Of a DNA stretch of 64,000 nucleotides, positions 1 to 64,000 are shown piece after piece. The notes beneath the pieces are model-generated. The model was not told where the DNA came from, did no database searches, and was given only the letters and a program-made list of their open reading frames with translations. Positions within the stretch are counted from its first letter, which is position 1; every line of letters starts with the position of its first letter. A program made the position numbers and the translations under genes. This DNA comes from Chloroflexota bacterium. Its GTDB lineage: Bacteria; Chloroflexota; Limnocylindria; Limnocylindrales; CSP1-4. The DNA lies in the NCBI GenBank assembly GCA_030447745.1, contig JAUJOH010000010.1:35374-99373 (forward strand), written 5' to 3'.

Positions 1-232
1 ATGCGCGCGGATCACGACGGCGGCGCCGTGATCGACATGGTCGAGCGATTCCACGGTCCGGACGCCGAGCGCCGCCAGGTCCCGGACCACGCCCTCGTTG
101 TGCACGTTCTGCCCGAGGGTATGCGTCAGCTTGCCCGCGGCAGCCGACTCCTTGGCCTTGTCGATGGCCTCGCGCACGCCGTAGCAGAAGCCCGTTCGCC
201 TGGCCATCTGGATCGTCTGAACCGTTCCCATG
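1..232 (-). CDS. ispH: 4-hydroxy-3-methylbut-2-enyl diphosphate reductase IspH/LytB, 5' part only (gene runs off window start)
   Basis: Minus-strand translation of 1-232 gives MGTVQTIQMARRTGFCYGVREAIDKAKESAAAGKLTHTLGQNVHNEGVVRDLAALGVRTVESLDHVDHGAAVVIRAH, matching the IspH N-terminus (FCxGVxRAI, HN..VV, IRAHG). Confidence 0.6.
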
Positions 233-297
233 TCACGACAAGTATCGCACGGGGTCGTCCGGAGGCCGCCCGGCCCGTCGGGTCCGCGGCGCATCTG

Positions 298-1839
298 TCA
301 CCGGACCGCCTCGAGGTCGCGGCGGCCGCCCCGTGGTCGGGTGCCGGAACCCGGCCTCGCCGCGTCCTCGCCGGCGTGGGCGGCGTACGTTCCCCGCTGG
401 CGCGGCGGGAGCAGCGCCGCGATGCGGCCCATCAGGCGCACCGTCGCCGCGCCCTTCGCCGCTCGGCCGCGCCGGGCGGGGGCGCCGTCGTCCGCGAGGA
501 GGAAGGGCTCGCCGATCCGGAGAGTGATCCGTCCGCCGGGCCTCGGCAGCAGCTGGCCGCGCGGCCACCGGAGATCGCTGTCGACGACGGCAAGCGGCAC
601 GATCGGCGCCCGCGTCCGCAACGCGAGCATGGCCAGACCGTCCTTCGCCGGCTGGAGCGCACCGTCCGAGCTCCGCGTTCCCTCCGGAAAGACCATCAGG
701 AGGTGCCCTTCCTCGAGGATCCGCTGAGCGAGCCGGAAGGCCTCGAGATCCGCGGTCGACCGGTCAACCGGATGGACGCCGCCGCTGCGCCCCATCCAGC
801 CGATGATCGGCCAGTCGAAGAGCTCCTTCTTGCCGAGCCAGTGGATCCGGCGTCCGAGCTGCGGCGTCAGCCACGCACCGATGACGACCGGGTCGGCGTT
901 CGAGGCATGGTTGGCGGCGAGGATCACCGGGCCGCGGCGCGGGATCGCGCGCAGATCACCTTCGATGGTGACGCGCGTCACGGCGCGGGTGATGAGGCGC
1001 GCGGCCGCTGCGACCAGCCGGATGAGCGGCGTCAGGTGGCCTTCGATGGGCTCCGGGCGCGGCCGCACGTCGCCCGCGAGGGCCCTGGCGGTCGGCGTCG
1101 TGCCGGCGGACGGCGTCCCGGCGCTCCGTGCCGCCTCCGCGGAGCGGATCGCGTCAACGACGAGCTCGACGGTCTCCTCGAACCGGTTGCCGTCCGTCAC
1201 GAGAACCCGGGCGTCGTCGGCGGGGCGAAGCGGCGCGACCGCACGCGAGCTGTCGAGCTCATCGCGGCGACGAAGCTCGGCGAGGATATCGCGCCCCTCG
1301 GCACGATCCGGGTTGACGCGGCGTTCCTCGGCCCGACGACGAGCTCGCTCGGCGACCGAGGCACTGAGGAACAGCTTGAGATCCGCGTCGGGGAGGACGA
1401 CCGTCCCGATGTCGCGACCGGCCATGATGATCCGGCCGGGCGCCGCAATCCGGCGCTGCCGGTCGAGGAGTGCCGCGCGTAGCTCCGGCACGCGGGAGAC
1501 GGCCGAGACCGCGGCGTCCACGTCGGGTCCGCGGACCTCCTTCGTCACGTCCCGGCCGTCGACGAGTACGCGGGCGAGGCGCCCCTCGGCGTCCGCTGCG
1601 AGCTCGACGTCGTCGACGAGCGCCACGAGGGCCTCGACGCCGGTGTCGCCGACGCCGCGATGGAGTGACAGCCAGGTCGCGGCCCGGTACAGCAGCCCGG
1701 TGTCGCAGAAGCGGTAGCCCAGCTCGAGCGCCGCCGCGGCACCGACGCTGCTCTTGCCGGACGAGCCCGGGCCGTCGAGGGCGACGACCAGACCGGGACG
1801 CGTCTCGGGAGCGGAAGCGGGAGCGGCGACAGCGGGCAT
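298..1839 (-). CDS. cmk: Cytidylate kinase fused in-frame to 1-acyl-sn-glycerol-3-phosphate acyltransferase (Cmk-PlsC)
   Basis: C-terminal 513 aa of ORF 298..2724. Cmk part: P-loop LVVALDGPGSSGKSSVG, LLYRA, IMAGRDIGT. After an Ala/Pro/Thr linker, PlsC part: NHASNADP and FPEGTRS. ATG at 1839. Confidence 0.7.
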   Translation of the reverse strand: MPAVAAPASAPETRPGLVVALDGPGSSGKSSVGAAAALELGYRFCDTGLLYRAATWLSLHRGVGDTGVEALVALVDDVELAADAEGRLARVLVDGRDVTKEVRGPDVDAAVSAVSRVPELRAALLDRQRRIAAPGRIIMAGRDIGTVVLPDADLKLFLSASVAERARRRAEERRVNPDRAEGRDILAELRRRDELDSSRAVAPLRPADDARVLVTDGNRFEETVELVVDAIRSAEAARSAGTPSAGTTPTARALAGDVRPRPEPIEGHLTPLIRLVAAAARLITRAVTRVTIEGDLRAIPRRGPVILAANHASNADPVVIGAWLTPQLGRRIHWLGKKELFDWPIIGWMGRSGGVHPVDRSTADLEAFRLAQRILEEGHLLMVFPEGTRSSDGALQPAKDGLAMLALRTRAPIVPLAVVDSDLRWPRGQLLPRPGGRITLRIGEPFLLADDGAPARRGRAAKGAATVRLMGRIAALLPPRQRGTYAAHAGEDAARPGSGTRPRGGRRDLEAVR

Positions 1840-1873
1840 CGGCGCGAGGATAGCGGCGCGGCGCGGGCTGTGG

Positions 1874-2690
1874 TCAGCGGCGCGGCGGCCGCCGTGGGCC
1901 CGGACCGCGCGGTCCGAGGGAGCCGGCACCGAGCTGGCGGATCTCATCCGCTCGCAGGCGGCGGGCACGACCGCTCGGCAGCGTGTCATCCAGCCGGACA
2001 GAGCCGATCCGGACGCGGACGAGTCGCTCGATCGGGCTCGCGACCGCCGCGAACATCCGGCGCAGCTTGCCGCTTCCAGCCCTGCCCGAGCACGGCGCGA
2101 TACCACGTCAAACCCTGCGCCGGCGGGTCGAGCAGTGCCTCGAGCCGCCGCGTCTCCGCGCCGGTGGAGCGTCGGAGGGGCTGGGCCAGCCGGGCGAGCC
2201 CCTCCTCGAGGCGGACGCCGCGGATCAGCTCGGTCACCTGGTCCTCGGTCAGCGGCTCGCGCAGCCCGACCGCGTACTCGCGCTCGACCCCGAACCGCGG
2301 GTGGAGCACGCGCTCGGCCCACTCGCCGTCGTTCGTCAGCAGCAGCAGCCCTTCCGAGTCCTGGTCGAGCCGACCGACGGGATAGACGCGGGCGCCGTCC
2401 GGCACCAGCGCGGTCGGCACGAGCTCGAGCACGGTCCAGTCGGCGTGCCGGTCGCGGACGGTGGATGTCACACCGGCCGGCTTGTGCAGGGCGAGGTGCA
2501 CCGGTGTTGCCGCCGACCCGATCGGGCGCCCGTCGACCTCGATGAGCGCCGTGGCCGGGTCGGCCTGGTCGCCGAGCCGGGCCGGCCGGCCGTCGACGGT
2601 GACGCGGCCGCCCGCGATGAGCGCCTCGCTCGCGCGGCGGGACGCGACGCCGGCCGACGCAAGCACCTTCTGGAGCCGCTCGGCGGGCAT
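1874..2690 (-). CDS. rluB: 23S rRNA pseudouridine synthase RluB family (S4 + PseudoU_synth_2), interrupted by a frameshift near 2050
   Basis: ORF 1986..2690: S4 domain, RLDQDSEGLLLLTNDGEWAERV. The conserved C-terminus MFAAVASPIERLVRVRIGSVRLDDTLPSGRARRL is in a different frame (ORF 1874..2056). Confidence 0.7.
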
Positions 2691-3364
2691 CAGTCCGCCT
2701 CCGAGGCGGCGCCCTCGAGGCCATCCGCCTCCTGGACCACCGCGAGCTCCCGGGCGCCCTCGTCCGCGAGCCGTGCCGCCACGTCCACGTCGAGCGGCGG
2801 CAGCTCCTCGAGGCTCGTCAGGCCGAACCGCTCGAGGAACTCGAACCCGGTCCCGTAGAGGAACGGGCGGCCCGGGGCGTCGGCGCGCCCAAGCTCCGCG
2901 ATCAGCCGACGATGAAGCAGCGACCGGATGGTGTAGTCGGAGTCCACTCCGCGGATGCGCTCGACGGCGGCCCGGGTGACCGGCTGGCGGTAAGCCACGA
3001 TCGCGAGCGTCTCCAGGGCAGCCGGCGACAGGCGGATGGCATCGACCCCGACGTAGCGGGCGACGAGGGCCCCGGCCTCCGGCGCAGTCACCAGCTCCAC
3101 GCGATCGCCGGAGGTCACGAGCCGGACGCCGCGCCCGCGGAGCGTGACCTCGAGATCACCGAGCCGGGCGTCGACCGCCGCCCGATCGACCGCCGCCAGC
3201 GTCGCGATCTCGCGCCGGGCCAGGGGACGCTCCGCCACGAACAGGAGTGCCTCGAGCGCCGTCTCCGTCAGCTCGGCGGGCGGCGCCGGCGCGCCGACTG
3301 CGACTTCCGTCCCCGGCTCCGCCGTCGTACCGGTGTCGGGGGTCTCGGGCAGGTGGCCGTTCAC
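2690..3364 (-). CDS. scpB: Segregation and condensation protein B
   Basis: LTETALEALLFVAERPLARREIATL and two winged-helix repeats. Lies directly downstream of scpA. Start taken as the in-frame GTG near 3364; the ORF-track ATG at 3496 would overlap scpA by 120 nt. Confidence 0.7.
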   Translation of the reverse strand: MNGHLPETPDTGTTAEPGTEVAVGAPAPPAELTETALEALLFVAERPLARREIATLAAVDRAAVDARLGDLEVTLRGRGVRLVTSGDRVELVTAPEAGALVARYVGVDAIRLSPAALETLAIVAYRQPVTRAAVERIRGVDSDYTIRSLLHRRLIAELGRADAPGRPFLYGTGFEFLERFGLTSLEELPPLDVDVAARLADEGARELAVVQEADGLEGAASEAD

Positions 3365-3375
3365 GAGATCGTCTG

Positions 3376-4308
3376 TCAAGCGAACGACTCCAGCGACTCG
3401 TCGATCGGCGTGTCGCCCAGGTCGTCCGCGTCGCCGGGGAGGCCCGATGCCGCGCGCTCCTCCGCGGTCGTGCGGCGGGCCAGGATCGGCCCCCACGGCT
3501 CGGCCTGCTCGACCACGATCTCGCGCCGCTTCATCAGCTCGAGCATGGCGAGGAACGTGATCGCCACGACGGCGCGGTCCCGTACCCCGCGCAGCAGCTC
3601 CTGGAGCACGACGACATCCGCGTCCCGGAGCGCGGCCCGGATGACCGCCGCTCGGTCCGCCAGCCGGATCGTCCGTGGGAGGACCTCCGGCGGCGGCTGC
3701 GGCGGCAGGGCGAGGCGGAGCAGCCCGGTCAACGAGGCGCCAAGGATGGCCGGATCCTGTGCCGGCACCTCCGCCGGTCGCGCGCGGGCGAGCGCGGCGG
3801 CGTGGGCGGCGGACGGCTCGCGGCGGAACAGTCCGATCCGTTCCGCCGCCCCGCGCTGGAGCTCCCGGCCAGCGTCGCGATGCGCCCGGTAGAGGAGCAG
3901 TCGCGCCCGCAGCTCGGCCTCCGGGTCCGGACCCTCGTCCGGGACGCTCCCGGCCGCGACGACCGGCCGGGAGGGCAGCATCGCCCGGCTCTTGATCAGG
4001 ATCAGCTGGCTGGCGACCGCGACGAACGAGCTGACGTTCCCGATCCGGTCGGCGTGGAGCCCGGCGAGCGCGTCGAGGTACGCGTCCGCGAGCGCGCCCA
4101 GGGGCACCGTCAGGACGTCGAGCTCGCGTGCCTCGATGAGCGCGAGCAGCATCGCCAGCGGGCCCTCGAACGCCTCCAGCTGGACCCGCGTCGCCGCCTC
4201 GGGGCGGCGGCCCTCGCCGAAGACGACGGTCGGCGCGACCGCGGCGCCCGAAACGTCCGACGGTCGGGCGGTGGAGGTCGCGACGTCCGCCGTCACGTCA
4301 GCTCGCAT
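3376..4308 (-). CDS. scpA: Segregation and condensation protein A
   Basis: FEGPLAMLLALIEARELDVLTVPLGALADAYL and the conserved C-terminal region; canonical scpA-scpB-rluB-cmk order. Confidence 0.8.
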   Translation of the reverse strand: MRADVTADVATSTARPSDVSGAAVAPTVVFGEGRRPEAATRVQLEAFEGPLAMLLALIEARELDVLTVPLGALADAYLDALAGLHADRIGNVSSFVAVASQLILIKSRAMLPSRPVVAAGSVPDEGPDPEAELRARLLLYRAHRDAGRELQRGAAERIGLFRREPSAAHAAALARARPAEVPAQDPAILGASLTGLLRLALPPQPPPEVLPRTIRLADRAAVIRAALRDADVVVLQELLRGVRDRAVVAITFLAMLELMKRREIVVEQAEPWGPILARRTTAEERAASGLPGDADDLGDTPIDESLESFA

Positions 4309-4804
4309 CGTCCGCCAGCCGCAACAGCTGACCGAATTCGGCGTCGCGGGGTGCGTCCTGGTGTCGGATCAGGTCCACCGTGCGGGGGCCGCAACCGGCG
4401 ACCTCCGCGAGACGCGCCGAGACTTCGGCGTGGTGGCGGAGCCGATCGAGGTGGGCCGCCATGCCGGGCACCACGCCCGCGACCTGCAACGCCCGTGGAC
4501 CGAATGCCTCGCCGAGCGACCACGCGACCCTCGGCCAGAGGCCGGTCGCGCCCTTGCCGGCGTCGTGGAGCAGCCCGGCGAGGAGCACGTCGCGCTCGGT
4601 GACCCCCTCGGCGCGAAGCGCTGCGACGACGTCGAGCCCGTGGCGGCGATCGGCGACGTGCATACCGTCGAAGAGCGCGAGCTGGGCCGGGGTCAGCCAG
4701 GTGGCCAGGCGGTTCCGCTCGTCGGCGCGGACGCGTGCCCGGACGTGGCGGAGGAACTGGCGGGTCCTGGCAGCCCACCAGGCCGCCTGCGATCGAGCCG
4801 TCAC
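4298..4804 (-). CDS. HD-domain (HDIG-type) phosphohydrolase
   Basis: C-terminal 168 aa of ORF 4298..6172 with the LLHDAGKG HD motif. GTG start at 4804 forms a GTGA overlap with the stop of the upstream M50 gene. Confidence 0.6.
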   Translation of the reverse strand: MTARSQAAWWAARTRQFLRHVRARVRADERNRLATWLTPAQLALFDGMHVADRRHGLDVVAALRAEGVTERDVLLAGLLHDAGKGATGLWPRVAWSLGEAFGPRALQVAGVVPGMAAHLDRLRHHAEVSARLAEVAGCGPRTVDLIRHQDAPRDAEFGQLLRLADDAS

Positions 4805-5457
4805 AGGAGGCCGAATTGACGTCCCACGAGGAGCTCGAAGAGCGGGAACCCGACCTCGCTGAACACGACGCCCACGACCGTCTGGCGCCCAGGCAGGATG
4901 GGCAGGAACACGGCCGCGAACAGGATCAGGAACCCGTACTGCTCCAGGACCGGGCGGACCCGGTACTCCGTCTCGCGGTCGAGCGCTGCGAACAGCACCT
5001 TCGACCCGTCGAGCGGTGGGATCGGGACGAGGTTGAAGATGAAAAGCGCGATGTTGATGAACACGAGGAGCGCAAGGGTGTTGTGCGCGATGTCTGGCAC
5101 GTCCATCCGGGTCGTGACGATGTACCGGAGCGGCAGTGCGGCTGCGGTGGCGAGGATCAGGTTGGACAGCGGTCCGGCCGCGGCGACGAGCGCCTCGCCC
5201 CTCCGCCCGCCCCGGAGGTTGAACGGGTTGACCGGTGTCGGTTTCGCCCAGCCGAACCCGGCCAGGGCGAGGAGCAGGGCGCCCATCGGATCGAAATGAG
5301 CGCGCGGATCGATCGTCAGTCGCCCGAACAGCCGGGCGGTGGAGTCGCCCAGCTGGAACGCCGCCATGGCGTGCGCGAACTCGTGGATCGGAAAGGCCAC
5401 GAGGATGATGACGCCGAGCACGATGAAGAGCTCGATGGACGGGTTGAGCAGGATCAC
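4801..5457 (-). CDS. Site-2 protease family zinc metalloprotease (peptidase M50)
   Basis: HEFAHA zinc motif, multiple TM helices and the NLVPIPPLDGSKV motif. Confidence 0.8.
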   Translation of the reverse strand: MILLNPSIELFIVLGVIILVAFPIHEFAHAMAAFQLGDSTARLFGRLTIDPRAHFDPMGALLLALAGFGWAKPTPVNPFNLRGGRRGEALVAAAGPLSNLILATAAALPLRYIVTTRMDVPDIAHNTLALLVFINIALFIFNLVPIPPLDGSKVLFAALDRETEYRVRPVLEQYGFLILFAAVFLPILPGRQTVVGVVFSEVGFPLFELLVGRQFGLL

Positions 5458-5508
5458 ACGGTGCTCCGGGAGGTGTCGGGACGTCGCTATCGTACCGGCG
5501 CGTCGGGG

Positions 5509-6270
5509 TCAGAGCCGCCCCAGCAGCTCCGACTTCTTGGCGTCGTACTCCTCGGTGCTGATCGCGCCGCGATCGCGCAGGTCGGCGAGCGAACCGAGCG
5601 CGCGGGTCACCTCGTCCGCGCTCATCGCCCGGACACCGGCGCCGCCCGAGGCGCCACGGGAGGCACCATCGGAGCCGGTGCCCGCGTGGGCGGCCGCCAC
5701 GACCGGCTCCGTCACGTGGCCGCCGCCCGGCGTCGCGCGGATCGGCGGCGAGGGCAGCGGCCGGCTGACCTCGCCTTCGAGCTCGTGCTTCTGGTTGAGC
5801 ATCTCCCGCTTGAACACCGGTGCCTTGTCGAGCATCCGGTAGCGGTCGATCGCGGTGTCCGCCGCGGTCAGGATGTCGAGGTCGCCGTAGTTGAGCATGC
5901 GGCCGAACAGGTTCTGGTCGAGGACCGCGTCGTTGATCTTCTCGAGCGAGCTGTCGCCGGACCGCTTGTTGATGATCCCCTCGACCTTCAGGACGCGCCG
6001 GTTCGTGATCATGTAGTCCTGCGACCACCAGCCGAGGTAGACCTTGCCCAGCCACAGGAGCGCGATGACGATGGCGGCGAGGATGGCGTACCCGGCGACG
6101 TCGCGGACCGGTCCCGGGTCGAGGTTGGTCTGGACGACGAGCAGGACCAGGCCGGCGACGAACAGGAGCCACGCGTAGCGGGCCTCCAGGACCGGCCAGA
6201 GCCAGTGCTGGCGCGTGCGCATGATGACCTGCTCCCCGTCGGCGAGGAGCCTGTCGGCGTAGCGTGGCAT
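5509..6270 (-). CDS. Membrane protein with bacterial PH (YdbT-like bPH_2) domain and C-terminal SHOCT domain
   Basis: From MPRYADRLL: two TM helices, ITNRRVLKVEGIINKR (bPH_2), and a C-terminal ISTEEYDAKKSELLGRL (SHOCT). GAGGAGG Shine-Dalgarno upstream of the ATG at 6270. Confidence 0.7.
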   Translation of the reverse strand: MPRYADRLLADGEQVIMRTRQHWLWPVLEARYAWLLFVAGLVLLVVQTNLDPGPVRDVAGYAILAAIVIALLWLGKVYLGWWSQDYMITNRRVLKVEGIINKRSGDSSLEKINDAVLDQNLFGRMLNYGDLDILTAADTAIDRYRMLDKAPVFKREMLNQKHELEGEVSRPLPSPPIRATPGGGHVTEPVVAAAHAGTGSDGASRGASGGAGVRAMSADEVTRALGSLADLRDRGAISTEEYDAKKSELLGRL

Positions 6271-6286
6271 CCCTGGGTGAGCCTCC

Positions 6287-7255
6287 TCAGGCCCGCGGGT
6301 GGGCGCGGGCGTACACCGATCGGATCCGCTCTCCCGTGACGTGGGTGTAGAGCTGCGTGGTGCTGATACTCGCATGCCCGAGCAACTCCTGGACGATCCG
6401 GAGGTCCGCCCCGCCGTCGAGCAGGTGGGTGGCGAAGGAGTGCCGCAGCGTGTGGGGGCTGACCCGGTCGGCGAGGCCCGCCCGCGCGGCGGCGGCCTTG
6501 ACCACCGCCCACGCCTGCTGGCGCGCGAGCCGCCGGCCACGGTCGCCGAGGAAGAGCGGACCGCCCCGCTGGAGCAGCACATGGTGTTGCGCGAGCAGCA
6601 CCGGACGAGCTTCGCCCAGCCACCGATCGAGCCACGCGAGCGCCACGTCGCCCACCGGCACGAGTCGCTCGCGGTCGCCCTTCCCGACGACGCGGACGAA
6701 GCCGCCGTCGAGCGAGAGGTGCTCGCGGTCGAGGCGCAGCGCCTCGCTGACCCGCAACCCGGCGGCGTACAGGAGCTCGAGCATGGCGCGCGCCCGGATC
6801 GCTGCCCCGGGCGGTTCTTCCGGGCGGGCCGCGGCCTCGAGCAGCCGCTCGACCTCCTCGACCGTCAGCGTTTCCGGCAGGAGTCGGGTCTGGCGCGGAA
6901 GGTCCAGCCGCGACGCCACGTCCACGCCGATGATCGCCTCGCCGAACGCGAACCGGTAGAAGCCGCGGATCGCGGCCGTGCGCCGCCGCAGGCTCGTGGG
7001 CGCGAGCCCGCGCGACCCGGCGAGGCCACGCTTCGTCTGTCCAGCGAGGTAGGCCGTCGCCGCCTCCGGCGACGCGTCCCACCCGGGGCCGGTGCGCCGC
7101 GCGCCGAGGACGGCCGCGAAGTCGCGCAGATCCGTGGCGTACGCCGCGATCGTCGCCGGGGACAAGCCCCGCTCGACGCGCAGACACACGAGGTAGTCCG
7201 CGATCGCGCGGTCGAGCGCGGGTGTGGACGCGACGGGCGCCACGTGCGACGTCAT
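6287..7255 (-). CDS. xerD: Tyrosine recombinase XerD
   Basis: Full-length: ...LRHSFATHLLDGGADLRIVQELLGHASISTTQLYTHV with catalytic R..HxxR..Y. Confidence 0.85.
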   Translation of the reverse strand: MTSHVAPVASTPALDRAIADYLVCLRVERGLSPATIAAYATDLRDFAAVLGARRTGPGWDASPEAATAYLAGQTKRGLAGSRGLAPTSLRRRTAAIRGFYRFAFGEAIIGVDVASRLDLPRQTRLLPETLTVEEVERLLEAAARPEEPPGAAIRARAMLELLYAAGLRVSEALRLDREHLSLDGGFVRVVGKGDRERLVPVGDVALAWLDRWLGEARPVLLAQHHVLLQRGGPLFLGDRGRRLARQQAWAVVKAAAARAGLADRVSPHTLRHSFATHLLDGGADLRIVQELLGHASISTTQLYTHVTGERIRSVYARAHPRA

Positions 7256-7322
7256 ACGGTCGGCCGCGACGGGTCGCGGCGGCCGAGGCGCTCGGCCACC
7301 GTGATCCCTAGGACTGTCATCG

Positions 7323-8168
7323 CTACGACGGGAGGAGCTCGATCTTCTGCCGGACCAGGTCCCAGAACGGCTGGGCTCCCGCCGGCTCGATCAGGCGGAT
7401 CGGCCGGTCGACCGCCTGGACCTCCACGACGTCCCCCACCTCGAGCGGCAGATCCTCGCGCCCGTCGATGCTGATCAGCGCCTCGTGCGCGTCGACGACA
7501 CGGCACCGGACGACCTGCTCCGGCCCCACCACGACGGACCGGATCGCCGACAGATACCCGGCGATGGGCGTGACGACCAGGTTGCGCGCCGACGGGTCGA
7601 CGATCGGGCCACCGGCCGAGAAGGAGTAGCCGGTCGAGCCGGTGGGGCTGGCGACGACGAGGCCGTCCGCGATGAACGTCGCGAGATGGCTGCGCCCGAT
7701 CGTCACGTCGAGCCGGCACACGCGCGCGAGCGCACCCCGCGCGACGACGACGTCGTTGAGCGCCGTGTGGAAGACGCCGCCGCCGTCGCGCCCGCCGGGC
7801 AGGATCCGGGCGGAGAGCGTCATCCGCTCCGCGAGCGAGAAGCGGCCGCCGGCCAGCTTGTCCAGGACACCCTCGAGCTCCTCTGCCTCGGCCTTCGAGA
7901 GGAACCCGACCTTGCCGAGGTTGATCCCGAGCAGGGGCACGTCGACCGTCGCGACGGCTCGGGCCGCACGAAGGAACGTGCCGTCGCCGCCCAGGACGAC
8001 GAGCAGGTCCGTCGTCGGGAGGTGGCCCGTGAGCGCGTCGAAGTCACCGGCCTGCGCGGACCAGTGGTCGATCCCGCGCCGGCGGCACCAGCCGGCGGCG
8101 CGCTCACCGAGGTCGACGGCCGCCTCGTTCGTCGGGTTGTAGGCGAAGCCGAGCCGGTGCACGGTCAC
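7323..8168 (-). CDS. nadK: NAD kinase
   Basis: GGDGTFL, NLGKVGFL and DGLVVASPTGSTGYSFSAGGPIV motifs. GTG at 8168 overlaps the tlyA stop as GTGA. Confidence 0.85.
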   Translation of the reverse strand: MTVHRLGFAYNPTNEAAVDLGERAAGWCRRRGIDHWSAQAGDFDALTGHLPTTDLLVVLGGDGTFLRAARAVATVDVPLLGINLGKVGFLSKAEAEELEGVLDKLAGGRFSLAERMTLSARILPGGRDGGGVFHTALNDVVVARGALARVCRLDVTIGRSHLATFIADGLVVASPTGSTGYSFSAGGPIVDPSARNLVVTPIAGYLSAIRSVVVGPEQVVRCRVVDAHEALISIDGREDLPLEVGDVVEVQAVDRPIRLIEPAGAQPFWDLVRQKIELLPS

Positions 8169-8998
8169 CCCCCGGTCGCCGCGGCCAGGCACGCCTCGAG
8201 ATCCGGCATTCCGGCGCCGGTCGCGAACCAGGCCAGGAACTCGCGGTTCCCCTCGGGACCGAGGATCGGCGACGGGATGACGCCGCGGGTGCTGAGGCCG
8301 ATCCCGTCGGCCTGCCCCACCACCCTGTCGAGCACCGCCCGGTGCGCCGCGGGGTCGCGGACGACCCCGCCCCGGGCCTCGCCCCTGCCAACCTCGAACT
8401 GGGGCTTGACCAGGACGACGATCCGGACCGCGTTCTCGCGGAACGTCGACGCGATCGGCGCGAGCACGAGCCCGAGCGAGATGAACGACACGTCGACGAC
8501 GGCGAGATCGATCGGCTCGGGCAGCGTCTGCGCGGTCAGTCCCCGCGCGTTCACGCGCTCCATCGAGATGACCCGTTCGTGGCGGCGGAGCGCTTCCGCG
8601 AGCTGGCCGCGGCCCACGTCGACGGCATAGACGCGAGCGGCGCCCCGCTGGAGCAGCACATCCGTGAACCCGCCGGTCGAGGCGCCAACGTCCAGGCAGG
8701 TCCAGCCGACGGGTTCGATGCCGAACGCGTCGAGCGCGGCCGCCAGCTTGTGCCCGCCTCGCGAGACGTACGGCTCGCGCTCCACGACGGTGACCGACGT
8801 CCCGGCCTCGAGCAGGTCGCCCGGCTTCCGATCGGTCCGCGCGCCGTCGCCCTCGCCGACCCGCACCTTGCCGGCCAGCACGAGGGCCTGCGCCCGAGCC
8901 CGCGACTCGACCAGCCCGCGCTCTACGAGGAGCTGGTCCAGGCGCTGGCGTGACGGTCTCGGTGTGCTCGCCCGGCTCACGCGGCTATCGTGGCACAC
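8165..8998 (-). CDS. tlyA: TlyA-family rRNA 2'-O-methyltransferase / hemolysin
   Basis: N-terminal S4 domain (RLDQLLVERGL) and FtsJ-like methyltransferase (LDVGASTGGFTDVLL). Confidence 0.8.
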   Translation of the reverse strand: MCHDSRVSRASTPRPSRQRLDQLLVERGLVESRARAQALVLAGKVRVGEGDGARTDRKPGDLLEAGTSVTVVEREPYVSRGGHKLAAALDAFGIEPVGWTCLDVGASTGGFTDVLLQRGAARVYAVDVGRGQLAEALRRHERVISMERVNARGLTAQTLPEPIDLAVVDVSFISLGLVLAPIASTFRENAVRIVVLVKPQFEVGRGEARGGVVRDPAAHRAVLDRVVGQADGIGLSTRGVIPSPILGPEGNREFLAWFATGAGMPDLEACLAAATGG

Positions 8999-9092
8999 CG
9001 GCCTCGCCGCGGCCGGTCCCGCGGCCGGCCGTACCGGCCCTCAGGCTGGCGGTGCGCCGTTGCCATCGGCACGATCCTCATCCCAACACTCG

Positions 9093-9527
9093 TCACGCAT
9101 CGCCGCCCCTCCGCTCGAGGAGCGCCCGCAGCTTCGGCGTCTCGTTGTGCGCGATCGCCGCGATCCGGAAGCCGTCGCCGAGGTCCGCCAGCGTGTACGT
9201 CGCGTCGAAGTCGTACAGGGCTCGTTCCTCGCCGCCGATCAGCTGCCACCGGACATCCACCTGCGCGAGCCGCTCGGTCAGCGCGGTCACGTGTTGCTCG
9301 AGGACGGCGGCCGACCGGACGCCGATCCGTCGGTAACCGGCGAGGAGCCGATCGACCTGCGGGAGCCACGCGTCGCGCGTCGCCACGGTGGCGCTGGTCA
9401 CCTCGCCGACGTCGCTCGTGACGTGGCACGGGTAGGCGAACAGGTCCGCCACCCCAGGCGCATCGTAGGCCTCGAACCGCGCCCGATGCGCGTCGAAGAA
9501 GCGCTGAATCCCGGAGTGCTCCATCAT
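9093..9527 (-). CDS. Hypothetical protein, NTF2-like (SnoaL/DUF4440-like) fold
   Basis: MMEHSGIQRFFDAHRARFEAYD...; tandem ATG at 9527/9524. Confidence 0.45.
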   Translation of the reverse strand: MMEHSGIQRFFDAHRARFEAYDAPGVADLFAYPCHVTSDVGEVTSATVATRDAWLPQVDRLLAGYRRIGVRSAAVLEQHVTALTERLAQVDVRWQLIGGEERALYDFDATYTLADLGDGFRIAAIAHNETPKLRALLERRGGDA

Positions 9528-9734
9528 CGATCGCTCCGCTTGTCGGGTCGTGCTCGCCGCTCCGTCGGCCGGCCCGGCGACGCCATTTGTCAGTGTCCGC
9601 CGCGCGCTGGAGTCCATGCCCGCCGACGAGCGGAACCCCAATCATCCGGCCCGTCGAGCGGCCTTTGGCCGGTCCGGGCGGACCCAACGCGGCGGTGGGA
9701 GCGTCGCCGGCGCCCTGTGCGTGCCACCGTCCAC

Positions 9735-10132
9735 TCACCGCGTGTCGCGGACGGTGGCACCCCACGATGCGGGATCCACGTCGGCGATCGACTCAGAGAA
9801 GGTCCAGCGGTGACCGCCGGGTCTTCCGCGACGTACTGCCGCTCGCCGTAGGGGTCGTCGATCGGCGGATCGAGGATGCGCGCTCCGGCGCGGACCGCCT
9901 GCTCGTGGTGCGCTCGTGCGTCGGTGACGCGGACATGGACCGAGTGCGTCGCGAAGCCGCCTGGGCGGACGTGCGGTGTGTCGGGCAGCCGCGTCACGAT
10001 GATGGCACCGTCACCGATCACCAGCTGGGCCCGGTGGCCCCCGATCCGAAGTCGCTCGGTGAAGCCGAACACCGGGCAGAGCCAGTCGGCTGCCTCGGCG
10101 ACGTCGGCGTACGCGAGCACCGGGATGACCAC
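9735..10132 (-). CDS. Glyoxalase/bleomycin-resistance (VOC) family protein, disrupted by a 1-bp deletion near 9808
   Basis: VIPVLAYADVAEAADWLCPVFGF...DDPYGERQYVAEDP in ORF 9590..10195. The canonical C-terminus GHRWTFSESIADVDPASWGATVRDTR-stop is in the +1 frame (stop at 9735-9737). DNA reads gcgcggtcac where gcgcgggtcac is expected. Confidence 0.6.
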
Positions 10133-10157
10133 GCTCCGGGAACGGAGCGGTTCGTGA

Positions 10158-10586
10158 TCACGTGTCGAGCTCCGCCGCCGGGGCCCCCGGCGCATCGATC
10201 GGCCGGCTGATCAGCCAGTGGTGCCCGAACGGATCACGAAGCCGGCCCTGTCGAAGGCCGTACGGCTGGTCCTGGACCGGGAAGATGACGTCGCCGCCCG
10301 CGTCGATCGCCTGCTGCGCGACGGCGTCCGGGTCATCCACGTACAGGCTGATCCGGACCGACGTCCCGCCCAGTGTCTCCGGGCTCAGGTTGCCCACTGA
10401 CGGCGTCTCATCCACCGCGCCGAACTCCGCCTCGCCGATGGCAAGGATGGCGACGACACGCCCGTCCGAGCTCGTCAGCCGCGAGAGCTCGCGAGCCCCG
10501 AAGGCGCGCTGGTAGAACTCGCTGGCTCGCGCGGCATCGCGGAGCGACAGCATGGGCATGATCCTGATCGCGGAGGCGTCTGGCAT
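10158..10586 (-). CDS. Glyoxalase/VOC family protein
   Basis: Intact 142-aa ORF: ASEFYQRAFGA...DPFGHHWLISRP. Tandem with the frameshifted VOC paralog. Confidence 0.7.
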   Translation of the reverse strand: MPDASAIRIMPMLSLRDAARASEFYQRAFGARELSRLTSSDGRVVAILAIGEAEFGAVDETPSVGNLSPETLGGTSVRISLYVDDPDAVAQQAIDAGGDVIFPVQDQPYGLRQGRLRDPFGHHWLISRPIDAPGAPAAELDT

Positions 10587-10984
10587 GAGGCTTGCTCCAT
10601 CCTGGTCGAGCTACCGACCTTGGTGAGGTGCGCGCCGGCGGACAGGTCCGCGAGCGTATTACGTCGCGGCCGAGACGCCCACGGCCCCAAGGAGAGCAGA
10701 TAATCATCGCCGGACTGGTATCTGCAGCGCGGCCTCGAAATCAGGCCAGCCATGCAGGCCAGGACTCCTGGGCCGGCTCGAGGCGGTCGGAGGACCCGGC
10801 CCTGAGCGTGGGAAGCACCGCCAGGACGGTGTTTCGGGCCGCCCAGAAGGCCCAACAGTCTGGCCGCGCATGTCTGGCCGCATTGTCGCCTGGGCGACCG
10901 GCCGCCGTGTCGTCTGGACGACCGGCCGCCCCTTTGTCGATCGAACCGCGATGATGGCGGCTGCCTCTCATCGTTCAATCGTGG

Positions 10985-11573
10985 TCAATCGGCGGCGGGA
11001 ATCCCACCTGATCGACGACCTTGGCGACGCAGCCCGACGACCACGACTGCACCGACAAGTGCGCCGAGCACCGCCGCGACGCCGAGCGTTGGCAACCCGT
11101 CCGCGGTTGGTCCCGGCTCCGCAACCGTGACGTTGAGGCGAACCCCGGGCGCCGTGGCGGGCGCAGGGAACTGCGGCAGCTCGAGCCTCCACTCACCCGA
11201 CGTCGGGAACACGACTGTCCCACGATAGAGACTGGCGTCCTCGGCATCGGGCCGAACGGCGACGTCGACTCGCGCCCCGTCAGGACCAACCGCGACGACG
11301 CGGTACGGATAGTCAGCCCCCCACAGGACGAGAACCGTGCCACTTGGCGCGGGTATCGGTCCGTCGTGTTGCATGGGGTTGGCGGCGTCTGCGCCAAAGG
11401 TGGCGAACGTGCGGACCAGAACCTCCGCCGGTTCGTCGGCAGTGGGCCGCTCGGGTGAAACGGTCAAGACGGACCACATGGCTGCCGAGGCGCGGCTCCC
11501 CATGGCCAAGGGATACGGCGGCGATCGCGAGCGCGATGACCAGCGACGGCAACCATGCCGGACGACGGTCCAT
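10985..11573 (-). CDS. Hypothetical exported or membrane-anchored protein; an N-terminal signal peptide may be joined to the body by a frameshift near 11510
   Basis: ORF 10985..11509 has a coding-like body (DYPYRVVAVGPDGARVDVAVRPDAEDASLYRGTVVFPTSGEWRLELPQF) and a C-terminal TM (LGVAAVLGALVGAVVVVGL). A typical signal peptide MDRRPAWLPSLVIALAIAAVSLGHG sits in the adjacent frame (ATG at 11573). Confidence 0.35.
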
Positions 11574-11577
11574 CAAC

Positions 11578-13686
11578 CTAGGCCGTTGCCGTCTCCTCGG
11601 CTCGGCCGGGCGTGCCACGCAGCGCCTCGAGCGTCTCGCGCACCTGATCGGCGAGGCCCGACGCGTCGAGCCGCAGCACCCGCCGCAGATCCGAGACCGA
11701 GCCGTGGTCGACGAACCGGTCACCCGGGATGCCGATGATCCGCACCGTCAGGTCGCGGAACGCGGGGTCGGTGAGGCGGGCGTCCTCGACCGCCTCGAGC
11801 ACGCCGGTTCCGAATCCACCGGTGACCACGCTCTCCTCGAACGTCACGAGCAGCCGCCGGCCGCGCGCCTGGTCGAGGATCAGCTGGCGGTCGAGCGGCT
11901 TGGCGAAGCGCGCGTTGATGACGCCGACCGACCAGCCCTCCGCCTCCAGCGCGTCGGCCGCCTCCAGGACTCGCGCCACGATCGGGCCGAAGCCGACGAA
12001 CAGGAGGTCGCTCCCCTCGCGAAGCACCTCGCCGCGCCCGACCGGCAGCACCTCCGGGTCGGCCGGCGGAAGCCCGAACCCCGCGTCGCGGGGGTAGTGG
12101 AGCGCGAACGGGTGGTCCTGCGCGAGGGCGGTGTGCAGGAGCGACCGGAGCTCCTGCTCGTCCTTCGGCGAGGCAACGACGAGGTGCGGAAGCTGCCGCT
12201 GGACCGGGAGCGTGAACATGCCCTGGTGGCTCGTCCCGTCCTCGCCGACGAGCCCGGCCCGGTCGACCCCGATCAGGACCGGCACGTCGTTCTGGCAGAC
12301 GTCGTGGACGAGCTGGTCGAAGGCCCGTTGCAGGAAGGTCGAGTAGAGGGCGACGACGGGCCGCATGCCGCCGAGCGCGAGTCCCGTGGCCATCGTCATG
12401 GCGTGCTGCTCGGCGATGCCGACGTCGTAGAAGCGGTCCGGGAAGCGCGCCTGGAACTTCGAGAGCCCGGTGCCGGTCGGCATGCCGGCCGTGATCCCCA
12501 CGATCCGGCGGTCGCGCTCGGCCAGCTCGGTCAGCTCCGACACGAAGACGGCCGTGTAGTTGGGGTGCTTCTTCGCCTCAGGGGATGGCGTCGAGGCCGG
12601 GGCGGCATCGTCCGCCATCGACTCGGTCGGCATCGAAGGACGCCCGCTCACCGGGTCGTCCATCGCCGGCTGCACCTTGCCGTTGCGGGCGGACGCCGCC
12701 GAGACGCCCGGCTGGGTGGAGGTGCCCGGTGAGCCCGTCGCGCCGCGATGGTGACCGTCAGCCGCCGGCTCGAGCATCATCGGCGGGAGCGCCGCCCCGT
12801 GGAACCCGATCTGGTCCGTCTCGGCCGGCCGGAAGCCCCGGCCCTTCTGGGTCCGGACGTGGACGAGCACCGGTCCGGGCAGCCGGAGCGCCGCCTCGAA
12901 CGTCTCGAGCAGCGCGTGCAGGTCGTGTCCGGGCACAACGCCGATGTAGGTGATCCCGAGGTCCTCGAACAGCTGCCCTGGCTGCGCGAAGTTGACGACC
13001 GATCGGCGGAGCCGACGGCTGAGCTCGAGGGCGGTGGGGCCGATGACCGGGAGCCGCTCCACGAGCGAGTCGTACACGCTCTTGCTCTGGCGCCATGCGC
13101 TCGACAGCTTGATCTGCGAGAGGTAGTGCGAGAACGCACCGACCGTCGGGCTGATCGACATCTCGTTGTCATTGAGCACGATCAGCAGCTGCGTCCGGCG
13201 CTGGCCGATGTCGTTGAGCGCCTCGAGGGACAGCCCGCTCATGAGCGCCGCATCGCCGACCACCACCGCGATGCGCTGGAGGCCGTGGCGGATGTCGCGT
13301 GCGGCGGCCAGCCCCTCGGCGATCGAGAGGCCCGTGCCGGCGTGGCCGCCGTCGAAGACGTCGTGGGCGGACTCGCTGCGGCGCGGAAACCCGCCGACGC
13401 CGTCGAGCTGGCGCAGCGTGTGGAACCGGTCGAGCCGCCCGGTGAGCAGCTTGTGCGGGTACGCCTGGTGGCCGGTGTCCCAGACGATGCGGTCACGCGG
13501 GGACTCGAGCAGGCGGTGGAGCGCGAGCGTCAGCTCGACAACGCCGAGCGAGGAGCCGAGGTGCCCGCCCGTCTCGGCCACCGTGTCGATGATCGTCTGG
13601 CGGATCTCGGCCGCGAGTCGCGCGAGCTGGGGTTCGTCGAGGCCACGGAGGTCGGCCGGACCGTCGAGATTGGCGAGGATGGACAC
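11578..13686 (-). CDS. dxs: 1-deoxy-D-xylulose-5-phosphate synthase
   Basis: 702 aa with TPP-binding GDG...NDN motifs and the transketolase fold; a long Pro/Ser/Ala-rich internal linker. Confidence 0.9.
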   Translation of the reverse strand: MSILANLDGPADLRGLDEPQLARLAAEIRQTIIDTVAETGGHLGSSLGVVELTLALHRLLESPRDRIVWDTGHQAYPHKLLTGRLDRFHTLRQLDGVGGFPRRSESAHDVFDGGHAGTGLSIAEGLAAARDIRHGLQRIAVVVGDAALMSGLSLEALNDIGQRRTQLLIVLNDNEMSISPTVGAFSHYLSQIKLSSAWRQSKSVYDSLVERLPVIGPTALELSRRLRRSVVNFAQPGQLFEDLGITYIGVVPGHDLHALLETFEAALRLPGPVLVHVRTQKGRGFRPAETDQIGFHGAALPPMMLEPAADGHHRGATGSPGTSTQPGVSAASARNGKVQPAMDDPVSGRPSMPTESMADDAAPASTPSPEAKKHPNYTAVFVSELTELAERDRRIVGITAGMPTGTGLSKFQARFPDRFYDVGIAEQHAMTMATGLALGGMRPVVALYSTFLQRAFDQLVHDVCQNDVPVLIGVDRAGLVGEDGTSHQGMFTLPVQRQLPHLVVASPKDEQELRSLLHTALAQDHPFALHYPRDAGFGLPPADPEVLPVGRGEVLREGSDLLFVGFGPIVARVLEAADALEAEGWSVGVINARFAKPLDRQLILDQARGRRLLVTFEESVVTGGFGTGVLEAVEDARLTDPAFRDLTVRIIGIPGDRFVDHGSVSDLRRVLRLDASGLADQVRETLEALRGTPGRAEETATA

Positions 13687-13858
13687 GCGGTGCTCCTGCG
13701 AGCGATGCCAGTGGACAGGACCGTCGACCGTTGGTTCGAGCCGGACAGCGGTTCGGATGGCAGTCGGACGAGTCTACCGTTCTCCGGCGTGACGCCCGGT
13801 TGGCGTCAATACTTGATACCACGGATGCGCACGTTGTGCGACGTGCGGCCGAGCTGGG

Positions 13859-14119
13859 TCAGCTCTCCGATCCGTCCTCCGGGCGCACATCGACGACCTC
13901 GACGCCGGACGACCGCGCGACCAGCTGTTTCATCCGCAGCTCCGCGTCGGTCAGGAGCCGGTTGCAGTGCTCGATCAGGACAGCGCCCCGCTCGTGCAGC
14001 GCGAGCGCTCGCTCGAGCGGTTGGCCGCCAGTCTCGAGCTCCGCGACGGTCCTCTGGAGCTCGGCCAGCGCAACGTCGAACGGGAGCTGGTCGATCGGCG
14101 TGTCAGTCGACTCGGTCAC
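13859..14119 (-). CDS. xseB: Exodeoxyribonuclease VII small subunit
   Basis: 86 aa: FDVALAELQRTVAELETGGQPLERALALHERGAVLIEHCNRLL. Confidence 0.85.
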   Translation of the reverse strand: MTESTDTPIDQLPFDVALAELQRTVAELETGGQPLERALALHERGAVLIEHCNRLLTDAELRMKQLVARSSGVEVVDVRPEDGSES

Positions 14120-14232
14120 CGGACTCCTCGTCCTCCCGCTCCGCCCAGCGGGTCACGGCCGGGGCGACGAGCATACCAACGGCCGAACCGACCGCCGCCA
14201 CGGCCGCGGCCGCCAGGAGGAGGCCGACGAGC

Positions 14233-15690
14233 TCAGGCATCGGGCTCGTTCGTCGTCACGGCCCGGAGCTCGCCGCGCGCGAGACGAAGGCGCAGCGGCG
14301 TGCCGGCGGGTGCCTCGTCTGGGCCTCGGACGATTGCGTCGTCGACCGCGCGATGCACGATCGAGTAGCCCCGATCGAGCGTCGCCTGTGGAGCCAGCAC
14401 GGCCATCGCCGCCGTGGAGGCAGCGAGGCCGGCGCGAGCTCGGCCGAGCCGCGCGACCGTCAGCCGGGGCAACGTCTCCGCCGCTCTGCCCAGGCGCAGC
14501 TGGTCGCGGACGAGGCGGCCGGTCAGCGCGCGCGTCGCCCGGTCGAAGAGCAGGCCGGTCTGCTCCCGGAGGGTCGCCAGCCGGGCTGCGGGACTGGCCT
14601 GCTCGAGCGCCCGGCGCTCCGCCGCCAGCTCTCGAGCGGCGCCGGCGAGGTGGCGGCCGCCGGCCTCGTGCAAGCGGTCCGCTGCTCGTCGCAGCGACGC
14701 CGCGAAGTCCGCCCGATCGGGCACCACGATCTCCGCCGCAGCCGACGGCGTGGGCGCGCGGACGTCCGCCGCGAAGTCGGCCAGCGTCACGTCGACCTCG
14801 TGCCCCACGCCACACACGACCGGCACGGAGTGGTTGATCACGGCGCGACCGACTCGCTCGTCGTTGAACGCCCACAGATCCTCGAGCGAGCCGCCGCCGC
14901 GGGCGAGGATCGTGACCGCCGGCGCGTCGTCCGGTCGTCCCTCCGCCCGGCACACCTCGATGTACCGCTCGAGGCGCCGGAAGGCGGTGACGATCGTGGG
15001 CGGAGCGGTGTCGCCCTGCACCTGGCACGCGACGAGCACGACCTGCGCCAGCGGCCAGCGTCGGGCGAGGACGTGGGTGATGTCGCGCCACACCGCCCCG
15101 GTCGGGCTCGTGATGACGGCGATCGTGCGTGGCCTGGGTGGCAGCGGCCGCTTCCGCGCCGAGTCGAAGAGCCCGTCCTGCGCGAGCCGCGCCTTGAGCG
15201 CCTCGAAGCGGAGGGCGAGATCACCGAAGCCCGCCGGCTGGATCGACTCGACGTACAGCTGGAGGGCGCCCTGCGGCTCGAACAGGTCGACCCGGCCGTG
15301 GGCCACGATCCGGAGACCCGCCTGCGGCTCGAAGGCGCTCCGCAGCCGGTCGTCGCGGAACCAGACGCACTGGAGCTGGTTGCGCTCGTCCTTGAGCGAG
15401 AAGTAGGCGTGCCCGGCGCTCGACACCGTCACCCGCCCGACCTCGCCCTCGACCCACAGGTCCGTCAGCCGCGGATCCGAGCGGACGGCGCCGCGAATCG
15501 CACGGGTGACCTCGCTGACGCCGAGGATGCGGAGGCCGTACGTGCCCGGCGCGGCGGCCTGCGACTCCCCCGGCCGGGCGGCCGTCCCCGGCGCGGGGCG
15601 ACGGCGTCCGCGGCCCCCGCGCGGGACCAGGGCGACGGCGTCCCAGAGGCGTCCCGGCAGCGCCCAGTCGGGCGGCTCGGATCGGGTCAC
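14233..15690 (-). CDS. xseA: Exodeoxyribonuclease VII large subunit
   Basis: OB-fold N-terminus (VWVEGEVGRVTVSSAGHAYFSLKD), catalytic core and coiled-coil C-terminus. GTG at 15690. Confidence 0.85.
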   Translation of the reverse strand: MTRSEPPDWALPGRLWDAVALVPRGGRGRRRPAPGTAARPGESQAAAPGTYGLRILGVSEVTRAIRGAVRSDPRLTDLWVEGEVGRVTVSSAGHAYFSLKDERNQLQCVWFRDDRLRSAFEPQAGLRIVAHGRVDLFEPQGALQLYVESIQPAGFGDLALRFEALKARLAQDGLFDSARKRPLPPRPRTIAVITSPTGAVWRDITHVLARRWPLAQVVLVACQVQGDTAPPTIVTAFRRLERYIEVCRAEGRPDDAPAVTILARGGGSLEDLWAFNDERVGRAVINHSVPVVCGVGHEVDVTLADFAADVRAPTPSAAAEIVVPDRADFAASLRRAADRLHEAGGRHLAGAARELAAERRALEQASPAARLATLREQTGLLFDRATRALTGRLVRDQLRLGRAAETLPRLTVARLGRARAGLAASTAAMAVLAPQATLDRGYSIVHRAVDDAIVRGPDEAPAGTPLRLRLARGELRAVTTNEPDA

Positions 15691-15913
15691 CCGTAGCCCA
15701 GCTGGACGTGCCGCCAGCGGTCGTCGCCGTCGATGAGGCTCCGCAGGTGGTTGATCTCACTGGGCCGGCCGGGAGCGCTCGCCAGGCGGCGGCTGGAACG
15801 GTGACGAGATTGGTGAGCAGCGCCTGGCTCTCGTTCGTCGCCTCGATCCCGCGGCCCCGGAACGCGTCCTCGAGGACGTAGAGCAGCGTGTCGATGCTGC
15901 CGCGTCCTGACAT
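15687..15913 (-). CDS. Small hypothetical protein (~75 aa), translationally coupled to xseA; contains one apparent 1-bp frameshift
   Basis: MSGRGSIDTLLYVLEDAFRGRGIEATNESQALLTNLVTVPAAAWRALP... continues after a shift as ...SEINHLRSLIDGDDRWRHVQLGYG-stop. That stop overlaps the xseA GTG as GTGA. Confidence 0.35.
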
Positions 15914-15929
15914 CGCGCCGGTCGCTCCG

Positions 15930-16487
15930 TCAGACTCGGGTCTGGTACTCGCCGGTGCGCGTGTCCACCCGGATCGTGTCGCCCTCGCCGACGAAGATCG
16001 GCACGTGGACGACCAGCCCGGTCTCCGTGGTCGCCGGCTTGCGTGCGCCCGACTGCGTGTCGCCGGCGAAGCCCGGCTCGGTCGCCGTAATCCTGAGGTC
16101 CACGGTGACGGGGAGCTCGACGCCGATCGTCTCGCCCTGGTACGAGGTCCGGTCGAGCGTCATCCCGTCCTTGATGTACCGCGCCGCGTCACCCAGCTGG
16201 TCGGCCGTCAGGGTGAACTGCTCGTACGAGTCGTTGTCCATGAAATGGAAGTCGTTTCCGTCGCGGTACAGGAACTGGACGGGCCGGCGCTCCATCGAGG
16301 CGCGCGGCCACTTCGTTCCCGCCTGGAACGAGCGCTCGATGGTCTGGCCGCGCTTGATGTTGCGGAGCGTGATCCGCACCTGCGCGGAGCCGCGGCCCAT
16401 CTTGATGTGGTGGTAGTCGAGGATCTGCCAGAGGTCGCCATCCAGCTCGATCGCGACGCCCTTTCGCAGCTCGCCGGTGCTGATCAT
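15930..16487 (-). CDS. efp: Elongation factor P
   Basis: 185 aa: GVAIELDGDLWQILDYHHIKMGRGSAQVRITLRNIK (KPGKG-loop region) and the three EF-P domains. Confidence 0.9.
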   Translation of the reverse strand: MISTGELRKGVAIELDGDLWQILDYHHIKMGRGSAQVRITLRNIKRGQTIERSFQAGTKWPRASMERRPVQFLYRDGNDFHFMDNDSYEQFTLTADQLGDAARYIKDGMTLDRTSYQGETIGVELPVTVDLRITATEPGFAGDTQSGARKPATTETGLVVHVPIFVGEGDTIRVDTRTGEYQTRV

Positions 16488-16634
16488 GTCGGTGTGGCTC
16501 CACGTGCCGGGCGCGCGGACCGGCGGATCGATGGTGTTCGGTGGGTCGATTGTAGCCGAGCGCGACGCCGTGACCGGGTGTCCGCCCGTTCCGCTGATCC
16601 CCGGTTCGGGGCCGCCCGCGGCGAGCGCCCGAGC

Positions 16635-17876
16635 TCACCGCCCGACGACGATCGGCGTGCTCGGGAACCTCGTCAGCCGCTCGAGGCGTCCGGCCGTCGC
16701 GTCGATCGCGACCAGATCCTCGATCCGGACTCCCATCTCGCCCTCGAGATAGATGCCCGGCTCGACGGAGAAGACCGTCCGCGACGGGAGCTCGGCGACC
16801 GCCGCCGCGGACCTGCCGAGCGACGGCGCCTCGTGCGTCGCGAGCCCGATCCCGTGCCCGAGCCCGTGGCCGTAGGCGGGCCACCGCCCGTCCTCGTCGA
16901 TCACCGACCGGGCGGCGGCATCGGCTTCCCGACCCGTGGGCAGTGCCGCGCCCTCGGCCAGCCGCGCCTCGAGCAGCTGGATCGCCGCCCGCTGCGAGCG
17001 CGCGACGAGCCGGTAGACGTCGAGGTCGCGCTCGGCCGGCTCGCCGACGAACAGCGTCCGCGTCATGTCGCTCCGGTAGCCCGCCACCTGCGCCCCGAAG
17101 TCGAACAGCAGCACCTCGCCCGCGGCGATCGGCTGGTCGCGTGGCGCCCCGTGAGGCAGCGCCGCCTGGGCGCCGGACAGGCACGCGACGTCGAAGGCGA
17201 GGGCCTCAGCGCCGCTCGTCCGCATCTCCCACTCGAGCGCCATCGCGAGCTCGAGCTCCGTGGCGCCGGGACGGATCCGCGGCAGCAGCGCGGCCAGGGC
17301 GCGGTCGGCGACGGCGCACGCGGCGCCAATCCGCTCGAGCTCCGCGGGCTCCTTCGTGGCGCGATCGGCTTCCACCCACCCCTCGACGGGCACGAGCTCG
17401 ACCTCCGCAGCCGCGGACTCGAGGGCCCGCCAGACGCTGTGCGGCACGAACGCCGCCTCCACGGCGACGCGGCGGGCGCCGACGGAGGCCACGAGCTCCG
17501 TCCAGCGCGACGGCAGGTCGTGGTAGACCTCGAACAGCCGCGATTCGGGCGCTTCCCGCCCGGCCTGGATCGTGTACCGGCTGTCGGCCAGCACGACGAC
17601 CTCCTCGCCGCCGACGAGGAACTGGCCGGACTGGCCGGCGACCTTGTCTTCCCCCGACCCGAGCCGGAAGCCGGTGAGGTACCGCATGTGCTCCGGCCGG
17701 ACGCCGAAGTACGCGTCGACGCCCGCCTCGCCGAATCGCGCCCGAAGGCGCCGCAGGCGCGCCGGCCGCGCCACCCGGTCGAGTGCCTCCCACTCCGCGA
17801 GCTGGGCCGGCGGCGGCGGGCCGGCGAAGTCCGCCGGGGAGGGCCACGAAGAAGCGCCGCGGGCGCGAGCCGTCAC
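16635..17876 (-). CDS. pepP: Xaa-Pro aminopeptidase / M24 family peptidase
   Basis: Creatinase N-domain plus M24 pita-bread core (HGLGHGIGLATHEAP, EPGIYLEGEMGVRIED). Classic pepP-efp arrangement. GTG at 17876 forms GTGA with the mltG stop. Confidence 0.8.
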   Translation of the reverse strand: MTARARGASSWPSPADFAGPPPPAQLAEWEALDRVARPARLRRLRARFGEAGVDAYFGVRPEHMRYLTGFRLGSGEDKVAGQSGQFLVGGEEVVVLADSRYTIQAGREAPESRLFEVYHDLPSRWTELVASVGARRVAVEAAFVPHSVWRALESAAAEVELVPVEGWVEADRATKEPAELERIGAACAVADRALAALLPRIRPGATELELAMALEWEMRTSGAEALAFDVACLSGAQAALPHGAPRDQPIAAGEVLLFDFGAQVAGYRSDMTRTLFVGEPAERDLDVYRLVARSQRAAIQLLEARLAEGAALPTGREADAAARSVIDEDGRWPAYGHGLGHGIGLATHEAPSLGRSAAAVAELPSRTVFSVEPGIYLEGEMGVRIEDLVAIDATAGRLERLTRFPSTPIVVGR

Positions 17877-19228
17877 AGGTAGCCGTACTTGCGCCGGTTC
17901 TCGTTGTGCTCTTCGATCGTCTTTGCGAAGACGTGCTTGCCCCCGCCGTCCGGGATGGCGAGGAAGTAGAAGTAGCCGGCCTCCGTGTCCGGGTCGAGGG
18001 CCGCCTCGATCGAGCTCAGCCCTGGCGAGCAGATCGGCCCCGGCGGGAGGCCGCGCACCGCGTACGTGTTGTACGGTGCCAGATCCTCCGGGAGCTGGAC
18101 CTCGGCCAGCGGGACCCCCGGCGGCACCCAGAAGGCGTACTCCGTCCACCGCTCGAACGGCAGCTCGCGCAGTGCGAGGGTGTCGAGCGCGTAGAAGACA
18201 GTGGGGTCGGCGTTCAGGATCTGCTCCGGGCCGCTGCCGTTGAGCCGGTTCTCGTAGACGCCGGCGATCAGCGGACGCTCCTCGGGAACCTGCGCCTCCT
18301 TCTCGACGATCGAGGCCAGGGTCAGGCGCTCGTAGAAGGTCGCCTGTGCCACGCGCTCACGCCCGACCTGCTCGACGAACCGGTCGAGCATCATTCGGAT
18401 CAGCTCCTCCGCGGTCGTGTCCTGCACGAGGTCATAGGACGCCGGGAACAGATAGCCCTCGAGCGAGGCGCCGTCCGGCAGACCGGATGCGCCGAGCCAC
18501 GGGTAGTCGGCGAGAAGCTCCGGGGTCGGCTCCATCGCGAGGTCCCGGAACTCCTGGGCGTCGACGCTCAGGTCCTCCTCCCACGTCTGGATCAGCGCGG
18601 CCATCTGGTCGATCCGGAGTGCCTCGCGGAACGTCTTGGAAACCACGACGACGGTGATCCGGTTGTCGATCAGGGCGGTCACCAGCTCGTCCGGGGTCAT
18701 GTTCCTGGCCACGCGGAAGTCACCCGCCTCGAGCCGCGGCGCGAGATCGCGCATCGTGGCCTGGAACACGAAGGCCCGCGAGTCGCTCACCAGCCCCTCC
18801 GCCTCGAGCCGGTTGGCGACCTCCGCCACCGTGTCGCCGTCGCGCACGGTGAAGGTGACGTCGGCGGAGTCCTCGCTCGGCGCCTCGGTCAACGCGGTGC
18901 CCAGCCGCTCGCGGACGAGGTCCGCGACGAACGGGATCCGGAGCGCCGCCGGGTTGTCATAGCCCCAGCCGACCAGCGAGTCCGCGACGATCGGTCGCAG
19001 GGCGGTGAACAGCACGGCGATGACCAGCGCACCGAGCACGACCGCGAACACGACGAACCGAAGCAGCCCGACGAGACCGCTGCCGCCGCGATCGCGGGGC
19101 CGCCGCTCCGGCGAGGCGCGGCGCGGGTCGCCGTTCCACGTCCGGCGTCCGTCGAGGCGCTGGTGCGGCTCGTACGGCTCCGCCGGGGCACGCCGGTCGC
19201 GCGGGCGACCGCCGCCGCGAATGGTCAT
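17873..19228 (-). CDS. mltG: Endolytic murein transglycosylase MltG (YceG family)
   Basis: N-terminal TM plus the YceG domain (EGYLFPASYDL, ASIVEKEA, NTYAVRGLPPGPICSPG). Confidence 0.85.
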   Translation of the reverse strand: MTIRGGGRPRDRRAPAEPYEPHQRLDGRRTWNGDPRRASPERRPRDRGGSGLVGLLRFVVFAVVLGALVIAVLFTALRPIVADSLVGWGYDNPAALRIPFVADLVRERLGTALTEAPSEDSADVTFTVRDGDTVAEVANRLEAEGLVSDSRAFVFQATMRDLAPRLEAGDFRVARNMTPDELVTALIDNRITVVVVSKTFREALRIDQMAALIQTWEEDLSVDAQEFRDLAMEPTPELLADYPWLGASGLPDGASLEGYLFPASYDLVQDTTAEELIRMMLDRFVEQVGRERVAQATFYERLTLASIVEKEAQVPEERPLIAGVYENRLNGSGPEQILNADPTVFYALDTLALRELPFERWTEYAFWVPPGVPLAEVQLPEDLAPYNTYAVRGLPPGPICSPGLSSIEAALDPDTEAGYFYFLAIPDGGGKHVFAKTIEEHNENRRKYGYL

Positions 19229-19764
19229 TGGCTCCTCTCCATCGCCGTCGACGGCGGAGCGGACGGGGCCTCGGGAGCTGGGGATTGGCCCGTGCCTGGG
19301 GATTGGCCCGTGTCCGCGGCGGCCCGCGCATCCAGCTCCTCCTGCAGGATGATCGCGGCGGCCTCACGGTCGACACGGGAACGGTACACCTCCCGCTGGG
19401 CCGGCGTAGGCGGGCCGCCCGATCGGCCGCGCTTCATCGGCCCGAGCCGCTCCTCCGCGCGGTGGCTGCTCAGTCGCTCGTCCCGGAGCGTGTACGGGAT
19501 CCCGAGGCGCTCGGCGACGCCGGCCGCCCACGCTCGAGTGAGCTCCGCCTGCGGCCCATCGGCTCCCCAGGCCTGGAGCGGCAGCCCGACGACCAGCTCG
19601 GTCGCCGAGTGCTCCGCGACGAGCCGCTGGATGGCGGCTGCGTCCGCGTCGAGGTCGTGGCCGCGCCGGATGGTCGCGACGGGCCACGCACGACCGCCCT
19701 CGCGCTCCGCGACCGCGACCCCGATCCGGCGCTCGCCGAGGTCGATGCCGAGCAGACGGGTCAA
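19225..19764 (-). CDS. ruvX: Holliday junction resolvase-like protein RuvX/YqgF
   Basis: LLGIDLGERRIGVAVAE...ELVVGLPLQAWGADGPQAELTRAWA. TTG start at 19764; ATGA-type overlap with mltG. Confidence 0.75.
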   Translation of the reverse strand: MTRLLGIDLGERRIGVAVAEREGGRAWPVATIRRGHDLDADAAAIQRLVAEHSATELVVGLPLQAWGADGPQAELTRAWAAGVAERLGIPYTLRDERLSSHRAEERLGPMKRGRSGGPPTPAQREVYRSRVDREAAAIILQEELDARAAADTGQSPGTGQSPAPEAPSAPPSTAMERSQ

Positions 19765-21832
19765 GGAGTTGATGGGGCGGCCTCGTCCGAGGAGCCGGGG
19801 TTCGCCGAGGCCCCCGGCGCCGTCGATGCGCCGCTCGAGCCGGCCGGGGATCCGCTCGCCGCGCCGGCCGGGGATCCGCTCGCCCCGCTGGCCGGAGTTT
19901 CGCTCGGCGAGCGCGAGGCTCCGGGAGCCGCACCGTTGGACTCGTCCTCGACGCGGAGGGAGACACGGCTGTCGAGCGTCGGGATCGAGTTCACCCAGTC
20001 CGGCCAGACCCGGAGGTCGACCGTGCCGTACGCCGCGAGGAATGCCCGGGCCTCGTCGACCGGCTTGCCCTTGATCTGCTCGCGGAGCGCGTCGCCGTCG
20101 ACCGTCCGGATCTGGGCTGCCGTCGCGCTGACCGGATAGATGACGGTCCCGCGTTCGACGCGGGGCTCGCCCGGCGCGACGTCGACCGACCCGTCCACGA
20201 GCCGGTAGCCGTCTTCCACCCGGGACGTGATGTGCGTCACGGCGATCGACTCGACCGGCCGCGCGTCGACCGCGATGGCAGTCCCGGTCGCCGCCAGCCC
20301 GAGCTCGAACTCGGCGATCTCCTGGTCGACGAGGCCGTCCGGGTTGGTGGTCGGCTGGGGCTCGCCGAGGACCGCCGTGTCGGCGAAGACCGTCATCCCC
20401 TCCGGGACGCGGTTCGGGTCGGCGAGCATCGCCGCGAACTCTTCGTCGAGCCGCGTCGTGAGCTCCGCGAGCGCCGCGTCGACGTCCGCGCGCCGGACGC
20501 GCGGGAACCGCTCGCTCACGCCGCCGGACGTGCCAGAGGGATTGTTGACCTTCACCAGGGTCGGGTCCTGGCCCTCCGGCACGATCGTGATGGCGTTCGC
20601 CGGCACGTTGCCCTCCGGCCCGGACTCCGTCGCCGTCACCCCCACCTCCGCCGTGGCCGGCTCGACGCGGATCGGCTCGCCGAGGATGAGCTGGGCGGCC
20701 GGGAGCGTCACCGCCTGGGTCGTCCGGAACCGGATCCCGCCCTCCGTCGAGACGACGGCACCGGCGGGGATCGCCGTCGATCCGCCGGTGTTCAGGTTCG
20801 AGAACGTCACCGACCCCGACGCGGCCGACTCCTCCACCCGCTCGCCGGTCGCCGCGAACGTGTCGCTGACGGCCACCTCGAACGTGAGCCGTTCGGCCGG
20901 GACGACGGAGGCCGCTGCGTTCGGCTCCGTCACCTCCGGGTCCGCCCGGATCTCGAGCGAGACCGGGCCGATCTGCTCCGCCCGCGCGCGGATCGTAACG
21001 TCCGCCGACGGCAGCAGCAGGTAGGCGCCGACACCACCCGCGAGCACGGCGAGGGCCACGAGTGCGGCGGCCACGATTCCGGCGGTTCGACCCCACGGCC
21101 AGCCCCCGCGCCGGCGATCCGCCGCGGAGTCCGCGGGGCGGGCGGCGGGCCGCGCGGTGGTCGAGGCGGCGGCCGGCGCCCCGGCGGGCGCCGCGGGCCG
21201 GCGAGCATCGGGCGCTGCGGTCGCGACCGGTGGGCATCGGTCGCCGCTGTCGCGGGCCGATCCGCCGTCCGCGGACGAGTGCCGCGCGAAGCCGGCGCCT
21301 CCACGGCCGGCATGACGGTCGTCTCGTCGAGATCCGGCTCGGCTGGCTCCGGCTCCGCGCGGGGGGCGGCACCGGCGCGTCCGCGGGGTCCGGAGCTCGT
21401 CGACGCCGGCGGTCCGGCCGCGTCGGCGCCGGGCGGAGGGCGTCGCCGAGCGGTCGTCCCGGTGGCGGCCGCCACCGCACCCGTGGCGGCGATCGCGCGC
21501 GTGCTCTCGCCGACGTCCGGGCCGGAGCTGGTCCCTCCCGCCGATGGACCCTTCGAGCTCCCCTCCGCCTCCTCGTACTCGGCGACACTGCCGAAGACGG
21601 GCAGTCCTGCGGAGGCCGCCAACGCGCGCGTCGCCGCGTCGCCCGCCACGACCGAAAGCCGGCGGCCGCGCCCCTGCGCCTCGCGCGCGAGGAGGCGGAA
21701 GTTGATCCGCGAGGTCGCGAGCCGGGAGCCGTAAGGAACGACGAGCGCGATCCGGATCTGGTCGATGCCCCGCATCCGCGCAGCAGCCGACGTGATCTCG
21801 TCGTCCGGCTCGAGATAGACGATTGCCGCCAT
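19761..21832 (-). CDS. Large bitopic membrane protein: cytoplasmic alpha/beta domain, Ala/Pro-rich linker, one TM, ~400-aa extracytoplasmic domain with Ser/Gly/Ala-rich tail (probably one gene read in two frames across the linker)
   Basis: ATG at 21832 overlaps the upstream FtsA-like stop as TGATG and begins MAAIVYLEPDDEITSAAARMRGIDQIRIALVVPYGSRL... (ORF 20930..22096 frame). Frame of ORF 19761..21074 is open upstream to at least 21359, then RRRGGWPWGRTAGIVAAALVALAVLAGGVGAYLLL (TM) and a 400-aa exported domain ending at 19761 (overlaps ruvX start). Confidence 0.45.
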
Positions 21833-23094
21833 CAGACCTTCATCGCCCGGAGGACCCGGCGGAGGGCCACGTCGAGCGGCGCCTCGGTGGTCTGGAGCTC
21901 GATGGCCTGGTACGCGAGGCCGAGCGGGGTCACGTCCTGCTGGTCGACGAGCAGCTTTGTGGCGTCGGTCAGGGCGTCGACGTCCCCGGGCGCCATCACG
22001 GTCACCTCCGGCGGGCGGGCGAACGAGAGCCGCTTCCAGAAGGCCTCGGCGGCGAGCACGCGCGGGACCTCCGGGAGCCTGGAGCCGCCGCCGCACAGGT
22101 AGATCCGGCCCGGCAGCAGGTCGCCGCCCGACAGCTCCTCCATCACGAGCTCGACGCCGGCCGCCCAGACGTCGACGTCATCGGCGACGATGGCGGCGAC
22201 CTCGTCGCGCCGCTCGACCGGCAGCCCGCGGGCGTAGTCCACCTTGACGGCCTCGGCGCGCGGGAAGGGCAGGTCGAGCCGATCCGCCAGCGACTTCGTG
22301 AACGCTCGACCGCCGAGGGCGAACATCCGCGTCCCCTCGATGCCGCCCTGCCGAACGAGGGCCACGTCCGTCGTCCCGCCGCCGACGTCGATGAACAGCG
22401 CGCCGGCCTGCCGGACGTGCTCGGTTCCCAGGACGCGGGCAACCGCGTAGGGCTCCGCCACGATCTCGAGCAGCTCGAGGTCCAGCTGCGACGCCACGCT
22501 CTGCAGCGCACCCAGATGCACGAGCGGCGCGTACGCGTTGAAGATGGCAATCTTGACGTGCCGCCCCTGGAACCCCACGGGGTTGGTCAACGAGTAGCCG
22601 TCGATCGCCGCACCGACGACGGCGGCGTGCACGAGTCGGACGTCGACGTGCGGCAGCCCGGTCTCCCAGGTGATCGAGCGTTCCGCCTCGCGCAGCGCTT
22701 CGCGCTGGACGCCGTCGATCAGCTTCTGCAGCTCGCCCTCGCTGATCGGCTGGTCCGGCCGCTTGCGCTCCTGGCTGTGGGTGGTCGTGAAGCCCTTGAC
22801 CAGCTCGCCGGCGATCCCGACGACGACCTGCGAGGGCCGGAAGCCGGACATCTCCTCGGCTTCCTGGAGGGCCACCGCGCAGTTGTCGACGACGGCGGCG
22901 ATGTCCGCGACGGTGCCCGACTGCATGTGCGAGAGGCCCTGGCGCTTCCGGCCGACACCGCGCACGATGCCGTGGCCCCCGTCGTCGATCTCGAAGACGA
23001 GCGCCTTGGCGAACTCCGTGCCGATGTCGAGGGCGGTGCAGGCGGCGAGCCGGGGCTCTCCGTCGCGCTGCCAGATCCGGCGCCAGAAGGCCAT
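21832..23094 (-). CDS. Actin-fold ATPase of the FtsA/PilM family, 420 aa, with predicted C-terminal amphipathic helix
   Basis: LDIGTEFAKALVFE (phosphate-1), VVGIAGELV, FIDVGGGTTDVALV (phosphate-2), YLCGGGSRLPEV (adenosine), 1C-like insert, and C-terminal LDVALRRVLRAMKV. ATG at 23094 overlaps the alaS stop (ATGA). Confidence 0.75.
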   Translation of the reverse strand: MAFWRRIWQRDGEPRLAACTALDIGTEFAKALVFEIDDGGHGIVRGVGRKRQGLSHMQSGTVADIAAVVDNCAVALQEAEEMSGFRPSQVVVGIAGELVKGFTTTHSQERKRPDQPISEGELQKLIDGVQREALREAERSITWETGLPHVDVRLVHAAVVGAAIDGYSLTNPVGFQGRHVKIAIFNAYAPLVHLGALQSVASQLDLELLEIVAEPYAVARVLGTEHVRQAGALFIDVGGGTTDVALVRQGGIEGTRMFALGGRAFTKSLADRLDLPFPRAEAVKVDYARGLPVERRDEVAAIVADDVDVWAAGVELVMEELSGGDLLPGRIYLCGGGSRLPEVPRVLAAEAFWKRLSFARPPEVTVMAPGDVDALTDATKLLVDQQDVTPLGLAYQAIELQTTEAPLDVALRRVLRAMKV

Positions 23095-25890
23095 CAGGCC
23101 TGCGGTTGCTTGCCGTTGCGGAGCGCGGCCCGGACCGCGTCGAGGGCCGCCGGCAGGTTGTCGCGCCGCGATCCCCTGCCCTGCGCCATCTCCGGGCGGC
23201 CCCCGCCCTTGCCCTCCAGCGGCGCCATCGCCGCGCGGACGAGGTGTCCCGCTGCGATCCCCCGCCCGACGAGATCGTCGCTCACGGTGACGAAGACCTG
23301 TGGCTCGTCCGCGTCGAGCGCGAGCGCGACGACGCCGGAGCCGAGAGCGCCCCGGATGTCGCGCGCGACCCCCTTCATCGCGTCGATCGACTCCCACGGC
23401 GCCGCGGCCGCCACGAGCCGGATCCCGGGCGCCGGCTCCTCGGCGCGTTCGACCAGCTCGCCGGGACGTGGAAGGCCGGCCCCACCACCGGCACGCAACC
23501 GGCGCCGCGCCTCGCGGAGCTCGTCCTGGAGCGCGGAGATGCGTTCCGGCACCGCCTCGACGGACTGCGCTCCGGCGAGGTCGGCCGCCTGCTCGAGCGT
23601 CTCGAGCCGCGTCGAGAGCCAGGCATCCGCACCCGCACCGGTGAGCGCCTCGATCCGGCGCATCCCGCTGCCGATGCTCCGCTCGGCCGTGATGACGAAG
23701 CCGCCGATCTGCCCCGAGGCGCGGCAGTGCGTCCCGCCGCACAGCTCGAAGCTGTAGTCGCCGACGCGGACCGTCCGGACCGTCTCGCCGTACTTCTCGT
23801 CGAAGAAAGCGTCGGCGCCGTTGGCGATGGCATCGGCCATCGGCATGAACGCGATCGTCAGCGGCTGATCCTCGCGGATGACGCGGCGCACCTCGCGCTC
23901 GATGGCGCGCTTCTCGTCTTCCGTCAGCGCGCGGTCGAACGGGAAGTCGAACCGCAGGTAGTCCGGCGTGACGACGGAGCCGGCCTGCCGCGCCCGCTCC
24001 CCGACGACGTTCCGGAGCGCCCGATGCAGGACGTGCGTGCCGGTGTGGTTGCGCATCGTGTGCGCGCGACGCTCGGGATCGACGACCGCGAGCACCCGGT
24101 CGCCGACCCGGAGACGCCCCCGGAGCGTGCCGAGATGCACGTGGAGGCCACCGACCGGCTTCTGCGTGTCGTCGACCCGGAAGACGGGATCGACCGCGCG
24201 ATCGCCGATCGCCACGCCCACGCTGCCGTCGTCGCGAACCCCGACCGTCCAGCCGATCTCATCGTCGCCGGGCACGAGGACGAGCACGCCGCGGTCGCCG
24301 ATCTGGCCGCCGCCCTCGGCGTAGAACGGCGTGCGGTCGAGGACGACCTCCGCCTCGGCGCCCGCCTCCGTCCGGCCCTCCGCGTCACCCCTGGCCGTCA
24401 GCTCGTCGTATTCGGTCCCGCCCCGGAGGATGGCAACGACACGTGCCTCGGCGGTCGTCGTCTCGTAGCCCAGGAACTCCGTGTCGCCGGCTCGGGCCTG
24501 GATCGCCTGGAGCTGTGCCATCCGCTCGCCGTGGCGCGCGAGCTCGGCCTTCTTTCCGCTACGGCTCCGCCCAGCCGGTCGACCGCCACGCCGTACTCGG
24601 CGGCCAGCTCGACCGTCAGGTCGATCGGGAACCCGTACGTGTCGTGGAGCCGGAACGCCACGTCGCCCGGGAGCTTCGGCGCGTCTGCCGGCAAGTCCTC
24701 CGGCCGCCGCCCGACCTCGCGTTCGGCCGACGTGAGCGGGATCAGCGCCTCCTCGAGCTGCACCGTGCCCGCGTCGAGGGTCCGGCCGAACTGCGACTCC
24801 TCCCGTAGCAGCACGCCGAGGATCTCCTCGCGCCGATCCTCGAGGTGGGGGTAGGCGTCGCGCATGACGTCGATCACGACGGCGGCCGTCTGGGCGAGGA
24901 ACGGCTCGCGACGCCCGAGCAGCCGGGCGTGGCGGACGGCCCGCCGGACGAGCTTGCGCAACACGTAGCCGCGACCCTCGTTCGAGGGCAGCACGCCATC
25001 CGCGATCAGGAACGTTGTGGCTCGCGAGTGGTCCGCGATGACCTGGTAGCTGAAGCGCTCCTGCTCGAACGCGTCCGGGTCGTGGCCGAGCAGCTCGCGC
25101 ATCCGCGCGTGGATCGGTGCAAACAGGTCCGTGTCGTAGTTGGACGCCACCTGCTGGACGACGCTGGCCAGGCGCTCGAGGCTCATGCCGGTGTCGACGC
25201 TGGTGAACGGGAGGGGGACGCGACCGTCCGGCCGCTGGTCGAACTCCATGAACACGAGGTTCCAGATCTCGAGCCAGCGCGGGCAGTTCTCGGAATGGTC
25301 GGGAATACAGTGCGGCCCTTCGCTCAGATGCGCGCCGCGGTCGAAATGGATCTCGCTGCACGGGCCGCACGGACCGGTCTCGGCCATCCGCCAGAAGTTG
25401 CTGTCATCGCCGCTGTCGACGTCCCCCAGCGCGCCATCCGGTCGGGCGGCAGCCCGATCTCGTCGCGCCAGACGTTCCACGCGACCTCGTCGGCGGTGTA
25501 GGTCGTCGCCGCCAGCCGCTCGCCCGGGATACCGAGGTCGCGGGTGAGGAAGTCCCAGGCGAACTGGATCGCCTCGCGCTTGAAGTAGTCGCCGAAGCTC
25601 CAGTTGCCGAGCATCTCGAAGAGGGTGTTGTGCCGCGTCGTCCGGCCGACCTCCTCGAAGTCGTTGTGCTTGCCGGCCACCCGCAGCACGCGCTGGTAGT
25701 CGACGGCCCGGGTGTAGCCGCGCTTCTCGACCCCGGTCAGCACGTCCTTGAACTGGACCATGCCGCTGTTCGTGAAGAGCAGGGTCTGGTCGCCGGCGGG
25801 CACGAGCGAGGCGCCGGGCACGACGGTGTGACCGCGCTCGGCGAAGAACTCGACGAAGCGGCGCCGGATCTCCGCCGCAGGCAGGCTGAT
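23094..25890 (-). CDS. alaS: Alanine--tRNA ligase, read through at least two 1-bp frameshifts (near 24570 and 25440); start codon unclear
   Basis: Three consecutive ORFs (25324..25821, 24398..25480, 23094..25370) carry AlaRS segments: [26 protein letters not shown]...[13 protein letters not shown]; [22 protein letters not shown]; editing domain; C-terminal DHHA1. No ATG/GTG/TTG in frame upstream of AEIRRRF (possible CTG at 25884). Confidence 0.85.
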
Positions 25891-26029
25891 GATCCGCGGG
25901 TCACGGTCGGAGTCGGGGGCCCCACGCGGGCAATGGTAACGAACGGGCCGGTCCGGTCGCGTCAGCTCGGGGGCGCGGAAGATGCGTGGCGCTGGACGCG
26001 CGTCGGCGCTCCCGCGATGCGCGCGGTCC

Positions 26030-26509
26030 TCAGCTCACCGCCTTCCTCACGAGGTCGGCGATCCGTTCCTCGTCGGCCGGCGCCAGCTCCTTCAGTGCGA
26101 AGGACGTCGGCCACATGTTGCCATCATCGAGGTTCGCCGCCGCGTTGAAGCCGAACGTCGCGCAGCGCTCCTTGAACTTCGAGGCTGGTGTGAAGAAGCA
26201 GACGACCTTGCCGTCCTCGTTGGCATACGCGGGCATGCCGTACCAGGTCCGGGACGACAGGTCGGGCGCGCCGGCCTTGACGATCTGGTGGATCCGCTCG
26301 GCCATGCTGCGATCCGGTTCGGGCATCCCGGCAATCTTGGCCAGCACGTCACCTTCGCCGTCCGTCTTGCTGGCACGCGCGCCGCGCCGCTTGGCCGCCT
26401 TCAGCTCCTCGGCGCGGTCCTTCATCGCGGCTCGCTCTTCGTCCGTCCATCTCGCGCTCGCCGGATCGCCAACGGCGTGGCGCTTGGCGGACGTCTTCGT
26501 GTCCGTCAT
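26030..26509 (-). CDS. DUF1801 (YdhG/YdeI-like) domain protein
   Basis: [33 protein letters not shown]. Confidence 0.65.
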
Positions 26510-26535
26510 GACATCGCCCTCGTTCCAGATCGGAT

Positions 26536-27430
26536 ATGGATCACCCCCATGCTACGGATCCGTGCGGTGGCCTCTCCGAGCTGCTCGACGAACGAACGCG
26601 CCACGACCTGGTCGGACCCGCCGCGCCGCTGAGCGCGAGCCACTGTCACTTCGCGCGCGCTGAGGTCGGCGTTCATCCCGTGATAATGGCCGGCGTGGAG
26701 GAGGTCGAGGTCGTCGTCGCCCATCGCGAGCGCGCGACCCTGCGCGTCGGTGACGTGTTCCTGAAGATCGACGCGATCAGTCGCGCACCGACGTCGAGGT
26801 CGAGGCGATGGCGATGGCGCCGATCGCGACTCCGGAGGTCCTGTGGCAGAAGCCGCCCGTGCTCGCGCTCGCCGCCCTCCGGGGCACGGCACTCGGCCGC
26901 CTCGGCGAGCCGTCGACCGCGTCGCCGGCGGCCTGGGCCGCGGCGGGTGCCGCCGCACGGATTCTGCACGACGCGCCGCTGCCGCCATGGCCCGGTCGGA
27001 GCCTCGACGAGCTGGCATCGCGCCTCGACGGCGAATGCGAGTGGCTCGTCACGAACGGCGTCCTTCCCACCGACCTGGTCACGCGCAACCACCGGGTTGC
27101 CGAGGCTGCGCTCCGGCCGTGGACACCGGTGTTCACGCACGGCGACCTGCAGGTCAGCCACGTGTTCATCGACGTTGACGAGATCACCGGCGTGGTCGAC
27201 TGGTCGGAGGCGGGCCAGGGCGATGCCCTCTACGACCTCGCCAGCTTGACGCTCGGACACGAGGAGCACCTTGGAGACGTCGTCGCCGGCTACGGCACCG
27301 ACGTGGACCTCGACGTGATCCGTGCGTGGTGGTCATTCGGAGCCTGCTGGCCGTCCGTTGGCTGGTCGAGCACGGCTTCGACCCGTCCGCGCCAGGCTGC
27401 GAGATCGAGGTGCTCAGGTCCCGGCTGTGA
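26536..27430 (+). CDS. Aminoglycoside phosphotransferase (APH)-family kinase, two apparent frameshifts (near 26800 and 27335)
   Basis: [21 protein letters not shown] in ORF 26536..; [38 protein letters not shown] (Brenner motif and DxxxxN) in ORF 26808..27791; C-terminus [32 protein letters not shown]-stop in a third frame. True start probably downstream of 26536. Confidence 0.6.
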
Positions 27431-27637
27431 GCACCCCATGGTCAGTCAGCGTGCGCGAATGTCACCCGAGATTGCGTCGTCCGACCTGACCTCCGTCAGT
27501 GCCGGAAGGTCCGAGCGTCGTCCTCGGCATGGTGGTATGCCTCGCGCGCCTCGTCCTCCACGGCGCGTGACTTCAGCATCGCATCCTCGGCGTCATGCAT
27601 CTTGCCGTCATGCGCCTGCATCGCAATCCGGCGTGGC

Positions 27638-28058
27638 TCAGTCCTCCTCGTCGTCCTCGAAGTCCGGCCAAGCCGCGATGTCGACACCGTGGTTCTCGGG
27701 CGACGCGAGTGTCCACCAATGGGGCACATGCGTACCGTCCGCCAGGCGTCCGCCAGCTTCGAGTGCTGCCGCGACTCTTGCTTCGGCCTGATCGGCCGGC
27801 ACGCTGACGTCGATGTGGGTCCGGCCACGCCCCGGCTTGGGAGGGCGGAGGCTTTGGAACGACACGTGCGGGTTACGTCGGTGCCGATCGACGACGTCTT
27901 CTTTCGGTCCAAGGCTCCTACCCGAGGGCTGCGGCCCAAAACGGACCTACGTCGCTGCCTGCATCCTGTGCCACCGCAATGCCCACGACCTGGACCTGGG
28001 AGGGGTCCGGCTCGATCCGCGCGAGCTTCTGCCGAAATCTGGCGTGCCAGCTCGACAT
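27638..28058 (-). CDS. VOC/glyoxalase-like protein (N- and C-terminal halves in different frames; 1-bp insertion near 27930)
   Basis: ATG at 28058: MSSWHARFRQKLARIEPDPSQVQVVGIAVAQDAGSDVGPFWAAALG, then after the shift ...THIDVSVPADQAEARVAAALEAGGRLADGTHVPHWWTLASPENHGVDIAAW (ORF 27638..27865). Confidence 0.45.
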
Positions 28059-28303
28059 CACGATGGCTCAGAGCTCCGCTCCCCGGAGGCGGTCCGGACT
28101 GTGACTCCCTCAGGTCGCACGTCCACGTCGGGGAAGTGGCCCACAACCTCCGCAACTTGGGCGATCGCGGCCACAAACCTTGCTGCTTCCGCGAACGATC
28201 CGACCACGAAGTAGGCGTGGCCGCCAGAGAAAAGGACCCGCCAGTCCTCGACTCCGATGGCGTCGTGGAATGCCCGAGCAGTCGTTCGCTTCTTGCTCGG
28301 CAA
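28058..28303 (-). CDS. Pterin-4a-carbinolamine dehydratase (PCD/DCoH)-like protein; conserved C-terminus shifted into another frame
   Basis: DWRVLFSGGHAYFVVGSFAEAARFVAAIAQVAEVVGHFPDVDVRPEGVTVRTASG (HHPD-type motif). The expected continuation GALSHRDVELARQISAEARAD lies in the +1 frame after a GGGG run at ~28082. Confidence 0.5.
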   Translation of the reverse strand: MPSKKRTTARAFHDAIGVEDWRVLFSGGHAYFVVGSFAEAARFVAAIAQVAEVVGHFPDVDVRPEGVTVRTASGERSSEPS

Positions 28304-29083
28304 TGGTCGCGAAGCCCGCCTTCATGCCGCGCTGAGGCGCGCTCGCATAGAAGCCGATGACGGATGGAAGCTGCCTCGGATCGCCCATCGCTCGATCATA
28401 TGCCGGGTCCGGTGACTGGATGCAGGGGTCACACGACGTTGTGTCACCTGAGCGGGCGCCGTCCGACTTCAACCACCTGACCGCGAGATGGTCAAGTGCC
28501 GGGTTCTCGGTGCGGAGCGCGCGCGCGGCGAGGCCGTGCGGCCGGCCGGCCGGTAGCGCCCTCGGCCGGAGCGGTCGGTGGCGCCGCGACCGTCCCTGGG
28601 CGAGGTGCCGAGCCGTCGCGCGGACGGGTCGTCGCGCGGATGCTCGTCCAGCGTCCTCGCCGCCGCTGGAGCAGCGCGGACCCCGCGATCAGCGCGCCGG
28701 CCTGCCAGCGCGCCAACGGTCAGCCCGCGGAGGAACGTGCCCGCGAGCGGGGACGGATCGTCGTCGCCCGCCCCACGGCCGAGCGCGTCGCGAGGTCCTT
28801 CACGAGCCGGCTCCGGCGCGGCGCTCCGGACCGAGGATCGCCACGATCGCGACGATCCCGATTCCGATCCACGCCATGGCCGACGCCGCGACGAGCCGGA
28901 AGTCGCCGATCCGCAGGAGATCGAGCCCCAGCCGCGCGCCCAGCGCGTCGCCCGCGAGCGCCCCGAGCACCGCCGCGAGCACCAGCAGCGGAAGCTGACC
29001 GCCGGCGCTCCCCGCGAGCAGCACGAACAGCGCCGTGTGGAAGATCCCGACCAGGATCGCCAGGACCGGCGCCGGGCCGATCG

Positions 29084-30189
29084 TCACGACGCGATCCGCC
29101 CGCCACCGAGCACGACGTCGCCGGCATAGGCGACCGCCCTGGCCCGGCGCGGCCGCCCCGACGGGCAGCGTCCGTCTCCACCGTCCAGCCGGCCCCGCCC
29201 GCGCTGCGGCGGCCGGACGGACGCACGGTGGCGGCCACCGGCGCAGCCCGGTGCCGGATCCGGATCTGCGCCCGGAAGCCGTCGGCCGCGCGGCGCGTCG
29301 AACGCCGGCGGCCCGCCGGCCACGAACGACACGCGCTCGAGCTCGAACGCCCGCGTCTCGAGGTCCTCGCGCCGACCCAGCTGGATCGTGTTCGTGCGCG
29401 GGTCGATCCGCGACACGTAGCGCGGTGACCCGAGGGCGACGCGACGCCCTTGCGCTGGCCGACCGTGAAGCCCGCGGCTCCCGGGTGCTCCCCCACCCGC
29501 TCCCCGTCCGCATCGATGAGCGGCCCGGGCTCCGGGTGCCAGCCGGCCCGGTCGCGAAGCGCGTCGCGGTAGTCGCCGCCCGGCACGAAGCAGATCTCCT
29601 GGCTCTCGGGCTTGTCGGCGGTGGCGAGGCCGAGCGACCGGGCGACCGCCCGCACCTCCGGCTTGGTGAGCTCGCCCAGCGGGAAACGCGCGTGCTCCAG
29701 CTGGTCCTGGCGGAGCCCATACAGGAAGTAGGTCTGGTCCTTGTCCTCGTCGCGCGCACGGGCCAGTCGGGCGCTCCCGTCGGCGCCCACCACCCGGCGC
29801 GCGTAGTGGCCGGTGGCGACGGCGTCGCACTCGTAGAGGTGCCGCGCCCGGCCGAGCAGCGCCCCGAACTTGACGTACGTGTTGCAGTCGATGCACGGGC
29901 TGGGCGTGCGACCGTCGAGGTACGCGTCGAGGAACGGCTGGAGCACGCCGGCGTCGAACTCGCGCTCGAGGTTCATCACGTAGAACGGGATCTCGAGCTG
30001 AGCCGCGACGCGCCGGGCGTCGTCGGCGGCATCGAGCGAGCAGCAGCTCTTCTTGAACTCGGAGTACGAGTCGGCGACGTCATGGAGGCGCATCCAGACG
30101 CCGACGACGTCGTGGCCCTGCTGGCGAAGAAGCGCCGCGGCCACGGACGAGTCGACGCCGCCGGACATCGCGACCAGGATCCGGGTCAC
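29084..30189 (-). CDS. mnmA: tRNA-specific 2-thiouridylase MnmA, with three apparent frameshifts in the 3' 400 nt
   Basis: [18 protein letters not shown] (PP-loop), [14 protein letters not shown], then alternating frames give [59 protein letters not shown]...GWTVETD and [17 protein letters not shown]-stop. GTG at 30189 forms GTGA with the iscS stop. Confidence 0.8.
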
Positions 30190-31376
30190 GAGGCCGACGC
30201 GACCCCCTGGCCGAGCGGGTCCGCCGCCACCGCCGCCGCTCCCACGCGCATCGAGGCCAGGACCCGCGGCACGACCTCGCACGCCGTGTCGATCTCGGCA
30301 TCCGTGGTCGTCCGGCCGAGCGACAGCCGCAGGGCGCCCCGGGCCTCGTCCGGCGGGTAGCCCATCGCGGACAGGACATGGGAGACGTCGGTCGAGCCGG
30401 TCGTGCACGCCGAGCCGACCGAGCAGCAGATGCCCTCGAGATCGAGGCCGAGCGCGCACGACGACCCATCGGTGTCCCGGGCGATGAGCGACAGGATGCC
30501 GGGCAGGCGGCGGGCGGGGTGCCCGGTGACCTCCGTGCCGTCGACCGTGAGGACGGCCGCGGTGAGCCGCTCGCGCTGCTTCTTGAGCCGGCGATTGGTC
30601 TCCGGCCGCTCGTCGCACGCGAGGTCGTAGGCAGCGGCCAGCCCGACCGCGCCGGCCACGTTCTCGGTGCCGGCTCGGCGGTGGCGCTCCTGCGTCCCGC
30701 CTTGCTGCTGGGCGAGGATGTGGGTTCCGTGCTTCACCCAGAGCGCGCCGACGCCCTTCGGGCCCTCGAACTTGTGGGCCGCGATCGCGACGAAGTCGGC
30801 GCCCAGCCGCCGGACGTCGAGCTCGACGTAGGGGGCCGCCTGGACCGCGTCGACGTGCATCAGGACGCCCTTGTGCGCATGGACCCGCTCGGCGATCTCC
30901 TCGATCGGCTGGATCGTCCCGACCTCGTTGTTGCCGAGCATCACGCTGACGAGGATCGTCTTGTCCGTGATCGCGGCGTCCACCTCGTCCGGGTCGACCC
31001 GCCCATACCGGTCCACGCCCACCTCGACGACCTCGAAGCCGAACTTCTCGAGGTAGCGCATCGTGTGGCCCACGGCGTGGTGCTCGACAGCGCTGGTCAC
31101 CAGCCGGTGCCCGCGCGCCTTGCCTGCCCAGGCCGCACCCTTGATCGCGAGGTTGTTCGCCTCGGTGCCGCCGGAGGTGAACACGACCTCGCGCGGCTCG
31201 GCGCCGAGGCGCGACGCGACCCGCTCGTGCGCCTCGTCCAGGCCGGCCCGTGCCGCCCGCCCGAGCGAGTGGGCGGAGCTCGGGTTGCCGAACTGCGCCG
31301 TCAGGTACGGGAGCATCGCCTCGAGCACCTCGGGGCGCAGGGGCGTGGTCGCGGCGTGGTCCAGGTAGATCGCCAT
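30186..31376 (-). CDS. iscS: Cysteine desulfurase (class V aminotransferase, IscS/NifS-like)
   Basis: [21 protein letters not shown]...[16 protein letters not shown]...[12 protein letters not shown]. Confidence 0.85.
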
Positions 31377-31416
31377 CGGACGGCGATTGTACGCTCGGCC
31401 CGGAACGCCGGGCAGC

Positions 31417-33339
31417 TCAGCCGGCGGCTGCCTCGCGGTCCATCGCCCGACGAAGATCGTCGTCCCGTCCCCGCTCGCGTCGCCGATCGTGCTGCGAGAG
31501 GGCGCGCTTCCGGAGCCGGATCGAGCGCGGCGTCACCTCGACCAGCTCGTCGCCGGCGATGAACTCGATCGCCGACTCGAGCGTCAGCGGCCGGGCCGGC
31601 GTGAGTCGCAGCGACTCGTCGTGGGCGTGGGTCCGGATGTTGGTCAGCTTCTTCTCCTTGGTCGGGTTGACGTCCATGTCGCCCGACCGCGAATTCTCGC
31701 CGACGATCATCCCCTCGTAGACCTCGACGCCGGCGCTGATGAACAGCTCCGCCCGCTGCTCCAGGTTGAACAGTCCGTAGGCGTTCGACGTCCCGGCCCG
31801 GTCGCTCACGAGGACGCCGTTCGTCCGGTGGGTCACCTCGCCGGCCCACGGCCCGTAGCCCTCGCCGATCTGGTGCAGGAGCGCCGTGCCGCGGGTGTCG
31901 GTCAGCAGCTGGCCCCGGTAGCCGATCAGCCCGCGCACCGGCAGGACGTACTCCAGGCGGACTCGCCCGTCAGTGTCCGTCGTCATCTGCTCGAGCCGGC
32001 CCTTCCGGCCGGCCAGCGCCTGCTGGATCTCGCCGATGTAGTCGGGCGGGATGTCGATCGTGATCCGCTCGTACGGCTCCTGGAGCTGGCCGCCGACCGT
32101 CCGCAGGATCACCTCCGGCCGGCTGACCGTCAGCTCGAACCCCTCTCGGCGCATCTGCTCGATGAGGACGGCGAGCTGGAGCTCGCCTCGGCCCCGGACC
32201 TCGAACGTGTCGCCGCTCCCGGTGGGGTGGATCTCGATCGAGACGTTGCCGAGGACCTCCCTGTCGAGGCGCGCCCGGATCTGCCGGCTCGTGACGTACC
32301 TCCCCTCGCGGCCGCTGAGCGGCGAGGTGTTGACGCCGAACGTCATCCGGAGCGTGGGCGCGTCGACGTCGAGCCGAGGGAGCGGGCGCGGATCGGCTGG
32401 ATCGGTCAGCGTGTCGCCGATCGTGACGTCCGGCAGCCCGGCGACCGACACGATGTCGCCCGGCCCGGCTTCCGGGATGTCGATCCGCTCGATGCCGCGC
32501 GCCGTCTGGAGCGCTGTCACGGTGCCGGTCAGCGTGACGACGCGCCCGGGCTCTACGGACCCGGCCGTGTCGTCCGGCTGATCGCGGACGACGCTGATCC
32601 GCTGGCCCATCCGAAGAAGGCCGTTGCGGATCCGCCCGACCGCCATCCGCCCCACGTATTCATTGGCCGCCAGGTTCGTCACGAGGAGCTGGAGCGGATG
32701 CCCCGGCTCGTGCCTCGGCGGAGGCGTCACGGCGACGAGCAGGTCGAGCAGCGGTCGGAGGTCCGTACCGGGCTCGTCGAGCGAGCGGGTCGCCGTGCCG
32801 GCCTTGGCGTTGGTGTAGACGACCGGAAAGTCGATCTGCTCGTTCGTCGCGCCGAGATCCATGAACAGCTCGAGGACCTCGTCGAGCACCTCCGCCGGGC
32901 GGGCGTCGGACCGGTCGATCTTGTTGAGCGCGACGACGACCGGCAGCCGGCGCGCCATCGCCTTCTGGAGGACGTAGCGCGTCTGGGGCAACGGACCCTC
33001 CGCTGCGTCGACGAGCAGCAGCACGGCATCGACCATCAGGAGGCCGCGCTCCACCTCGCCGCCGAAGTCGGCGTGCCCGGGCGTGTCGACGATGTTGAGC
33101 CGGACGCCGGCGTGGTCGACGGTGGTCTGCTTGGCGAGGATCGTGATGCCCTTCTCGCGCTCGAGGTCGCCCGAGTCGAGGACACGGTCGACGACCGCCT
33201 GGTTGGCGCGGAACGCGCCGGTCTGGCGGAGCATCCCGTCAACGAGGGTCGTCTTGCCGTGATCGACGTGCGCCACGATGGCGAGATTGCGGACGTCGGC
33301 CCGAACGGCGGGCACGGTGGAGCGGGCGAGGTCGGTCAT
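31417..33339 (-). CDS. typA: Translational GTPase TypA/BipA
   Basis: [34 protein letters not shown]; full EF-G-like domain set. Confidence 0.9.
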
Positions 33340-33554
33340 GGGCCGGCGCAGTGTCGCACATCGCGGTTCGCAGCGGCCGCCACGGCCGCGGATCGGGTGC
33401 AGGCCGGTCGCGCCGGTCGCGGTCCGGGCGGACGCGCCCGATCATCGGGTGGGCGCCGGCCCGCCCGGGCCCGTCCGCGGCGGACCGTCCGGGCGACTGA
33501 GCCCGCGCCGGCCGGACGCCGGATCGACGAGCCAGTACACCGCGGCCGGCCAGC

Positions 33555-34322
33555 GTGCCGGTCCGTCCCGGCCGGCACACCGCGAGCGGCTACCATCAGC
33601 CCGTGACCGTCGCCGCCGTCGTCCTCGCCGCGAGCCCCGATTCGGCCGTCGCGGACGCGGACGGGATGCCGTCCGTCCGGCGGATCGCGGACGTCGCGTG
33701 GGCGGGCGGCGCCGTTCCGATCGTTGTCGTGGCCGATGATCCGGACGGCTCGGTGGCGCAGGCGCTTGCCGGTTCCGCCGTCACGCTCGCCGAGCCCGCG
33801 CCGGCCGACCATGGCCCTGTCGGTCAGATCGTGCGCGGGGTGGAGGTCGCCATGGCCGCGATCAACGAGACGCTCGCGGCGCTGGTCTGGCCGGCGACGA
33901 TGACCTGGGTCGGCCCGGAGACCGTCACCTCGCTCATCGAGGCCCACGGGCCGTCGCCGGACGAGATCCTGCGACCGGCATTCGACGGCGCGAACGGCTG
34001 GCCGGCGCTCGTGCCTCTCGGCAGCGTCGGCCGGCTCGCGGCGCTCGCCGCCGACCGAACGCCGGACGACCTGCTCGCCGACCTCGCGTCGACCGGGGTC
34101 GGGACGCGCACGCTGGACCTCGGCGACCCGGGCGCCGTCCACGACCGCTCCACGCCGCGGTCGTCACTGCCCGCGTACTCGGGCCCGGCACAGCCGGCCG
34201 CGGGACACATGCACGAGTGGGGTGCAGGCGTGGCGGACCACGGCGATGACCATCCGCTGGAGGGCCCGTCGCTCGCCCCGTACGGGCAGGCTGTCGCGGA
34301 GGACCCCGGCCAGCCAGGCTGA
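33555..34322 (+). CDS. MobA-like NTP-transferase domain protein (putative molybdenum cofactor nucleotidyltransferase family)
   Basis: VTVAAVVLAASPDS...MPSVRRIADVAWAGGAVPIVVVA resembles the MobA/MocA glycosyltransferase-A-like fold. Start uncertain; the C-terminal third is low-complexity. Confidence 0.5.
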   Translation: MPVRPGRHTASGYHQPVTVAAVVLAASPDSAVADADGMPSVRRIADVAWAGGAVPIVVVADDPDGSVAQALAGSAVTLAEPAPADHGPVGQIVRGVEVAMAAINETLAALVWPATMTWVGPETVTSLIEAHGPSPDEILRPAFDGANGWPALVPLGSVGRLAALAADRTPDDLLADLASTGVGTRTLDLGDPGAVHDRSTPRSSLPAYSGPAQPAAGHMHEWGAGVADHGDDHPLEGPSLAPYGQAVAEDPGQPG

Positions 34323-34338
34323 GACGGTCCTCGGACCT

Positions 34339-35310
34339 TCAGCCGGACGCCGCGGCCGGCACGGACGGCCGGAGCCGACCGAGCGGCACGGTGGCGACGG
34401 CAATCCCGCCGACGACGAGGCACACACCGATCAGCTGCGCGATCGACGGCGCTTCGCCGAGGAGCACCATCGCCAGCGCGACCGTGGCGACGGGCTGCGC
34501 GAGCAGGATGATCGAGGTCAGGACGGCGGGCAGGCGCGGGAGCGACAGCGAGATCAACAGGTAGCCGAGGGACTGCGACGTGACGCCGTAGGCAAGGAGC
34601 CAGGCGTGCTCGGGCCACGTGACGGCGAGCTGCAGCTCGCCGAGCGGTGCGCCGACGGCCCCCGCGACGAGCGCCGTCGAGAGCGTGGCCACGGCCACCG
34701 GTCCCGCCGGCCGCCGCGCGTCGCGCCCGCTGCGCCGGATCACGAGCAGGTAGCCCGCGTAGCTGAACGCCGTGGCCACGCCGAGGACCACCCCGAGGGC
34801 CGGATTCTCCCCGTACGCGTTCGCGTCGATCAGCCCTGAGATCAGGACGATGCCGACGAGGACGACCGGCAGCGCCACGAGGATCGCCCGGGACGGCCGC
34901 TCCCGGAAGACGAGCCACGCGACGAGTCCGACGACCAGGACCTGCAGGTTGGCGAGCACGGTCGCCAGGCCGGCGCCGACGTGCTCGATGGCGTGGTGCC
35001 AGAACGTCAGGTCCGCGGCGAAGAACCCGCCGGCCACGGTCGCCAGCGCCACCGTCCGCCGGTCGAGGCCGCCGTGCCGGCGGTGCTCGAGCCAGGCCAC
35101 GAGCGCCAGGAGCGGCAGGCCGTACAGGCACCGGAAGACGGTCGCCGTGGCGGGCGGGACGTCGCTGTAGCGGTAGAAGATCCCGGAGAACGCGATGCAC
35201 ATCGCCCCGAGCAGCGCCGACAGCCGGGGGCGCGCCGCGAGCGCGGCGAGGACGGCCGGTCCGCGATCCTCCTCCCGATCCGCCCCGCCGGCGGACCCGG
35301 GAGCGGTCAC
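34339..35310 (-). CDS. EamA/DMT-superfamily transporter
   Basis: Ten predicted TM helices and two EamA repeats. GTG at 35310 forms GTGA with the aspS stop. Confidence 0.7.
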   Translation of the reverse strand: MTAPGSAGGADREEDRGPAVLAALAARPRLSALLGAMCIAFSGIFYRYSDVPPATATVFRCLYGLPLLALVAWLEHRRHGGLDRRTVALATVAGGFFAADLTFWHHAIEHVGAGLATVLANLQVLVVGLVAWLVFRERPSRAILVALPVVLVGIVLISGLIDANAYGENPALGVVLGVATAFSYAGYLLVIRRSGRDARRPAGPVAVATLSTALVAGAVGAPLGELQLAVTWPEHAWLLAYGVTSQSLGYLLISLSLPRLPAVLTSIILLAQPVATVALAMVLLGEAPSIAQLIGVCLVVGGIAVATVPLGRLRPSVPAAASG

Positions 35311-37217
35311 GGCCTCGGCTGCGATTCGGACGCCGCCGGTATCGTGGCCCCGGTGGAGCGCGGCGTGCCCACGAACCGCAGCCCGAGCTCTGCGTACTGC
35401 TCGGGGGCCGGCGGAGCAGGTGCCTCGAGCATCGGGTCGGCCCCCGACTGGGTCTTCGGGAACGCCATCACCTCGCGGATGTTCGTCTGGTAGGCCAACA
35501 GCGCCGCCCAGCGATCGATCCCGAGCGCGATGCCACCGTGGGGCGGCGCGCCGTACTCGAACGCCTCGAGCACGGCGCCGAACCGCTCGTGCATCTGCTC
35601 GATGCTGTAGCCCTGGAGCCCGAAGCTTCGCTCGAGGAGGTCCCGGCGGTGGATCCGGACAGAGCCGCCGCCGAGCTCCCAGCCGTTGAGCACCACGTCG
35701 TACTGAAGCGCACGCGCCTGACCGGCGGCGTCCTCCGGCGACGGCCTGGCCGGGTCGCCGGACTTCGTCACGAGCAGCGGCTCGTCCTCCGGCACGACAT
35801 CGCTGAACGGGTTGTGGGTCGCGTCCCACCGGCCACCCTCGGCGTCCCACTGGTACATCGGAAAACGGTGAACCCAGCAGTAGGCCAGGACATCCGGGTC
35901 GGCCACGCCGAGCCGCCCGGCCAGCTCGACCCGCAGGCGCCCCAGCACGTCGCTCGTGGTGTCGGCGTCGTCGGCGACCATCAGGATCAGGTCGCCCTCC
36001 GCGGCACCGGTGCGCTCCGCGATCGCGGCGGTGCGCTCGTCGCCGAGGAACTTCGCGATCGGCGACCGGATCGCGCTGCCCGGCTCGACCGCGGCCCACG
36101 CCAGCCCCTTCGCGCCGAACCGCCGCGCTGTCTCGGTCAGGTCGTCGATCTCTCGGCGCGTTGCGCCGCCCATGCCGCGCGCAACGATGGCCTTGACCCG
36201 CCCGCCGCCGGTGAGTGCCTCGTCGAAGACGCGGAACCCGGACGCGGGCGTTCCCTCGTCGTCCACCAGCGCCGGCGCGAGGTCGACGAGCTCCATCCCG
36301 TAGCGGAGATCCGGCTTGTCCGAGCCGAACCGCTCCATCGCCTCCTCGTACGTGAGGCGCGGGAACGGCGCGTCCTGGATCGGGCGCTCGGGCGTCGTCG
36401 CCCTCGAGACCTCGACCACCATCCACTCGGCGAAGTCCATGACCGCCGCCTCGTCGACGAAGCTCATCTCCAGATCGAGCTGTGTGAACTCCGGCTGCCG
36501 ATCGCCCCGGAGATCCTCATCGCGGTAGCACCGGGCGATCTGGAAGTAGCGGTCGATCCCGCCCACCATGAGGATCTGCTTGAGCTGCTGTGGGCTCTGG
36601 GGCAGCGCATAGACGGTTCCCGGCTGGAGCCGCGACGGGACGATGAAGTCGCGCGCGCCCTCCGGGGTGGACTTGATGAGGGTCGGCGTCTCGACCTCGA
36701 TGAAGCCGCTGGCGTGGTGCACCTCGCGGATCGCCTGCACGAGCCGGCTCCTCAGGAGGAGCCTCCGCTGCATCGCCTCGCGGCGGATGTCGAGGTAGCG
36801 GTACTTGAGGCGGAGCGTCTCGTCGATCGGCGCGTCCGGGTCGTTGACGTAGAACGGCGGCGTGCGCGCCTCGTTGAGGACGGTCACGTGCGTGGCGCGC
36901 AGCTCCACGTCCCCGGTCGGAAGTCGCGGATTCTCCGTCCCGGGCAGCCGGCGCGCCACGCGGCCGCGGAGGCCGAGCACGAACTCGTTGCGGACGCGAC
37001 TCGCCGTGGCGTGCGCGGCCGGCTGATCCGTACGGTCGACCACGACCTGGGTGATGCCGTGCCGGTCTCGGACGTCGAGGAAGATCAGCTGGCCGTGGTC
37101 GCGACGCCGGTGGACCCAGCCGGCGAGCGAGGCCTCCGAGCCTTCGTCGTCGACGCGCAGCTCGCCGCACGTGTGGCTCCGGAAGGGCGTGGCGAGGCTC
37201 GGCGCGGGGTCGGTCAT
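35307..37217 (-). CDS. aspS: Aspartate--tRNA ligase
   Basis: 636 aa from ATG 37217: OB anticodon-binding domain, class II motifs (FRDEDLRGDRQPEFTQLD, GGGSVRIH, PPHGGIALGIDRW) and a GAD insert. Confidence 0.9.
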   Translation of the reverse strand: MTDPAPSLATPFRSHTCGELRVDDEGSEASLAGWVHRRRDHGQLIFLDVRDRHGITQVVVDRTDQPAAHATASRVRNEFVLGLRGRVARRLPGTENPRLPTGDVELRATHVTVLNEARTPPFYVNDPDAPIDETLRLKYRYLDIRREAMQRRLLLRSRLVQAIREVHHASGFIEVETPTLIKSTPEGARDFIVPSRLQPGTVYALPQSPQQLKQILMVGGIDRYFQIARCYRDEDLRGDRQPEFTQLDLEMSFVDEAAVMDFAEWMVVEVSRATTPERPIQDAPFPRLTYEEAMERFGSDKPDLRYGMELVDLAPALVDDEGTPASGFRVFDEALTGGGRVKAIVARGMGGATRREIDDLTETARRFGAKGLAWAAVEPGSAIRSPIAKFLGDERTAAIAERTGAAEGDLILMVADDADTTSDVLGRLRVELAGRLGVADPDVLAYCWVHRFPMYQWDAEGGRWDATHNPFSDVVPEDEPLLVTKSGDPARPSPEDAAGQARALQYDVVLNGWELGGGSVRIHRRDLLERSFGLQGYSIEQMHERFGAVLEAFEYGAPPHGGIALGIDRWAALLAYQTNIREVMAFPKTQSGADPMLEAPAPPAPEQYAELGLRFVGTPRSTGATIPAASESQPRP

Positions 37218-37261
37218 GGCCGCCGTATCGTACGGGAGCCAACCGGGTGGGCCGAGCCGAG

Positions 37262-38539
37262 TCAGGCGACCGTGGCCTTGCGGCGAAGCAGTGCCGGCAG
37301 GTCCGCCAGCGGCACCGGCTTCTGCGACGCCGCCCCCAGGTCGCGCAGCTGGACGAGCCCGTCGGCCAGCTCGTCGCCGACGATCACCGCGAAGCGCGCG
37401 CCCTCGCGCACGGCCGCCTCGAGCTGCCGGCCGAGCTTCCGCTGCGCGAGATCGGCACGGACGGACAGGCCGCCCGCGCGGAGCTCCGTGGCGATGCGGA
37501 GCCGGGCTGCCGTGGCGCCGGGCTCCGCGCCGACAACGACGGCCAGCGGGACGGGTTCCGTGACCGAATCGGCGCCCTGCGCCTCGAGCGCGAGCACGAC
37601 CCGATCCAGCCCGATCCCGAACCCGATGCCCGGCGTCGGCCGGCCGCCGAGCCGCTCCACGAGCCCGTCGTAGCGACCGCCGCCGCCGAGCGCCGACTGC
37701 GTTCCCCGGGCACCGACCGGAAAGAACTCCCAGGCAGTCCGGACGTAGTAGTCGAGCCCGCGGACGAGCCGCGCGTCGACGACGTAGCGGATCCCGAGCG
37801 CGTCGAGGTGCGCGCGGACCTCGCCGAAGTGCGCGGCGCACTCGGCGCACAGCCGATCGGTGATGGTCGGGGCATCGGCGTTCAGCTCGACCATGGCCGG
37901 TTCCTTCGAGTCCAGCAGCCGGAGGGGGTTGCGCTCGAGGCGCTGGCGCTCGAGCGCCGGGAGCCGGTGGATCCGGGCCCGGTAGAACGCGGCGAGGGCC
38001 TCGACGTAGGCCGGGCGGCAGGCCTCGTCGCCGATCGAGTTGACGTAGGCATCCGGCGGGTTGAGGCCGGCCTCCGCGTAGAAGCGGAACGCGAGCTCGA
38101 TCAGCTCCGCGTCGACCGCGGGCCCCGGATCGCCGAAGACCTCCACGTCGAACTGCCAGAACTGCCGGTAGCGGCCCGCCTGCGGCCGGTCGTAGCGGAA
38201 CATCGGCCCGGTCGTGGTGAGACGCACCGGCTGCGGCCACGTCTGCATGCCGTGCTGCACATACGCCCGGACGAGCCCGGCGGTCGGCTCGGGTCGGAGC
38301 GCCCATGTCTCGCCTTCCCCGGAGCGCGGCGCCAGCCGGAACAGCTCCTTCTCGACGACGTCGGTCGCCTCGCCCACGCCGCGCTCGAAGACGCCCGTCT
38401 GCTCGAAGAGCGGCGTCTCGATCGGGCGGAAGCCGTACCGGGCGGCGAGCTCGGCGGCGATCCGCTCGAGCCTGACGAACGCGGTCCGCTCCGGCGGGAG
38501 AAGGTCGCGCGTGCCGCGCGGGGCGCGGAAGCTGGGCAT
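37262..38539 (-). CDS. hisS: Histidine--tRNA ligase
   Basis: 425 aa from MPSFRAPRGTRDLLP: class II motifs (FRYDRPQAGRYRQFWQFDVEVFG, GGGRYDGL) and a C-terminal anticodon-binding domain. Confidence 0.9.
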   Translation of the reverse strand: MPSFRAPRGTRDLLPPERTAFVRLERIAAELAARYGFRPIETPLFEQTGVFERGVGEATDVVEKELFRLAPRSGEGETWALRPEPTAGLVRAYVQHGMQTWPQPVRLTTTGPMFRYDRPQAGRYRQFWQFDVEVFGDPGPAVDAELIELAFRFYAEAGLNPPDAYVNSIGDEACRPAYVEALAAFYRARIHRLPALERQRLERNPLRLLDSKEPAMVELNADAPTITDRLCAECAAHFGEVRAHLDALGIRYVVDARLVRGLDYYVRTAWEFFPVGARGTQSALGGGGRYDGLVERLGGRPTPGIGFGIGLDRVVLALEAQGADSVTEPVPLAVVVGAEPGATAARLRIATELRAGGLSVRADLAQRKLGRQLEAAVREGARFAVIVGDELADGLVQLRDLGAASQKPVPLADLPALLRRKATVA

Positions 38540-38541
38540 CG

Positions 38542-40791
38542 CTACCCGAGGTCGCGCTGGACCGAAAGAACGTCCTTCAGCTGTTCGATCCGGCCCATCA
38601 CCCGCGCCAGCTGGGCGACCGAGGCGACCTGCAGCGTCGCGGTCACGATCGCCGTGTGGTCCGGGTTCACGTTGACCGATGCGGCGAGGATGTTGACCCT
38701 GTTCTCCGCCACGACCTGGGTGATGTCGTTCAGCAAGCCGGTCCGGTCGTAGGCCTCGACCCGGATGGCGATCGGGTACGTCGCGGCCGGAGCCGCCTCC
38801 CACTCGACGTCGATGAGCCGCGACACCTCGCGCTCGTTGATGACCGTCGGGCAGGAGTGCAGGTGGACGGTGACGCCCTTGCCGCGCGTGATGAAGCCGA
38901 CGATCGGGTCGCCCGGGATGGGGTGGCAGCACTTGGCGAACCGGACGAGCAGGTCACCGACGCCCTTGACGCGCACGCCGCCGGTCCGGGCCGGGACGCT
39001 GGACGGGGCGACCGTCGGCAGCGCCGTCTGCCCGTCGTCGACGACGCCCAGCCGCATGACGACCTGCTGGGCGGAGATGGCGCCGTAGCCGATGGCAGCG
39101 AAGAAGTCGTCCGCCTGCTCGAAGTTGTAGAGCCGCGCGGTCTCCGCGATCCGGTCGTGCCCGACCGCACCGACGTTCGTCCGTGCCAGCCGACGGAGCT
39201 CCCGCTCGAGCGCCTCGCGGCCGTGGACGATGTTCTCGTCACGGTCCTTGCGCTTGAACCACTGGCGGATCTTTTCGCGGGCGTGCGAGGTGCGGACGAC
39301 GTTCATCCAGTCGCGCGACGGGCCGTGCTCGCCCTTGGTCGTCACGATCTCGACGATGTCGCCGTTCTTGAGCCGGTAGTCGAGCGGAACGAGCCGGTTG
39401 TTGACCTTGGCGCCGATCGTCCGGTGCCCGACGTCCGTGTGGATCCGGTACGCGAAGTCGAGCGGGGTGGCGCCGGCCGGCAGGTCCTTGATGTCGCCCT
39501 TCGGCGTGAACACGAAGACCTGGTCCTGGAAGATGTCGAGCTTGATGCCCTCGACGAACTCGGTGGCGTCGGAGACGTCCCGCTGCCAGTCCATCAGCTG
39601 GCGGAGCCAGGCCAGCTTCGCGTCGTACTCGCGGTCAGACTTCGAGCCTTCCTTGTACCGCCAGTGAGCCGCGATGCCGACCTCGGACACCTGGTGCATC
39701 TGGTGCGTCCGGATCTGGATCTCGAGCGGCTTGCCGTCGAGCGCGATCACGGCCGTGTGGAGCGACTGGTAGAGGTTGTTCTTGGGGACCGCGATGTAGT
39801 CGTCGAACTGACCCGGGATCGGCCGCCACAGGGCGTGGACGATGCCGAGCGCGGCGTAGCAGTCCCGGACGTCCTCGACCAGGATCCGGATCGCATAGAC
39901 GTCGTAGATCTCGCCGAACTCGGCGGACTTGCGCTGCATCTTCTTGAAGATGCTGTAGATGTGCTTCGGCCGGCCCTGCAGGTCCGCCTGGATGCCGGCC
40001 TGCTTGAGCCGGGGCTCGAGCTCCGCGATCGCGCGCTCGATGTAGCCCTCGCGGCCATGACGCCGCGTGTCGAGCAGGCGGGCCAGCTCGCGGAAGCGCT
40101 GCGGCTCCAGGATCTTGAAGGCGAGGTCCTCGAGCTCCCACTTCATCTGCCAGATCCCGAGCCGCTCGGCAAGCGGCGCGTAGATCTCCATCGTCTGGCG
40201 CGCGATCCGGAGCTGCTTCTCCGACGGCAGGGCGTACAGCGTCCGCATGTTGTGGAGGCGGTCGGCCAGCTTGATGAGGACGACCCGGATGTCCTCGGCC
40301 ATGGCCAGCAGCATCTTCCGGATGTTCTCCGCCTGCTGCTGCTCGTGGCTGTGCGTGCTGAACTTCGAGAGCTTGGTGACGCCGTCGACGAGCCGCGCGA
40401 CCTCGCCGCCGAACCGCTCCTCGACGTCGCTCAGGCTGTACTCGGTGTCCTCGGGAACGTCGTGCAGAAGCGCGGCGAGGACGGCCACCGGGTCAATCCC
40501 GAGGTCCGCGAGGATCTGCGCCGAGGCGATCGGGTGGGTGACGTACGGCTCCCCGGAGGACCGCTTCTGCGAGGCGTGGGCATCGACGGCGAGGTCGAAC
40601 GCACGGCCGACCGGCTCGAGATCGACCTGCGGGTAGTGACTCGCGAGCGTCGCGAGCAGGTGCTGGCGAAGGGCCGCGATGTCGACGGCCTCGCCCGGCC
40701 GCAGGGGGGCTGGGCGCGCCGGCGTCAGCGAGCGCCGAGGCCCGCGACGGGGCGGGGCGGTCTCGGCGGGCTTGGTGCGCGGTGTGGCCAT
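38542..40791 (-). CDS. rel: Bifunctional (p)ppGpp synthetase/hydrolase Rel
   Basis: 749 aa from ATG 40791: HD hydrolase domain (HDVPEDT), synthetase domain (RELARLLDT...YQSLHT), TGS, and ACT-like C-terminus. Confidence 0.9.
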   Translation of the reverse strand: MATPRTKPAETAPPRRGPRRSLTPARPAPLRPGEAVDIAALRQHLLATLASHYPQVDLEPVGRAFDLAVDAHASQKRSSGEPYVTHPIASAQILADLGIDPVAVLAALLHDVPEDTEYSLSDVEERFGGEVARLVDGVTKLSKFSTHSHEQQQAENIRKMLLAMAEDIRVVLIKLADRLHNMRTLYALPSEKQLRIARQTMEIYAPLAERLGIWQMKWELEDLAFKILEPQRFRELARLLDTRRHGREGYIERAIAELEPRLKQAGIQADLQGRPKHIYSIFKKMQRKSAEFGEIYDVYAIRILVEDVRDCYAALGIVHALWRPIPGQFDDYIAVPKNNLYQSLHTAVIALDGKPLEIQIRTHQMHQVSEVGIAAHWRYKEGSKSDREYDAKLAWLRQLMDWQRDVSDATEFVEGIKLDIFQDQVFVFTPKGDIKDLPAGATPLDFAYRIHTDVGHRTIGAKVNNRLVPLDYRLKNGDIVEIVTTKGEHGPSRDWMNVVRTSHAREKIRQWFKRKDRDENIVHGREALERELRRLARTNVGAVGHDRIAETARLYNFEQADDFFAAIGYGAISAQQVVMRLGVVDDGQTALPTVAPSSVPARTGGVRVKGVGDLLVRFAKCCHPIPGDPIVGFITRGKGVTVHLHSCPTVINEREVSRLIDVEWEAAPAATYPIAIRVEAYDRTGLLNDITQVVAENRVNILAASVNVNPDHTAIVTATLQVASVAQLARVMGRIEQLKDVLSVQRDLG

Positions 40792-40900
40792 CGTGCTCGG
40801 GAGGATAGCAGCGCCCTTGGCCCTCGCCCGCGGGGGCGTCGGCGGGCCTGGCTGGGACGCGACGCTCCGCGGGCCGGGTTGGGAGGCCGCGGCGCCGCTG

Positions 40901-41093
40901 TTGGACCGCTGCCGCGGGCGTGTGGGCCGGCCATCCCGGGGTCGGGCCCCGTGGCGGCCGGCGAACCCAACGGGCGTGTGGGCCGGCCATCCTGGCCCGG
41001 ATCGGGCCAGCGTGGCGTGGACCGCCGGCGCCGTCCGTCCAAGGGTCTCACCGGCTCGCCGGTGGTCGGTTGGACCGCTGGCGAACCCACGGG
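40901..41093. repeat. Mosaic short direct repeats (11-22 bp units, ~56-bp period) in the rel upstream region
   Basis: cgggcgtgtgggccggccatcc at 40915-40936 and 40971-40992; ttggaccgctg at 40901 and 41070; gcgaacccaacggg / gcgaacccacggg at 40961 and 41081. Confidence 0.6.
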
Positions 41094-41244
41094 CCGTCAG
41101 GACTTGAACTGCTGCGGGTGGATCGGGCACGACAACCCAGATGGCCTCACCGGCTCGTACTCCGTGAATGAGCAACTACCACGACACGTACATCAGCGAG
41201 GGGCGGAGGCAACTCGGGGTCTAGGTTTCGAGATCCGGATCCAC

Positions 41245-41343
41245 GACCAGTACTTCTTCAACTTCGTCGGGAGGTGGAACACCAACCTTCCGTGGACGGG
41301 GCAGGCAGAGAGCGAGAACGCCGCGGAGGAGCTTCAGCAGGGC
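41245..41343. repeat. ~97-bp direct repeat, copy 1 (includes the 3' end of a small ORF ending TAA at 41376)
   Basis: gaccagtacttcttcaacttcgtcgggaggtggaacaccaaccttccgtggacggggcaggcagagagcgagaacgccgcggaggagcttcagcagggc; about 92% identical to copy 2. Confidence 0.7.
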
Positions 41344-41606
41344 TACACGGAAATCGCGGGAGCCGCGAGACATTAACGTGGCAGATTGGGCCGCGCACTA
41401 CACCGAGATTGAGTGGTGGCGTGGCCTGCAGCTACGACGTCACCGGAAGCTTCGGGAAGGGCAGTGAGTGACCGCGGGGGACCCGGGCGCCGCCCGTCGC
41501 GCTTATCGTCGCGGGCCTGGTCGCTTTCGTGACGACATACGCGGTGCGCGCGGCTCACGCGCGTCCGCCGCGATGAGCATCGCGCAATGGTGGGGGCGCC
41601 CGGGCC

Positions 41607-41705
41607 GACCAGTACTTCTTCAACTCCGTCGGGAGGTGGAACACCAACCTTGCGTGGACTGGGCAGGCGGAGAGCGAGAACGCCGCCGAGGAGCGTCCGC
41701 AGGGC
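41607..41705. repeat. ~97-bp direct repeat, copy 2
   Basis: gaccagtacttcttcaactccgtcgggaggtggaacaccaaccttgcgtggactgggcaggcggagagcgagaacgccgccgaggagcgtccgcagggc, 362 bp downstream of copy 1. Both encode ...DQYFFN(F/S)VGRWNTNL(P/A)WTGQAESENAAEE... in one frame. Confidence 0.7.
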
Positions 41706-42049
41706 CATGAGAAAGTCCCCACTGGTGGCGTCGCCGGTCGCCACACGAGGCGACCGTTCGTTTCACCTGCCCACGGCCGTGGTAGCGGGCGCACAAACCG
41801 CTTCAGCCAGCAACCACGCCCGCTCGATGAAACGGACGAGCCGATGCGAGACCCGGGTTGGGCTCACACGAGGCACGTCGCGGCGAGAACACGGCGACGT
41901 GGCACTTCGCGTGCCACGGGGGTTGGTGGATGAACAAAACCGCACGGCGGCGCGGCTCCCGACCGGGACGTAACGCCGGATCACCTTGAGTGGCGTTTCC
42001 TTGGACCGGACGGATCCGTCATTCAGAAAGGCGAAGGCATTCTCGCAGC

Positions 42050-42754
42050 CTACGGCGCCATCCCGGCCAGGTCGATCTCGCCGGTCAGGACCAGCGCGTC
42101 GTCGACCACCGTCGCGGAGGTGAACCGCAGCGGATCGGCGGGGACCAGCCCGACGCGTGGGCTGCCCGGCACGTTGAGCGCCATCGAAAGCGCGCCGTCC
42201 GGCTCCACGACGATGCGGCCCTCGACCCGGACGAGGAAGAGGTTGAACACGAGACGATCCGGCGCCTGGAGCGAGGCGGACCCGCCGGTGATCCCGGTCT
42301 GCGCCTCCAGCCCGGCGAGCGCCGCCCGCTCGACCTCCGCGGCGGGGATGCGGATCGTTGCTTCGACCGCGTCCGGCGGTCCGACGAGATCCACTCGCTC
42401 GGCCTCGATCGAGGAGCCGCCGGCCGTCCGCAGCGTCACGCCGTCGAGCCGGCCCTCGAGGCCGGCGACCGTTCGCGACTCGAGCTCACCGTCGAGCAGC
42501 ACGAGCTCGACCCGGCGCGCCTGCAGCTGGCCGAACGACACGTCCTCGGAGTCGATCTCGAGGCGGTCTGCGTGCCCGCCGATCAGCTCCCACGGCGGGT
42601 CGGACGCCACGCGGACGGTCGTTCCGGTGCCGCGAAGGCCTGCCGTGGCGAGCGATCCCTCGACCAGCCTGCCCGCGATGCCGGGCCCACCCAGCAACGC
42701 CGCGACGGCAACCAGCAGCGCGACGACACCCGTCAGCGAGACGATGCTGCACAT
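42050..42754 (-). CDS. Hypothetical membrane-anchored protein (N-terminal TM; possibly DUF2993/LmeA-like)
   Basis: MCSIVSLTGVVALLVAVAALLGG, then a 200-aa soluble domain with no recognised catalytic motif. Confidence 0.45.
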   Translation of the reverse strand: MCSIVSLTGVVALLVAVAALLGGPGIAGRLVEGSLATAGLRGTGTTVRVASDPPWELIGGHADRLEIDSEDVSFGQLQARRVELVLLDGELESRTVAGLEGRLDGVTLRTAGGSSIEAERVDLVGPPDAVEATIRIPAAEVERAALAGLEAQTGITGGSASLQAPDRLVFNLFLVRVEGRIVVEPDGALSMALNVPGSPRVGLVPADPLRFTSATVVDDALVLTGEIDLAGMAP

Positions 42755-42757
42755 CCC

Positions 42758-44425
42758 TCAGCGTCCTGCGGCCGGCTCGCCGGACGCGTAACCGAGCGAG
42801 GCGAGCGCGTCGAGGGCGACCCCGCGCTCGTCGTACGGCACCGGACCGGCCGGTCCGATGATCGATCGCTCGTGACCCTTTCCCGCGAGCAGCACCACGT
42901 CGCCCGGTCGCGCGCGCTCGATCGCGGCCGCGACGGCCGCCGGTCGATCAGGGACGAGCAGCAGATCATGGCCGCGGCGCTTGCCGGCCGACTCCGCGCC
43001 ACGGGCGATCTCGTCGAGGATCCCCTCGCGATCCTCGCCCCGCGGGTCCTCGTCCGTGGCGACGACGAGCCGGCACCGCTGACCCGCGATGCGGCCCATC
43101 ATCGACCGCTTGCCGGTGTCTCGTTCTCCCGCCGACCCGAAGACCGCGATGAGCTCCCCGCCGCGCGCGGCGGCGAGTGGCGCGAGCAGCCCGAGGACCT
43201 TCTCCAGCGCCGCCGGGCTGTGCGCGTAGTCGACGACCACGCCGAACGGCTGGCCGGCGTCTACCCGTTCCATCCGACCGGGCACGCCGGTCAGCCCGTC
43301 CAGCCCGGCCCGCACGGCGGCCGCGTCGAGCCCCCACGCGTCACCGAGTGCCACGACGGCGAGCGCGTTGTGCACGTTGAAGCGCCCCGCCAGCTGGAGC
43401 CCCAGGCGAGCCTCGCCGGATGGCGCGGCGAGGGTGACCCGGAGGCGGCGCGCGTCCTCCTCGACCCGGGTCGCCCGGACGTCGGCTGCGGGGTCCGTGC
43501 CGTAGGTGATCACGCGCGCCCGCGCTTCCTGGGCGACGCCGACGAACAGGCCGGCGCTCGGGTCATCGGCGTTGACGACGGCGACTTTCGGCAAGGGACC
43601 ACCCGGCAGCGCTTTCTGTGGGTTGAGCGGACCGGCGGCGAGCCGCTCGAAGAGCGAGAGCTTGGCCCTACGGTACGCCTCCCACGTGCCGTGGAACTCG
43701 AGATGCTCGTGGGTCACGTTGGTCAGGACGGCGGCGTCGTAGGCGATCGCCCCCACGCGCTCGAGCGCAAGGCCATGCGACGTCGTCTCCACGACCGCGG
43801 CGTCGTCCCCCGAGGCCCGCATCGCCTGAAGCGCGGCCTGGAGCGCCGGCGCCTCCGGCGTCGTGGCGTGCTCGGCGTTCGCCTCGCCGATCCCTCCGAT
43901 CCTCGTCTCGACGGTCCCCACGAGCCCGACCGACAGCCCGGCCGCCTCGAGGCCCGCCACCCCGAGGAACGACGTGGGGGAGTTGCCGTCCGGCCCGGGG
44001 AGTCCCGCGACCGCGAGCTCCCGGCGGGGAGCGCGGTCCCACCGGGCGGCGGCGGTCGCGAGGGCGGCCCGCGTGCCGTCGACGACGAGCTGCGGCAGGG
44101 GCGTGCCCGGGACCGCCCGCTCGACGAGCGTCGCGGCGGCGCCCGCCGCGGCGGCCATGGCCACGAAGTCGTGCCCGTCGACGTGCGCGCCGGGAACGGC
44201 GACGAACAGGCCGCGCGGGCGGACGTGGCGCGAGTCGTGGCTGACACCGGCGACCTCGATGCCGGCGAGGGCCGCGGGACCGATCGCCCGGCCGTCGGCG
44301 CGGGCTCCGCGGAGCCGGCCCTCGGCGGCGAGGCGGTCGATCAGCCCGGCGAGCGGGCGCGGTCCTGCCGGTTCGGCGGCGGCCAGGCGTTCGGCGATCG
44401 TCGTCGCCGGCCGGTCCAGCGTCAC
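42758..44425 (-). CDS. murE: Mur ligase family protein, MurE-like (UDP-MurNAc-tripeptide synthetase-like) with degenerate Walker A motif
   Basis: GVSHDSRHVRPRGLFVAVPGAHVDGHDF; DYAHSPAALEKVL; FGSAGERDTGKRSMMG; TDEDPRGEDRE; LLAGKGHE. At the P-loop position it reads GLPGPDGNSPTSF instead of GxTGTNGKTTT. Not in a dcw cluster. Confidence 0.7.
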   Translation of the reverse strand: MTLDRPATTIAERLAAAEPAGPRPLAGLIDRLAAEGRLRGARADGRAIGPAALAGIEVAGVSHDSRHVRPRGLFVAVPGAHVDGHDFVAMAAAAGAAATLVERAVPGTPLPQLVVDGTRAALATAAARWDRAPRRELAVAGLPGPDGNSPTSFLGVAGLEAAGLSVGLVGTVETRIGGIGEANAEHATTPEAPALQAALQAMRASGDDAAVVETTSHGLALERVGAIAYDAAVLTNVTHEHLEFHGTWEAYRRAKLSLFERLAAGPLNPQKALPGGPLPKVAVVNADDPSAGLFVGVAQEARARVITYGTDPAADVRATRVEEDARRLRVTLAAPSGEARLGLQLAGRFNVHNALAVVALGDAWGLDAAAVRAGLDGLTGVPGRMERVDAGQPFGVVVDYAHSPAALEKVLGLLAPLAAARGGELIAVFGSAGERDTGKRSMMGRIAGQRCRLVVATDEDPRGEDREGILDEIARGAESAGKRRGHDLLLVPDRPAAVAAAIERARPGDVVLLAGKGHERSIIGPAGPVPYDERGVALDALASLGYASGEPAAGR

Positions 44426-44464
44426 TGGCGCCGCCCTGCCACTCCCATTCGCACCGGCACGCGC

Positions 44465-45553
44465 TCAGTCGCCGTCGCGCCGAACCCCGCGGATCTCCTC
44501 GAGGCGGTTCCGGACGCGCAGGGCCGACTCGAAGGCGAGGCAGCCGAGCGGGTCCAGGACGAGGTCCCAGGACCCGACGTACTCGACCAGCCGGCCGCCC
44601 CAGCCCTCCTTGAAGGCGGCGACCGCCGGCGTGGGCAGCCCCCACAGGTCGTAGCGCCGGTACCCCTGCTCCTGTGCCCGCCTGATGGCGTGCCACTTGA
44701 TCAGGTAGTTCGCGCGACGCTTCGCGCCGGCGTCGGTCATCCCACCGTAGAGGTCGTTCGTGGTCGGGCCCCAGCCGATCAGGAAGATCGTGGCGAGCGT
44801 CTCGCCCGCGGACGTCTCCGCAAAGAGCAGGTCGGCGGCCCCGGACGGCGAGTACGCGGCCCACAGGTTGCGGTAGGTCTCCTCGGTCCGGTACGGGATC
44901 CCGGCCCGGATCATCGACTGCACGTGGACGGCGTGGAACTCCGACAGCCGCTCGGCCCCCGCAGGCACGACCGTCGCGCCGTCCCGCCCGGCCTTCGTGA
45001 TCGACTGGCGCCACTTGCGGTGGATGCCCGACCAGACCTCCTCCTCGGGACGGTCGATGTCGAGGACGCGGGTCACGCGCGGGTTCACCTCGGGCGCCCG
45101 GCGCCATCCGGCCCGACGCAGCGCCCGGGCGAGCGAGCCGTCCGGGTCCTCCAGCTCCGGGTCGATCCGGACGTGCGCGACGCGCATCTCCGCGGCCGCC
45201 TCGCGGACCGCCTCCGTGAACGCGCCGATGGCATCGTCGTCGAGCGGTCCGGTCGAGACGGGCCCGCGTGCGGCGTAGCCGAAGCCCCTGGGGAGTGGTC
45301 GCGGACGGCGGACGAGGATCTGCGCACCGATCGGCCCGCGTGGCCCGTCGGCGACGACCCGATGGGCCGTCCATCCGTTCGCCCGCTTGACGGTCGCCCA
45401 CGGCGACGCCTGGAGGTACGAGGAGGCACGCGCCCCGGTGACGAACGCGTCCCAGGCGTCCGGGTCCTGCCGGAGGGTCGCGGCGGCGACGGCGCGGCCG
45501 GTCATCCGCGCCCCCTCCCCCCGGAGCTCGGGCGCGGCGCTCGCGGCGGTCAT
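44465..45553 (-). CDS. FemAB-family aminoacyl-tRNA-dependent peptidyltransferase (FemX-like), paralog 1
   Basis: ASPWATVKRANGW...LYGGMTDAGAKRRANYLIKWHAIRRAQEQGYRRYDLWG. ATG at 45553 overlaps the paralog-2 stop (ATGA). Confidence 0.7.
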   Translation of the reverse strand: MTAASAAPELRGEGARMTGRAVAAATLRQDPDAWDAFVTGARASSYLQASPWATVKRANGWTAHRVVADGPRGPIGAQILVRRPRPLPRGFGYAARGPVSTGPLDDDAIGAFTEAVREAAAEMRVAHVRIDPELEDPDGSLARALRRAGWRRAPEVNPRVTRVLDIDRPEEEVWSGIHRKWRQSITKAGRDGATVVPAGAERLSEFHAVHVQSMIRAGIPYRTEETYRNLWAAYSPSGAADLLFAETSAGETLATIFLIGWGPTTNDLYGGMTDAGAKRRANYLIKWHAIRRAQEQGYRRYDLWGLPTPAVAAFKEGWGGRLVEYVGSWDLVLDPLGCLAFESALRVRNRLEEIRGVRRDGD

Positions 45554-46608
45554 CTGCGCAGGCCCGCGATCAGCCGGCGGACGCGGCGTGCGGCCAGCCC
45601 CGCCCGGTAGACCGCCGGACGGAGGACCGTCTCGTGGGCGCCGGCGGACGCCACCCACTCGGCCCCGAACGAGGCCTTGTGCTCGTAGAGGCCGTAGCCC
45701 GGGTCGCCTGGTTCGGGCCGGCGCCGCGCCCCCGCGGTGTCGACGCCGCCGAGGTCGATCGACGGGTAGCCGGCCTCGACCGCCTCCCGGATGGCATGCC
45801 AGCGGAGCAGGTGCATCGTTCCGGGCAGCTCGCGGCGCATATCAGCCCGGTCGCCCGAAAAGGCAGTCGCCAGGTGGCCTCCCTGGCAGTACGCGAGCAG
45901 CCCCCCGAGCACGCATCCCTGATGGACCGCGAGCCAGAGGCGAGCCTGCCGCGCGTCGAGGACCCGGCGCCACCAGGCCAGGAAGCCCCGGTCCGATGCG
46001 AAGTTGAACCGCCGTCGCTCGGCCGCCGCGTCGACGAGCGCGGCGAACGCCTCCAGGTGCACGCCGCGCGCATCGTCGACGACCTGCGTGCCGGACCGCT
46101 CGGCGGCGCGGATCCGCTGGCGCGCCTGCTTGGAGACGCGCGCGCGGACGGCCTCCAGGTCGTGTCCCGGTTCCCAGCTCAGGATCATCCGGTGGCGCGA
46201 TGGCTGCAGCTCCTCGGTCGGACGGTAGCCGGCGGCGGCAAGAGCCCGATCGTACGCTGGATCCTCGTCGAGCTCCGGGTCCACGGCGAGGATCGTGCCT
46301 CCCTCGCCACGGACCCAATCGGCGAGACCGGCCGCCCGCGCGGCGACCGGTTCCACGCCGTCACCGCCGGAGATCGGCCCGCGGGGCGCGTACGCGACGA
46401 AGCCCGGCAACGGCGGCTGCGGGTGCGTGAGGACGAGCGCCGAGGCCCCGTCGGCGAATCGGAGGAAGTGGGACCGCCAGCCCTGCGCCGCGCGGTGCGC
46501 GGCCCACGCGGTTCCCTGCAGAACGTGACCGCCCGGCGGATCGACGGTCCGGGCGTCCCAGCCGTCGGGCGGCGCCGATGCCGCCCCGACCACCGCGATC
46601 GGCATCAC
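45550..46608 (-). CDS. FemAB-family peptidyltransferase, paralog 2
   Basis: LQGTAWAAHRAAQGW...HLLRWHAIREAVEAGYPSIDLGG. Start is GTG 46608 (GTGA overlap with the paralog-3 stop) or ATG 46605. Confidence 0.7.
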   Translation of the reverse strand: MMPIAVVGAASAPPDGWDARTVDPPGGHVLQGTAWAAHRAAQGWRSHFLRFADGASALVLTHPQPPLPGFVAYAPRGPISGGDGVEPVAARAAGLADWVRGEGGTILAVDPELDEDPAYDRALAAAGYRPTEELQPSRHRMILSWEPGHDLEAVRARVSKQARQRIRAAERSGTQVVDDARGVHLEAFAALVDAAAERRRFNFASDRGFLAWWRRVLDARQARLWLAVHQGCVLGGLLAYCQGGHLATAFSGDRADMRRELPGTMHLLRWHAIREAVEAGYPSIDLGGVDTAGARRRPEPGDPGYGLYEHKASFGAEWVASAGAHETVLRPAVYRAGLAARRVRRLIAGLRR

Positions 46609-47675
46609 GTCGCATCGCCGTCGGTCGTGGCGTCGCCCGTGCCGCCGGGTGCTGCTCCGCCACGGACGCCGTGCCGGAGCCTGGCGGCGCTGACCACGGC
46701 CCGCCGGGCGACGTTCGTGACCGCGTTGCCGAGCCGGTCGACGACCAGGACCCGCCCCCCGACGTACTGCACCTCGCGCCCGCCGAAGCCGGACTTGAAC
46801 CGCTCGATCCCGGCGTGCGCGACGCCCCACATGTCGTAGACCTCAAAGCCGCGCTCGCGCGACGACCGGATCGCCTCCCACTTCAGGAGGTAGTTCGCGC
46901 GCGACCGCGCCCCGGCCTCGGACATGCCGCCGTACGGCTCGATCACGCGCCGGCCACAGGTCAGCAGGAGCAACGCCGCCGCGGGATGCCCGTTCGGCAG
47001 GCGGGCCAGGAGGAGGCGAGCGCGACCGCCCTCGTCGTACGCCCGGAACACGTCCTCGTACGCCTGCCGTGAGCGGTGGACGAACCCCGCTCGGCGTGCC
47101 GTCTCGACGTACAGCCGGTAGAAGTCGTCGATCCCCGCGGCGCCCGCGTCCTCGACCGTCACGCCGGTGCGGCGCGCCTTGGACACGTACTGGCGCCACT
47201 TCGAGCGGAGGTCGCCCCACAGCGCGCCCTCCTCGCGGCGGAGGTCGACGAGCCTGGTCCGATCGGCCTGGATCGAGGCGGTCGGTCGCCAGCCGGCACC
47301 ATCCAGGTGGCCGACCAGCGGGTCGCCCGGCTCGACCTCCGGGTCGACCGTCACCTGCACCAGCCGATGGCGGCGGGCTGCCGCTCGCAGCGCGTCCGTG
47401 AGCGCCGCCACGCCAGCGCCATCGAACTGACCTCCGACGGGGCCGCGCGGTGCATAGCCCACCCGCCACGGGGTTGGCCGGAGGTCCCTGACAAGCAGCT
47501 GCAGCCCGATCGGGCCCGGACCGGTGTCGACGACGAGCCGCAGCGACCGCCAGCCGTTCGCCTGCTTGACCCGGGCCCACGCCGTGAGCTGGGTGTACGA
47601 GCCGGTCGGCGCGGCTTCGACGAATGCGTCCCAGGCGTTGGGATCGGCCCGGAGCGTGTCGGCCGCGGCCGTCAC
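46605..47675 (-). CDS. FemAB-family peptidyltransferase, paralog 3
   Basis: TQLTAWARVKQANGW...PYGGMSEAGARSRANYLLKWEAIRSSRERGFEVYDMWG. GTG at 47675 forms GTGA with the murJ stop. Confidence 0.7.
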   Translation of the reverse strand: MTAAADTLRADPNAWDAFVEAAPTGSYTQLTAWARVKQANGWRSLRLVVDTGPGPIGLQLLVRDLRPTPWRVGYAPRGPVGGQFDGAGVAALTDALRAAARRHRLVQVTVDPEVEPGDPLVGHLDGAGWRPTASIQADRTRLVDLRREEGALWGDLRSKWRQYVSKARRTGVTVEDAGAAGIDDFYRLYVETARRAGFVHRSRQAYEDVFRAYDEGGRARLLLARLPNGHPAAALLLLTCGRRVIEPYGGMSEAGARSRANYLLKWEAIRSSRERGFEVYDMWGVAHAGIERFKSGFGGREVQYVGGRVLVVDRLGNAVTNVARRAVVSAARLRHGVRGGAAPGGTGDATTDGDAT

Positions 47676-49237
47676 GCGGGACGCGGGCGGCGGACCAGCC
47701 CGGTCGCCACGGCGACCAGCGCGGGAAGCTCCGGCGCCCGGAGGAGGAGACTCATCGCGGCGTATCCTACCCCGCCGACCGCGGCCGCCGACACGGCGCG
47801 GACGACGGCCTCGACGAAGCCCGGGCCGTCGATCCCGCGCTGGTCGAGACCCGCCAGGACGGCCAACGCCGCCGCGCCGGCGACCAGCGAACCGACCCCC
47901 GCCCGGACGAACGTCGAGCCGACCGGAGCCAGCCGGAGCGCGGCGAAGCGGCGCTTGAGCAGGACGAGGAGGATGCCGGCCTCGATCCACGCCCCGGCCG
48001 CGATCGCGAACGCGAGCCCGGCCAGCCCGAACGGCCCGACCGCGACCGCGCCCACGACCACATTGACCGCGACGGTGAAGATGGCGGCCGCGACCGGGGT
48101 CATGGTGTCCTGGTCGGCGTAGAAGGCGCGGGCCAGGACGCCGATCAGCGAGTGGGCGGCGAGCCCGATCAGGAAGACGGCCAGCGTCGTCGCCGTCACC
48201 TCGATCGCCGCCGCCGTGAACGCGCCGCGCCCGAACAGCATGGCGACGACCTCCTCGCGCAGCACGATCCCGAGCACGGCGACGGGCAGCATCACGAAGA
48301 GCAGGAGCCGGAGGGCGCGGCCCACCAGGGCGACGTAGTCGGCGATCGCGCCGGCGGCCAGCTCGTGCGACAGCGCCGGCAGGATCACGATCCCGAGCGG
48401 CACGCCGATCACGCCGAGCGGGATCTGGAGCAGCGCCATCGCGATGTTGAAGGCGGACACGGACCCCGCGGCAAGGGCCGACGCGAATGCGGTCATGGCC
48501 AGGAACGTGACCTGCGTGGCCCCCAGCCCGAGCGCGCGCGGCGCCATCAGGACGAGGACGCGACGCGACAGCGGCTCGTCGAGGTCGATCCTCGGCTGGT
48601 ACCGGAACCCGACGCCGAACATCGGGCGGACCTGGACGAGCAGGTGACCGAGCGCCCCGACGACCACCCCGACGGCGAGGCCCGTGACGCCGAGCGCCGG
48701 GGCGAGGAAGATGGCGCCGCCGAGGATCCCGAGGTTGTAGGCGATCGGCGCGAGGGCCGAGGCGGCGAAGCGACCGCGAGCGTTCAGCACGCTCGTGGCG
48801 ACGGCGCCGAGCGCGAGCAGGATCGGGCTGAGCAGCATGATGCGGGTCAGCTCGACCGTCCGGGCCAGCTCCGCCGGGCCGAACCCCGGCGCGATCGCCG
48901 GCACGAGCAGTGGCGCGAGCACGAACAGGACCACGGCCAGCACGAGCAGCGCGGCCAGCATCAGGTTCATGACCGTCGAGACCACGCGCCACGCCCGCGC
49001 GTCGTCGTTCGTCGCAAGCAGGCCGGAGACGATCGGGATCACGGCGGACCCGAGGGCACCGGCGGCGACGAGCTGGAAGACGAGGTCCGGGATCCGGAAG
49101 GCCGCGTAGAAGGTATCGAGCTCGCGGCCGATGTTGAACGTCGTCGCGATGACGACGACGCGGACGTATCCGAGGGCCCGCGAGGCGAGGAATGCCGCCG
49201 TCACGATGAGGCCCGCCTGGGCGAGCCGGCGGTTCAT
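47672..49237 (-). CDS. murJ: Lipid II flippase MurJ (MviN family), copy 1
   Basis: MNRRLAQAGLIVTAAFLASRALGYVRVVVIATTFN... with 14 predicted TM helices of the MOP/MVF fold. Confidence 0.8.
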   Translation of the reverse strand: MNRRLAQAGLIVTAAFLASRALGYVRVVVIATTFNIGRELDTFYAAFRIPDLVFQLVAAGALGSAVIPIVSGLLATNDDARAWRVVSTVMNLMLAALLVLAVVLFVLAPLLVPAIAPGFGPAELARTVELTRIMLLSPILLALGAVATSVLNARGRFAASALAPIAYNLGILGGAIFLAPALGVTGLAVGVVVGALGHLLVQVRPMFGVGFRYQPRIDLDEPLSRRVLVLMAPRALGLGATQVTFLAMTAFASALAAGSVSAFNIAMALLQIPLGVIGVPLGIVILPALSHELAAGAIADYVALVGRALRLLLFVMLPVAVLGIVLREEVVAMLFGRGAFTAAAIEVTATTLAVFLIGLAAHSLIGVLARAFYADQDTMTPVAAAIFTVAVNVVVGAVAVGPFGLAGLAFAIAAGAWIEAGILLVLLKRRFAALRLAPVGSTFVRAGVGSLVAGAAALAVLAGLDQRGIDGPGFVEAVVRAVSAAAVGGVGYAAMSLLLRAPELPALVAVATGLVRRPRPA

Positions 49238-49338
49238 CGTCACGGCGCCGCGAGACCGGTGGCGGCGGTCCGGCCGTGCCGGCGGCGGCTCTTCTCGAGG
49301 ACGGTCCGGCGCGGCCGGCTCGTGGCTGGTACGCGAGC

Positions 49339-50997
49339 TCACGACCGCCCCCGACGGTGCAGCAGGTCGGTCATGAGCGCGATCATCGAGGCGAGCTCCG
49401 GGATCCGCAAGACGACGCTCAGCACCAGGTAGACGGCCCCGAACGCGACCGTCACCAGGACCGACTGCGCGACGAGCGCGAGCGGGCCGGGATCCGGTCC
49501 GATGAGGCCGTCGATCGCATAGAGCGCGAGCAGCCCCAGCGCACCGGCGACGACCGTCGCCAGGGCGGCCTCGAGGCCGACCCGCACGACGTCGCCGACG
49601 CCGAGCGACGGCAGCCTCCGCGTGAGCAGCACGATCAGCACGGCCGCCTCGATCCACGCCGCGACGGCGATCCCGGTCGCGATGCCGGCGAGCCCGAGCG
49701 GACCGACGAGCAGCGTGGCAAGGACGGTGTTGACGACGACCGCGAGGACGGCCGCGCCGACCGGAGTTCGGGTGTCCTGCCGGGCGTAGAACGCCCTCGC
49801 CAGCAGCGCGATCAGCGCGTGCGCCGCGAGGCCGCCCAGGAAGAACAGCAGCGCGTTCGCCGTCAGGTCGATGTAGGTGCTCCCGAGACCCGGGAACAGG
49901 ACCGTGACGACCTGCCGGCGGAGGATCGCGAGCAGCCCGGCGATCGGCAGCATCACGTACAGCAGCAGCCGCAGGCCGCCCGTGACGAGCCCTACGTACT
50001 CGCGCTCGCGGCCGGCCGCCGCGACCCGCGCGAGCGACGGGAACACGACCACCCCGAGCGGAACGCCGATGACGCCGACCGGGATCTGGAGCAGCGTGAA
50101 CGCGGCGTTGTAGGCGGTGACGGCGCCGGTGCCGAGCATCGTCGCCAGCGAGGTGACGACGACGAACGTGATCTGGCTGGCTCCCAGCCCGACCGCACGT
50201 GGCGCCATCAGTCGGAGCGTCTGACGCGCCCGATCGTCAGCAAGGGCCGCCACCGGTTCGTACCGGAAGCCGATGCGCCGCAGCCCGGGCAGCTGGACGA
50301 GGAGATGCGCGAGCGATCCCACGACCACGCCGATCGCCAGCCCCTGCACGCCGAGGCTCGGGGCGAGGAGGACGGCGCCCGCGATGATCGCGACGTTGTA
50401 GACGATCGGCGCCATGGCCGCCGCGGCGAACCGGCCGGAGGCGTTCAACACGCTCGTCGCCACGGCTCCGAGCGCCAGGAACACGGGGCTCAGGAGCATG
50501 ATCCGCGTCAGCTCGACGGTGCGCGCCGTGTAGAGCGCGTCGAAGCCGGGCGTGATCGCCGGCACGATCGCCGGGGCCGCGACGGAGAGCCCCACCGCCA
50601 GCACGGCGAGGGCGATCAGCATCACGTTCGTGACCGTCGATACGACTCGCCACGCCCGCTCGTTGGCGTCGGCCGCCAGCAGGGTGGCCACGATCGGGAT
50701 CAGGGCCGACCCCAGCGCGCCGGCGGCGACCAGCTGGAAGACGAGGTCCGGCAGCCGGAAGGCGGCGAAGAAGGCGTCGAGATCCGCCGATGCGCCGAAC
50801 GTGTTGAGGACCACCACCGTGCGCACCCAGCCGAGCGCCCGGGAGGCGAGAAACGCCCCCGAGACCACGATTCCCGCGATCGCCAGTCTCCGGCCACGGC
50901 CGGCCGGCGGCGCCGAAGGACCGGGAGTGTCCGCTGCCCGCCCCGGGTGCGCGACCGCCGTCGGAGGGTCGATCGGGCCGGTGCGCCCGCTCGTCAA
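49339..50997 (-). CDS. murJ: Lipid II flippase MurJ (MviN family), copy 2
   Basis: RLAIAGIVVSGAFLASRALGWVRTVVVLNTFG...; paralogous to copy 1. Start uncertain: TTG 50997 (TTGA overlap with the xerC stop) or GTG 50955. Confidence 0.7.
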   Translation of the reverse strand: MTSGRTGPIDPPTAVAHPGRAADTPGPSAPPAGRGRRLAIAGIVVSGAFLASRALGWVRTVVVLNTFGASADLDAFFAAFRLPDLVFQLVAAGALGSALIPIVATLLAADANERAWRVVSTVTNVMLIALAVLAVGLSVAAPAIVPAITPGFDALYTARTVELTRIMLLSPVFLALGAVATSVLNASGRFAAAAMAPIVYNVAIIAGAVLLAPSLGVQGLAIGVVVGSLAHLLVQLPGLRRIGFRYEPVAALADDRARQTLRLMAPRAVGLGASQITFVVVTSLATMLGTGAVTAYNAAFTLLQIPVGVIGVPLGVVVFPSLARVAAAGREREYVGLVTGGLRLLLYVMLPIAGLLAILRRQVVTVLFPGLGSTYIDLTANALLFFLGGLAAHALIALLARAFYARQDTRTPVGAAVLAVVVNTVLATLLVGPLGLAGIATGIAVAAWIEAAVLIVLLTRRLPSLGVGDVVRVGLEAALATVVAGALGLLALYAIDGLIGPDPGPLALVAQSVLVTVAFGAVYLVLSVVLRIPELASMIALMTDLLHRRGRS

Positions 50998-51989
50998 GCC
51001 GGGTCGTCCGTCGTGGCGCGCGGGTGCGCCTGACGGTATGCCGCTCGGAGTCGCGTGGGCGACACGTGCGTGTAGACCTGCGTCGTGGCGAGGCTCTCGT
51101 GGCCCAGCAGCTCCTGTACCACGCGCAGGTCGGCACCCCCGTCGAGGAGGTGGGTCGCGAAGGAGTGGCGAAGGGTGTGCGGCGAGACGCCCTCCGGGAG
51201 GCCGGCGGCGCGACACAGCCGGTCGAGACGGTAACGCAGCCCGCGCACGCCGAGAGGCTCACCGCGGTGGTTCAGGAAGACTTCCGTCGGCGCGGTCGCC
51301 GCGGAGGCCCGCCGCCCGACGAGGACCGGTCTGCCGTCCGCGAGGTAGCGCTCGAGTGCGTCGACCGCGGGCCGCCCCAGGAGCCCGACTCGTTCTTTCC
51401 GCCCCTTCCCCAGCACCCGGATCTCGCCCCGCCGCGGGTCGAGTGACGCGAGCTCGGCCGCCGCCAGCTCGCTGATCCGGAGACCCGCCGCGTAGGCCGT
51501 CTCGACGATTGCCCGGTCACGGACGGCGAGCGCCGCCAGGAGCTGCCCACGGGCCAGGTCACGATCGCCCGCAGCGTCGAGGCGCCCGGCGCTTTTCCGA
51601 ACGACGCCGCCCTCGATCGCGTCGAGCAGCCGCTCGACCTGCTCGACCTCGAGGACACGCGGCAGCCGGCGCTGCAGACGCGGCGTCGCGATCGCACCCC
51701 AGGGGTCGCCCGGGGCGAGCCCCTCGCGAGCTGCAAAGCGATGGAACGAGCGGATGGCGGCGAGGCGCTGGGCGACGGAGCTCCTGGCGACGGACCCCAC
51801 CAGGGACGCGAGGTACGCGCGCAGGTCCGCCCGCGGGGGCTCGCGCCAGTCCACGCCCCGCTCGCCGCGCCAGGCCAGGTACCGTCCGACGGCGCCCGCG
51901 TACGCCCGCGGCGTGTGTGGGGACACGTCACGAGCCGCGAGCGCCGCCAGGAACCGGTCGAGGGCGGCGACTCCCGCCGGCACCGTCAC
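50994..51989 (-). CDS. xerC: Tyrosine recombinase XerC
   Basis: ...HTLRHSFATHLLDGGADLRVVQELLGHESLATTQVYTHV. Second Xer paralog in the window (xerD at 6287). GTG start near 51989. Confidence 0.8.
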   Translation of the reverse strand: MTVPAGVAALDRFLAALAARDVSPHTPRAYAGAVGRYLAWRGERGVDWREPPRADLRAYLASLVGSVARSSVAQRLAAIRSFHRFAAREGLAPGDPWGAIATPRLQRRLPRVLEVEQVERLLDAIEGGVVRKSAGRLDAAGDRDLARGQLLAALAVRDRAIVETAYAAGLRISELAAAELASLDPRRGEIRVLGKGRKERVGLLGRPAVDALERYLADGRPVLVGRRASAATAPTEVFLNHRGEPLGVRGLRYRLDRLCRAAGLPEGVSPHTLRHSFATHLLDGGADLRVVQELLGHESLATTQVYTHVSPTRLRAAYRQAHPRATTDDPA

Positions 51990-52002
51990 CCGGTCGCCAC
52001 GG

Positions 52003-54426
52003 TCACGCGTCGGACGCGGCCTCGGTGGCGTTGCGCCCGGTGGCAGCCTTCGCCCGACCACCGCTCCGTGCTCGTCCGGCACCCGCCGGAGCCCGACCGT
52101 TCCGGCGTCCGCCGCCACGCGCGGGACGCGCGAGCGCCTCGGGGTTCGGCGGCCCGCCCGTCAGTCGTCGGCCGGCGAGATCGCCGTCTGGCAGCACCAC
52201 GTCCGCGCCGCATTTCAGGCACAGCGCGCCGTCGCCCTTGCGTGCCACTGGACCGTCGTCCGAGTCATGGACGGCGCCCACCGGCTCCGAGTTGGTGGTG
52301 TAGTCGCACCTCGGGTAGTTCGAGCAACCCCAGAAGACGTTCCCGGTCCGCCGGGCGCGGCGCGGCACGAGGTGGCCGTCGCCGTTCTTCGGGCAGGTCA
52401 CCTCGAAGGGCAGCGGTTCGGGTGGCGGCGGGCCCTCCTTCCGGATGAAGTCGCACTCCGGATAACGTGAGCAGCCGACGAACGGGCCGAAACGGCCGCG
52501 CCTGGCGACGAGCGTCCCCTCGCCGCACCTCGGGCACGTCTCACCCTCGCCCTCCTGGGGCGGCGGCTCCTCGCCCGGCAGCGGCCGCGTCTCCTTGTGA
52601 TCCGGATACGTGGAGCAGGCGAGGAATCGGCCGTTGCGCCCAAGGCGGATGACCATCGAATGGCCCTCCGAGCAGACCTCGTCCGTCTCCTCCGTGGTGA
52701 AGTCCTTCCGCCGCAGCTCACGCCGCTTCTCGTCGACCCGGTCCCGCAGCGGGCCGTAGAAGCCGCGCAGCAGCGGCACCCATGCCCGCTCGCCGCGGGC
52801 GACCTCGTCGAGCTCGTCCTCCATCCGCGCCGTGAACGCCAGGTCGACGTAGTCGCCGAAGTGCTCCACGAGCAGGTCCGTGACGATCTCCCCGATCAGC
52901 TCCGGCCGGAGCCGGCGGTCCTCGACCCGCACGTACCCGCGGTCGAGGATCGTGGAGATCGTGGCCGCGTACGTCGACGGGCGGCCGATCCCGTGCTCCT
53001 CGAGCGCCTTGATCAGCGCCGCCTCCGTGAAGCGCGGCGGTGGCTCCGTGAAGTGCTGCGTTGGCTCGACCTCGCGGACCTCGGTCTCGTCACCCGCGGC
53101 AAGCTCCGGCAGGCGGCGCTCCTGCTCGTCTTCGGCACCGTCGTCGCGGCCCTCCGTGTAGACAGCCGAGAACCCGTCGAACAGCGTGCGAGTCGCGCTC
53201 GCGCGGAGATCGTAGGGCGCCGCGTCGAGCTCGACGATCGTCGTCTCCATCTCCTTCGACGCCATCTGCGAGGCGACGGCCCGCTGCCAGATCAGGCGGT
53301 AGAGCCGCAGCTCGTCTGGCTTGAGGTGGCCGGCCAGCGAGTCCGGGTCCCGCCGGAAGCTCGTCGGCCGGATCGACTCGTGCGCCTCCTGGGCCCCCTT
53401 CGCCTTGGTCCTGTAGACGCGGCCCTTGGGCATCGTGTAGCGGTCACCGAAACGCTGGCCGATGACCTCCCGGGCATCACGCATCGCGACGCCCGCGATG
53501 GCCGTGGAGTCCGTCCGCATGTAGGTGATCAGGCCGACGTGGCCGTCCGGCGTGTCGACGCCCTCGTACAGCCGCTGCGCGACGGACATCGTCCGCTTCG
53601 GGCTGTAACCGAGCTTCCGGCTCGCCTCCTGCTGGAGCGTCGAGGTCGTGAACGGCGGCGCGGGGTTGCGCTTGAGCGGCCGTGTCCCGACGCTGCGCAC
53701 GACGGGTCGCCGCTCCCGCAGCGCGGCGGCGTGGCGCTCGGCCGTCGCCGCGTCGCCGACGTCGATCGCTTGACCGTCGATCCGGACAAGATCCGCGCTG
53801 AACGTCTCGCCGGTCTGTGTCGCGAGCGTCGCCTCGAGCGTCCAGTACTCGCGGGCCACGAAGGCATTGATTGCCCGCTCGCGCTCGACGACGAGCCGCA
53901 CCGCGACGGACTGGACGCGGCCCGCGGACAGGCCGCCCCGGACCTTCCGGGACAGCAGCGGGCTGAGCGTGTAACCGACGAGCCGGTCGACGATCCGACG
54001 GGTCTGCTGGGCGTCGACGAGGTTCGTGTCGATGCCCCGCGGATGGTCGAAGGCGTCGCGGATCGCGCCCTCCGTGATCTCGCTGAAGATGACCCGGCGC
54101 GTCTTCTCGGCGGGCACGCCCGCGGCCTCCGCGACGTGCCACGCGATCGCCTCGCCCTCGCGGTCGAGGTCCGTGGCGAGATAGACGGTGTCTGCCCGCT
54201 TCGCCTCGCGCGCGATCGTGTCGACCTGCTTCCGGCGGTCGTCGCTGACCACGTACTCCGGCTCGAAATCGCGGTCGACGTCCACGCCGAACTTGCCCTT
54301 GCCGGGATTGTCCGGCAGGTCACGGACGTGGCCGTACGAGGCCACGACGCGGTAGTCGCCGCCGAGATAGCGTTCGATCGTCCGCGCCTTGGCAGGCGAT
54401 TCCACGATCACGAGGTGCCTGGGCAT
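52003..54426 (-). CDS. topA: DNA topoisomerase I
   Basis: MPRHLVIVESPAKARTIERYLG (Toprim), catalytic Tyr region, C-terminal C4 zinc ribbons and a basic tail. Confidence 0.9.
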   Translation of the reverse strand: MPRHLVIVESPAKARTIERYLGGDYRVVASYGHVRDLPDNPGKGKFGVDVDRDFEPEYVVSDDRRKQVDTIAREAKRADTVYLATDLDREGEAIAWHVAEAAGVPAEKTRRVIFSEITEGAIRDAFDHPRGIDTNLVDAQQTRRIVDRLVGYTLSPLLSRKVRGGLSAGRVQSVAVRLVVERERAINAFVAREYWTLEATLATQTGETFSADLVRIDGQAIDVGDAATAERHAAALRERRPVVRSVGTRPLKRNPAPPFTTSTLQQEASRKLGYSPKRTMSVAQRLYEGVDTPDGHVGLITYMRTDSTAIAGVAMRDAREVIGQRFGDRYTMPKGRVYRTKAKGAQEAHESIRPTSFRRDPDSLAGHLKPDELRLYRLIWQRAVASQMASKEMETTIVELDAAPYDLRASATRTLFDGFSAVYTEGRDDGAEDEQERRLPELAAGDETEVREVEPTQHFTEPPPRFTEAALIKALEEHGIGRPSTYAATISTILDRGYVRVEDRRLRPELIGEIVTDLLVEHFGDYVDLAFTARMEDELDEVARGERAWVPLLRGFYGPLRDRVDEKRRELRRKDFTTEETDEVCSEGHSMVIRLGRNGRFLACSTYPDHKETRPLPGEEPPPQEGEGETCPRCGEGTLVARRGRFGPFVGCSRYPECDFIRKEGPPPPEPLPFEVTCPKNGDGHLVPRRARRTGNVFWGCSNYPRCDYTTNSEPVGAVHDSDDGPVARKGDGALCLKCGADVVLPDGDLAGRRLTGGPPNPEALARPARGGGRRNGRAPAGAGRARSGGRAKAATGRNATEAASDA

Positions 54427-54566
54427 CGGCCGGAGTCTAGCACCGGCCCCTTGGCGCTCAGTCACCTCCGAGGCACCGTGCCAGCTGGATCGCCCGCCCT
54501 AACCGAGGTGCGGGGCGGGATCGGCCAGGGGCGGGATCGGCGACGCCATCCCGCATCGGCGGACCG

Positions 54567-55851
54567 TCATCCGCCCGGCTGCCGGCGAACGGACCCGTCG
54601 ACCCGTGCCGCGAGCAACCCGGCCGGTCGATAGCGTCCGTACGCGTCGACCACCAGCCCGCGCATCTCGAGCATGGTGAGCGCGGTCAGGACCGACGAGA
54701 CCGGGAGCGCGGTGGCCGCGACCAGCTCGTCCACGGTCGTATGGCCGGCCAGCAGCTGTCCCGCCACCGTCCGCGGCACCTCGCCGACCTCGCCGAGCGA
54801 GGCCGCGACGGAGCGCGGGACGACGTGCCACCGTCGAGGTCGGTCCGGACCAGGTCGAGATCCTCGAGCAGCTGCGATACGCCGGCCACGATCCCGGCCA
54901 CGCCCGGCGCGTCACGGAGGAGCGACAGGCAGCCCGCGCTCGTCAGGCGGTCGATCGGCCCCGGAACGACGAAGCAGTGACGTCCCTGCTCGAGCGCCCA
55001 GTGGGCCGTGACGAGTGCGCCGCTGCGCGCGCCGGCCTCGACCACGACCGTGGCGTCCGACAGGCCGCTGATGATCCGGTTTCGGCGCGGAAACGTCCCA
55101 CGCGTCGGCTCGACGTCCGGCGGCAGCTCGGACACGACCGCGCCGCCGCCGTCGATGATCGCGTCGACCAGCCGCCGATGCGACCGCGGGAACAGCCGCT
55201 CGTGCCCACCGCCGAGCACGGCCACCGTCGTGCCGCCCTCGGCGAGGCACGCGGCGTGCGCGGCACCGTCGATGCCCACCGCAAGACCGGAAACGACCGC
55301 TGCGCCGGCCCGCGTGACGGCGCCCGCGATCCGGGCGGCGGTCAGCCGACCCGCCTCCGACGGGCGGCGCGTCCCGACCACCGCCACGGCGCGGGCCGTG
55401 CCAAGGGCGGCGCGATCGCCGCGGAGGAACAGGACGTGGGGCGGCACCTCGATCGCCCGGAGGCGGGGCGGGTAGTCCTCGTCGTCGAGCGTGACGAGGC
55501 CCACGCCGGAGCGGTCGATCCCGGCCAGCGTCGCCTCCGCGCTGCGGGCCGAGGCAACGACCGCGCGGATCACCCCGTCGGTGCCTGTCGCTCCGCCGAG
55601 CTGGCGGCGTCGGCAAGCGACGCCTCGTCGCCGCGTGCTGCGGCCTCGAGGACTGCTCGTGCCGAGCCCACGGCCGAGACGAGACGCCCCAGGGTGATCG
55701 GACCGAGGCCGTCGACGCTCACCAGGACGGCAAGCGCCTGCCGTTCCGTCAGGCCACCGGGCGAAGCGTCCGGCGGCCCCGCCGGCTCGGATGGCGCCGG
55801 CCGGATGGCGAGACCCGGCCCCAGAGGTCTGGTGCGGCCGACCCCCAGCAT
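54567..55851 (-). CDS. dprA: DNA processing protein DprA (Smf), read through two apparent frameshifts (near 55575 and 54800)
   Basis: N-terminal SAM-like segment LTERQALAVLVSVDGLGPITLGRL (ORF 55570..55851); Rossmann core GIDGAAHAACLAEGGTTVAVLGGG (ORF 54686..55573); C-terminal winged helix RTVAGQLLAGHTTVDELVAATALPVSSVLTALTMLEMRGLVVD (ORF 54567..54779). Confidence 0.75.
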
Positions 55852-57207
55852 CAGCTGGCCATCCGCTGCGCCAGCCTGCTTGCCGGCGGTCGCGCGCGGC
55901 CTCCTCGAGGTGGACCGCCTCGACGGATTCCGAACTGGCCAGGTCCGCGATGGTCCGAGCGACGCGGATCAGGCGCTCGGTCCCCGCCCGGACAGGCGCT
56001 CCAGCTCCGCGAGGTCCACGGCACGCCGCTCCGCGGTCGGTCCATCCTTGCCGCCACCCGGAGCGCCCGGCCGCGGACGCGGGCGTTGAGTGCCCCTGGC
56101 GGTCGTCCCGCCTGGCGCAGTCGGGCGGCCGCGATCCGCTCGGCGACCACGCTCGACGTCTCGGGCGTCGCCCCGGTCACGAGCGCGGTGGCCGGGACGC
56201 GCGGCATCGTGGCCCAGATGTCGATCCGGTCGCGCAGCGGTCCGAGATGCGGGCGGCATATCGGTCCGCCACGGTGTCCGGGCACCGGCACTCCGGGTGT
56301 GCCGGCGAGGCCGCACGGGCACGGGTTCATCGCCGCCACGAGCTGGAAGCGGGCCGGGAAGATCGTCGCGCGCCCGACCCTCGAAGATGGCGACGCGCCT
56401 GGCGGAGGGCCTCGATGACGGCGACGGCCGAACTCCCGGCAGCTCGTCGAGGAACAGGGTCGCGTCTGCCAGGGTCACCTCGCCCGGCGAGAGCCGCGGC
56501 CCCCCGCCGACCATCGCCGCGTAGGAGAGCGTGTGGTGTGGGGCGCGGAACGGCGGCCGCCGAACGAGTGTCCGCACGGGCCCGTTGCCGGACACCGACG
56601 CGATGACGGTCGCGGTCAGCGCGGCGCTGTCGCCGAGCGGCGGCAGCACGCCGGGAATCGTCCGTGCCAGGAGCGTCTTGCCGGAGCCGGGCGGCCCGAT
56701 CAGCAGGATCCCGTGCCCGCCGGCGAGCGCGATCTCCAGCGCCCGCCGCGCCTCGAGCTGCCCATGCACCTCGGCCAGATCCGGCACGACGTCTCCCCCA
56801 ATGGCGTCCGGCGGCACGGCGGCCGGTGCCTCGCGTCCCGCCGCCTCGATCCGCTCCGGCGCTCCCCGCGACCGCCGACGCGAACGGCTCGAGCGGACGA
56901 CGTCGACGGCCGCGCCGAGCGACGCCACCGCGACCACGTCCACGCTGTCCGCGAGACGGGCCTCGTCCGCGGCCGCCGCCGGCACCACCACGCGGGTGGC
57001 GCCGCGACGCGCCAGCGCAGCGACCATCGGCAGCACGCCCGGCACGACCCGCACCTCGCCACCGAGCGACAGCTCGCCGATGAGCGCCAGACCTCCGGGT
57101 GCGGCGTGCACCTGCTCAGAGCCGAGAAGGATCCCGATCGCGATCGCGAGGTCAATGGACGACCCGGCCTTGCGCAGGTCCGCCGGGGCGAATAGTGAGA
57201 TATGGCG
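55851..57207 (-). CDS. comM: Mg-chelatase-like AAA+ ATPase ComM/YifB, 5'-truncated (about 70 N-terminal codons missing) and with internal frameshifts
   Basis: ISLFAPADLRKAGSSIDLAIAIGILL (Lon-like N-domain), LLIGPPGSGKTLLARTIPGVLPPL (Walker A), FRAPHHTLSYAAMVGGG, LFLDELP (Walker B), then MAAMNPCPCG in another frame. The reading frame opens only at 57207, directly after a TAG. Confidence 0.7.
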
Positions 57208-57288
57208 CTAGGTTGCTTGATCGCAGGGGCGGCATGAGGTACCCAGTCGCGGGCGGTCTCAGACGGCTCCGCTAGACGCTGTGGTCGG

Positions 57289-57798
57289 CTACCGATCGGG
57301 CCGGTACGGCGCCTTGGCGTCGATGCTGCCGACGAACTGCGGCAGGCGAGCGTGACCGAGCTGCTGGCGGATGGCGGCATTCTCGCCGGTGTGGAACCAG
57401 TAGTGGTAGATGACCCGCTGGAGCAGGTCGCCGTAGCGGCGCTTGAGCTCCGACCCGCCGCTGATGACGTGGCGCTCCAGATCGTCGCTCGTCAGCGTGT
57501 CGAGCCAGGGATCGGCGGCCGCAGCGAGCGCGCGCCAGGCATCGAGCACGCGCTGCAGCGGCGGCGTGCTGGCCGGCCCACCGGAGGCGAACTCGCGGTC
57601 GATGTCCGGAAAGGGCCGCTGGCCACTCGGCCAGGTGACGAAGTACTGCTGCTCTTGCCAAGCGAGATGGCCGACGTTCCAGCTGATGGAGTTCATCGGT
57701 CCGATGCGTCGGCGGGCATCGTCATCGGTGACTCCGCGGATGCCACGGATGAACTCGGTGCGTGTGAACCGCAGTTGGTCGACGAGCGGGTGCGGCAT
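57289..57798 (-). CDS. DinB_2-family (DinB/YfiT-like) metal-dependent protein
   Basis: 169 aa: WNVGHLAWQEQQYF...VIYHYWFHTGENAAIRQQLGH. Confidence 0.65.
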   Translation of the reverse strand: MPHPLVDQLRFTRTEFIRGIRGVTDDDARRRIGPMNSISWNVGHLAWQEQQYFVTWPSGQRPFPDIDREFASGGPASTPPLQRVLDAWRALAAAADPWLDTLTSDDLERHVISGGSELKRRYGDLLQRVIYHYWFHTGENAAIRQQLGHARLPQFVGSIDAKAPYRPDR

Positions 57799-57904
57799 GC
57801 GACGATCCTCTCACCCATTGTTGGCAGCGTCTGGCAGGAATCCCGATCAGACTTGCACGCGCACGGTAGATGGGAGGGGCAGCAGTGAACCCTGGCTCGT
57901 CGAG

Positions 57905-58380
57905 ATGATGCGCTACAACGCGTGGGCGAACCGGACGCTGTTGGATGCCTGCCGAGAGCTGACCGACCAGCAGCTCGATGCCCGTCTTCCGGTCACGTCG
58001 GGATCCAGCCGTGAACTGCTGATCCACATCATCGGCGGCCAGCAGACATTCGCGCTGCGCACGAGGGGTCGCCAGCATGAGGGGGAGCTGCATCGGGGCA
58101 GTGCCTGGCCGGGTATGGACGAGATCATCCGACTGGCCGCGAGCACGAACGAGGAGCTCATCTCGATGCCGAGCAGCTCGACCCTGAGCATGAGACCGAT
58201 CTCCCGTACCTCGGCACTGTGTATCGGTATCCAACTCGCTTCTTCCTCGTCCATGCGGCCGCGCACGGGGTCGAGCACCGCGCCGAGGTGAAGCTCAACC
58301 TCGCGCACATCGGCGTCGACACGCCCGATATGGACGGCTGGGCCTACGGTGAAGCGACCGGATACGGTGCCGAAGTCTGA
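57905..58380 (+). CDS. DinB-family protein with a frameshift near 58190
   Basis: MMRYNAWANRTLLDACRELTDQQLDARLPVTSGSSRELLIHIIGGQQTFALR... then in the +1 frame DAEQLDPEHETDLPYLGTVYRYPTRFFLVHAAAHGVEHRAEVKLNLAHIGVDTPDMDGWAYGEATGYGAEV-stop. Confidence 0.6.
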
Positions 58381-58499
58381 CTGCGGACGGTGTGGCACGC
58401 CAGGACGCCGCAGGCTAGCGGCCGCTCGCTCCCATCATTCGGTTCTCGCGACGGGCTGTGCCGCACGAATGGCTCGCGGCATCCGCCTAAGATCACATG

Positions 58500-58856
58500 T
58501 CAGGGTGATTGCTGGTGGAGGAGCAGCTTCCACTCGCCGTTCCGTCGGACATAGACGCTCGACATCGCCGCTTCGTATCGCGCCTGGCCCGGCCGTTCGC
58601 CCACGGCCTTATAGGTGATCAACGCGACGTCATCGTCGCCAGTGACGCGGACAGCGCTCAACTCATAGCTAGACCATGGAGCGACTTGGGGGATGGTGCC
58701 GAGCGAAGCCTTCTTGTCCATCACCATGCCGGGGAAGACCATCAGTCCCTCCTCGGCCATGATGTCCTCGTAGAACGCCGCTCCGCCCGGACCGGACAGC
58801 GCATCCCAGCCTTGGCGCTCTAGCCCGTCTACCTCGGCGCGCAGTGCGTCGTTCAC
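58500..58856 (-). CDS. SnoaL-like / DUF4440 (NTF2-fold) protein
   Basis: 118 aa: ...AFYEDIMAEEGLMVFPGMVMDK...YVRRNGEWKLLLHQQSP. Confidence 0.55.
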   Translation of the reverse strand: MNDALRAEVDGLERQGWDALSGPGGAAFYEDIMAEEGLMVFPGMVMDKKASLGTIPQVAPWSSYELSAVRVTGDDDVALITYKAVGERPGQARYEAAMSSVYVRRNGEWKLLLHQQSP

Positions 58857-59059
58857 ACCGCGAGTATGTGCAAGCGTCTTGCCCTAAGTCCAGCAGTGCC
58901 GGGATCTCCTCGCAGGTCCAGATATGGTCCGCGGCGCCTGCGGCGTCGTCCGCCGAGTCGCCTGACACGCATTTATGAAGGAGCGGCCGGTGTCAATGGG
59001 CGTCGCTCGATCGGCTCATCGATGCTCCGAGCGGCCAATGCGGCTGGCAGAATCGACGG

Positions 59060-59455
59060 ATGTTCGCCGTCGAGAATCGTGAACGCGTTCGAGATCATGT
59101 GCTGGCCCGAGCTCACTCGGATCCCGCCATCGTCGCCGCGGCCTTCGTCGGGTCCTTCGCCGGAGGCACGGACGATCGCTGGTCGGACCTGGATCTGACG
59201 TTCGCAGTAGCAGAGGGCCAGGCGGTTGATGAAGTCCTCGAGGAGTGGACTCGCTGGTTCTCACGAGACTTCGAGGCGCTCCGGCTCTTCGACTGGCCGG
59301 TGCCGCCCACCATCTATCGGGTGTTCCTCTTGCCGGGCAGCCTGCAGGTTGATCTCTCGTTCACGGCCGTCAAGCTGGGCCGCGAAGTGGTTATCGGCCA
59401 GCCCGCCACTCACGACGTCCGGGCGGGGGGTGCAGGTTTGCGTGATAGAGGCTAG
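59060..59455 (+). CDS. Nucleotidyltransferase-domain protein (aminoglycoside/antibiotic adenylyltransferase-like), possibly truncated
   Basis: AAFVGSFAGGTDDRWSDLDLTFAV (Pol-beta-like NT motif GS...D.D). 131 aa is short for the family. Confidence 0.45.
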   Translation: MFAVENRERVRDHVLARAHSDPAIVAAAFVGSFAGGTDDRWSDLDLTFAVAEGQAVDEVLEEWTRWFSRDFEALRLFDWPVPPTIYRVFLLPGSLQVDLSFTAVKLGREVVIGQPATHDVRAGGAGLRDRG

Positions 59456-60098
59456 CCCGGGCACAACCCGCCCTCCTTATCGAGTATTGCTTGCCGCCGC
59501 GCTTCCGGCTCCTGGAATTGGCTGTTCGAGGGCAGGGCGCATCCCCGCGCCCGAAGGGTACCCGCTTTCACTTACGTGTCGCAGAGAGCAGGACCATGGA
59601 GCAACTGAGCGGGATTCGAATCAGGGGACGGAGGCCGCTCGATCGTGGTGACCGGCGTGCCAATGCGACAGCAGATAACTCGACGCTCTACGCCCCCCAC
59701 CCACGCACGGTGCTACAGCGCATCGGCCGGGATGGTCCGAGGTTAGCAAGCCAGTCACTAACCACCGTTAGTGGCGGCGCTGGCAGTTCATGACGCACAC
59801 CGACCTGCGCTTGAGGGCCGACGGCCTCGACTTCTGGGTCGACGTACACGTTCACCCTTCGACGGCGGATGGCTGGCGGTGGCCGACCTCGCCGGCGAGC
59901 CGGAGCTTCGGTGGGCATACGAGGCGGCCGGTGCCGTCAAGACGGCCGCCGGGCTTGGCCCGGTCGCCCGCCGTCGCTGCTGTGGCTCAACGGGAGCTTA
60001 GCGACCAATAGGCATCACGTACGTATCCTAGGCGACCACTTTTCCTCTTACCCAGAGGGTCGCAGTGCGCTAATTCACTACGCAACCAGTTTTTGCGA

Positions 60099-60905
60099 TC
60101 ACTCGCTGCGGCTCCTGGAGAGCCTCTTATCGCCGAGGCGAACGCACTTCATCTCGCGACGGTCGTGAAACCGCGCGGTCGAGTCGGCTTGTTGGCCGAC
60201 TTCTTGCCCGCGGCCCCACGAATCTCCTCCACGGACACCGAGTCTCCGAATAGCAGCCGGGCCTGTCATCCATGGAGTCCCTGAACATCGCCTGCCTTCG
60301 TCAACGTCAATCCTGCTTGTGACAAGCTGCTCCTGACGCAACTCAGCGCGCCGCGTCCGTCCGGCGCCACAATCATCGAACGGCTGTTCTGATACGGGTC
60401 CAAGGCTGCATTACAGGATGCGAACCAGATGGTGTTCTCTGCCGCACGCGTAACAATCATCGAATGGTGATCCAACTTCGCGCGGCGGTGTGTGGTGTTG
60501 TTCTGAGGATGGAAGACGATCTGTGCGCCCTGGCGAACGATCAGCAGTGGTCGCGGCGAACGGAAGCCTTCGAAGCAGATAACAACACCAACTCGGACCC
60601 CTTGGATATCGAAGGTCTCAATCGAGCCTCCGGCCGAGTACGCCAGGGCGTCTAAGGGCGTGAGTTTTGTCTTGTGGTGGTGCCCTGCAGGATCCCGCAG
60701 GTCCTATGACCACCGCAGAGTTGTATCTGTGCCATCCGCCAGATTTGGCGTCTCCGTACCAAGAATGCAACCGATCCTCGTTGGGCACATCGCATGGCGA
60801 GCTGTGCAGGGATGATGCGGCGGGGCTTGGCGCCCGCGGATCGACAATGTCGACGGTAACCGACGGTTTGCGCGGAAAGCACAGGATGTCAACTCCAGGC
60901 CACAT
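60099..60905 (-). pseudogene. Carbon-nitrogen hydrolase (nitrilase/amidase superfamily) remnant, multiple frameshifts
   Basis: Fragments in three frames: WPGVDILCFP...HRYNSAVVIGPAG; MIVTRAAENTIWFASCNA; SRIDVDEGRRC. Lower GC than the rest of the window. Confidence 0.45.
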
Positions 60906-60992
60906 AGTCTATGTACCGCAGGATCGTTTCGGCGTTCGCATCGAAGTCATTCGTCTGACGGACCTGCGCGAGTCCGATCGTCAGCGGGCGCA

Positions 60993-61633
60993 TTACCGAT
61001 CGGCCCTCTTCAGACCGATTTTTATGAATGTCGTATCACGGGAGAAGATGTCCCCGCTCAGCATCCCAGCACGTTCGGCGATCCGCCAGAACGCGTAGTC
61101 AGCCAGTTCAACGACGGTTGCTTCTAAGCTTCTAACGACCGTTTCCGCTTCGCCACCTGTCGTGTGATACCCGGCGGCGTGAGCGACTGCTTCCGGAAGA
61201 CCGTCGTCAGAGCCACATGGACTCCGTATGCGGGATGGCGGATCGCCGGTAGCCCTGCAGCGGCGGGGTCCGCCCTCCATGATTGTCGGGGTCATATTCG
61301 AAGGCTTTGCCAACGTCATGACATAAGGAGGAAGCGACAAGAATGTCGCGGTCGATCCTCGTCGCGCCTGTCACTTCTTCAAGCCCGTCCGCCATCCTGT
61401 CGAGCCGTCGCTCGCAAGTGATCTGCCTGAGATAGGTGCGTCAGGACCGCAGTCCCAGGGACACCCGAGGCTGGAATGTCCTCGATGCGCCGGAACGACG
61501 TTCGGCTCAAAGCGAAGACCCATGCCTCAATGACCTTGGTCCGAAGCGCGTCATCCTGAATGAGATCCAGCTCCGGCAGGCTTGCCTTCACACCGGATCG
61601 GAGCTCCGCCTCTCGACTGTCTTCCTCAGTCAT
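60993..61633 (-). pseudogene. HD-domain phosphohydrolase remnant (fragmented)
   Basis: ILVASSLCHDVGKAFEYDP (HD motif) in ORF 61207..61395; N- and C-terminal pieces in ORFs 61379..61633 and 60993..61340. Confidence 0.4.
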
Positions 61634-61656
61634 CTAGATCCTCCAGTCATCCCTCG

Positions 61657-62994
61657 CTAAAAGTAAGTGCGTATTGCTCCCGTAATGCTGCCGTCCGGGC
61701 GAGCCGTGAAGAGGGTCCGCCAGCGGTCGAATGCTGAGCACGGATGAGAAACACCCAACGCAACGATGTCGGTGACGCCTACTCGTGACCCCGACGGCAC
61801 TTCGAGATAAGCGTGGTGGTCGTCCAAGCGTCGGATTCTGTAGCGCGAGTCGACAGCACCGTGGCTGCCGTCCGAACGGATCACGGTGAGTGGCACCGGA
61901 AGCCCGGCATCATAGGGGGCGTCGCGCCGCCCCAACAGCAGGATCGCCAGGCGCTCTTCAGGCCGCGATATCACCGGTGCCCACAAAGTGAGAGCCGCCC
62001 GAAGTCCGTCGCCCGATGGTCGGTAACGTCGACTTCCGAGAGGCGACATTTTGTCGTAGATCCCGGAGTCGTGGGCGATATATGCCCCCGAGCGCAGGAT
62101 CAACTGCATGTCATCGGTAGCAAAGTCGGCGTACTCCGCGACGACGATGTCGAAGTACGCACTACCACCCGCGGAAACCAGGAACGGCTCAACATCTCGG
62201 GCCAGCGGCCGGAGCATGTTTGCGATCACCCCGAGCTCGCGTAGATAGTCTCGGACGGGGTCTGGAGTCGCTGGCTGGCTTTGCCGGCGCGTGATTGTGC
62301 CCTCAAACCCAGCGACGCCGGCCAGCACAAGGTGTCTACTCTGCTCCACCTCGCGTGCGATTGCCACGGCCGTGGCTGGGTATCGAACGCCCGTCCGTCC
62401 GCCGTCTTGACCAACCTCAAGCAGCACCGGAAGTCGGCGAGGCGTACCGCTAAGGCGCTCGTCGAGCATTCGTACACCGTCGATGCTATCGACAAAGACA
62501 ATGACTTCCGTGAGGCGCTCGCCGACGAGTTGCTCGCGCAGATAGCGCGTGTCATGGCTGGTGGCGACCTCGGTTGCGACCACCACTCTAGGAACGCCGA
62601 AGGCCTCGCAGACGGCCAGCTGAGGAATGGTTGCAACGGTGATCGCCCAAGCGCCCGCCCGGAGTTGCTCCGCGAAGATCTGCGGCGCCATCGTCGTCTT
62701 GCCGTGTGGAGCCAGCCAAGCGTTGTGTTCGTCAGCGTACCGCTGCATGACGACCGCGTTGTTGAGCAGGGCATCCGAATCCAGGGTTAGGAGGGGGAGC
62801 GGAACGTCCGTCGAACCGACGTACCAACCCTGCCGCCCTACCTCGCTCAGCGCTATCGGCGCCTTGTGAGCAGTTGCTCGGTCAATGGCAGGCATCGGGC
62901 TATCAAGGAGCCCCTCGATTGCCGCCTCGACAACTGGCGTGGACCCGTGGGGTCTCGGTTCGAAGTGGAGTTGTTTCTTCGACGGATCCGCCAT
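61657..62994 (-). CDS. PLP-dependent enzyme with alanine-racemase-like N-domain (D-serine dehydratase-like / D-threonine aldolase DSD1 family)
   Basis: Intact 445-aa ORF: WLAPHGKTTMAPQIF (PLP-Lys in HxKT context), then a C-terminal beta-domain. Divergent from the IclR regulator. Confidence 0.7.
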   Translation of the reverse strand: MADPSKKQLHFEPRPHGSTPVVEAAIEGLLDSPMPAIDRATAHKAPIALSEVGRQGWYVGSTDVPLPLLTLDSDALLNNAVVMQRYADEHNAWLAPHGKTTMAPQIFAEQLRAGAWAITVATIPQLAVCEAFGVPRVVVATEVATSHDTRYLREQLVGERLTEVIVFVDSIDGVRMLDERLSGTPRRLPVLLEVGQDGGRTGVRYPATAVAIAREVEQSRHLVLAGVAGFEGTITRRQSQPATPDPVRDYLRELGVIANMLRPLARDVEPFLVSAGGSAYFDIVVAEYADFATDDMQLILRSGAYIAHDSGIYDKMSPLGSRRYRPSGDGLRAALTLWAPVISRPEERLAILLLGRRDAPYDAGLPVPLTVIRSDGSHGAVDSRYRIRRLDDHHAYLEVPSGSRVGVTDIVALGVSHPCSAFDRWRTLFTARPDGSITGAIRTYF

Positions 62995-63006
62995 AGCCCT
63001 TCAAGC

Positions 63007-63036
63007 TTGACAGGGAAGGAGGTCACAGCCTACCAT
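63007..63036 (+). promoter_or_regulatory. Candidate sigma70-like promoter for the IclR regulator in the divergent intergenic region
   Basis: TTGACA (63007-63012), 18-nt spacer, TACCAT (63031-63036); 26 nt upstream of the iclR ATG at 63062. Confidence 0.3.
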
Positions 63037-63061
63037 CCCCGCAGGTCGCTATACGAGCAAT

Positions 63062-63847
63062 ATGTCCGATATGCGAGCGGATGGCCGGAATTCCGCACTG
63101 GGCGTGCTTCAAAACGGAATGGCCCTCTTGGAACTTCTCGCCACGCGTGGAGGCCTGACCGTGGCCGAAGCGAGCCGAGGGATCGGCATTAGCCGCGCCG
63201 CAGCGTTCCGGCTCCTTCACACATTGAGCGTGCAGGGATACGTTCTTAAGAACTCTCGATCCCCTCGTTATTACCCCGCCGCCCGTCTAATCGCGCTGGG
63301 TCAGTCGCTAACGTCCTCGACCGCGATTGCCGGACTAATGAAGAGCGCCATGGCGACGCTCTTCGAGCTTTATGGCGAGACGGTGAATGTCGGACTCCCG
63401 CACGGCGATCGTGTTCTCTACATCGACATGCTCGAGAGCCGCCGTGGGCTCCGTATGGCTGCGCAGATCGGTGAACGGGACCACCTCCACTCCACGGCGC
63501 TCGGGAAAGCCCTGCTCGCGGCTTTGAGTCACGAGGACGCAGCAGCGTTGATAGCGGGAATCCCACTCCCGAGGCTCACCCACAGCACGATCACGTCGCG
63601 AACCGCACTGTTCGCAGAGATTGCCAGGATCCGCGAACGCGGCTATGCGGTCGATGATGAAGAGAATGAAATGGGCGCGCGATGCGTGGGCGTGGCAATT
63701 CGTGACGCCGGCCGTCCAGTTGTCGCCCTTAGCGTTTCAGGTCCCTCCGTCAGGATGCCGGAAGCCCTCATCGCGGACATTGGACGGAAGCTGGTGGCGA
63801 CGCGCGACGGGCTGGAGGCCGCGGACCATGCTTGGACTAACGCGTGA
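63062..63847 (+). CDS. IclR-family transcriptional regulator
   Basis: N-terminal wHTH (LTVAEASRGIGISRAAAFRLLHTLSVQGYV) and a C-terminal IclR effector-binding domain. Confidence 0.85.
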   Translation: MSDMRADGRNSALGVLQNGMALLELLATRGGLTVAEASRGIGISRAAAFRLLHTLSVQGYVLKNSRSPRYYPAARLIALGQSLTSSTAIAGLMKSAMATLFELYGETVNVGLPHGDRVLYIDMLESRRGLRMAAQIGERDHLHSTALGKALLAALSHEDAAALIAGIPLPRLTHSTITSRTALFAEIARIRERGYAVDDEENEMGARCVGVAIRDAGRPVVALSVSGPSVRMPEALIADIGRKLVATRDGLEAADHAWTNA

Positions 63848-64000
63848 CGCTCGCTATCTCGCCGTCTGGCTCAACATCGAGGTGATTGCGGCCGGCGTCA
63901 ATAGCACCTTTCGTGCTGGAACCTCTATGGCATCACAATCGGCACCTTTGGTCACGTTGGAGACGGCAATCTGCACCCGACCCTCGTCCTGCCACGGGGA

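Follow-up and report, generated by a model that had tools for sequence, protein, structure and literature searches.

Introduction

Pseudogene-rich genomes, such as those of Mycobacterium leprae and of recent host-restricted bacteria, carry stops and raised nonsynonymous change, spare essential genes and have lesions that are common to relatives. Genomic islands also interrupt genes, as AbaR/Tn6022-type elements do when they enter comM in Acinetobacter; both comM and dprA function in natural transformation. Residual indel errors of long-read consensus assemblies reportedly fragment gene calls as well, a point said to have been made by Watson & Warr in 2019. Gene-fragmenting errors are a known problem of long-read assemblies (PMC12007338), indels in Nanopore consensus sequence lead to frameshifted gene calls, polishing is needed for bins with less than about 40x coverage (PMC9262707), and the MFD assemblies are Nanopore-only with one Medaka round (PMC12313526).

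We analyzed a 64-kb stretch of Limnocylindria DNA (the window) for which a sequence-only reading had claimed at least 18 frame breaks in conserved genes. The window resembles long-read (Nanopore or PacBio CLR) assemblies with residual indels in that conserved genes are broken by small indels, in part in short runs, the protein signal persists unbroken on either side of each break, the number of breaks follows technology and coverage, and the effect is reproduced in Nanopore-only sister metagenome-assembled genomes (MAGs). It differs from them in being rich in deletions, including deletions of 2–31 nt, and in having errors that are strongly patchy rather than spread. With M. leprae-type genomes it shares a high number of frameshifted genes over a short distance, but stops, a nonsynonymous rise, spared essential genes and shared lesions were all unseen in the window. 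Like the AbaR/Tn6022-type insertions, it has a comM gene interrupted near its 5′ end and followed by foreign-looking DNA of lower GC content, whereas the transposition/integration genes, repeats and second junction of such insertions were not found in the window.

Materials and Methods

Orthologous proteins were aligned to the window DNA with our own frameshift-aware dynamic programming, using as references 170 related loci plus database homologues; all reference ORFs used were full length. Frameshift-aware alignment to orthologues had been proposed as a check on the original claim, and it confirmed the breaks. Plain BLASTX chaining was rejected as a break detector: it missed the mnmA breaks and most comM breaks, because HSPs bridge short out-of-frame stretches in GC-rich DNA. 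Apparent gene-end breaks at 9000, 13690–13727, 14256, 17871–17880, 25924–25946, 33311, 35256, 37239, 40925, 44448 and 54460 were discarded, since spurious breaks at gene starts and ends arise where stop-to-stop reference ORFs run on into the adjoining gene.

Results

Orthologue alignment and family profiles placed at least 27 small insertions or deletions in the window, disrupting 11 well-conserved genes: rluB, alaS, mnmA, dprA, comM, an APH-family kinase, a PCD-VOC fusion, a VOC gene, two DinB-like genes and a gene of about 700 aa. One or other of these approaches recovered all 18 of the sites originally listed, to within some 40 nt. At each break (27 sites) both sides match one orthologue colinearly and the frame is recovered by a small indel. 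This number of breaks is far above chance; the 16 other (mostly short-read) loci of relatives contain none in alaS.

The breaks are strongly clustered and not window-wide. Most lie in two patches, 24.5–29.5 kb and 54.8–58.2 kb, and the remainder are four singletons; the description of the frameshifts as pervasive is thus not borne out. The stretch from 29.5 to 54.8 kb (about 24–25.4 kb) is free of breaks, with more than 15 genes untouched, and such a clean run of about 24 kb means that, contrary to what had been suggested, not every CDS boundary is suspect. The variance/mean ratio of break counts in 2-kb bins was 3.85 and the largest break-free gap 25.4 kb; neither value was attained by any of 20,000 random placements of the breaks. 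Each dense patch spans a structural difference from relatives: that at 24.5–29.5 kb takes in an insert of 2.7 kb that lies between alaS and mnmA, with borders at about 26.0 and 28.7 kb, and that at 54.8–58.2 kb a junction inside comM. Another insert has its borders at about 9.04 and 11.58 kb. High-GC dropout was rejected as a cause of the patches, as local GC varies between them (0.69–0.78). RNA searches across the window found nothing.

The breaks comprise about 18 deletions versus nine insertions, with multi-base deletions among the former. Most are indeed 1 nt, several are 2–5 nt and a few are longer, and the label "single-base" fails for at least seven of them (deletions of 2, 2, 4, 5, ~13 and ~31 nt and one large internal deletion). 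Homopolymers had been named as the place of the breaks, and this holds for roughly half of the resolvable sites, which are length changes in runs of 2–6 bases (among them 9814, 25424, 29442, 55986, 56245, 56297 and 56436); the others lie outside runs, in window DNA (73% GC) where 42% of bases are in runs of at least two and 11% in runs of at least three. Two of the PCD-VOC deletions lie in GTAC and several comM sites are near CCGG, as seen among about 25 imprecisely placed sites in DNA of 73% GC; a methylation-motif cause of the indels is unproven.

Two breaks were found in alaS (minus strand), near the positions given earlier. The one at 24574 (24569–24580; 7/7 references) is not a single-base change; about 31 nt (10 codons and one further base) are deleted, where DRPGFEEALAQQRQRSRSGKK is aligned against a stretch of ten protein letters, and the deletion places positions 145–428 and 435–847 of TIGR00344 in separate frames. 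The other, at 25422–25425 (25420–25428; 8/8 references), is the loss of 1 nt within or next to a run of Gs (TGG GGG AC GTC) and separates TIGR00344 positions 1–147 from 145–428. The middle segment of alaS has 93% amino-acid identity to its orthologue.

In mnmA (minus strand) the breaks crowd the C-terminal third (29085–29445), where three had been claimed and we find four to five: at 29442 (−1), ~29285 (+1), 29166 (+1), 29138 (+1 or −2) and, more weakly, 29089 (+1). Four of these are backed by 6/6 references, and in the closest relative (L001) the region is one ORF. The break in rluB (minus strand; 2060–2070, site 2066–2068; 5/5 references) is an insertion of 1 nt, the window having CGG CAA G CTG versus CGG CAG CTC in relatives, and it splits NCBIfam TIGR00093 between frames (positions 1–123 and 123–159).

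Between alaS and mnmA, the APH-family gene (plus strand) has lost 1 nt at 26773 (26770–26776; GAC GC GAT) and 1 nt at 27336 (27333–27339; TCA TT CGG), each supported by 5/5 homologues. After correction it encodes 248 aa that are 85–90% identical to five homologues, the 90% figure applying over the full 248 aa. The PCD-VOC fusion (Pterin_4a + Glyoxalase_6; 27641–28297, minus strand) carries deletions at 28078 (−2), 28020 (−5) and 27920 (−2), the outer two corresponding to breaks reported previously and the middle one having gone unlisted. Its Pfam pieces are split between frames, and after correction it encodes a protein with 96% identity to P0121 (223 aa). Its DNA is 95% identical to that of the related locus L170, with 28 substitutions in 676 nt and exactly three gaps, all of them the frame-breaking deletions on the side of the window; 3′ of the first break the amino-acid identity to L170 is 98%, with a nonsynonymous/synonymous ratio of 0.33.

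The VOC/glyoxalase gene (minus strand; 9808–9818, site ~9814) has a G run shortened by 1 nt, such that reading-frame translations give GCGGTCAC where GCGGGTCAC is expected. With the base restored, the protein spans Pfam PF00903 from position 7 to 121 of 121 (E 5e-13), and PDB 3itw_A aligns with it through the C-terminus '...DPAGHRWTFSESIADVDPASWGA'.

A break in dinB was confirmed, at ~58165 (58150–58195, plus strand), and the product, which matches Pfam DinB, is a DinB-superfamily four-helix protein and not, as the name had implied, polymerase IV. Positions 7–63 of the profile are in one frame and 107–160 in another, and the corrected protein covers positions 10–160 of 165 with an E value of 1.4e-13, versus 1.4e-6 and 1.6e-3 for the fragments. 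The small DinB-like gene between efp and xseA (15687–15913, minus strand) is different in kind: a frame break is present at ~15769, as was claimed, but it is not a single-base event, for a large internal deletion is found as well. Its N-terminal 48 aa (matched by 50 homologues) and C-terminal 23 aa are in separate frames with the middle missing, and against P0365 the gene both changes frame and has a gap of 22 residues or more. This lesion looks structural rather than like a small error and could be a real feature. A frameshift in xseA itself was considered and discarded; xseA is intact from GTG 15690, with the same start in L164 and L166, and the break is that of the small upstream gene.

A further break, absent from the original list, disrupts the ~700-aa gene upstream of ruvX (within 21100–21574, minus strand). 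Its N-terminal domain is in frame −1 (22132–21572) and its C-terminal domain in frame −3 (21200–19872); the two frames are matched by 35 and 44 reference ORFs, relatives have a single ORF, and the break falls somewhere in a low-complexity linker. False fusions had also been feared, but the single ORF that joins cmk and plsC is not one, since L161 carries the identical arrangement as a 470-aa gene.

The second patch begins in dprA (minus strand), which has a net −1 change at ~54826 (54805–54853), a position that can be given only roughly owing to the poor conservation of the region, and another at ~55578 (55575–55584) in its N-terminal part; both are supported by 6/6 references. For comM (minus strand) at least two breaks had been claimed, and reference alignment located eight in its 3′ part (55886–56440): 56436 (+1), 56423 (+1), 56392 (−1, with a 12-nt gap), 56297 (+1), 56245 (−1), ~56040 (−1), 55986 (−1) and 55894 (−4). 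Seven are supported by 4/4 to 8/8 references and that at 56383–56392 by 7/8. All eight fall within 550 nt and the adjoining 750 nt are clean, while the segments between breaks are near-identical to those of the relative L081, in which comM is one 521-aa ORF and dprA and topA are also single ORFs. At 57189–57190 homology to comM stops abruptly at orthologue residue 72. This is not an indel: codons 1–71 are missing from the entire window, and past this point lies lower-GC DNA (62–66%) with unrelated genes. Neither an integrase nor a transposase was found in 57.2–64 kb, and neither repeats nor a second junction for a putative island in comM are visible in the window. The junction may mark either the entry of an island or a chimeric assembly join, and the latter accounts for it as well as an AbaR/Tn6022-type island does. 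The 5′ truncation of comM looks structural rather than like a small error and, as with the gene at 15.7 kb, could be a real feature.

Across the window, segments between breaks have 83–98% amino-acid identity to intact orthologues, frame-corrected genes align end to end with orthologues, and in the orthologues one frame is enough to encode these residues. No in-frame stop interrupts comM, mnmA or central dprA once their frames are corrected. In comM, amino-acid identity and the nonsynonymous/synonymous ratio were 0.83 and 0.46 in the error patch versus 0.84 and 0.45 in the clean 5′ part, a ratio that is equal inside and outside the patch, and in the tested genes we saw neither excess substitutions nor raised nonsynonymous change beside the indels. 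Relaxed selection thus appears to be absent, although the test would have little power against very recent pseudogenisation. The breaks are private to the source record, with L001 (mnmA) and L081 (comM, dprA, topA) intact.

Sequencing technology offered a control. In 39 Nanopore-only MFD loci (822 kb), a crude scan for frame switches gave 123 events and 28 affected loci, versus 5 events in 520 kb of 41 other MAG loci. Moreover, alaS was frameshifted in 13/37 Nanopore-only MFD loci (22 events at differing positions) versus 0/16 other (mostly short-read) loci. The alaS indels of the Nanopore-only relatives are almost all +1 insertions; the indel spectrum of the window is unlike theirs, and therefore its pipeline differs from theirs.

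Discussion

What forces broke so many genes in so short a stretch of DNA? The frame breaks are very probably consensus errors of the assembly and not features of the organism. In this respect we agree with the sequence-only reading, which had favored indel errors over pseudogenes: the shifted segments are conserved, substitution ratios are unchanged, stops are absent, relatives are intact and Nanopore-only MAGs behave alike. The source would be a soil or sediment Limnocylindria (Chloroflexota) MAG whose assembly most likely drew on noisy long reads and was incompletely polished. Where read support was thin, small indels may have persisted in the consensus, and those that survived would cut normal genes into pieces in differing frames. 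Both patches may derive from only a minority of reads, as from a rarer strain variant, and their patchiness is more in keeping with read support lost locally than with decay that is uniform.

If instead all the breaks were real, the lineage would be one of unusual gene decay with a pseudogene-rich genome. The many breaks in 11 genes, together with some multi-base deletions that are atypical of homopolymer errors, could be read in that way, yet we consider it highly improbable. Pseudogenes are expected to spare essential genes, whereas here essential alaS carries two breaks in a 64-kb window and would be left dead, unless a second copy lies beyond that window; selection is not relaxed, neither stops nor an excess of substitutions is seen, a continuous stretch of about 24 kb that holds more than 15 genes has no break, the genes of relatives are intact, and the identical phenomenon follows sequencing technology in sister MAGs. 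Programmed recoding, in which ribosomal frameshifting or transcriptional slippage would restore the proteins, deserves next to no credence, even though the five mnmA shifts total +3 and regain the original frame. It would have to act at 27 sites, in both directions and on sizes from 1 to ~31 nt; no common slippery motif was noticed by eye in the aligned contexts; the net shift in comM is not divisible by three; and the comparison with orthologues, which use a single frame for the same residues, effectively refutes it.

A mixed case, in which most breaks are errors but comM-dprA was truly inactivated, with decay of both genes setting in after a lower-GC element entered comM at codon 72, and the 15.7-kb gene is a relic, is unlikely, though it draws on several observations: the abrupt end of comM homology at 57189 with 71 codons missing and unrelated genes of 62–66% GC beyond, the adjacency of dprA and comM, both natural-transformation genes, and a DinB-like gene that lacks its entire middle at a position where relatives have no such gene. 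Its more specific form, a lower-GC element 6.8 kb or longer at comM codon 72 with comM and dprA in a first stage of decay in which indels precede substitutions, we hold to be improbable. Against the mixed case, the eight comM breaks occupy only 550 nt and the 750 nt beside the junction are clean, identity and substitution ratio are equal in both parts of the gene, the comM indels come without stops or added substitutions, 57.2–64 kb has no integrase or transposase, and the patch runs on past the junction into the DinB-family gene, as a low-coverage stretch would.

Since consensus error rather than gene decay is our preferred reading, the breaks are a data-quality warning and not biology; the finding matters solely as a quality flag, refined by the limited extent of the damage, which is local. 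From the source record, at least 11 genes would be called pseudogenes or fragments, and it would be false to infer that the source MAG had lost competence or translation functions. As far as homology tells, gene models are reliable at 2.7–9, 11.6–15.7, 16–21 and 29.5–54.8 kb, and unreliable, also structurally, at 24.5–29.5 kb, at 54.8–58.2 kb and at the 57189 junction. The garbled products of broken genes pass into protein catalogues. Several of the database representatives that we encountered already bear out-of-frame tails.

Frame breaks and their distribution

The window contains no fewer than 27 frame breaks, spread over 11 genes, and all 18 of the sites listed in the sequence-only reading proved real when judged by frameshift-aware alignment, homologues and family profiles. 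The profiles alone place alaS in three frames (TIGR00344 positions 1-147, 145-428 and 435-847, one frame each) and rluB in two, with dprA and comM also split. Plain BLASTX reads through short out-of-frame segments when the DNA is rich in GC, and we therefore built an aligner of proteins to DNA that tolerates changes of frame and aligned 192 reference ORFs from relatives to the window. IscS and TopA served as probes for the related loci, every one of which comes from metagenome-assembled Chloroflexota of the class Limnocylindria; the best by DNA identity are L001 (~85%) and L081 (~80%). The window has a GC content of 73%, carries nearly all its genes on the minus strand, and shares with these relatives the orders ruvX-mltG-pepP-efp-xseA-xseB-dxs-tlyA-nadK-recN-xerD-...-scpA-scpB-rluB-cmk-plsC, alaS-...-mnmA-iscS and comM-dprA-topA; searches of the 64 kb for tRNA, tmRNA and Rfam families found none. 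Apparent events at gene borders were rejected, since they stem from the use of reference ORFs that run from stop to stop.

All or nearly all covering references agreed on the breaks in rluB (2066), alaS (24574 and 25424), mnmA (29442, ~29285, 29166 and 29138, with a weaker one at 29089), dprA (~54826 and ~55578) and comM (55894, 55986, ~56040, 56245, ~56297, ~56392, 56423 and 56436). Genes in two lineage-specific inserts, among them APH and the Pterin_4a-Glyoxalase_6 fusion PCD-VOC (27641-28297, minus strand), required database homologues as references. APH is broken at 26773 and 27336; once its frame is corrected it encodes a 248-aa product that shares 85-91% identity, end to end, with many proteins of that length. 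PCD-VOC has deletions at 28078 (2 nt), 28020 (5 nt) and 27920 (2 nt); after correction its product shares 96% identity with the 223-aa database protein P0121, and the DNA is 95% identical to that of the JGI contig L170 with exactly three gaps, confirming the three deletions. In a VOC gene (~9814) and a DinB-family gene (~58165) the corrected proteins match Pfam models across the junction with far better scores, the former also matching a PDB relative. The latter gene had been read as dinB; its product is a four-helix protein of the DinB superfamily rather than DNA polymerase IV. Beyond the sites listed earlier, the linker of a conserved ~700-aa gene is broken at 21.1-21.57 kb.

Between efp and xseA, homologue alignment of a small DinB-like gene (15687-15913) placed its conserved N-terminal 48 and C-terminal 23 residues in different frames with the middle missing. 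Relatives have no gene at that place, and the gene may be a genuine relic or may have suffered a larger deletion in assembly; xseA itself is intact.

The breaks had been described as pervasive single-base shifts, placed in homopolymers where resolvable. They are instead significantly clustered: neither the variance/mean ratio over 2-kb bins (3.85) nor the largest clean gap (25.4 kb) was attained in 20,000 random placements. There is no supported break in 2.7-9 kb, the gene at 21.8-23.1 kb, iscS, dxs, xseA, efp, pepP, mltG or anywhere in 29.5-54.8 kb. Many sites are indeed single-base, but at least seven events are not (~31 nt in alaS; 2, 5 and 2 nt in PCD-VOC; 4 and ~13 nt in comM; the large deletion at 15.7 kb), and length changes in short base runs account for about half of the resolvable events but not for the remainder.

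Origin of the frame breaks

Are these breaks errors or genuine gene decay? Three independent lines of evidence (coding signal, privacy and technology) point to consensus errors. The comM segments between the eight breaks encode protein almost identical to that of L081, and the error patch matches the clean 5′ part of the gene in amino-acid identity (0.83 vs 0.84), DNA identity (0.772 vs 0.779) and nonsynonymous/synonymous codon ratio (0.46 vs 0.45). Under neutral decay, eight indels in 550 nt should come with many substitutions; these are absent. Similarly, identity is 98% (to its homologue) in PCD-VOC downstream of its first break and 93% in the alaS segment that follows its first break, and no stop interrupts comM, mnmA or central dprA in the corrected frames displayed. 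The nearest relatives have single ORFs for mnmA (L001) and for comM, dprA and topA (L081), making the lesions private to this record, and alaS, which is broken here, is an essential gene.

Within this clade, the frequency of such lesions also tracks technology. Scanned by the same method, 39 loci from Microflora Danica (MFD) MAGs gave 123 frame switches in 822 kb vs five in 520 kb for 41 loci from other MAGs, and breaks in alaS occur in 13 of 37 Nanopore-only loci, at positions that always differ, vs none of 16 others. The MFD MAGs are Nanopore-only with one Medaka round (PMC12313526), and frameshifted gene calls are known to stem from Nanopore consensus indels, with polishing needed for bins below ~40x coverage (PMC9262707; PMC12007338). 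The window has ~18 deletions and nine insertions, some multi-base, vs almost pure +1 insertions in the MFD loci, and its chemistry or pipeline likely differs from theirs; the sequencing platform of its record is one that we infer. Judged on the sequences compared, then, the breaks are an assembly artefact, as the sequence-only reading had proposed in preferring indel errors to pseudogenisation. This class of artefact is already well known, and the value of the result lies in marking two patches as unreliable and one junction as suspect; its scientific interest is otherwise low.

Individual MFD loci (L005, L006, L008, L030, L045, L068 and others) have up to 17 frame switches in 21 kb, alaS included. 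Several database proteins, P0364 and P0370 among them, have tails that look out-of-frame; evidently, errors of this kind have made their way into public protein catalogues.

Why would the errors be patchy? Both dense patches span a structural difference from relatives: that at 24.5-29.5 kb encloses a 2.7-kb insert that separates alaS from mnmA (26000-28700; DUF1801, APH-family kinase and the PCD-VOC fusion) where L001 has only ~180 bp, and that at 54.8-58.2 kb covers 57189, where comM homology ends and DNA of 62-66% GC starts. A minority strain carrying these variants would supply few supporting reads and hence a poor consensus. Local GC was rejected as a cause, as it does not account for the patches.

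The 85-91% identity of corrected APH is to Actinomycetota proteins (Micromonospora, Nonomuraea, Sphaerisporangium and Acrocarpospora), unusually high across phyla, which points to horizontal transfer or to a family under very strong constraint. PCD-VOC looks cassette-like, its alignment with L170 being confined to the gene with the flanks unaligned; two of its three deletions lie inside GTAC.

The comM junction

At 57189, homology to comM sets in abruptly with orthologue residue 72, and the first 71 codons are absent from the window. Upstream (57189-64000) the GC content is 0.66, then 0.62, vs 0.73, and this 6.8 kb holds genes for two DinB-family proteins, a DUF4440/SnoaL protein, a putative D-serine dehydratase of alanine-racemase fold (Ala_racemase_N/D-ser_dehydrat) and an IclR regulator, with no recombinase in the interval and no match or synteny in any relative's locus. 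The junction reflects either a genuine insertion (an island in comM) or rearrangement, or else a chimeric join made in assembly. Neither reading alters the conclusion on the small indels. The comM breaks sit within 550 nt far from 57189 and show no decay.

Other features of the window

At 301-1790 one stop-free frame encodes cmk and a PlsC-type acyltransferase; relatives have a single 470-aa gene (L161) or two overlapping genes (L163, L166), and the fusion is probably natural and variable within the clade. TlyA (P0001), the sole database protein that matches the window exactly, was annotated as 238 aa lacking the S4 domain; the N-terminal part is encoded in the DNA (tlyA, 8168-9040), the proteins of relatives are ~271 aa, and the start codon looks miscalled in the source annotation. 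Whereas tlyA and dxs are adjacent in relatives, here a lineage-specific insert of ~2.5 kb (9040-11580) separates them, with a DUF6841 NTF2-like gene, two glyoxalase/VOC genes and further ORFs without assignment. The ~700-aa gene (19872-22132), upstream of ruvX, is conserved and combines a conserved N-terminal and a C-terminal domain with a Pro/Ala/Gly-rich linker of ~470 nt and a predicted hydrophobic stretch, and its orthologues carry a precomputed Pfam Baseplate_J assignment.

Follow-up and report, generated by a model that had tools for sequence, protein, structure and literature searches.

Locus organization

Analysis of the window, i.e., the whole 64-kb stretch of DNA under study, revealed a gene pair between alaS and ruvX. 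One gene encodes an FtsA-like actin ATPase, the other a single-pass membrane protein (here called the partner), and all genes of the block lie on the minus strand. The claim in the original prediction that the pair interrupts the alaS-ruvX-mltG block is confirmed by the gene order in the window. The following features were assigned:

23094..25884, minus strand: alaS, upstream of the ATPase gene and translationally coupled to it; three frames in the window
21832..23094, minus strand: gene for the FtsA-like actin-fold ATPase (ATG at 23094, stop at 21834..21832; 420 aa plus stop)
23041..23094, minus strand: conserved basic/aromatic N-terminal extension of the ATPase, preceding the phosphate-1 motif
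21835..21876, minus strand: amphipathic helix at the C terminus of the ATPase, LDVALRRVLRAMKV, putatively membrane targeting
21557..21832, minus strand: N-terminal α/β domain of the partner (N-domain, aa 1 to 92), predicted to be cytoplasmic; its ATG overlaps the ATPase stop
21090..21556, minus strand: Ala/Pro/Gly/Arg-rich low-complexity linker of the partner (~145 aa), predicted to be cytoplasmic; the frame break lies inside
21018..21089, minus strand: single transmembrane (TM) helix of the partner, preceded by RRRGG (hydropathy and AlphaFold2)
19932..21008, minus strand: folded ectodomain of the partner (~360 aa) in three parts
20517..20840, minus strand: Baseplate_J (PF04865) wedge domain, of phage/contractile injection system type, in the β-rich part of the ectodomain
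19761..19931, minus strand: Ser/Gly/Ala/Pro-rich disordered tail of the partner (~55 aa; pLDDT <50), plus stop
about 19766..19225, minus strand: ruvX (ORF), downstream of the partner gene and translationally coupled
19228..17873, minus strand: mltG/yceG (ORF), downstream of ruvX and translationally coupled
17866..17854: terminator-like hairpin 3' of mltG, weak (1 found versus 1.7 expected)

Direct reading of the sequence revealed a TGATG overlap joining the alaS stop to the ATPase start and a second TGATG, at 21834..21830, in which the ATPase stop overlaps the ATG of the partner. This stop/start overlap indicates that the proposed translational coupling of ATPase and partner is real. The partner stop and the TTG start of ruvX share TTGA, and the ruvX stop and the ATG of mltG share ATGA. 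The Pfam matches for RuvX and YceG come from homologous genes in related loci.

The partner is a single protein

In the window, the partner occupies two frames, with the N-domain and linker in the frame of 21832 and the TM helix and ectodomain in the frame of 21830. The NCBI gene call on the contig covers only a 437-aa piece starting at GTG-21074 (P0241), and many N-domain entries in databases have only 94 to 166 aa. These observations would suit an artifact in which two unrelated genes, one for a small cytoplasmic protein and one for a TM protein, were taken for one membrane protein. Against this, the partner forms one ORF of ~630 aa in the short-read assemblies L005 and L006, most of the listed partner homologs are single ORFs of 560 to 700 aa that include the N-domain, and the homologs from CPR and Dormibacteria are single ORFs with the same layout. 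Frame breaks between N-domain and ectodomain were found in 9 of 40 long-read loci versus 1 of 46 short-read loci, and the direction of the shift differs among assemblies. Furthermore, the essential alaS gene next door is frameshifted twice in the window: tblastn with the intact AlaRS of locus L001 placed it in frames -2, -1, and -3, with junctions at about 25408-25426 and 24533-24560. We regard the two-gene explanation as extremely improbable.

Because the short-read assemblies show one ORF and alaS in the window carries two frameshifts, the split of the partner is attributed to an assembly indel, and the earlier reading of the partner as one protein was right. In alignments to P0242, the N-terminal frame covers aa 1 to 228, and the C-terminal frame begins to match near aa 211. 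The offset between the frames is consistent with the loss of a single base, which the linker would miss within about 21100-21260; G/C runs of at least 4 nucleotides occur in the linker at 21182, 21138, 21107, and 21094.

The ATPase belongs to the FtsA/PilM branch of bacterial actins

The ATPase contains the actin motifs ALDIGTEFAKALV (aa 21 to 33), LFIDVGGGTTDVALV (aa 233 to 247), and IYLCGGGSRLPEV (aa 331 to 343). Its N-terminal extension was also seen in L001, L002, and L005, including the variant MAFWRKILQR, and an alignment of 36 diverse family members revealed a short basic extension across the family. The amphipathic C-terminal tail is conserved throughout the same alignment. The helical hydrophobic moment of LDVALRRVLRAMKV is 0.66 to 0.70, compared with 0.62 for the membrane-targeting helix of Escherichia coli FtsA; since ~7% of shuffles of the ATPase tail reach the same value, the moment alone is only suggestive of a targeting helix.

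An exhaustive phmmer search (E ≤ 1e-30) collected 363 family clusters at 50% identity, including full-length relatives at 50% down to 30% identity. In Pfam, NCBIfam, and PDB sequences, FtsA was the best family match to the ATPase. The window protein matched FtsA PF14450 with an E value of 1e-13 (MreB_Mbl, 3e-8), and PDB FtsA entry 7q6f with an E value of 3.6e-14 by phmmer. A profile built from the 36 members matched FtsA in the PDB with an E value of 1e-33, PilM with 3e-23, and MreB with ~1e-12. In phmmer and profile alignments to 7q6f, residues 20 to 292 of the query align continuously with FtsA residues 11 to 266, the 1C segment included; on this alignment, the ATPase appears to have the FtsA-type subdomain 1C in domain 1 instead of 1B. 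The MreB assignment was rejected (TIGR00904, 25.9 bits versus a cut-off of 365.75).

The proximity to FtsA raises the question of whether the ATPase is a true but divergent FtsA that anchors FtsZ and has moved out of the dcw cluster, with the partner as a lineage-specific late-divisome protein analogous to FtsQ/DivIB or FtsN. FtsA as top match in every library, the agreement in length, 1C-region alignment, and C-terminal amphipathic helix, and the IMG annotation of these proteins as FtsA are consistent with this explanation, and these organisms might have no FtsA-type protein besides the ATPase. However, the window protein reached only 106.8 bits (E value, 1e-30) with TIGR01174 (ftsA), versus an equivalog cut-off of 175.85. 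All 36 family members matched this model, but the best E value was only 3.2e-36, so none of the 36 reaches the cut-off. The profile alignments to FtsA end near FtsA position 260, and between two aligned blocks the family has ~23 positions versus ~49 residues in FtsA; this stretch falls in FtsA subdomain 2B, the binding site of the FtsZ tail (PDB 4A2A). No ftsZ was found by tblastn in the 64-kb window or in L001 to L006, and ftsZ and ftsQ are absent from the called-gene tables of all loci examined. In other Chloroflexota classes, by contrast, ftsA adjoins ftsZ (PMC10608941). The divergent-FtsA explanation is therefore considered unlikely. The original prediction had allowed for a canonical FtsA with ftsZ nearby, which these data do not bear out. 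Sequence comparison places the ATPase in a distinct subfamily within the FtsA/PilM branch.

The gene pair is conserved in three phyla

The original prediction had proposed that conservation of the pair be checked across genomes. Each of the 86 Limnocylindria-type loci shows the order alaS-ATPase-partner-ruvX-mltG, genes being absent only at contig ends. The same block was found in five distant loci, from Berkelbacteria, Ktedonobacteraceae, a Patescibacteria metagenome-assembled genome, Dormibacteria, and a further CPR-like contig. In these, partner homology spans both the N-domain and the TM helix plus ectodomain. The mltG gene follows ruvX in all related Limnocylindria-type loci where the contig reaches and in four of the five distant loci; the exception is the Patescibacteria locus, in which yceG lies upstream. 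In L091, mltG is directly followed by mreB-mreC, and in L087, mreB is nearby. Co-conservation is thus strict, and the pair is not a local oddity but a module conserved in Chloroflexota, Dormibacterota, and Patescibacteria.

In the 85 related loci, the ATPase is 79 to 90% identical to that of the window, which is comparable, at the level of sequence identity, to EF-P (75 to 95%, with one partial match at 60%). Identity of the partner is 62 to 84% in the N-domain and 38 to 53% in the ectodomain. In other phyla, alaS, ruvX, and mltG commonly form a housekeeping block that lacks the gene pair, for example in Mycobacterium tuberculosis (Rv2555c-Rv2553c), and adjacency to mltG may for this reason say little about function.

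An actin ATPase followed by a bitopic protein is also the layout of PilM-PilN, and the pair could form a comparable alignment subcomplex in the inner membrane for a type IV pilus or competence machine. The ATPase matched PF11104 with an E value of 2.5e-4, TIGR01175 was weakly matched by all 36 family members (best E value, 7e-13), and the Berkelbacteria homolog is named PilM by NCBI. A Peptidase_A24 (prepilin-peptidase) gene follows yceG in L090 (Dormibacteria), and L089 has a ComEC-like gene upstream. The scores of the window ATPase, however, remain far below the cut-offs (TIGR01175, 35.3 versus 133 bits; PF11104, 20.5 versus 27 bits), and the genes called at the loci examined include no pilB, pilC, pilT, pilO, or pilin gene. 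All related Limnocylindria-type loci that were retrieved have the pair inside a housekeeping operon, unlike accessory pilus loci. A role in pilus assembly or competence is accordingly rated improbable.

The partner combines a small, probably cytoplasmic domain with an ectodomain that contains a baseplate-wedge domain

The partner is a type II bitopic membrane protein. The N-domain (aa 1 to 92) was modeled by AlphaFold2 with a pLDDT of 93 and comprises four strands and four helices; it is not a helix-turn-helix (HTH), and Pfam analysis revealed no ZipA-type or SPOR-type domain. A STAS (anti-sigma factor antagonist) fold, with β-α repeats of the SpoIIAA type, is one candidate for it. Homologs differ in both the length and the sequence of the linker. 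The TM helix has a Kyte-Doolittle 19-residue mean of up to 2.3 and corresponds to an AlphaFold2 helix at aa 15 to 38 of the C-frame protein. The five distant partners have a TM helix at the same relative position, with basic residues before it in four of the five. By the positive-inside rule, the N terminus is predicted to be in the cytoplasm. The initial description of both proteins (actin motifs and amphipathic C terminus in the ATPase; N-domain, linker, RRRGG, TM helix, ectodomain, and tail in the partner) was accurate. The label RodZ/ZipA-like for the partner holds for the overall architecture but not for the N-domain, which is neither an HTH nor a ZipA- or SPOR-type domain.

The ectodomain, whose core was modeled with a pLDDT of ~98, has a β-rich part containing Baseplate_J, a second part made of a long helix plus an α/β domain, and, at the C terminus, a further α/β domain that ends in an invariant WPxWV motif. 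The variable C-terminal tail is missing from the CPR homologs. The match to PF04865 exceeds the gathering threshold, the model has the wedge fold, PHROG baseplate-wedge matches were also found, and the NCBI product name is "baseplate J/gp47 family protein." An extracytoplasmic domain behind a single TM helix had been described correctly at the outset, but its Baseplate_J content had been missed. The remaining ectodomain belongs to no family.

These matches could mean that the partner was left behind by a prophage or contractile injection system. Alternatively, the pair could be a defense system, as some offshoots of the ATPase family carry a fused TIR domain, with a HicB-like gene next to the TIR fusion, and others a fused, weakly matching caspase-like domain. 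In neither case would there be a housekeeping role. However, only a single sub-domain of ~110 to 150 aa is common to the partner and wedge proteins, no tail, sheath, tube, spike, or baseplate genes were found at any locus examined, and PADLOC gave no match. The fixed place in alaS-ruvX-mltG with overlapping stops and starts in three phyla, together with an ATPase as conserved as EF-P, makes a phage or defense origin of this kind very improbable.

Proposed function and significance

The best explanation, to which we give about an even chance as a whole, is that the two proteins form a module that spans the envelope and is expressed from the alaS-ruvX-mltG operon. In this reading, the module would be a membrane-bound actin-like filament with an envelope-spanning adaptor acting in wall growth or division, a role that we infer from homology and gene neighborhood. 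The ATPase would bind ATP, sit on the inner face of the membrane via its C-terminal amphipathic helix, and polymerize there as FtsA does. The very conserved small N-domain is the likely docking site of the ATPase because of translational coupling, strict co-occurrence, and the conservation gradient. The flexible linker and single TM helix would relay a signal to the extracytoplasmic domain, which appears to be built around a domesticated baseplate-wedge (Baseplate_J) domain and may oligomerize or bind wall components or wall enzymes. The likeliest job would be to position or regulate the peptidoglycan growth or division machinery, as in MreB-RodZ and FtsA-FtsN/FtsQ.

A bolder and rather doubtful proposal is that of a third membrane-actin system, ancestral to Chloroflexota, Dormibacterota, and Patescibacteria and distinct from both the divisome of FtsA and the elongasome of MreB. 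In such a system, an FtsA-like filament would be connected via a new α/β adaptor to an extracellular wedge domain, domesticated from a phage baseplate, that organizes or gates wall remodeling, e.g., by MltG. If true, it would represent cellular exaptation of a contractile-tail building block.

A literature search on the gene pair yielded no paper; the pair is real and uncharacterized and may be an unstudied cell envelope cytoskeleton module. Most members of Chloroflexota, Dormibacterota, and Patescibacteria (CPR) are uncultured despite the abundance of these phyla, and very little is known of their cell biology. Since the pair occurs in a housekeeping operon of all three phyla and the ATPase is as conserved as EF-P, it is probably a core envelope or division component that is so far undescribed. 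The ATPase homologs carry the automatic names FtsA (IMG), PilM (NCBI, Berkelbacteria), and rod shape-determining protein, and surveys of these phyla that rely on automatic names to count FtsA or PilM may therefore count this paralog. The partner would be a case of a cellular membrane protein that has taken over a baseplate-wedge domain of phages. With two genes and one predicted interface, the module offers a testable entry point.

Comparison with known systems

FtsA is the best-scoring relative of the ATPase (TIGR01174, PF14450, and PDB entries 7q6f and 1e4f). Both have an actin fold, align through the 1C insertion, are ~420 aa long, end in an amphipathic helix, and have bitopic membrane proteins as partners. 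In contrast to FtsA, every ATPase tested falls below the equivalog cut-off, and the C-terminal third, including the 2B region, is shorter and poorly aligned. The ATPase gene is fixed between alaS and ruvX and is never beside ftsQ or ftsZ in the loci examined, and the ATPase comes with a partner of its own, which is translationally coupled to it and has a folded domain predicted to be cytoplasmic.

The pair resembles PilM-PilN in that an FtsA-like actin ATPase with weak PilM HMM matches is followed by a bitopic protein whose cytoplasmic N terminus would bind it. It differs in that the ATPase scores far below the PilM cut-offs and no pilus genes are nearby apart from Peptidase_A24 in L090. Where PilN contributes a short peptide, the partner offers a folded domain of 92 aa followed by a long linker, and the ectodomain of the partner is wedge-like, not PilN/PilO-like.

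The pair is organized like MreB-RodZ, in that a membrane-associated actin is combined with a type II bitopic protein whose folded N-terminal domain lies in the cytoplasm and is connected, by way of a low-complexity linker and a single TM helix, to a domain outside. The neighborhood of mltG and, in CPR, of mreB-mreC is a further common point. However, a bona fide mreB coexists with the pair in the CPR loci L087 and L091. The N-domain is α/β, whereas that of RodZ is an XRE-type HTH; the partner lacks DUF4115, and its low-complexity linker is predicted to be cytoplasmic, whereas that of RodZ is periplasmic. ZipA and FtsN were rejected as identities of the partner, which has no ZipA or SPOR Pfam match; the topology of ZipA, with its TM helix at the N terminus and its FtsZ-binding domain at the cytoplasmic C terminus, is opposite, as the TM helix of the partner is in the middle of the protein and the large domain of the partner is outside. 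From the wedge proteins of contractile tails (Baseplate_J, gp6, gpJ, Mu gp47, and TssF type), the partner differs in being membrane anchored and extracytoplasmic, in its fusion to a cytoplasmic domain, and in its chromosomal housekeeping context.

Gene organization of the locus

Near-identical database proteins bear names that assign the window to Candidatus Limnocylindrales (Chloroflexota). Analysis of the region revealed a G+C content of approximately 73% and genes that all lie on the minus strand, in the following order:

23094-25884, minus strand: alaS, upstream of the ATPase gene
23094..21832, minus strand: gene of the 420-aa FtsA-like actin ATPase
21832..19761, minus strand: gene of the partner, a large membrane protein
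about 19766..19225, minus strand: ruvX
19228..17873, minus strand: mltG/yceG
after mltG/yceG, minus strand: M24 peptidase gene, efp, xseA

As the original prediction had stated, the pair interrupts alaS-ruvX-mltG, and a TGATG stop/start overlap joins the ATPase and partner genes. The alaS and ATPase genes also overlap in TGATG, the partner gene and ruvX in TTGA, and ruvX and mltG in ATGA. The sole terminator-like hairpin in 15500-27000 (11.5 kb) is located at 17854-17866 on the minus strand, 7 nt past the mltG stop. This position is compatible with an alaS-to-mltG transcription unit, as weak evidence, because 1.7 such sites were expected by chance and one was found. Across the entire 64-kb window, Rfam at gathering thresholds returned 0 families and ARAGORN no tRNA or tmRNA gene.

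The ATPase is a distinct FtsA-like protein

The ATPase sequence contains ALDIGTEFAKALV, LFIDVGGGTTDVALV and IYLCGGGSRLPEV, which are actin nucleotide motifs. At its C-terminus, the 14 residues LDVALRRVLRAMKV make up an amphipathic helix whose hydrophobic moment, 0.66-0.70, is attained by approximately 7% of shuffled ATPase tails; the membrane-targeting helix of Escherichia coli FtsA gave 0.62. The motifs and the tail bear out the proposed 420-aa actin ATPase with a C-terminal amphipathic helix. Ahead of the first actin motif lies a conserved basic/aromatic, Trp/Arg-rich N-terminal extension (23041-23094, minus strand), which may serve as another contact with the membrane interface or as a peptide that binds the partner.

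Comparison of the ATPase with Pfam revealed matches to FtsA (PF14450, E 1e-13), MreB_Mbl (3e-8) and PilM_2 (2.5e-4). Among the NCBIfam models, ftsA (TIGR01174) was matched with E 1e-30 and 106.8 bits (cut-off, 175.85), pilM with 35 bits (cut-off, 133) and mreB with 26 bits (cut-off, 366). Searching the PDB sequences yielded FtsA 7q6f (E 3.6e-14), the sequence alignment covering residues 20-292 and including the FtsA-specific 1C insertion. A profile of 36 diverse homologues of the ATPase (the family) matched FtsA best (E 1e-33), followed by PilM (3e-23), EutJ and MreB. All 36 members matched TIGR01174, and none reached its cut-off. The strong alignment between the family and FtsA stops at approximately FtsA residue 262 and restarts weakly at 312; the stretch between the aligned blocks comprises approximately 23 positions in the family versus approximately 49 in FtsA. 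In FtsA, this stretch is part of subdomain 2B, where the FtsZ tail binds in Thermotoga maritima FtsA (PDB 4A2A). The shorter family stretch hints that the ATPase may not bind FtsZ as FtsA does.

NCBI names the ATPase "cell division FtsA domain-containing protein" or "rod shape-determining protein", and IMG names it "cell division protein FtsA". The IMG name and the profile ranking would fit an ATPase that is simply the FtsA of these lineages, together with a lineage-specific divisome protein. In other Chloroflexota classes, ftsA reportedly adjoins ftsZ (PMC10608941). Neither ftsZ nor mreB was found in the 64-kb window or in six related loci (L001-L006), and canonical mreB genes occur alongside the family in two CPR loci. 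We consider it unlikely that the ATPase is simply FtsA: a canonical FtsA with ftsZ nearby, which the original prediction had named as part of its refutation, was not encountered, the score lying below the TIGR01174 cut-off and the window and L001-L006 containing no ftsZ. A PilM/PilN-type pilus role, to which the weak PilM matches would point, is more improbable still, with the ATPase far under the pilM cut-off. These results indicate that the protein is a distinct FtsA-like actin ATPase.

Domain structure of the partner

The partner consists of a cytoplasmic N-domain (aa 1-92), a linker, one transmembrane (TM) helix, an ectodomain and a tail, which is the anatomy first read from the sequence. 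An AlphaFold2 model of the N-domain (pLDDT 93) contains four strands and four helices. This domain is highly conserved, DDEITSAA, GSRxATSRxNFRLL and RALAASAGLP being invariant, and has no Pfam or NCBIfam family match. The AlphaFold2 model of the ectodomain has a core pLDDT of ~98. In the C-frame protein, the piece that holds the TM helix, ectodomain and tail, residues 98-205 matched Pfam Baseplate_J (38.6 bits; cut-off, 21.1), and a full-length partner homologue matched PHROG 6, "baseplate wedge subunit" (E 2e-13), the PHROGs match being limited to the wedge domain. NCBI names the partner "baseplate J/gp47 family protein". The remaining ectodomain consists of a long helix and two α/β domains, the C-terminal of which ends in an invariant WPxWV; no family was found for the ectodomain outside Baseplate_J. 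Searching Pfam at E<=10 with the N-domain and with three parts of the ectodomain gave two matches only, neither of them usable: Pre-ATP-grasp (E 0.033) and a hexapeptide match that is spurious. The tail, rich in Ser, Gly and Pro, is disordered and varies among homologues.

The frame break in the partner gene is an assembly error

The partner is encoded in two frames. The frame starting at 21832 encodes the 92-aa N-domain and an Ala/Pro/Gly/Arg-rich stretch and then stays open up to a stop at 20930; the 21830 frame encodes the TM helix, ectodomain and tail and is open throughout. The NCBI call on the window contig (P0241) is the 437-aa piece only, from GTG 21074. In JGI short-read contigs, one ORF carries the N-domain, linker, TM helix and ectodomain (631 aa in L006; 635-669 aa in L005), and the ectodomain homologues listed are mostly 560-700 aa, N-domain included. 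The N-domain and ectodomain were out of frame in 10 of 86 related loci, i.e., in 9 of 40 long-read "contig_N"/MFD assemblies versus 1 of 46 short-read assemblies. The neighbouring essential gene alaS is likewise split over three frames in the window (junctions at ~25408-25426 and ~24533-24560), which points to assembly indel errors rather than a pseudogene. The offset between the frames is consistent with the loss of a single base, which alignment of both frames with the partner homologue P0242 places at ~21100-21260, where four G/C runs of >=4 occur; codon-position GC gave no finer placement, since the linker is GC-rich at all three positions.

The single short-read ORFs, the homologue lengths, the long-read skew, the split alaS and the single-base arithmetic together indicate that the frame break is an assembly error, not biology. 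The restored partner would be ~690 aa. The single-protein reading of the original prediction therefore holds, the short-read ORFs joining the N-domain to the ectodomain, and two unrelated genes were not found. A programmed frameshift was rejected: the shift direction differs from assembly to assembly, and none was seen in the short-read assemblies.

Overlapping same-strand ORFs (minus) with coding-like codon composition also occur at 30186-31532 and 31417-33441 and at 49339-51258, 50994-52160 and 52003-54498. These overlaps suggest more frameshifted genes on the contig.

Conservation within Limnocylindria

Scanning with two N-domain peptide patterns, in one genome for each GTDB species, revealed at least 495 confirmed N-domain stretches, at most two per locus; the best 80 loci all belong to Limnocylindria-type MAGs. 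Local tblastn showed the order alaS-ATPase-partner-ruvX-mltG in 86 of 86 loci, genes being absent only at contig ends.

Identity to the window proteins across the related loci
ATPase: 79-90%
EF-P: 75-95%, one partial match 60%
Partner N-domain: 62-84%
AlaRS C-terminal half: 57-74%
RuvX: 55-71%
MltG: 39-57%
Partner ectodomain: 38-53%

The slow evolution of the ATPase matches that of a translation factor. The gradient from ATPase over N-domain to the far less conserved ectodomain is what would be expected if the N-domain contacts the ATPase.

One locus (L005, 4415-4996) carries an extra 193-aa ORF between alaS and the ATPase gene, without a Pfam family and absent from the other loci. Seven loci from GTDB representative MAGs (L011, L042, L017, L081, L030, L044 and L082), with the record titles Saccharimonadales, Patescibacteria group, Thermomicrobiales or Anaerolineaceae, look like ordinary Limnocylindria loci with the same synteny and an ATPase 85-87% identical; their titles are probably mislabelled.

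Homologous loci outside Limnocylindria

With the ATPase as query, phmmer was run exhaustively over 1.84 billion cluster representatives and returned 5773 relatives (E<=1e-3), 363 of which have E<=1e-30. Full-length relatives comprise ~405-450 aa, with identities from 50% down to 30%.

Distant loci: ATPase identity and gene order
L087, Ca. Berkelbacteria: 50% (named "PilM"); alaS-ATPase-532-aa partner-ruvX-yceG ... mreB
L088, Ktedonobacteraceae: 49% (named "FtsA"); alaS-ATPase-932-aa Baseplate_J protein-ruvX-yceG-bacA
L090, Ca. Dormibacteria: 44%; alaS-ATPase-601-aa partner-ruvX-yceG-Peptidase_A24 ... efp ... xseAB
L089, Patescibacteria MAG: 34%; alaS-ATPase-545-aa partner-ruvX, a yceG upstream
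L091, CPR-like contig: 30%; alaS-ATPase-516-aa partner-ruvX-yceG-mreB-mreC

In L091, mreB and mreC (6330-8204) directly follow mltG; in L087, mreB (8275-9321) lies 2.4 kb downstream. The gene after yceG in L090 (12553-13305) encodes a prepilin peptidase. The ATPase of a second Dormibacteraeota cluster is 41% identical.

An HMM of Limnocylindria partners recognised all five distant partners, N-domain (E 4e-15, 4e-9, 2e-16, 2e-9 and 8e-6) and TM helix plus ectodomain alike. A single TM helix occupies the corresponding position in every one. In four of the five, where the ectodomain alignment reaches the profile end, it finishes with a WPxW-type or related hydrophobic motif; the Ktedonobacteraceae alignment ends before that position. 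The two-gene module, in its present position, is therefore older than the split of these phyla. Conservation of the gene pair across genomes, proposed earlier as a check, extends over the 86 related and five distant loci. The partner, a type-II bitopic protein with strict co-conservation and translational coupling to the ATPase, combines a conserved cytoplasmic domain with an outer domain that is wedge-like. The wedge domain might recall a phage remnant; PADLOC gave no match for ATPase or partner, the gene order is kept across the loci, and we regard a phage remnant, an artefact or a role in defence as very improbable.

Two proteins, P0399 (L092, 422-2848) and P0385, share 38-39% identity with the ATPase over their C-terminal ~400 aa, which follow effector-type N-terminal domains, TIR_2 (E 7.5e-20) and a weak caspase/Peptidase_C14 match (E 4.6e-4), respectively. 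The neighbours of P0399 are HicB-like antitoxin and HTH genes; alaS, the partner gene and ruvX are absent there. Such proteins seem to represent a branch of the family that was taken over by a conflict or defence-like system; an eLife paper on conflict systems does not treat the ATPase family.

Proposed function and comparison with known systems

The ATPase would bind the membrane via its C-terminal helix and polymerise as FtsA does, and the partner N-domain would dock on it. Through the TM helix and the long, flexible linker, the filament state could be coupled to the ectodomain, which may oligomerise as baseplate wedges do or bind wall polymers or enzymes. The pair, whose gene context is ruvX-mltG, with mreBC in one CPR-like locus, would thereby position or regulate wall growth or division. 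We judge the chances of this envelope-tether model to be evenly balanced.

A literature search found no paper on the pair, its synteny or the partner architecture. Its phyletic depth and reuse of a baseplate domain are the reason the pair merits following. Membrane actins paired with a bitopic adaptor are of a known kind, to which this pair belongs. The closest known actin is FtsA, from which the family differs by its scores under the TIGR01174 cut-off and its shorter 2B-region stretch; PilM ranks second.

Follow-up and report, generated by a model that had tools for sequence, protein, structure and literature searches.

A 1.2-kb stretch upstream of rel as the probable fossil of an acquired gene for a membrane-anchored protein

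Results

A lineage-specific insert between p234 and rel

The 1.2-kb stretch that separates rel from its neighbor is very probably a fossil of horizontally acquired DNA, left by the decay of a gene for an uncharacterised membrane-anchored protein. It lies in the window analysed here, a 64-kb stretch of DNA in which a sequence-only reading had put the start of rel at 40791 and the stop of the following minus-strand gene at 42050. Both positions are correct and leave a gap of 1,258 bp. The flanking genes were assigned as p234/murE and rel/hisS by synteny with the annotated locus L081, and the region was compared with 87 related Limnocylindria (Chloroflexota) rel loci (L001–L087). Blastn synteny breakpoints against L081 and L084, at 40828 and 42050, delimit an insert of 1,221 bp (40829–42049), positioned with the p234 stop codon on one side and the conserved 37 nt of the rel promoter-proximal region on the other, where it stands in place of ~65 nt present in the closest relatives. 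In those relatives (L081–L087) p234 and rel are 100–102 bp apart, and rel follows close behind p234 or murE in nearly all of L001–L080. Blastn of the insert against the relatives returned no similarity, and its sequence is missing from all 87 related rel loci.

The region had been described as GC-poorer than its surroundings. This holds for 41053–41467 and 41604–41717, where a GC content of 63–64% in a 72% GC window gives the fragments at the locus a foreign character, but not for 40829–41052, which is GC-richer at 81%. About 560 nt of the insert is without recognisable homology (40829–41052, 41468–41603, and 41718–42049). Searches of the region for tRNA and tmRNA, and of its peptide ORFs and minus-strand ORF against Pfam and NCBIfam, gave no match, and blastn of the whole insert against phage and plasmid collections gave no meaningful one; a 30-nt match to Rhodococcus/Gordonia plasmids (E = 8e-3) was treated as chance. 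Two sites resemble terminators by consensus match only (two against 0.6 ± 0.9 in shuffles): a plus-strand hairpin with a T-rich tail at 41735–41756, just past the second copy of the repeat described below, and a minus-strand hairpin with a T-run at 41939–41951, ~100 nt downstream of the p234 stop.

The source contig is metagenome-derived, so that a chimeric join, or a repeat collapsed or expanded during assembly, might be suspected behind the insert or its internal duplication. We regard this as highly improbable. Both junctions lie within one long contig with perfect synteny on either side, and the two repeat copies, with 7 mismatches in 100 positions and flanking sequences that are wholly dissimilar, are unlike an assembler duplication. 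The deletions of 25–29 codons and the order of the gene fragments likewise form a pattern of biological decay rather than of homopolymer errors.

Collinear fragments of an unannotated protein family

A search of protein databases for the peptide encoded in the repeat, proposed in the sequence-only reading, did recover homologues. Phmmer against 1.84 billion proteins returned seven family members (best E = 3.5e-14), and the family profile search gave 39 clusters of ~200–229 aa, about 212 aa in length (P0019, P0021, P0022, P0026, and P0028–P0061). A k-mer-indexed protein search with the 70-aa ORF of the locus had returned no match, a false negative as the exhaustive HMMER search then showed.

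When the 33-member family profile was run with hmmsearch against the six-frame translation, the region, previously taken to be non-coding, proved to be a pseudogene composed of collinear family fragments on the plus strand. Fragment 1 (41053–41175, frame 1) covers profile positions 23–62 (...NCCGWIGHDNPDGLTGSYSVNE) with 29.4 bits and E = 2.9e-11, and was also recovered by tblastn with P0019 and the L092 protein. It appears to be followed by a weak frame-2 remnant, HDTYISE (41180–41200, profile 64–70), which is equalled in score by 11 of 500 shuffles and is collinear with its neighbors; this remnant would place a frameshift right after fragment 1. Fragment 2 (41206–41355, frame 1) covers profile positions 98–147 (EATRGLGFEIRIHDQYFFNFVGRWNTNLPWTGQAESENAAEELQQGYTEI) with 73.0 bits and E = 1.4e-24, and includes the first repeat copy (41244–41343). 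A premature in-frame TAA is positioned at 41374–41376, six codons past profile position 147. Beyond it, profile matches mark a weak frame-2 remnant at 41381–41416 (ADWAAHYTEIEW, profile 177–188) and a weak frame-0 remnant at 41424–41467 (ACSYDVTGSFGK, profile 195–206; compare ISCNWDVTGVFYK in P0023), the latter ended by a TGA (41465–41467) at the natural stop position of the family. Together these two C-terminal remnants were equalled in 0 of 1000 shuffles. An extra fragment in frame 0 (41604–41717; 31.1 bits, E = 8.7e-12) repeats profile positions 110–147, includes the second repeat copy (41606–41705), and no longer has the P (NLAW) and T/E (GHEK) that are invariant in the family.

The gene is thus disrupted by two large deletions (profile positions 71–97 and 148–176), at least three frameshifts, and the premature TAA, with its fragments in three frames; an uninterrupted ORF of ~200–229 codons over the whole profile is not present at the locus. 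Nor does the locus hold an N-terminal transmembrane helix or signal anchor corresponding to model residues 4–30. The reading frame upstream of profile position 23 is rich in Arg, Gly, and Pro, with neither a hydrophobic helix nor an in-context start codon, and the family profile has no match in 40829–41052. Among the invariant residues (P0032 numbering), the equivalents of P127, E139, E140, and E147 are retained in the first repeat copy, while deletion has removed the segments bearing E71–D78 and E151–Y164, and the C190 region is missing; the second copy additionally lacks P127 and E147. The reading frame of the fragment is also fused to a spurious 906-codon ORF antisense to rel.

Directly past the pseudogene stop, a hydrophobic stretch in frame 0 (41496–41555, APPVALIVAGLVAFVTTYAV) may be the relic of a transmembrane helix, from either the downstream cassette gene or a second gene copy, though the similarity is of a generic hydrophobic kind and is equalled by 7 of 500 shuffles with the profile of the downstream gene and by 15 of 500 with the family N terminus. 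A candidate remnant of profile positions 55–110 at 41718–41870 ('FVSPAHGRGSGRTNRF...PLDETDE', compare P0021) gave a tblastn E of 0.89, was equalled by 36 of 500 shuffles, and is not claimed.

The repeat pair and the short-repeat mosaic

The direct repeat pair is real: the copies at 41244–41343 and 41606–41705 are 93% identical and spaced by 362 nt, with a unit of 100 nt rather than the ~97 first reported. The 64-kb window contains these two copies and no third, against a chance expectation of 0. In a plus-strand frame both encode DQYFFN(F/S)VGRWNTNL(P/A)WTGQAESENAAEE, as had been read from the translation. The unit is, however, an internal segment of the family (profile positions 110–147 of 211) and not the conserved peptide tail that had been proposed. 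Inside the units GC3 is 0.90, against 0.40–0.57 at the other codon positions, which is a coding signature. The seven mismatches between the copies (T/C, C/G, G/T, A/G, G/C, T/G, and A/C) include three synonymous changes, rather than the half first estimated; with a synonymous-site fraction of 0.19 this excess is not significant (P ~0.13). The amino-acid differences are polarized, the family state being kept in copy 1 and lost from copy 2 at 6 of 8 positions. A proline found in 33 of 33 members is replaced by alanine in copy 2, which also carries K where all 33 members have E, and E where 31 have T.

On the 5' side, a mosaic of short direct repeats (families D3, D6, D7, and D8; plus strand, 40900–41097) occupies an 81% GC stretch and overlaps the start of the pseudogene. 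The mosaic stands up to comparison with shuffled sequence, its longest exact repeat reaching 22 nt where none of 500 dinucleotide shuffles exceeded 14, and its 13 repeated 12-mers comparing with a mean of 0.07. A tandem-repeat search of the region found nothing, and we read the mosaic as debris of local slippage or duplication.

The proposal of a mobile-element scar stands insofar as the insert is a relic of DNA missing from all relatives; the classical hallmarks of a mobile element (terminal inverted repeats, target-site duplication, other copies, transposase, and integrase) are absent. It is very unlikely that the repeat pair derives from a dedicated element, whether a diversity-generating retroelement (DGR) or the gene-tail duplication of an integrative element, MITE, or IS. 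Two ~100-nt direct repeats a few hundred bp apart, one of them near an ORF end, are suggestive of such elements, and intact homologues do occur in mobile or variable islands, but the seven mismatches show no adenine-specific pattern in either direction, and the repeat is internal to its gene instead of forming the 3' end of an intact target. Neither the 1.2 kb, whose ORFs have no Pfam match, nor the genes beside it include a reverse transcriptase, integrase, or transposase. At the insert ends there is neither a terminal inverted repeat nor a target-site duplication, nor any mobility gene, and no inverted or direct terminal repeats pair 40829 with 42049. The window holds no further copy of the unit, and a degenerate 33-nt pattern for the repeat core (FFNxVGRWNTN) has 0 matches in GTDB genomes and 0 in JGI metagenomes. 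The DGR, att-duplication, and MITE readings were rejected on their defining features, and a dedicated element is largely refuted.

The idea of a duplicated small gene or gene tail survives to the extent that the repeat is a coding-derived fragment, though it is an internal piece of a deleted and frameshifted pseudogene. A working gene could still run from GTG 41164 to TAA 41376, encoding in 70 aa a domesticated mini-protein from the most conserved core of the family, kept nearly intact and divergent from rel, with copy 2 as a decaying paralogue. In keeping with this, the unit has a GC3 of 0.90, the fragment is 71–73% identical to intact homologues, copy 1 keeps the family consensus where copy 2 differs (6 of 8 positions), and the same strand carries a terminator-like hairpin farther downstream. 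We nonetheless consider such a gene improbable: the 70-aa ORF lacks the membrane anchor and 3–4 of the ~10 β-strands of the high-confidence model, among them the segment bearing the invariant E71, E74, P75, and D78. No Shine–Dalgarno-like sequence precedes GTG 41164, no σ70-like promoter was found, and copy 2 has no start codon from the upstream stop to the repeat. A database of 5.8 billion clusters holds no protein similar to the short form, by a k-mer-indexed search that also missed the family. The C-terminal pieces, which lie in other frames past a stop, fit decay and not a trimmed gene.

Absence of an RNA-structure signal and the putative rel promoter

The sequence-only reading had also offered a structured regulatory RNA or leader for rel. 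A long stretch without a called gene, directly upstream of a stringent-response gene, might indeed house a small RNA or act on rel as a long 5' leader, in which case the repeat would be an RNA module that had been duplicated, and the minus-strand fold of 41100–41780 has z = −2.1, obtained with only 20 shuffles. The repeat units themselves fold no better than shuffles on either strand (z = +0.16 to +1.44), giving no RNA-folding signal. The sole Rfam match, FMN, reaches 17.2 bits (E = 0.96), below the gathering threshold of 66.2, the region is conserved in no relative, its sequence being missing from the 87 related rel loci, and three-base periodicity together with protein homology accounts fully for the repeat unit.

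Outside the insert, a GCTGCTATCCT motif is positioned on the minus strand at 40802–40812, 10 nt upstream of the rel ATG, and is conserved across Limnocylindria, with GCTGCTA(T/G)(C/A)CT found 8–10 nt upstream of the ATG in 13 of 16 inspected loci. The motif is likely to be an extended −10 element, and its distance of 10 nt from the ATG suggests a near-leaderless rel transcript that would exclude the region under study. A regulatory RNA, rel leader, or small RNA in the insert is considered extremely improbable.

The parent family and its cassette

The family has no sequence match in Pfam, NCBIfam, PADLOC, PHROG, or the PDB. An AF2 model of P0032 (pLDDT 93) predicts an N-terminal membrane helix followed by a β-sandwich. 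Thirteen residues are invariant in P0032 numbering: E71, E74, P75, D78, P127, E139, E140, E147, E151, Y164, E188, C190, and D200. The gene is the middle one of a cassette, between an upstream gene (~300 aa) and a downstream gene for a membrane protein (~135–208 aa). The ~300-aa gene always precedes intact homologues, with overlapping stop and start; of the family loci, 19 have the upstream gene and 10 the downstream gene. Intact homologues are located in variable genomic islands with integrase, Abi, RHS, Cas1, and SLFN genes, and the family genes have 52–56% GC in loci of 63–67% GC. A scan of JGI metagenomes gave 11 family loci, 0 of them adjoining rel or murE, and a scan of viral contigs with the family profile found nothing. 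Profiles of the upstream and downstream cassette genes found nothing above shuffles in the insert, where neither partner gene is detectable.

Discussion

Our preferred model for the locus is the decay of an acquired gene. Foreign DNA would have been inserted between p234 and the rel promoter in an ancestor of this Limnocylindria genome, carrying at least the middle gene of the rare three-gene cassette, whose ~212-aa product is predicted to have had a membrane helix at its N terminus and an extracytoplasmic β-sandwich. The gene, on the plus strand and divergent from rel, would have decayed mainly by deletion, leaving the N-terminal anchor and both cassette partner genes no longer recognisable. 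An internal piece of ~100 nt (profile 110–147) may have been copied 362 nt downstream by local illegitimate recombination or slippage, with the short-repeat mosaic on the 5' side arising through the same kind of process, and the downstream copy would subsequently have drifted from the family consensus. The model would require no function of the insert, and rel would retain its own conserved promoter-proximal motif outside it. Counting against the model, the central fragment is as similar to intact homologues (71–73% to P0039, P0041, and P0042) as these are to one another and retains a strong GC3, so that either the gene was inactivated recently or this part of it remains under constraint.

The chance that the relic is partly alive, with 41164–41376 acting as a domesticated mini-protein or a transcript divergent from rel, appears small; if it were, the product or transcript could interfere with or couple to the rel promoter ~350 nt away. 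Separately, the parental cassette may be a rare, mobile, wholly uncharacterised envelope module of soil Actinomycetota and Chloroflexota, made up of a secreted ~300-aa protein, a membrane-anchored β-sandwich, and a small polytopic membrane protein.

For the window itself the result matters little: an odd 1.2-kb "intergenic" stretch is accounted for by acquired DNA in decay, and rel loses a candidate regulatory RNA. The approach may be of wider use, in that three-base GC periodicity combined with an exhaustive profile search can reveal gene fossils missed by gene callers and k-mer-indexed protein searches. It has also pointed to a three-gene cassette, rare and unannotated, that occurs in variable genomic islands and could merit characterisation.

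Among known systems, the template/variable repeat pair of a DGR offers a superficial parallel in its two direct repeats of ~100 nt, separated by a few hundred bp, one of which falls inside an ORF. At the locus the mismatches show no adenine specificity, a reverse transcriptase is missing, and the unit is neither a C-type lectin nor an Ig variable region terminating an intact gene. The top Foldseek matches of the P0032 AF2 model (probability 0.93–0.99) are Ig-like/CnaB-type β-sandwich domains of Gram-positive pilins and adhesins (PDB codes 8beg, 5dza, 3kpt, and 4hss), with which it shares an all-β, extracytoplasmic sandwich. The TM-scores are only 0.25–0.40, with rmsd of 5–12 Å and 4–11% identity, and the family proteins, unlike the pilins and adhesins, have no sortase signal and are single-domain with an N-terminal anchor. 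The predicted resemblance is one of generic fold and not of membership.

Similarity of the locus to the unannotated ~212-aa family itself is significant (73 bits for profile 98–147 and 29 bits for 23–62), and the two have in common the motifs CCGWIG.DNPDG..GSYS, RIHDQ.YYNF, NTNLPW, and ENE..EE..QGYTE, and traces of EIEW and C..D.TG. In the locus copy ~40% of the protein is missing, as are the membrane anchor, several of the invariant residues, and the two partner genes, and the reading frame is broken; the copy descends from the family and is presumably not a functional member.

Fast loss and a deletional bias are established for bacterial pseudogenes as described in PMC2916853, PMC2817411, and PMC6054270. 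The locus resembles the relics described there in its collinear fragments with intact homologues elsewhere, in its multi-codon deletions, frameshifts, and premature stop, in being missing from relatives at the syntenic site, and in a base composition unlike that of the host. It departs from those descriptions in also bearing a mosaic of 15–25-nt repeats and an internal duplication of 100 nt with dispersed copies, features which indicate that decay was not purely deletional, and in having a parental family without annotation. The locus itself is most probably an ordinary pseudogene relic of acquired DNA.

Repeated coding segments upstream of rel

The rel start codon (ATG, 40791-40789, minus strand) is separated by a 1,258-bp gap from the stop codon of p234, which encodes a 234-aa hypothetical protein (42050-42754, minus strand) and bounds the region. 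A repeat search found a 100-nt direct repeat at 41244-41343 (copy 1) and 41606-41705 (copy 2), with 93% identity and 362-nt spacing, together with several 15-25-nt direct repeats at 40900-41160. Two long repeats 362 bp apart encoding a common peptide, as described in the sequence-only reading, are confirmed, both copies translating on the plus strand, in frames that differ between them, to DQYFFN(F/S)VGRWNTNL(P/A)WTGQAESENAAEE. Across the 64-kb window, exact matches to a 42-nt core of the unit number two (0 expected by chance), and tblastn and blastn found no third copy. The mosaic of short direct repeats from the same reading is also real, the longest exact repeat being 22 nt and repeated 12-mers numbering 13, against a maximum of 14 nt and a mean of 0.07 in 500 shuffles. 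Within the units, G+C is 0.90 at the third codon position and 0.40-0.57 at the other two, a three-base periodicity absent from the flanks. The region had been called GC-poorer, which holds for the family-related fragments (63-64%, compared with 72% for the window) but not for 40829-41052 (81%).

A 13-nt inverted repeat (CCCGGGCGCCGCC / GGGGGCGCCCGGG, at 41482-41494 and 41592-41604) flanks a hydrophobic-stretch segment, its right arm adjoining the start of copy 2; the pair may mark a site of recombination or have arisen by chance in GC-rich DNA. Eight Rhodococcus/Gordonia plasmids match a 30-nt stretch (41700-41729; 97-100% identity, E = 8e-3) at unannotated sites, probably by chance.

The protein family and its fragments

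The repeat-encoded peptide matched nothing in Pfam, NCBIfam, or, by word-indexed search, 5.8 billion protein clusters. Exhaustive phmmer with the plus-strand translation of 41101-41373 against 1.84 billion representatives found seven related proteins (best E = 3.5e-14), so that the database search proposed earlier did yield homologues; a profile built from these seven recovered 39 clusters, mostly of 200-229 aa, all annotated "hypothetical" and lacking a Pfam domain. No family member matched PADLOC, PHROGs, or PDB sequences. The AlphaFold2 model of one member, P0032, computed from a 33-sequence alignment (mean pLDDT 93), places an N-terminal helix (residues 4-30) ahead of an all-β sandwich. 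Foldseek with this model returned only generic Ig-like pilin/adhesin domains (TM-scores ≤0.40), and no convincing match in a viral structure library.

The six-frame translation of 40600-42300 was searched with a profile HMM built from 33 full-length members, with weaker pieces coming from additional tests. All pieces lie on the plus strand: profile positions 23-62 at 41053-41175 (frame 1, 29.4 bits); 64-70 (HDTYISE) at 41180-41200 (frame 2, equaled by 11 of 500 shuffles); 98-147 at 41206-41355 (frame 1, 73.0 bits); 177-188 (HYTEIEW) at 41381-41416 (frame 2, weak); 195-206 (CSYDVTGSFGK) at 41424-41459 (frame 0, weak); and a second copy of 110-147 at 41604-41717 (frame 0, 31.1 bits). The two weak C-terminal pieces are individually nonsignificant, and both together appeared in 0 of 1000 shuffles of 41356-41480. 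The fragment order is collinear with the family, with positions 71-97 and 148-176 lost and at least three frame changes. A TAA (41374-41376) closes the frame-1 reading six codons past position 147, and a TGA (41465-41467) follows the last collinear piece at the site of the family's natural stop. The repeat unit, previously taken for a peptide or gene tail, is an internal segment (positions 110-147), and in copy 2 the stretch from the upstream stop to the unit contains no start codon. On this alignment, the fragments represent a plus-strand pseudogene divergent from rel. That the well-preserved core instead encodes a functional mini-protein is improbable: such an ORF lacks the membrane anchor and three to four β-strands and has no match to a ribosome-binding site or promoter, and 15 billion predicted proteins include no counterpart of it.

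Frame 1 is continuous with a 906-codon open frame antisense to rel (38656-41376, plus strand), which is a high-GC artefact; probably because of this junction, gene callers never reported the fragment as a protein. Elsewhere, the aspartyl-tRNA synthetase ORF (35307-38306, minus strand) stays open ~370 codons upstream of the conserved start; this Arg/Ala/Gly/Pro-rich extension overlaps the hisS region and is probably spurious and a product of high GC, not a real N-terminal domain.

Duplication of the unit

Over 99 aligned coding bases, the copies differ by three synonymous and four nonsynonymous changes. The claim that half of the substitutions are synonymous becomes 3/7, an excess that is not significant (19% synonymous sites, binomial P ~0.13). 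Polarized against 33 family members, copy 1 holds the family state at differing residues; F/S, P/A (P invariant), L/R, Y/H, T/E, and E/K (E invariant) are derived changes in copy 2, and two amino-acid differences are ambiguous. Copy 2 is therefore a secondary, drifted duplicate. Copy 1 was either constrained until recently or has merely had a shorter time to decay. An assembly chimera is unlikely given colinear flanks on one long contig, and the 7% divergence and unrelated flanks of the copies argue against an assembler-made duplicate. A diversity-generating retroelement (DGR) was rejected, as reverse transcriptase is absent and the mismatches show no adenine specificity. An att duplication of an integrative element, a MITE, or an IS also fails: the unit does not derive from a gene tail, terminal repeats are missing from the insert, and no further copy turned up in the window or, with a degenerate 33-nt core pattern, in the GTDB genomes or JGI metagenomes.

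A lineage-specific insert

A Rel scan of GTDB species genomes gave 80 loci (Rel identity 69-89%), all from Candidatus Limnocylindria/Chloroflexota MAGs, with the single-strand order murE, p234 (in ~30), rel; in nearly all, rel lies at most a few hundred bp behind the preceding gene. p234 evolves very fast (27-37% identical where Rel is 80-89% identical) and is detectable in only ~30 of the 80 loci; its N-terminus is hydrophobic, and Pfam and NCBIfam gave no match. In the closest relatives, found via p234 (GCA_010104135.1 and GCA_013695255.1; p234 69% identical, Rel 749 aa), the p234-rel gap is 102 and 100 bp, respectively. Synteny by blastn breaks at 42050 and 40828, with 1,221 nt here in place of ~65 nt in the relatives, and no part of these 1,221 nt is similar to the related loci. 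From these comparisons, the 1,221-bp stretch is a lineage-specific insert.

Of 16 Limnocylindria loci examined, 13 (including L001, L006, L024, L036, L081, and L084) carry a conserved motif, GCTGCTA(T/G)(C/A)CT, 8-10 nt before the rel ATG. It resembles an extended -10 promoter element and, as such, would give a near-leaderless rel mRNA in this class. The window copy (40802-40812, minus strand) lies outside the insert, which speaks against the proposal of a structured regulatory RNA or rel leader. For both strands, predicted folds of the units are also no more stable than those of shuffled sequences (z = +0.16 to +1.44), Rfam gave no match above noise, and the region is conserved in no relative, making that proposal highly implausible.

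Parental cassette and origin

Every intact family gene comes after a conserved ~300-aa gene, whose stop overlaps its start, and is usually followed by a 135-208-aa membrane-protein gene. The cassette comprises a signal-peptide protein, a ~212-aa TM-anchored β-sandwich (AF2 pLDDT 93), and a membrane protein; three-gene loci include L088 (7102-9199), L090 (6935-9143), L091 (7048-9097), L092 (2709-5007), L096 (438-2398), and L097 (2516-4071). Hosts are variable islands in soil Actinomycetota/Chloroflexota metagenomes, with one carrier a Thermoleophilaceae MAG, and neighborhoods vary (phage-type integrase, Abi genes, RHS toxins, Cas1, SLFN/AlbA, methylases). The cassette is rare (only 39 clusters among 5.8 billion), with no Pfam, PADLOC, or PHROG match. 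In L095 (7733-8621), the upstream gene occupies two overlapping frames (7733-8431 and 8352-8621; only a 60-aa ORF called), whereas near-identical L096 has an intact 296-aa gene; L095 is either a second decaying cassette or a sequencing frameshift.

Family genes lie ~10 GC points under their host loci, and the window fragments show an equal offset. The insert contains no detectable trace of either partner gene, no metagenomic family locus adjoins rel or murE, the viral-contig scan found none on viral contigs, and a repeat search found no inverted or direct repeats at the insert ends. We infer that foreign DNA with at least this family gene was inserted upstream of rel and has been eroding ever since. 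As a gene relic, the stretch is ordinary, though scrambled to an unusual degree, and what is new biologically is confined to the parental cassette outside the window, an unannotated and rare system that can be folded with confidence. The proposed eroding insert fits the rapid, deletion-biased loss of bacterial pseudogenes described in three reports (PMC2916853, PMC2817411, PMC6054270).

Follow-up and report, generated by a model that had tools for sequence, protein, structure and literature searches.

The pentaglycine bridge of Staphylococcus aureus is built by MurE, FemX, FemA, FemB, and MurJ, working in that logical order: a MurE that does not use mDAP, then Fem transferases that act successively on the side-chain amine in an aminoacyl-tRNA-dependent manner, then MurJ, which flips the product. 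The genes for these proteins are dispersed, with femAB forming an operon and femX, murE, and murJ lying elsewhere. The staphylococcal FemA/FemB subtype is about 420 amino acids in length and carries a long coiled-coil insertion. Shorter Fem enzymes (about 335 to 400 amino acids), each adding one or two residues, are represented by FemX of Weissella viridescens, MurMN of S. pneumoniae, and BppA1/A2 of E. faecalis, and in systems of the MurMN/BppA type the number of enzymes tracks the length of the bridge. The branch operons encoding MurMN and BppA1/A2 contain transferases only, without murE or murJ.

Thermotoga maritima illustrates a different departure from mDAP. Its MurE (4bub) adds L- or D-lysine, and in it the asparagine of the DNPR motif is replaced by aspartate while the arginine is kept. 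No Fem bridge system is known to adjoin the murE of that organism.

In the canonical dcw cluster (mraZ ... murE-murF-mraY-murD-ftsW-murG-murC ... ftsZ), murE is one gene of many, but in Chloroflexi the cluster is reported to be split into sub-clusters (PMC8871954). Ktedonobacter racemifer, a cultured member of this phylum, has Orn, Ala, Glu, Ser, and Gly in its wall, and Ser is the N-terminal residue of an interpeptide bridge (PMC3236041). That chemistry fits a non-mDAP MurE acting with two or three Fem proteins. Limnocylindria, the subject of what follows, form a different class of the phylum.

A murJ-fem-murE block between xerC and relA

The stretch of DNA analysed here (64 kb, hereafter the window) contains the same enzyme families as those of S. 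aureus and the same logic, in one translationally coupled block rather than dispersed. Reading along the minus strand from 50997 to 42758, one encounters murJ, murJ, fem, fem, fem, and murE, back-to-back (Table 1). A sequence-only reading had named these six consecutive genes and their stop/start overlaps. The names are borne out by Pfam and NCBIfam, the models for PF02388, Mur ligase, and MurJ all scoring above their curated cutoffs, and the overlaps can be read directly from the sequence: GTGA (murJ1/murJ2), GTGA (murJ2/fem1), GTGATG (fem1/fem2), and ATGA (fem2/fem3). GC3 frame analysis favours exactly the six annotated frames, and database proteins P0001 (Fem1), P0130 (MurE), and P0250 (the 234-aa ORF) are exact matches with the same starts.

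Table 1. Features of the locus and its surroundings (window coordinates)
Feature	Coordinates	Strand	Length	Description
topA	52003..54465	minus		context; DNA topoisomerase I with zinc ribbons; TIGR01051 806 bits; position kept in relatives
xerC	50994..52118	minus		context; XerC-type tyrosine recombinase, housekeeping, coupled to murJ1; likelier start 51989 (Pfam, NCBIfam)
murJ1	49339..50997	minus	552 aa	lipid II flippase homologue; TTG start; PF03023; TIGR01695 301.4 bits
murJ2	47672..49342	minus	556 aa	second, divergent MurJ paralogue; TIGR01695 319.8 bits
fem1	46605..47675	minus	356 aa	FemX-like aminoacyl-tRNA-dependent transferase; PF02388 119 bits; exact match P0001
fem2	45550..46608	minus	352 aa	most divergent Fem paralogue; PF02388 66 bits
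fem3	44465..45553	minus	362 aa	FemX-like transferase; PF02388 97 bits
murE	42758..44425	minus	555 aa	orthologue of UDP-MurNAc-L-Ala-D-Glu:diamino-acid ligase; GTG start; TIGR01085
aberrant MurE patch	43961..44044	minus	aa 128-155	spans the Walker-A P-loop; GLPGPDGNSPT in place of G[IV]TGTDGKTTT
TDEDPR motif	43040..43057	minus	aa 457-462	in MurE, where mDAP ligases have their recognition motif DNPR
seventh ORF	42050..42754	minus	234 aa	N-terminal membrane helix and beta-rich domain; no family match; starts 3 nt past the murE stop
relA/spoT	38542..41175	minus		context; followed by hisS, then aspS (Pfam, NCBIfam)

The coupling does not stop at the ends of the block. Upstream, the start of murJ1 overlaps the stop of xerC by 4 nt (TTGA), and downstream a 3-nt spacer separates murE from the seventh ORF, so that the six genes belong to a longer translationally coupled array. 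The one junction without tight contact is that between fem3 and murE, a 39-nt spacer with no overlap. On a larger scale, the block sits within the co-directional array comM-dprA-topA-xerC / six genes / 234-aa ORF-relA-hisS-aspS, and the co-directional core genes of the window comprise cmk, scpAB, nadK, dxs, xseA, efp, mltG, alaS, mnmA, iscS, typA, aspS, hisS, relA, topA, dprA, and comM. Neither a promoter nor a strong terminator could be found, and operon boundaries can for that reason only be surmised. The six genes are probably co-transcribed with topA-xerC, in which case their expression would be constitutive.

A scan of GTDB found at least 551 relatives, the best 80 of which come from 80 different MAGs of the Limnocylindria type. 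From those 80, together with loci from assemblies, 49 are fully flanked, and in every one of the 49, xerC lies upstream, relA lies downstream, and murE occupies the slot between them. The called-gene tables of four relatives (L002, L003, L005, and L087) give the order topA-xerC-murJ-fem-...-murE-...-relA-hisS. What varies is the number of genes in between: two fem genes in 37 loci, one in 7, and three in 5, and one murJ in 43 loci and none in 6. Not one of the 49 has two murJ genes. These are found in the short contig of the closest relative (L086, 83% nucleotide identity), whose layout, murJ-murJ-fem-fem-fem-murE, is identical to that of the window, and among the loci examined only these two combine a pair of murJ genes with three fem genes. 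With three, this genome and its sister lineage stand at the top of the clade's range of one to three fem genes, and the extra murJ and the third fem are lineage-specific additions.

Fem, MurJ, and MurE families and the substrate motif

All three Fem proteins exceed the PF02388 gathering score of 24 bits. The best match of both Fem1 and Fem3 is S. aureus FemX (6snr; E = 1.5e-20 and 5e-19), and both also match the Weissella FemX (1ne9) at about 1e-14 (1.5e-14 for Fem1). Fem1 has zero mismatches at conserved columns. Fem2 is the weakest of the three in this respect: the solved structures that it matches best are 9wqw, a peptide synthase dependent on aminoacyl-tRNA (E = 1.9e-8), and the FemX of S. 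aureus (E = 2.8e-7). The paralogues are 27 to 44% identical to one another, Fem1 and Fem3 forming the 44% pair, and each has an orthologue 69 to 73% identical in L003, in the same order (73% for Fem3). Orthologues of Fem2 are 64 to 73% identical in L002 and L003, and most relatives have a gene of the Fem2 type. To judge from such comparisons the paralogues are old. At 352 to 362 amino acids, they are nearer in length, the one property compared, to the Weissella enzyme (335 amino acids) than to those of S. aureus (420 to 426).

It was suggested from the sequence that the three tandem Fem transferases add a multi-residue interpeptide bridge to lipid II step by step. That several such enzymes extend a branch or bridge from the residue added by MurE is reasonable, and by family membership and adjacency to murE and murJ the transfer would be onto the position-3 side chain of the peptidoglycan precursor; which amino acids MurE and the Fem enzymes use can be guessed at from motif and analogy. 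With one to three fem genes per genome, the clade seems to have varied the length of its bridge in the course of evolution. Might these proteins serve something other than peptidoglycan: a peptide natural product, the aminoacylation of lipids, or an exopolysaccharide system of the PEP-CTERM type? The best structural match of Fem2, a peptide synthase, hints at such a role, as do weak matches to the PEP-CTERM FemAB model and LPG_synthase_C. The PEP-CTERM scores, however, are 58 to 65 bits against a cutoff of 260, Fem1 and Fem3 best match lipid II:glycine glycyltransferase and the UDP-MurNAc-pentapeptide FemX, and relatives keep the fem genes in fixed adjacency to murJ and murE. It would be surprising in the extreme if the Fem proteins proved to act off peptidoglycan.

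Both MurJ copies pass the TIGR01695 cutoff of 235.55 bits and match solved MurJ structures at E values of 1e-57 to 1e-60. MurJ1 shares 84% identity with the lone MurJ of L087 and 88% with the first copy of L086. MurJ2 is 55 to 56% identical to MurJ1; with the second copy of L086 it shares 91% identity, and with the one MurJ of L003, 64%. A second, diverged murJ has been retained or acquired in this genome and its sister lineage. The required cavity residues of E. coli MurJ are R18, R24, R52, R270, and D39. Both copies, like those of relatives, have the equivalents of R18, R24, and D39, and those of R52 and R270 are Phe/Tyr and Thr/Ala in all seven aligned MurJ sequences of the clade, a point that counts against the role proposed below.

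MurE has all three Mur-ligase domains (PF01225, PF08245, and PF02875), scores 418.6 bits against the NCBIfam TIGR01085 cutoff of 257.3, which places it in the family, and matches solved MurE structures at E values of 1e-44 to 1e-80. An alignment of 118 homologues has 205 columns with conservation of 97% or more, the mark of purifying selection. It is at the substrate motif that the protein and its clade part from the mDAP ligases. DNPR binds the distal carboxylate of mDAP (PMC3829189) and is found in the aligned mDAP ligases, but it is absent from MurE of the window and of the clade, which have EDPR. Of 120 close homologues, 117 have the longer TDEDPR, as do 151 of 167 loci, and EDPR occurs in 48 of the 150 best cluster representatives. 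Since the protein also falls below the cutoffs of the NCBIfam mDAP equivalog models, it is not classed as an mDAP ligase.

The resemblance is instead to the lysine ligase of T. maritima, which has DDPRGED where the window has EDPRGED, although overall similarity is moderate (E = 3e-66) and the first residue of the motif is Glu here. The shared Asp and Arg suggest a diamino acid other than mDAP, and MurE of the clade is predicted to add L-Lys or L-Orn at position 3. The substrate of the window's MurE could be L-Orn, unlike the lysine of T. maritima. S. aureus arrives at its own non-mDAP, Lys-type ligase with yet another motif, DNPA (PMC3829189).

The P-loop of the deposited MurE

One short patch of MurE is an anomaly. 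In the P-loop, K148 is changed to N and three threonines to proline, so the sequence departs from the Walker-A pattern G-x-x-G-K-T/S. Elsewhere one finds xTGTxGKT: in all aligned solved MurE structures, in 103 of 103 matched close homologues, at 153 loci, and in the full-length representatives checked. The aberrant state is seen in none of more than 400 relatives; it is missing from 119 close homologues, from the 153 loci where the P-loop can be read, and from every full-length representative checked, and a search of JGI metagenomes with the peptide pattern drew a blank. Over the patch, relatives are 93 to 100% identical to each other but share 57% identity with the window. If the change is real, the deposited copy, missing its Walker-A lysine, cannot be a working ligase. 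Its orthology to MurE is clear; its activity, as deposited, looks doubtful.

How might such a patch arise? One account is that murE has become a catalytically dead homologue, through recent loss or as a non-catalytic pseudo-enzyme, the tripeptide being made by another enzyme. The reading frame is intact over 555 codons, whereas alaS of the same window has two frameshifts; identity at third codon positions is normal inside the patch; conserved sites in the other window genes checked carry no surplus of changes; NCBI holds the identical protein (P0130); and the same sub-lineage has also altered the content of the locus, by a second murJ. These facts sit comfortably with a real change. It is harder to reconcile with one that the state is unique among so many homologues and metagenomes, and that the closest relative, whose contig stops 7 residues short of the loop, agrees with the consensus at G71, W128, and S134. 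Divergence outside the patch is of the ordinary kind, with 24 window-unique changes there compared with totals of 14 to 33 in three individual relatives. The spectrum of mutation is different as well. The patch contains 14 window-unique nucleotide changes, 10 of them to G (plus strand) and 6 of them T>G, while elsewhere in murE only 1 of 80 window-unique changes is T>G (for changes to G, patch versus the rest of murE, Fisher p = 0.006).

A skewed spectrum confined to one patch points to a single event that was not evolutionary, and I read the patch as a probable local artefact of sequence. Poor sequence in general does not explain it, since the other checked genes are normal at conserved sites, but the alaS frameshifts demonstrate that the assembly has errors. 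A local error of sequence or assembly is the probable cause, likelier than biology. That the catalytic loss is genuine I hold to be unlikely, and it is similarly improbable that a free-living Chloroflexota lineage retains an otherwise intact, operon-embedded MurE without canonical ATP binding.

Proposed role

I propose that the six genes are a housekeeping module for position 3 of the peptidoglycan precursor, a piece of dcw delocalised to the interval between topA-xerC and relA-hisS, and I think this likely to be correct. MurE, given its substrate UDP-MurNAc-L-Ala-D-Glu by MurC and MurD (encoded elsewhere), would ligate to it a diamino acid lacking a second carboxylate, L-Lys or L-Orn. MurF, MraY, and MurG, also encoded elsewhere, would complete lipid II. 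The three FemX-like transferases would then use aminoacyl-tRNA to extend the side-chain amine one residue at a time, by three at most, so making an interpeptide bridge of the A3/A4 type, and MurJ would flip the branched lipid II across the membrane. Compared with canonical dcw, murE is common to both, but here it is detached from murF and mraY and joined to fem and murJ, which are not dcw genes.

The sequence-only reading had a different idea: a self-contained branch of precursor synthesis, possibly conditional or devoted to a modified wall or second polymer, standing beside a canonical dcw murE and murJ. Its premise that the window lacks dcw genes holds, in that mraZ/rsmH, ftsI, murF, mraY, murD, ftsW, murG, murC, and ftsQAZ are absent from the ORFs annotated across the window, and the same is true of dcw genes within 10 kb either side of the locus in L002, L003, L005, and L087. 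The lineage-specific murJ and fem are what one might expect of an accessory pathway, and an inactive P-loop, if real, would need another ligase. But a cluster that lacks murC, murD, murF, mraY, and murG cannot be self-contained, and a conditional role is at odds with the constant xerC-relA slot, with a base composition like that of its neighbours, and with coupling to housekeeping xerC and topA. A locus found throughout the clade, at one core position in all related genomes examined, bears the stamp of a housekeeping sub-cluster delocalised from dcw, and its MurE is a full-scoring and strongly conserved member of TIGR01085. Nor does the locus look like an accessory or horizontally acquired island, for which patchy distribution, atypical composition, and mobile-element borders would be expected: the slot is constant in 49 of 49 relatives, GC content is 0.746 at the locus and 0.719 over the window, which is uniform, and the adjacent recombinase is of a conserved chromosomal XerC type.

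Copy number bears on the matter from both sides. By tblastn there are no further copies of Mur ligase, MurJ, or Fem in the window, a count that covers 64 kb of this genome, which leaves room for a second murE. The best 80 relatives have one locus per MAG, by a scan that would miss divergent paralogues. I infer that the copies in the slot are the sole murE and murJ, and I give the accessory branch very little credence.

The six genes look like the ordinary gene set of a lineage of soil Chloroflexota, the Limnocylindria, shared throughout it, and not a separate or conditional pathway. If, against expectation, the P-loop is real, then this MurE would parallel, in a bacterium, the non-catalytic MurE-like protein of plants, its change coinciding with the arrival of a second MurJ, and an unrecognised route or partner would supply the third residue of the stem peptide.

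Six genes within a longer coupled array

The window has a GC content of 72%, and its minus strand carries nearly all of its genes. GC3 frame analysis and profile searches, by which the genes of the cluster were called, bear out the sequence-only reading of six consecutive minus-strand genes and of their identities: both MurJ proteins, all three FemAB proteins and MurE, which has the three-domain architecture of its family, score above the profile cutoffs. With the starts chosen, Fem1, MurE and the 234-aa ORF directly after murE match database proteins exactly (P0001, P0130 and P0250, respectively). The overlaps that had been described hold from murJ1 through fem3, reading gene by gene GTGA, GTGA, GTGATG and ATGA; at the junction of fem3 and murE there is instead a gap of 39 nt. 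murJ1 begins at a TTG that shares bases with the stop of its upstream neighbor, xerC (TTGA), and the 234-aa ORF begins 3 nt past the stop of murE, so the six genes are one segment of a longer coupled array. A sigma-70 promoter scan gave 0 sites and terminator-like matches were weak, at chance level; these are uninformative on operon borders.

Features of the window (window coordinates)
Feature	Positions	Strand	Profile or description
murJ1	49339-50997	minus	TIGR01695, 301 bits (cutoff 235.6)
murJ2	47672-49342	minus	TIGR01695, 320 bits (cutoff 235.6)
fem1	46605-47675	minus	PF02388, 119 bits (cutoff 24)
fem2	45550-46608	minus	PF02388, 66 bits (cutoff 24)
fem3	44465-45553	minus	PF02388, 97 bits (cutoff 24)
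murE	42758-44425	minus	TIGR01085, 418.6 bits (cutoff 257.3)
murE patch, aa 128-155	43961-44044	minus	GLPGPDGNSPT vs invariant G[IV]TGTDGKTTT
Gap, 234-aa ORF to relA	41176-42049		874 nt
Doubtful 128-aa ORF in gap	41587-41973	plus	No Pfam match
alaS	23097-26034	minus	Split over three frames
alaS-mltG interval	19764-23094	minus	Two genes
Actin-fold gene	21835-23094	minus	FtsA/MreB/PilM-like
Second gene of interval	19764-21482	minus	Weak Baseplate_J-like domain
Region of lower GC	58000-64000		GC 0.60-0.65
D-serine-dehydratase-like gene	61657-62994		Alanine racemase fold
IclR regulator	63062-63847

The surroundings of the cluster are a core-genome region. Its upstream neighbors are xerC, topA (with zinc ribbons), dprA and comM. 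On the downstream side, the 234-aa ORF is followed by relA/spoT, hisS, aspS, an EamA transporter gene, typA, an iscS-like gene, mnmA and alaS, and then by mltG, pepP, efp, xseA, dxs, nadK, a second xer gene, scpA, scpB and cmk. ORF annotation of the window turned up none of mraZ, rsmH, ftsI, murF, mraY, murD, ftsW, murG, murC, ddl and ftsQAZ; the cluster is not contiguous with dcw genes there, just as had been read from the sequence. Nor did tblastn find a further Mur ligase, MurJ or Fem within the window. The GC content of the cluster (0.746) is in line with that of neighboring genes, and the cluster has no island features. Rfam and tRNA scans over the window gave no match.

Three places in the window call for separate mention. 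The gap before relA holds no convincing gene, only weak terminator-like hairpins and the doubtful plus-strand ORF. The two genes between alaS and mltG are an unusual insertion in an otherwise conserved neighborhood. Where GC falls toward the end of the window, the kinds of gene are unlike those of the core array: DinB-family proteins, a SnoaL/DUF4440 protein, and the dehydratase-like protein and regulator of the table.

The same slot in related genomes

A scan of GTDB, one genome per species, with the MurE alignment as query brought up at least 551 relatives, and the top 80 come from 80 different MAGs; names among the homologs include Candidatus Limnocylindrales and Chloroflexota. Loci with flanks of at least 6.5 kb on the upstream and 3.5 kb on the downstream side (n=49) were compared by tblastn of the window proteins. 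All 49 have xerC upstream and relA downstream. What lies between varies: fem is present twice in 37 loci, once in 7 and three times in 5, and murJ once in 43, not at all in 6 and never twice. Apparent double MurJ genes in other loci proved to be single genes split by frameshifts. After murE comes a homolog of the 234-aa ORF in 23 of the 49 loci and an M14 peptidase in 5.

Called-gene tables of four related loci (L002, L003, L005 and L087) show the neighborhood recurring, with no dcw gene within 10 kb. L003 reads comM-dprA-...-topA-xerC-murJ-fem-fem-fem-murE-(M14 peptidase)-relA-hisS; L002 and L005 have their third fem after murE, and L087 has two fem genes and a homolog of the 234-aa ORF. The nearest relative found, L086, is a 7.8-kb JGI contig with 83% nucleotide identity to the window and exactly its layout, xerC-murJ-murJ-fem-fem-fem-murE. 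The three Fem paralogs are old: they are 27-44% identical among themselves, and L003 has, in the same order, a 69-73% identical ortholog for each of them.

The two murJ paralogs claimed for the cluster are indeed present. Since L086 has the identical murJ-murJ arrangement, the tandem pair is genuine and common to a sub-lineage. The window copies are 55-56% identical to each other and share 88% and 91% amino acid identity with those of L086; murJ1 is orthologous to the sole MurJ of L087 (84%), and murJ2 is closest to the MurJ of L003 (64%). R18, R24, R52, R270 and D39 of E. coli MurJ are cavity residues that this protein needs. In all seven clade MurJ proteins aligned (from L002, L003, L086, L087 and the window, both copies included), the equivalents of R18, R24 and D39 are conserved and those of R52 and R270 are missing. 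The two copies may be redundant, or they may prefer lipid II with different branches.

The cluster is most likely a sub-cluster of housekeeping genes rather than an accessory island, because it is universal in one core slot, is native in composition, is under strong purifying selection (205 columns of MurE at least 97% conserved among 118 homologs) and is translationally coupled to xerC. These same facts leave unsupported the proposal that it is a standalone, conditional or second-polymer cluster. Neither can it be the self-contained branch that was envisaged, since murC, murD, murF, mraY and murG lie outside it. In Chloroflexi, the dcw cluster is reported to be split into sub-clusters, with its genes delocalized (PMC8871954).

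Two variants of the locus deserve notice. In L042, L061, L068, L070, L074 and L080 it is reduced to xerC-fem-murE, with one fem and no murJ; murJ must be elsewhere in these genomes, and the shortest bridge of the clade is predicted for them. In L003 (14942-16567) and L005 (15811-17487), and also in L008 and L015, a Peptidase_M14 (carboxypeptidase) gene replaces the 234-aa ORF after murE, and its product may be an enzyme that trims cell-wall peptides. The idea that the 234-aa ORF and the gap beside it are a decayed M14 peptidase was dropped, as tblastn found no similarity.

A disrupted P-loop in the murE of the window

The Walker-A loop of the window MurE reads GLPGPDGNSPTSFL (aa 141-154) and lacks the canonical motif. 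The degenerate loop is unique to the window among more than 400 relatives: xTGTxGKT occurs in every solved MurE aligned, in 103/103 matched close homologs, in 153/153 loci with a readable loop and in all checked full-length representatives. A second scan with MurE added 80 loci, every one with a canonical loop, although the closest is just 78% identical. Searching JGI metagenome contigs for the degenerate peptide pattern gave 0 matches. At G71, W128 and S134, L086 agrees with the family consensus, and its contig stops 7 codons short of the loop.

Is the loss real? If so, it would have to be very recent or lineage-specific, which I consider improbable. I favor, with fair confidence, a local artefact of the sequence or the assembly. 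Over aa 128-155, relatives share 93-100% identity among themselves and 57% with the window. Of the residue changes in MurE that only the window shows, 36 in all, 12 fall within those 28 residues; beyond them, divergence is ordinary. Of 14 window-unique nucleotide changes in the patch, 10 are to G (plus strand), six of these T>G, a change that makes up 1/80 of those in the rest of murE (changes to G, patch versus remainder, Fisher p = 0.006). The assembly is imperfect, since the essential alaS is broken over three frames, with one shift near 25425, at a G5 run, and another near 24570, which indicates assembly indel errors or a pseudogene.

Other origins of the patch fared poorly. Low substitution quality of the window as a whole was rejected: Fem1, Fem2, XerC, TopA, RelA, HisS, AspS and both MurJ proteins show no similar cluster of changes. 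Neither of the other two frames encodes the consensus, which disposes of a compensated frameshift, and there is no ectopic copy within the window from which the patch might have been copied. Inverted repeats near it are of a quality ordinary for 80% GC DNA. Were the loss real, the window MurE could not work as an ATP-dependent ligase, and there would have to be another enzyme. The deposited protein is labelled MurE despite its destroyed ATP loop, a caution for automated annotation.

Predicted wall chemistry

In alignments to solved MurE proteins, the substrate motif is DNPR in mDAP ligases, DDPRGED in the L/D-lysine ligase of Thermotoga maritima and EDPRGED in the window. TDEDPR recurs in 117/120 close homologs and 151/167 loci. 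EDPR is found in 48 of the best 150 50%-cluster representatives (DNPR in 58) and so marks a broad MurE subtype. The distal carboxylate of mDAP is the group that DNPR binds through its Asn and Arg, and Lys-type sites are more acidic (PMC3829189). The window MurE, having no DNPR, would thus not be an mDAP ligase, and the motif points to L-Lys or L-Orn at position 3 of the stem peptide. This fits the neighboring Fem transferases, which require a free side-chain amine. By analogy, it also fits cultured Chloroflexota such as Ktedonobacter, whose wall contains Orn, Ala, Glu, Ser and Gly in proportions of 0.7:1.8:1.0:0.8:1.9 and whose bridge has Ser at its N-terminus (PMC3236041).

I propose that MurE would add the diamino acid, that the Fem enzymes would then attach up to three residues, with aminoacyl-tRNAs as donors, and that MurJ would flip the branched lipid II. 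The Fem-built bridge suggested by the sequence-only reading is reasonable. Because the fem count varies from one to three, the model predicts differences in bridge length between species that track it.

The predicted function of the cluster is the Gram-positive-type pathway of non-mDAP MurE, Fem and MurJ. Its closest analogs include MurE/FemXAB/MurJ of S. aureus, FemX of Weissella (the window transferases are short, FemX-sized) and pneumococcal MurMN, with T. maritima MurE the analog for the substrate motif. Fem1 and Fem3 match the S. aureus lipid II:glycine glycyltransferase and Weissella FemX; Fem2 matches more distantly. What sets it apart is its packaging in the genome: the genes lie between xerC and relA as a single coupled block that is detached from the dcw cluster. 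In a full-text literature search, no paper turned up that describes a murJ-fem-murE operon or that deals with the wall chemistry of Limnocylindria. Even so, both the components and the proposed mechanism are familiar, and the arrangement is what this clade normally has; no new kind of pathway is revealed.

A flippase, branch transferases and the position-3 ligase form a tidy sub-operon split from the dcw cluster, which is of use to annotators and to work on how dcw evolved. For Limnocylindria, an abundant, uncultured class of soil and freshwater, the cluster offers a concrete, testable prediction: a wall of monoderm type that carries L-Lys or L-Orn at position 3 and has a short bridge.
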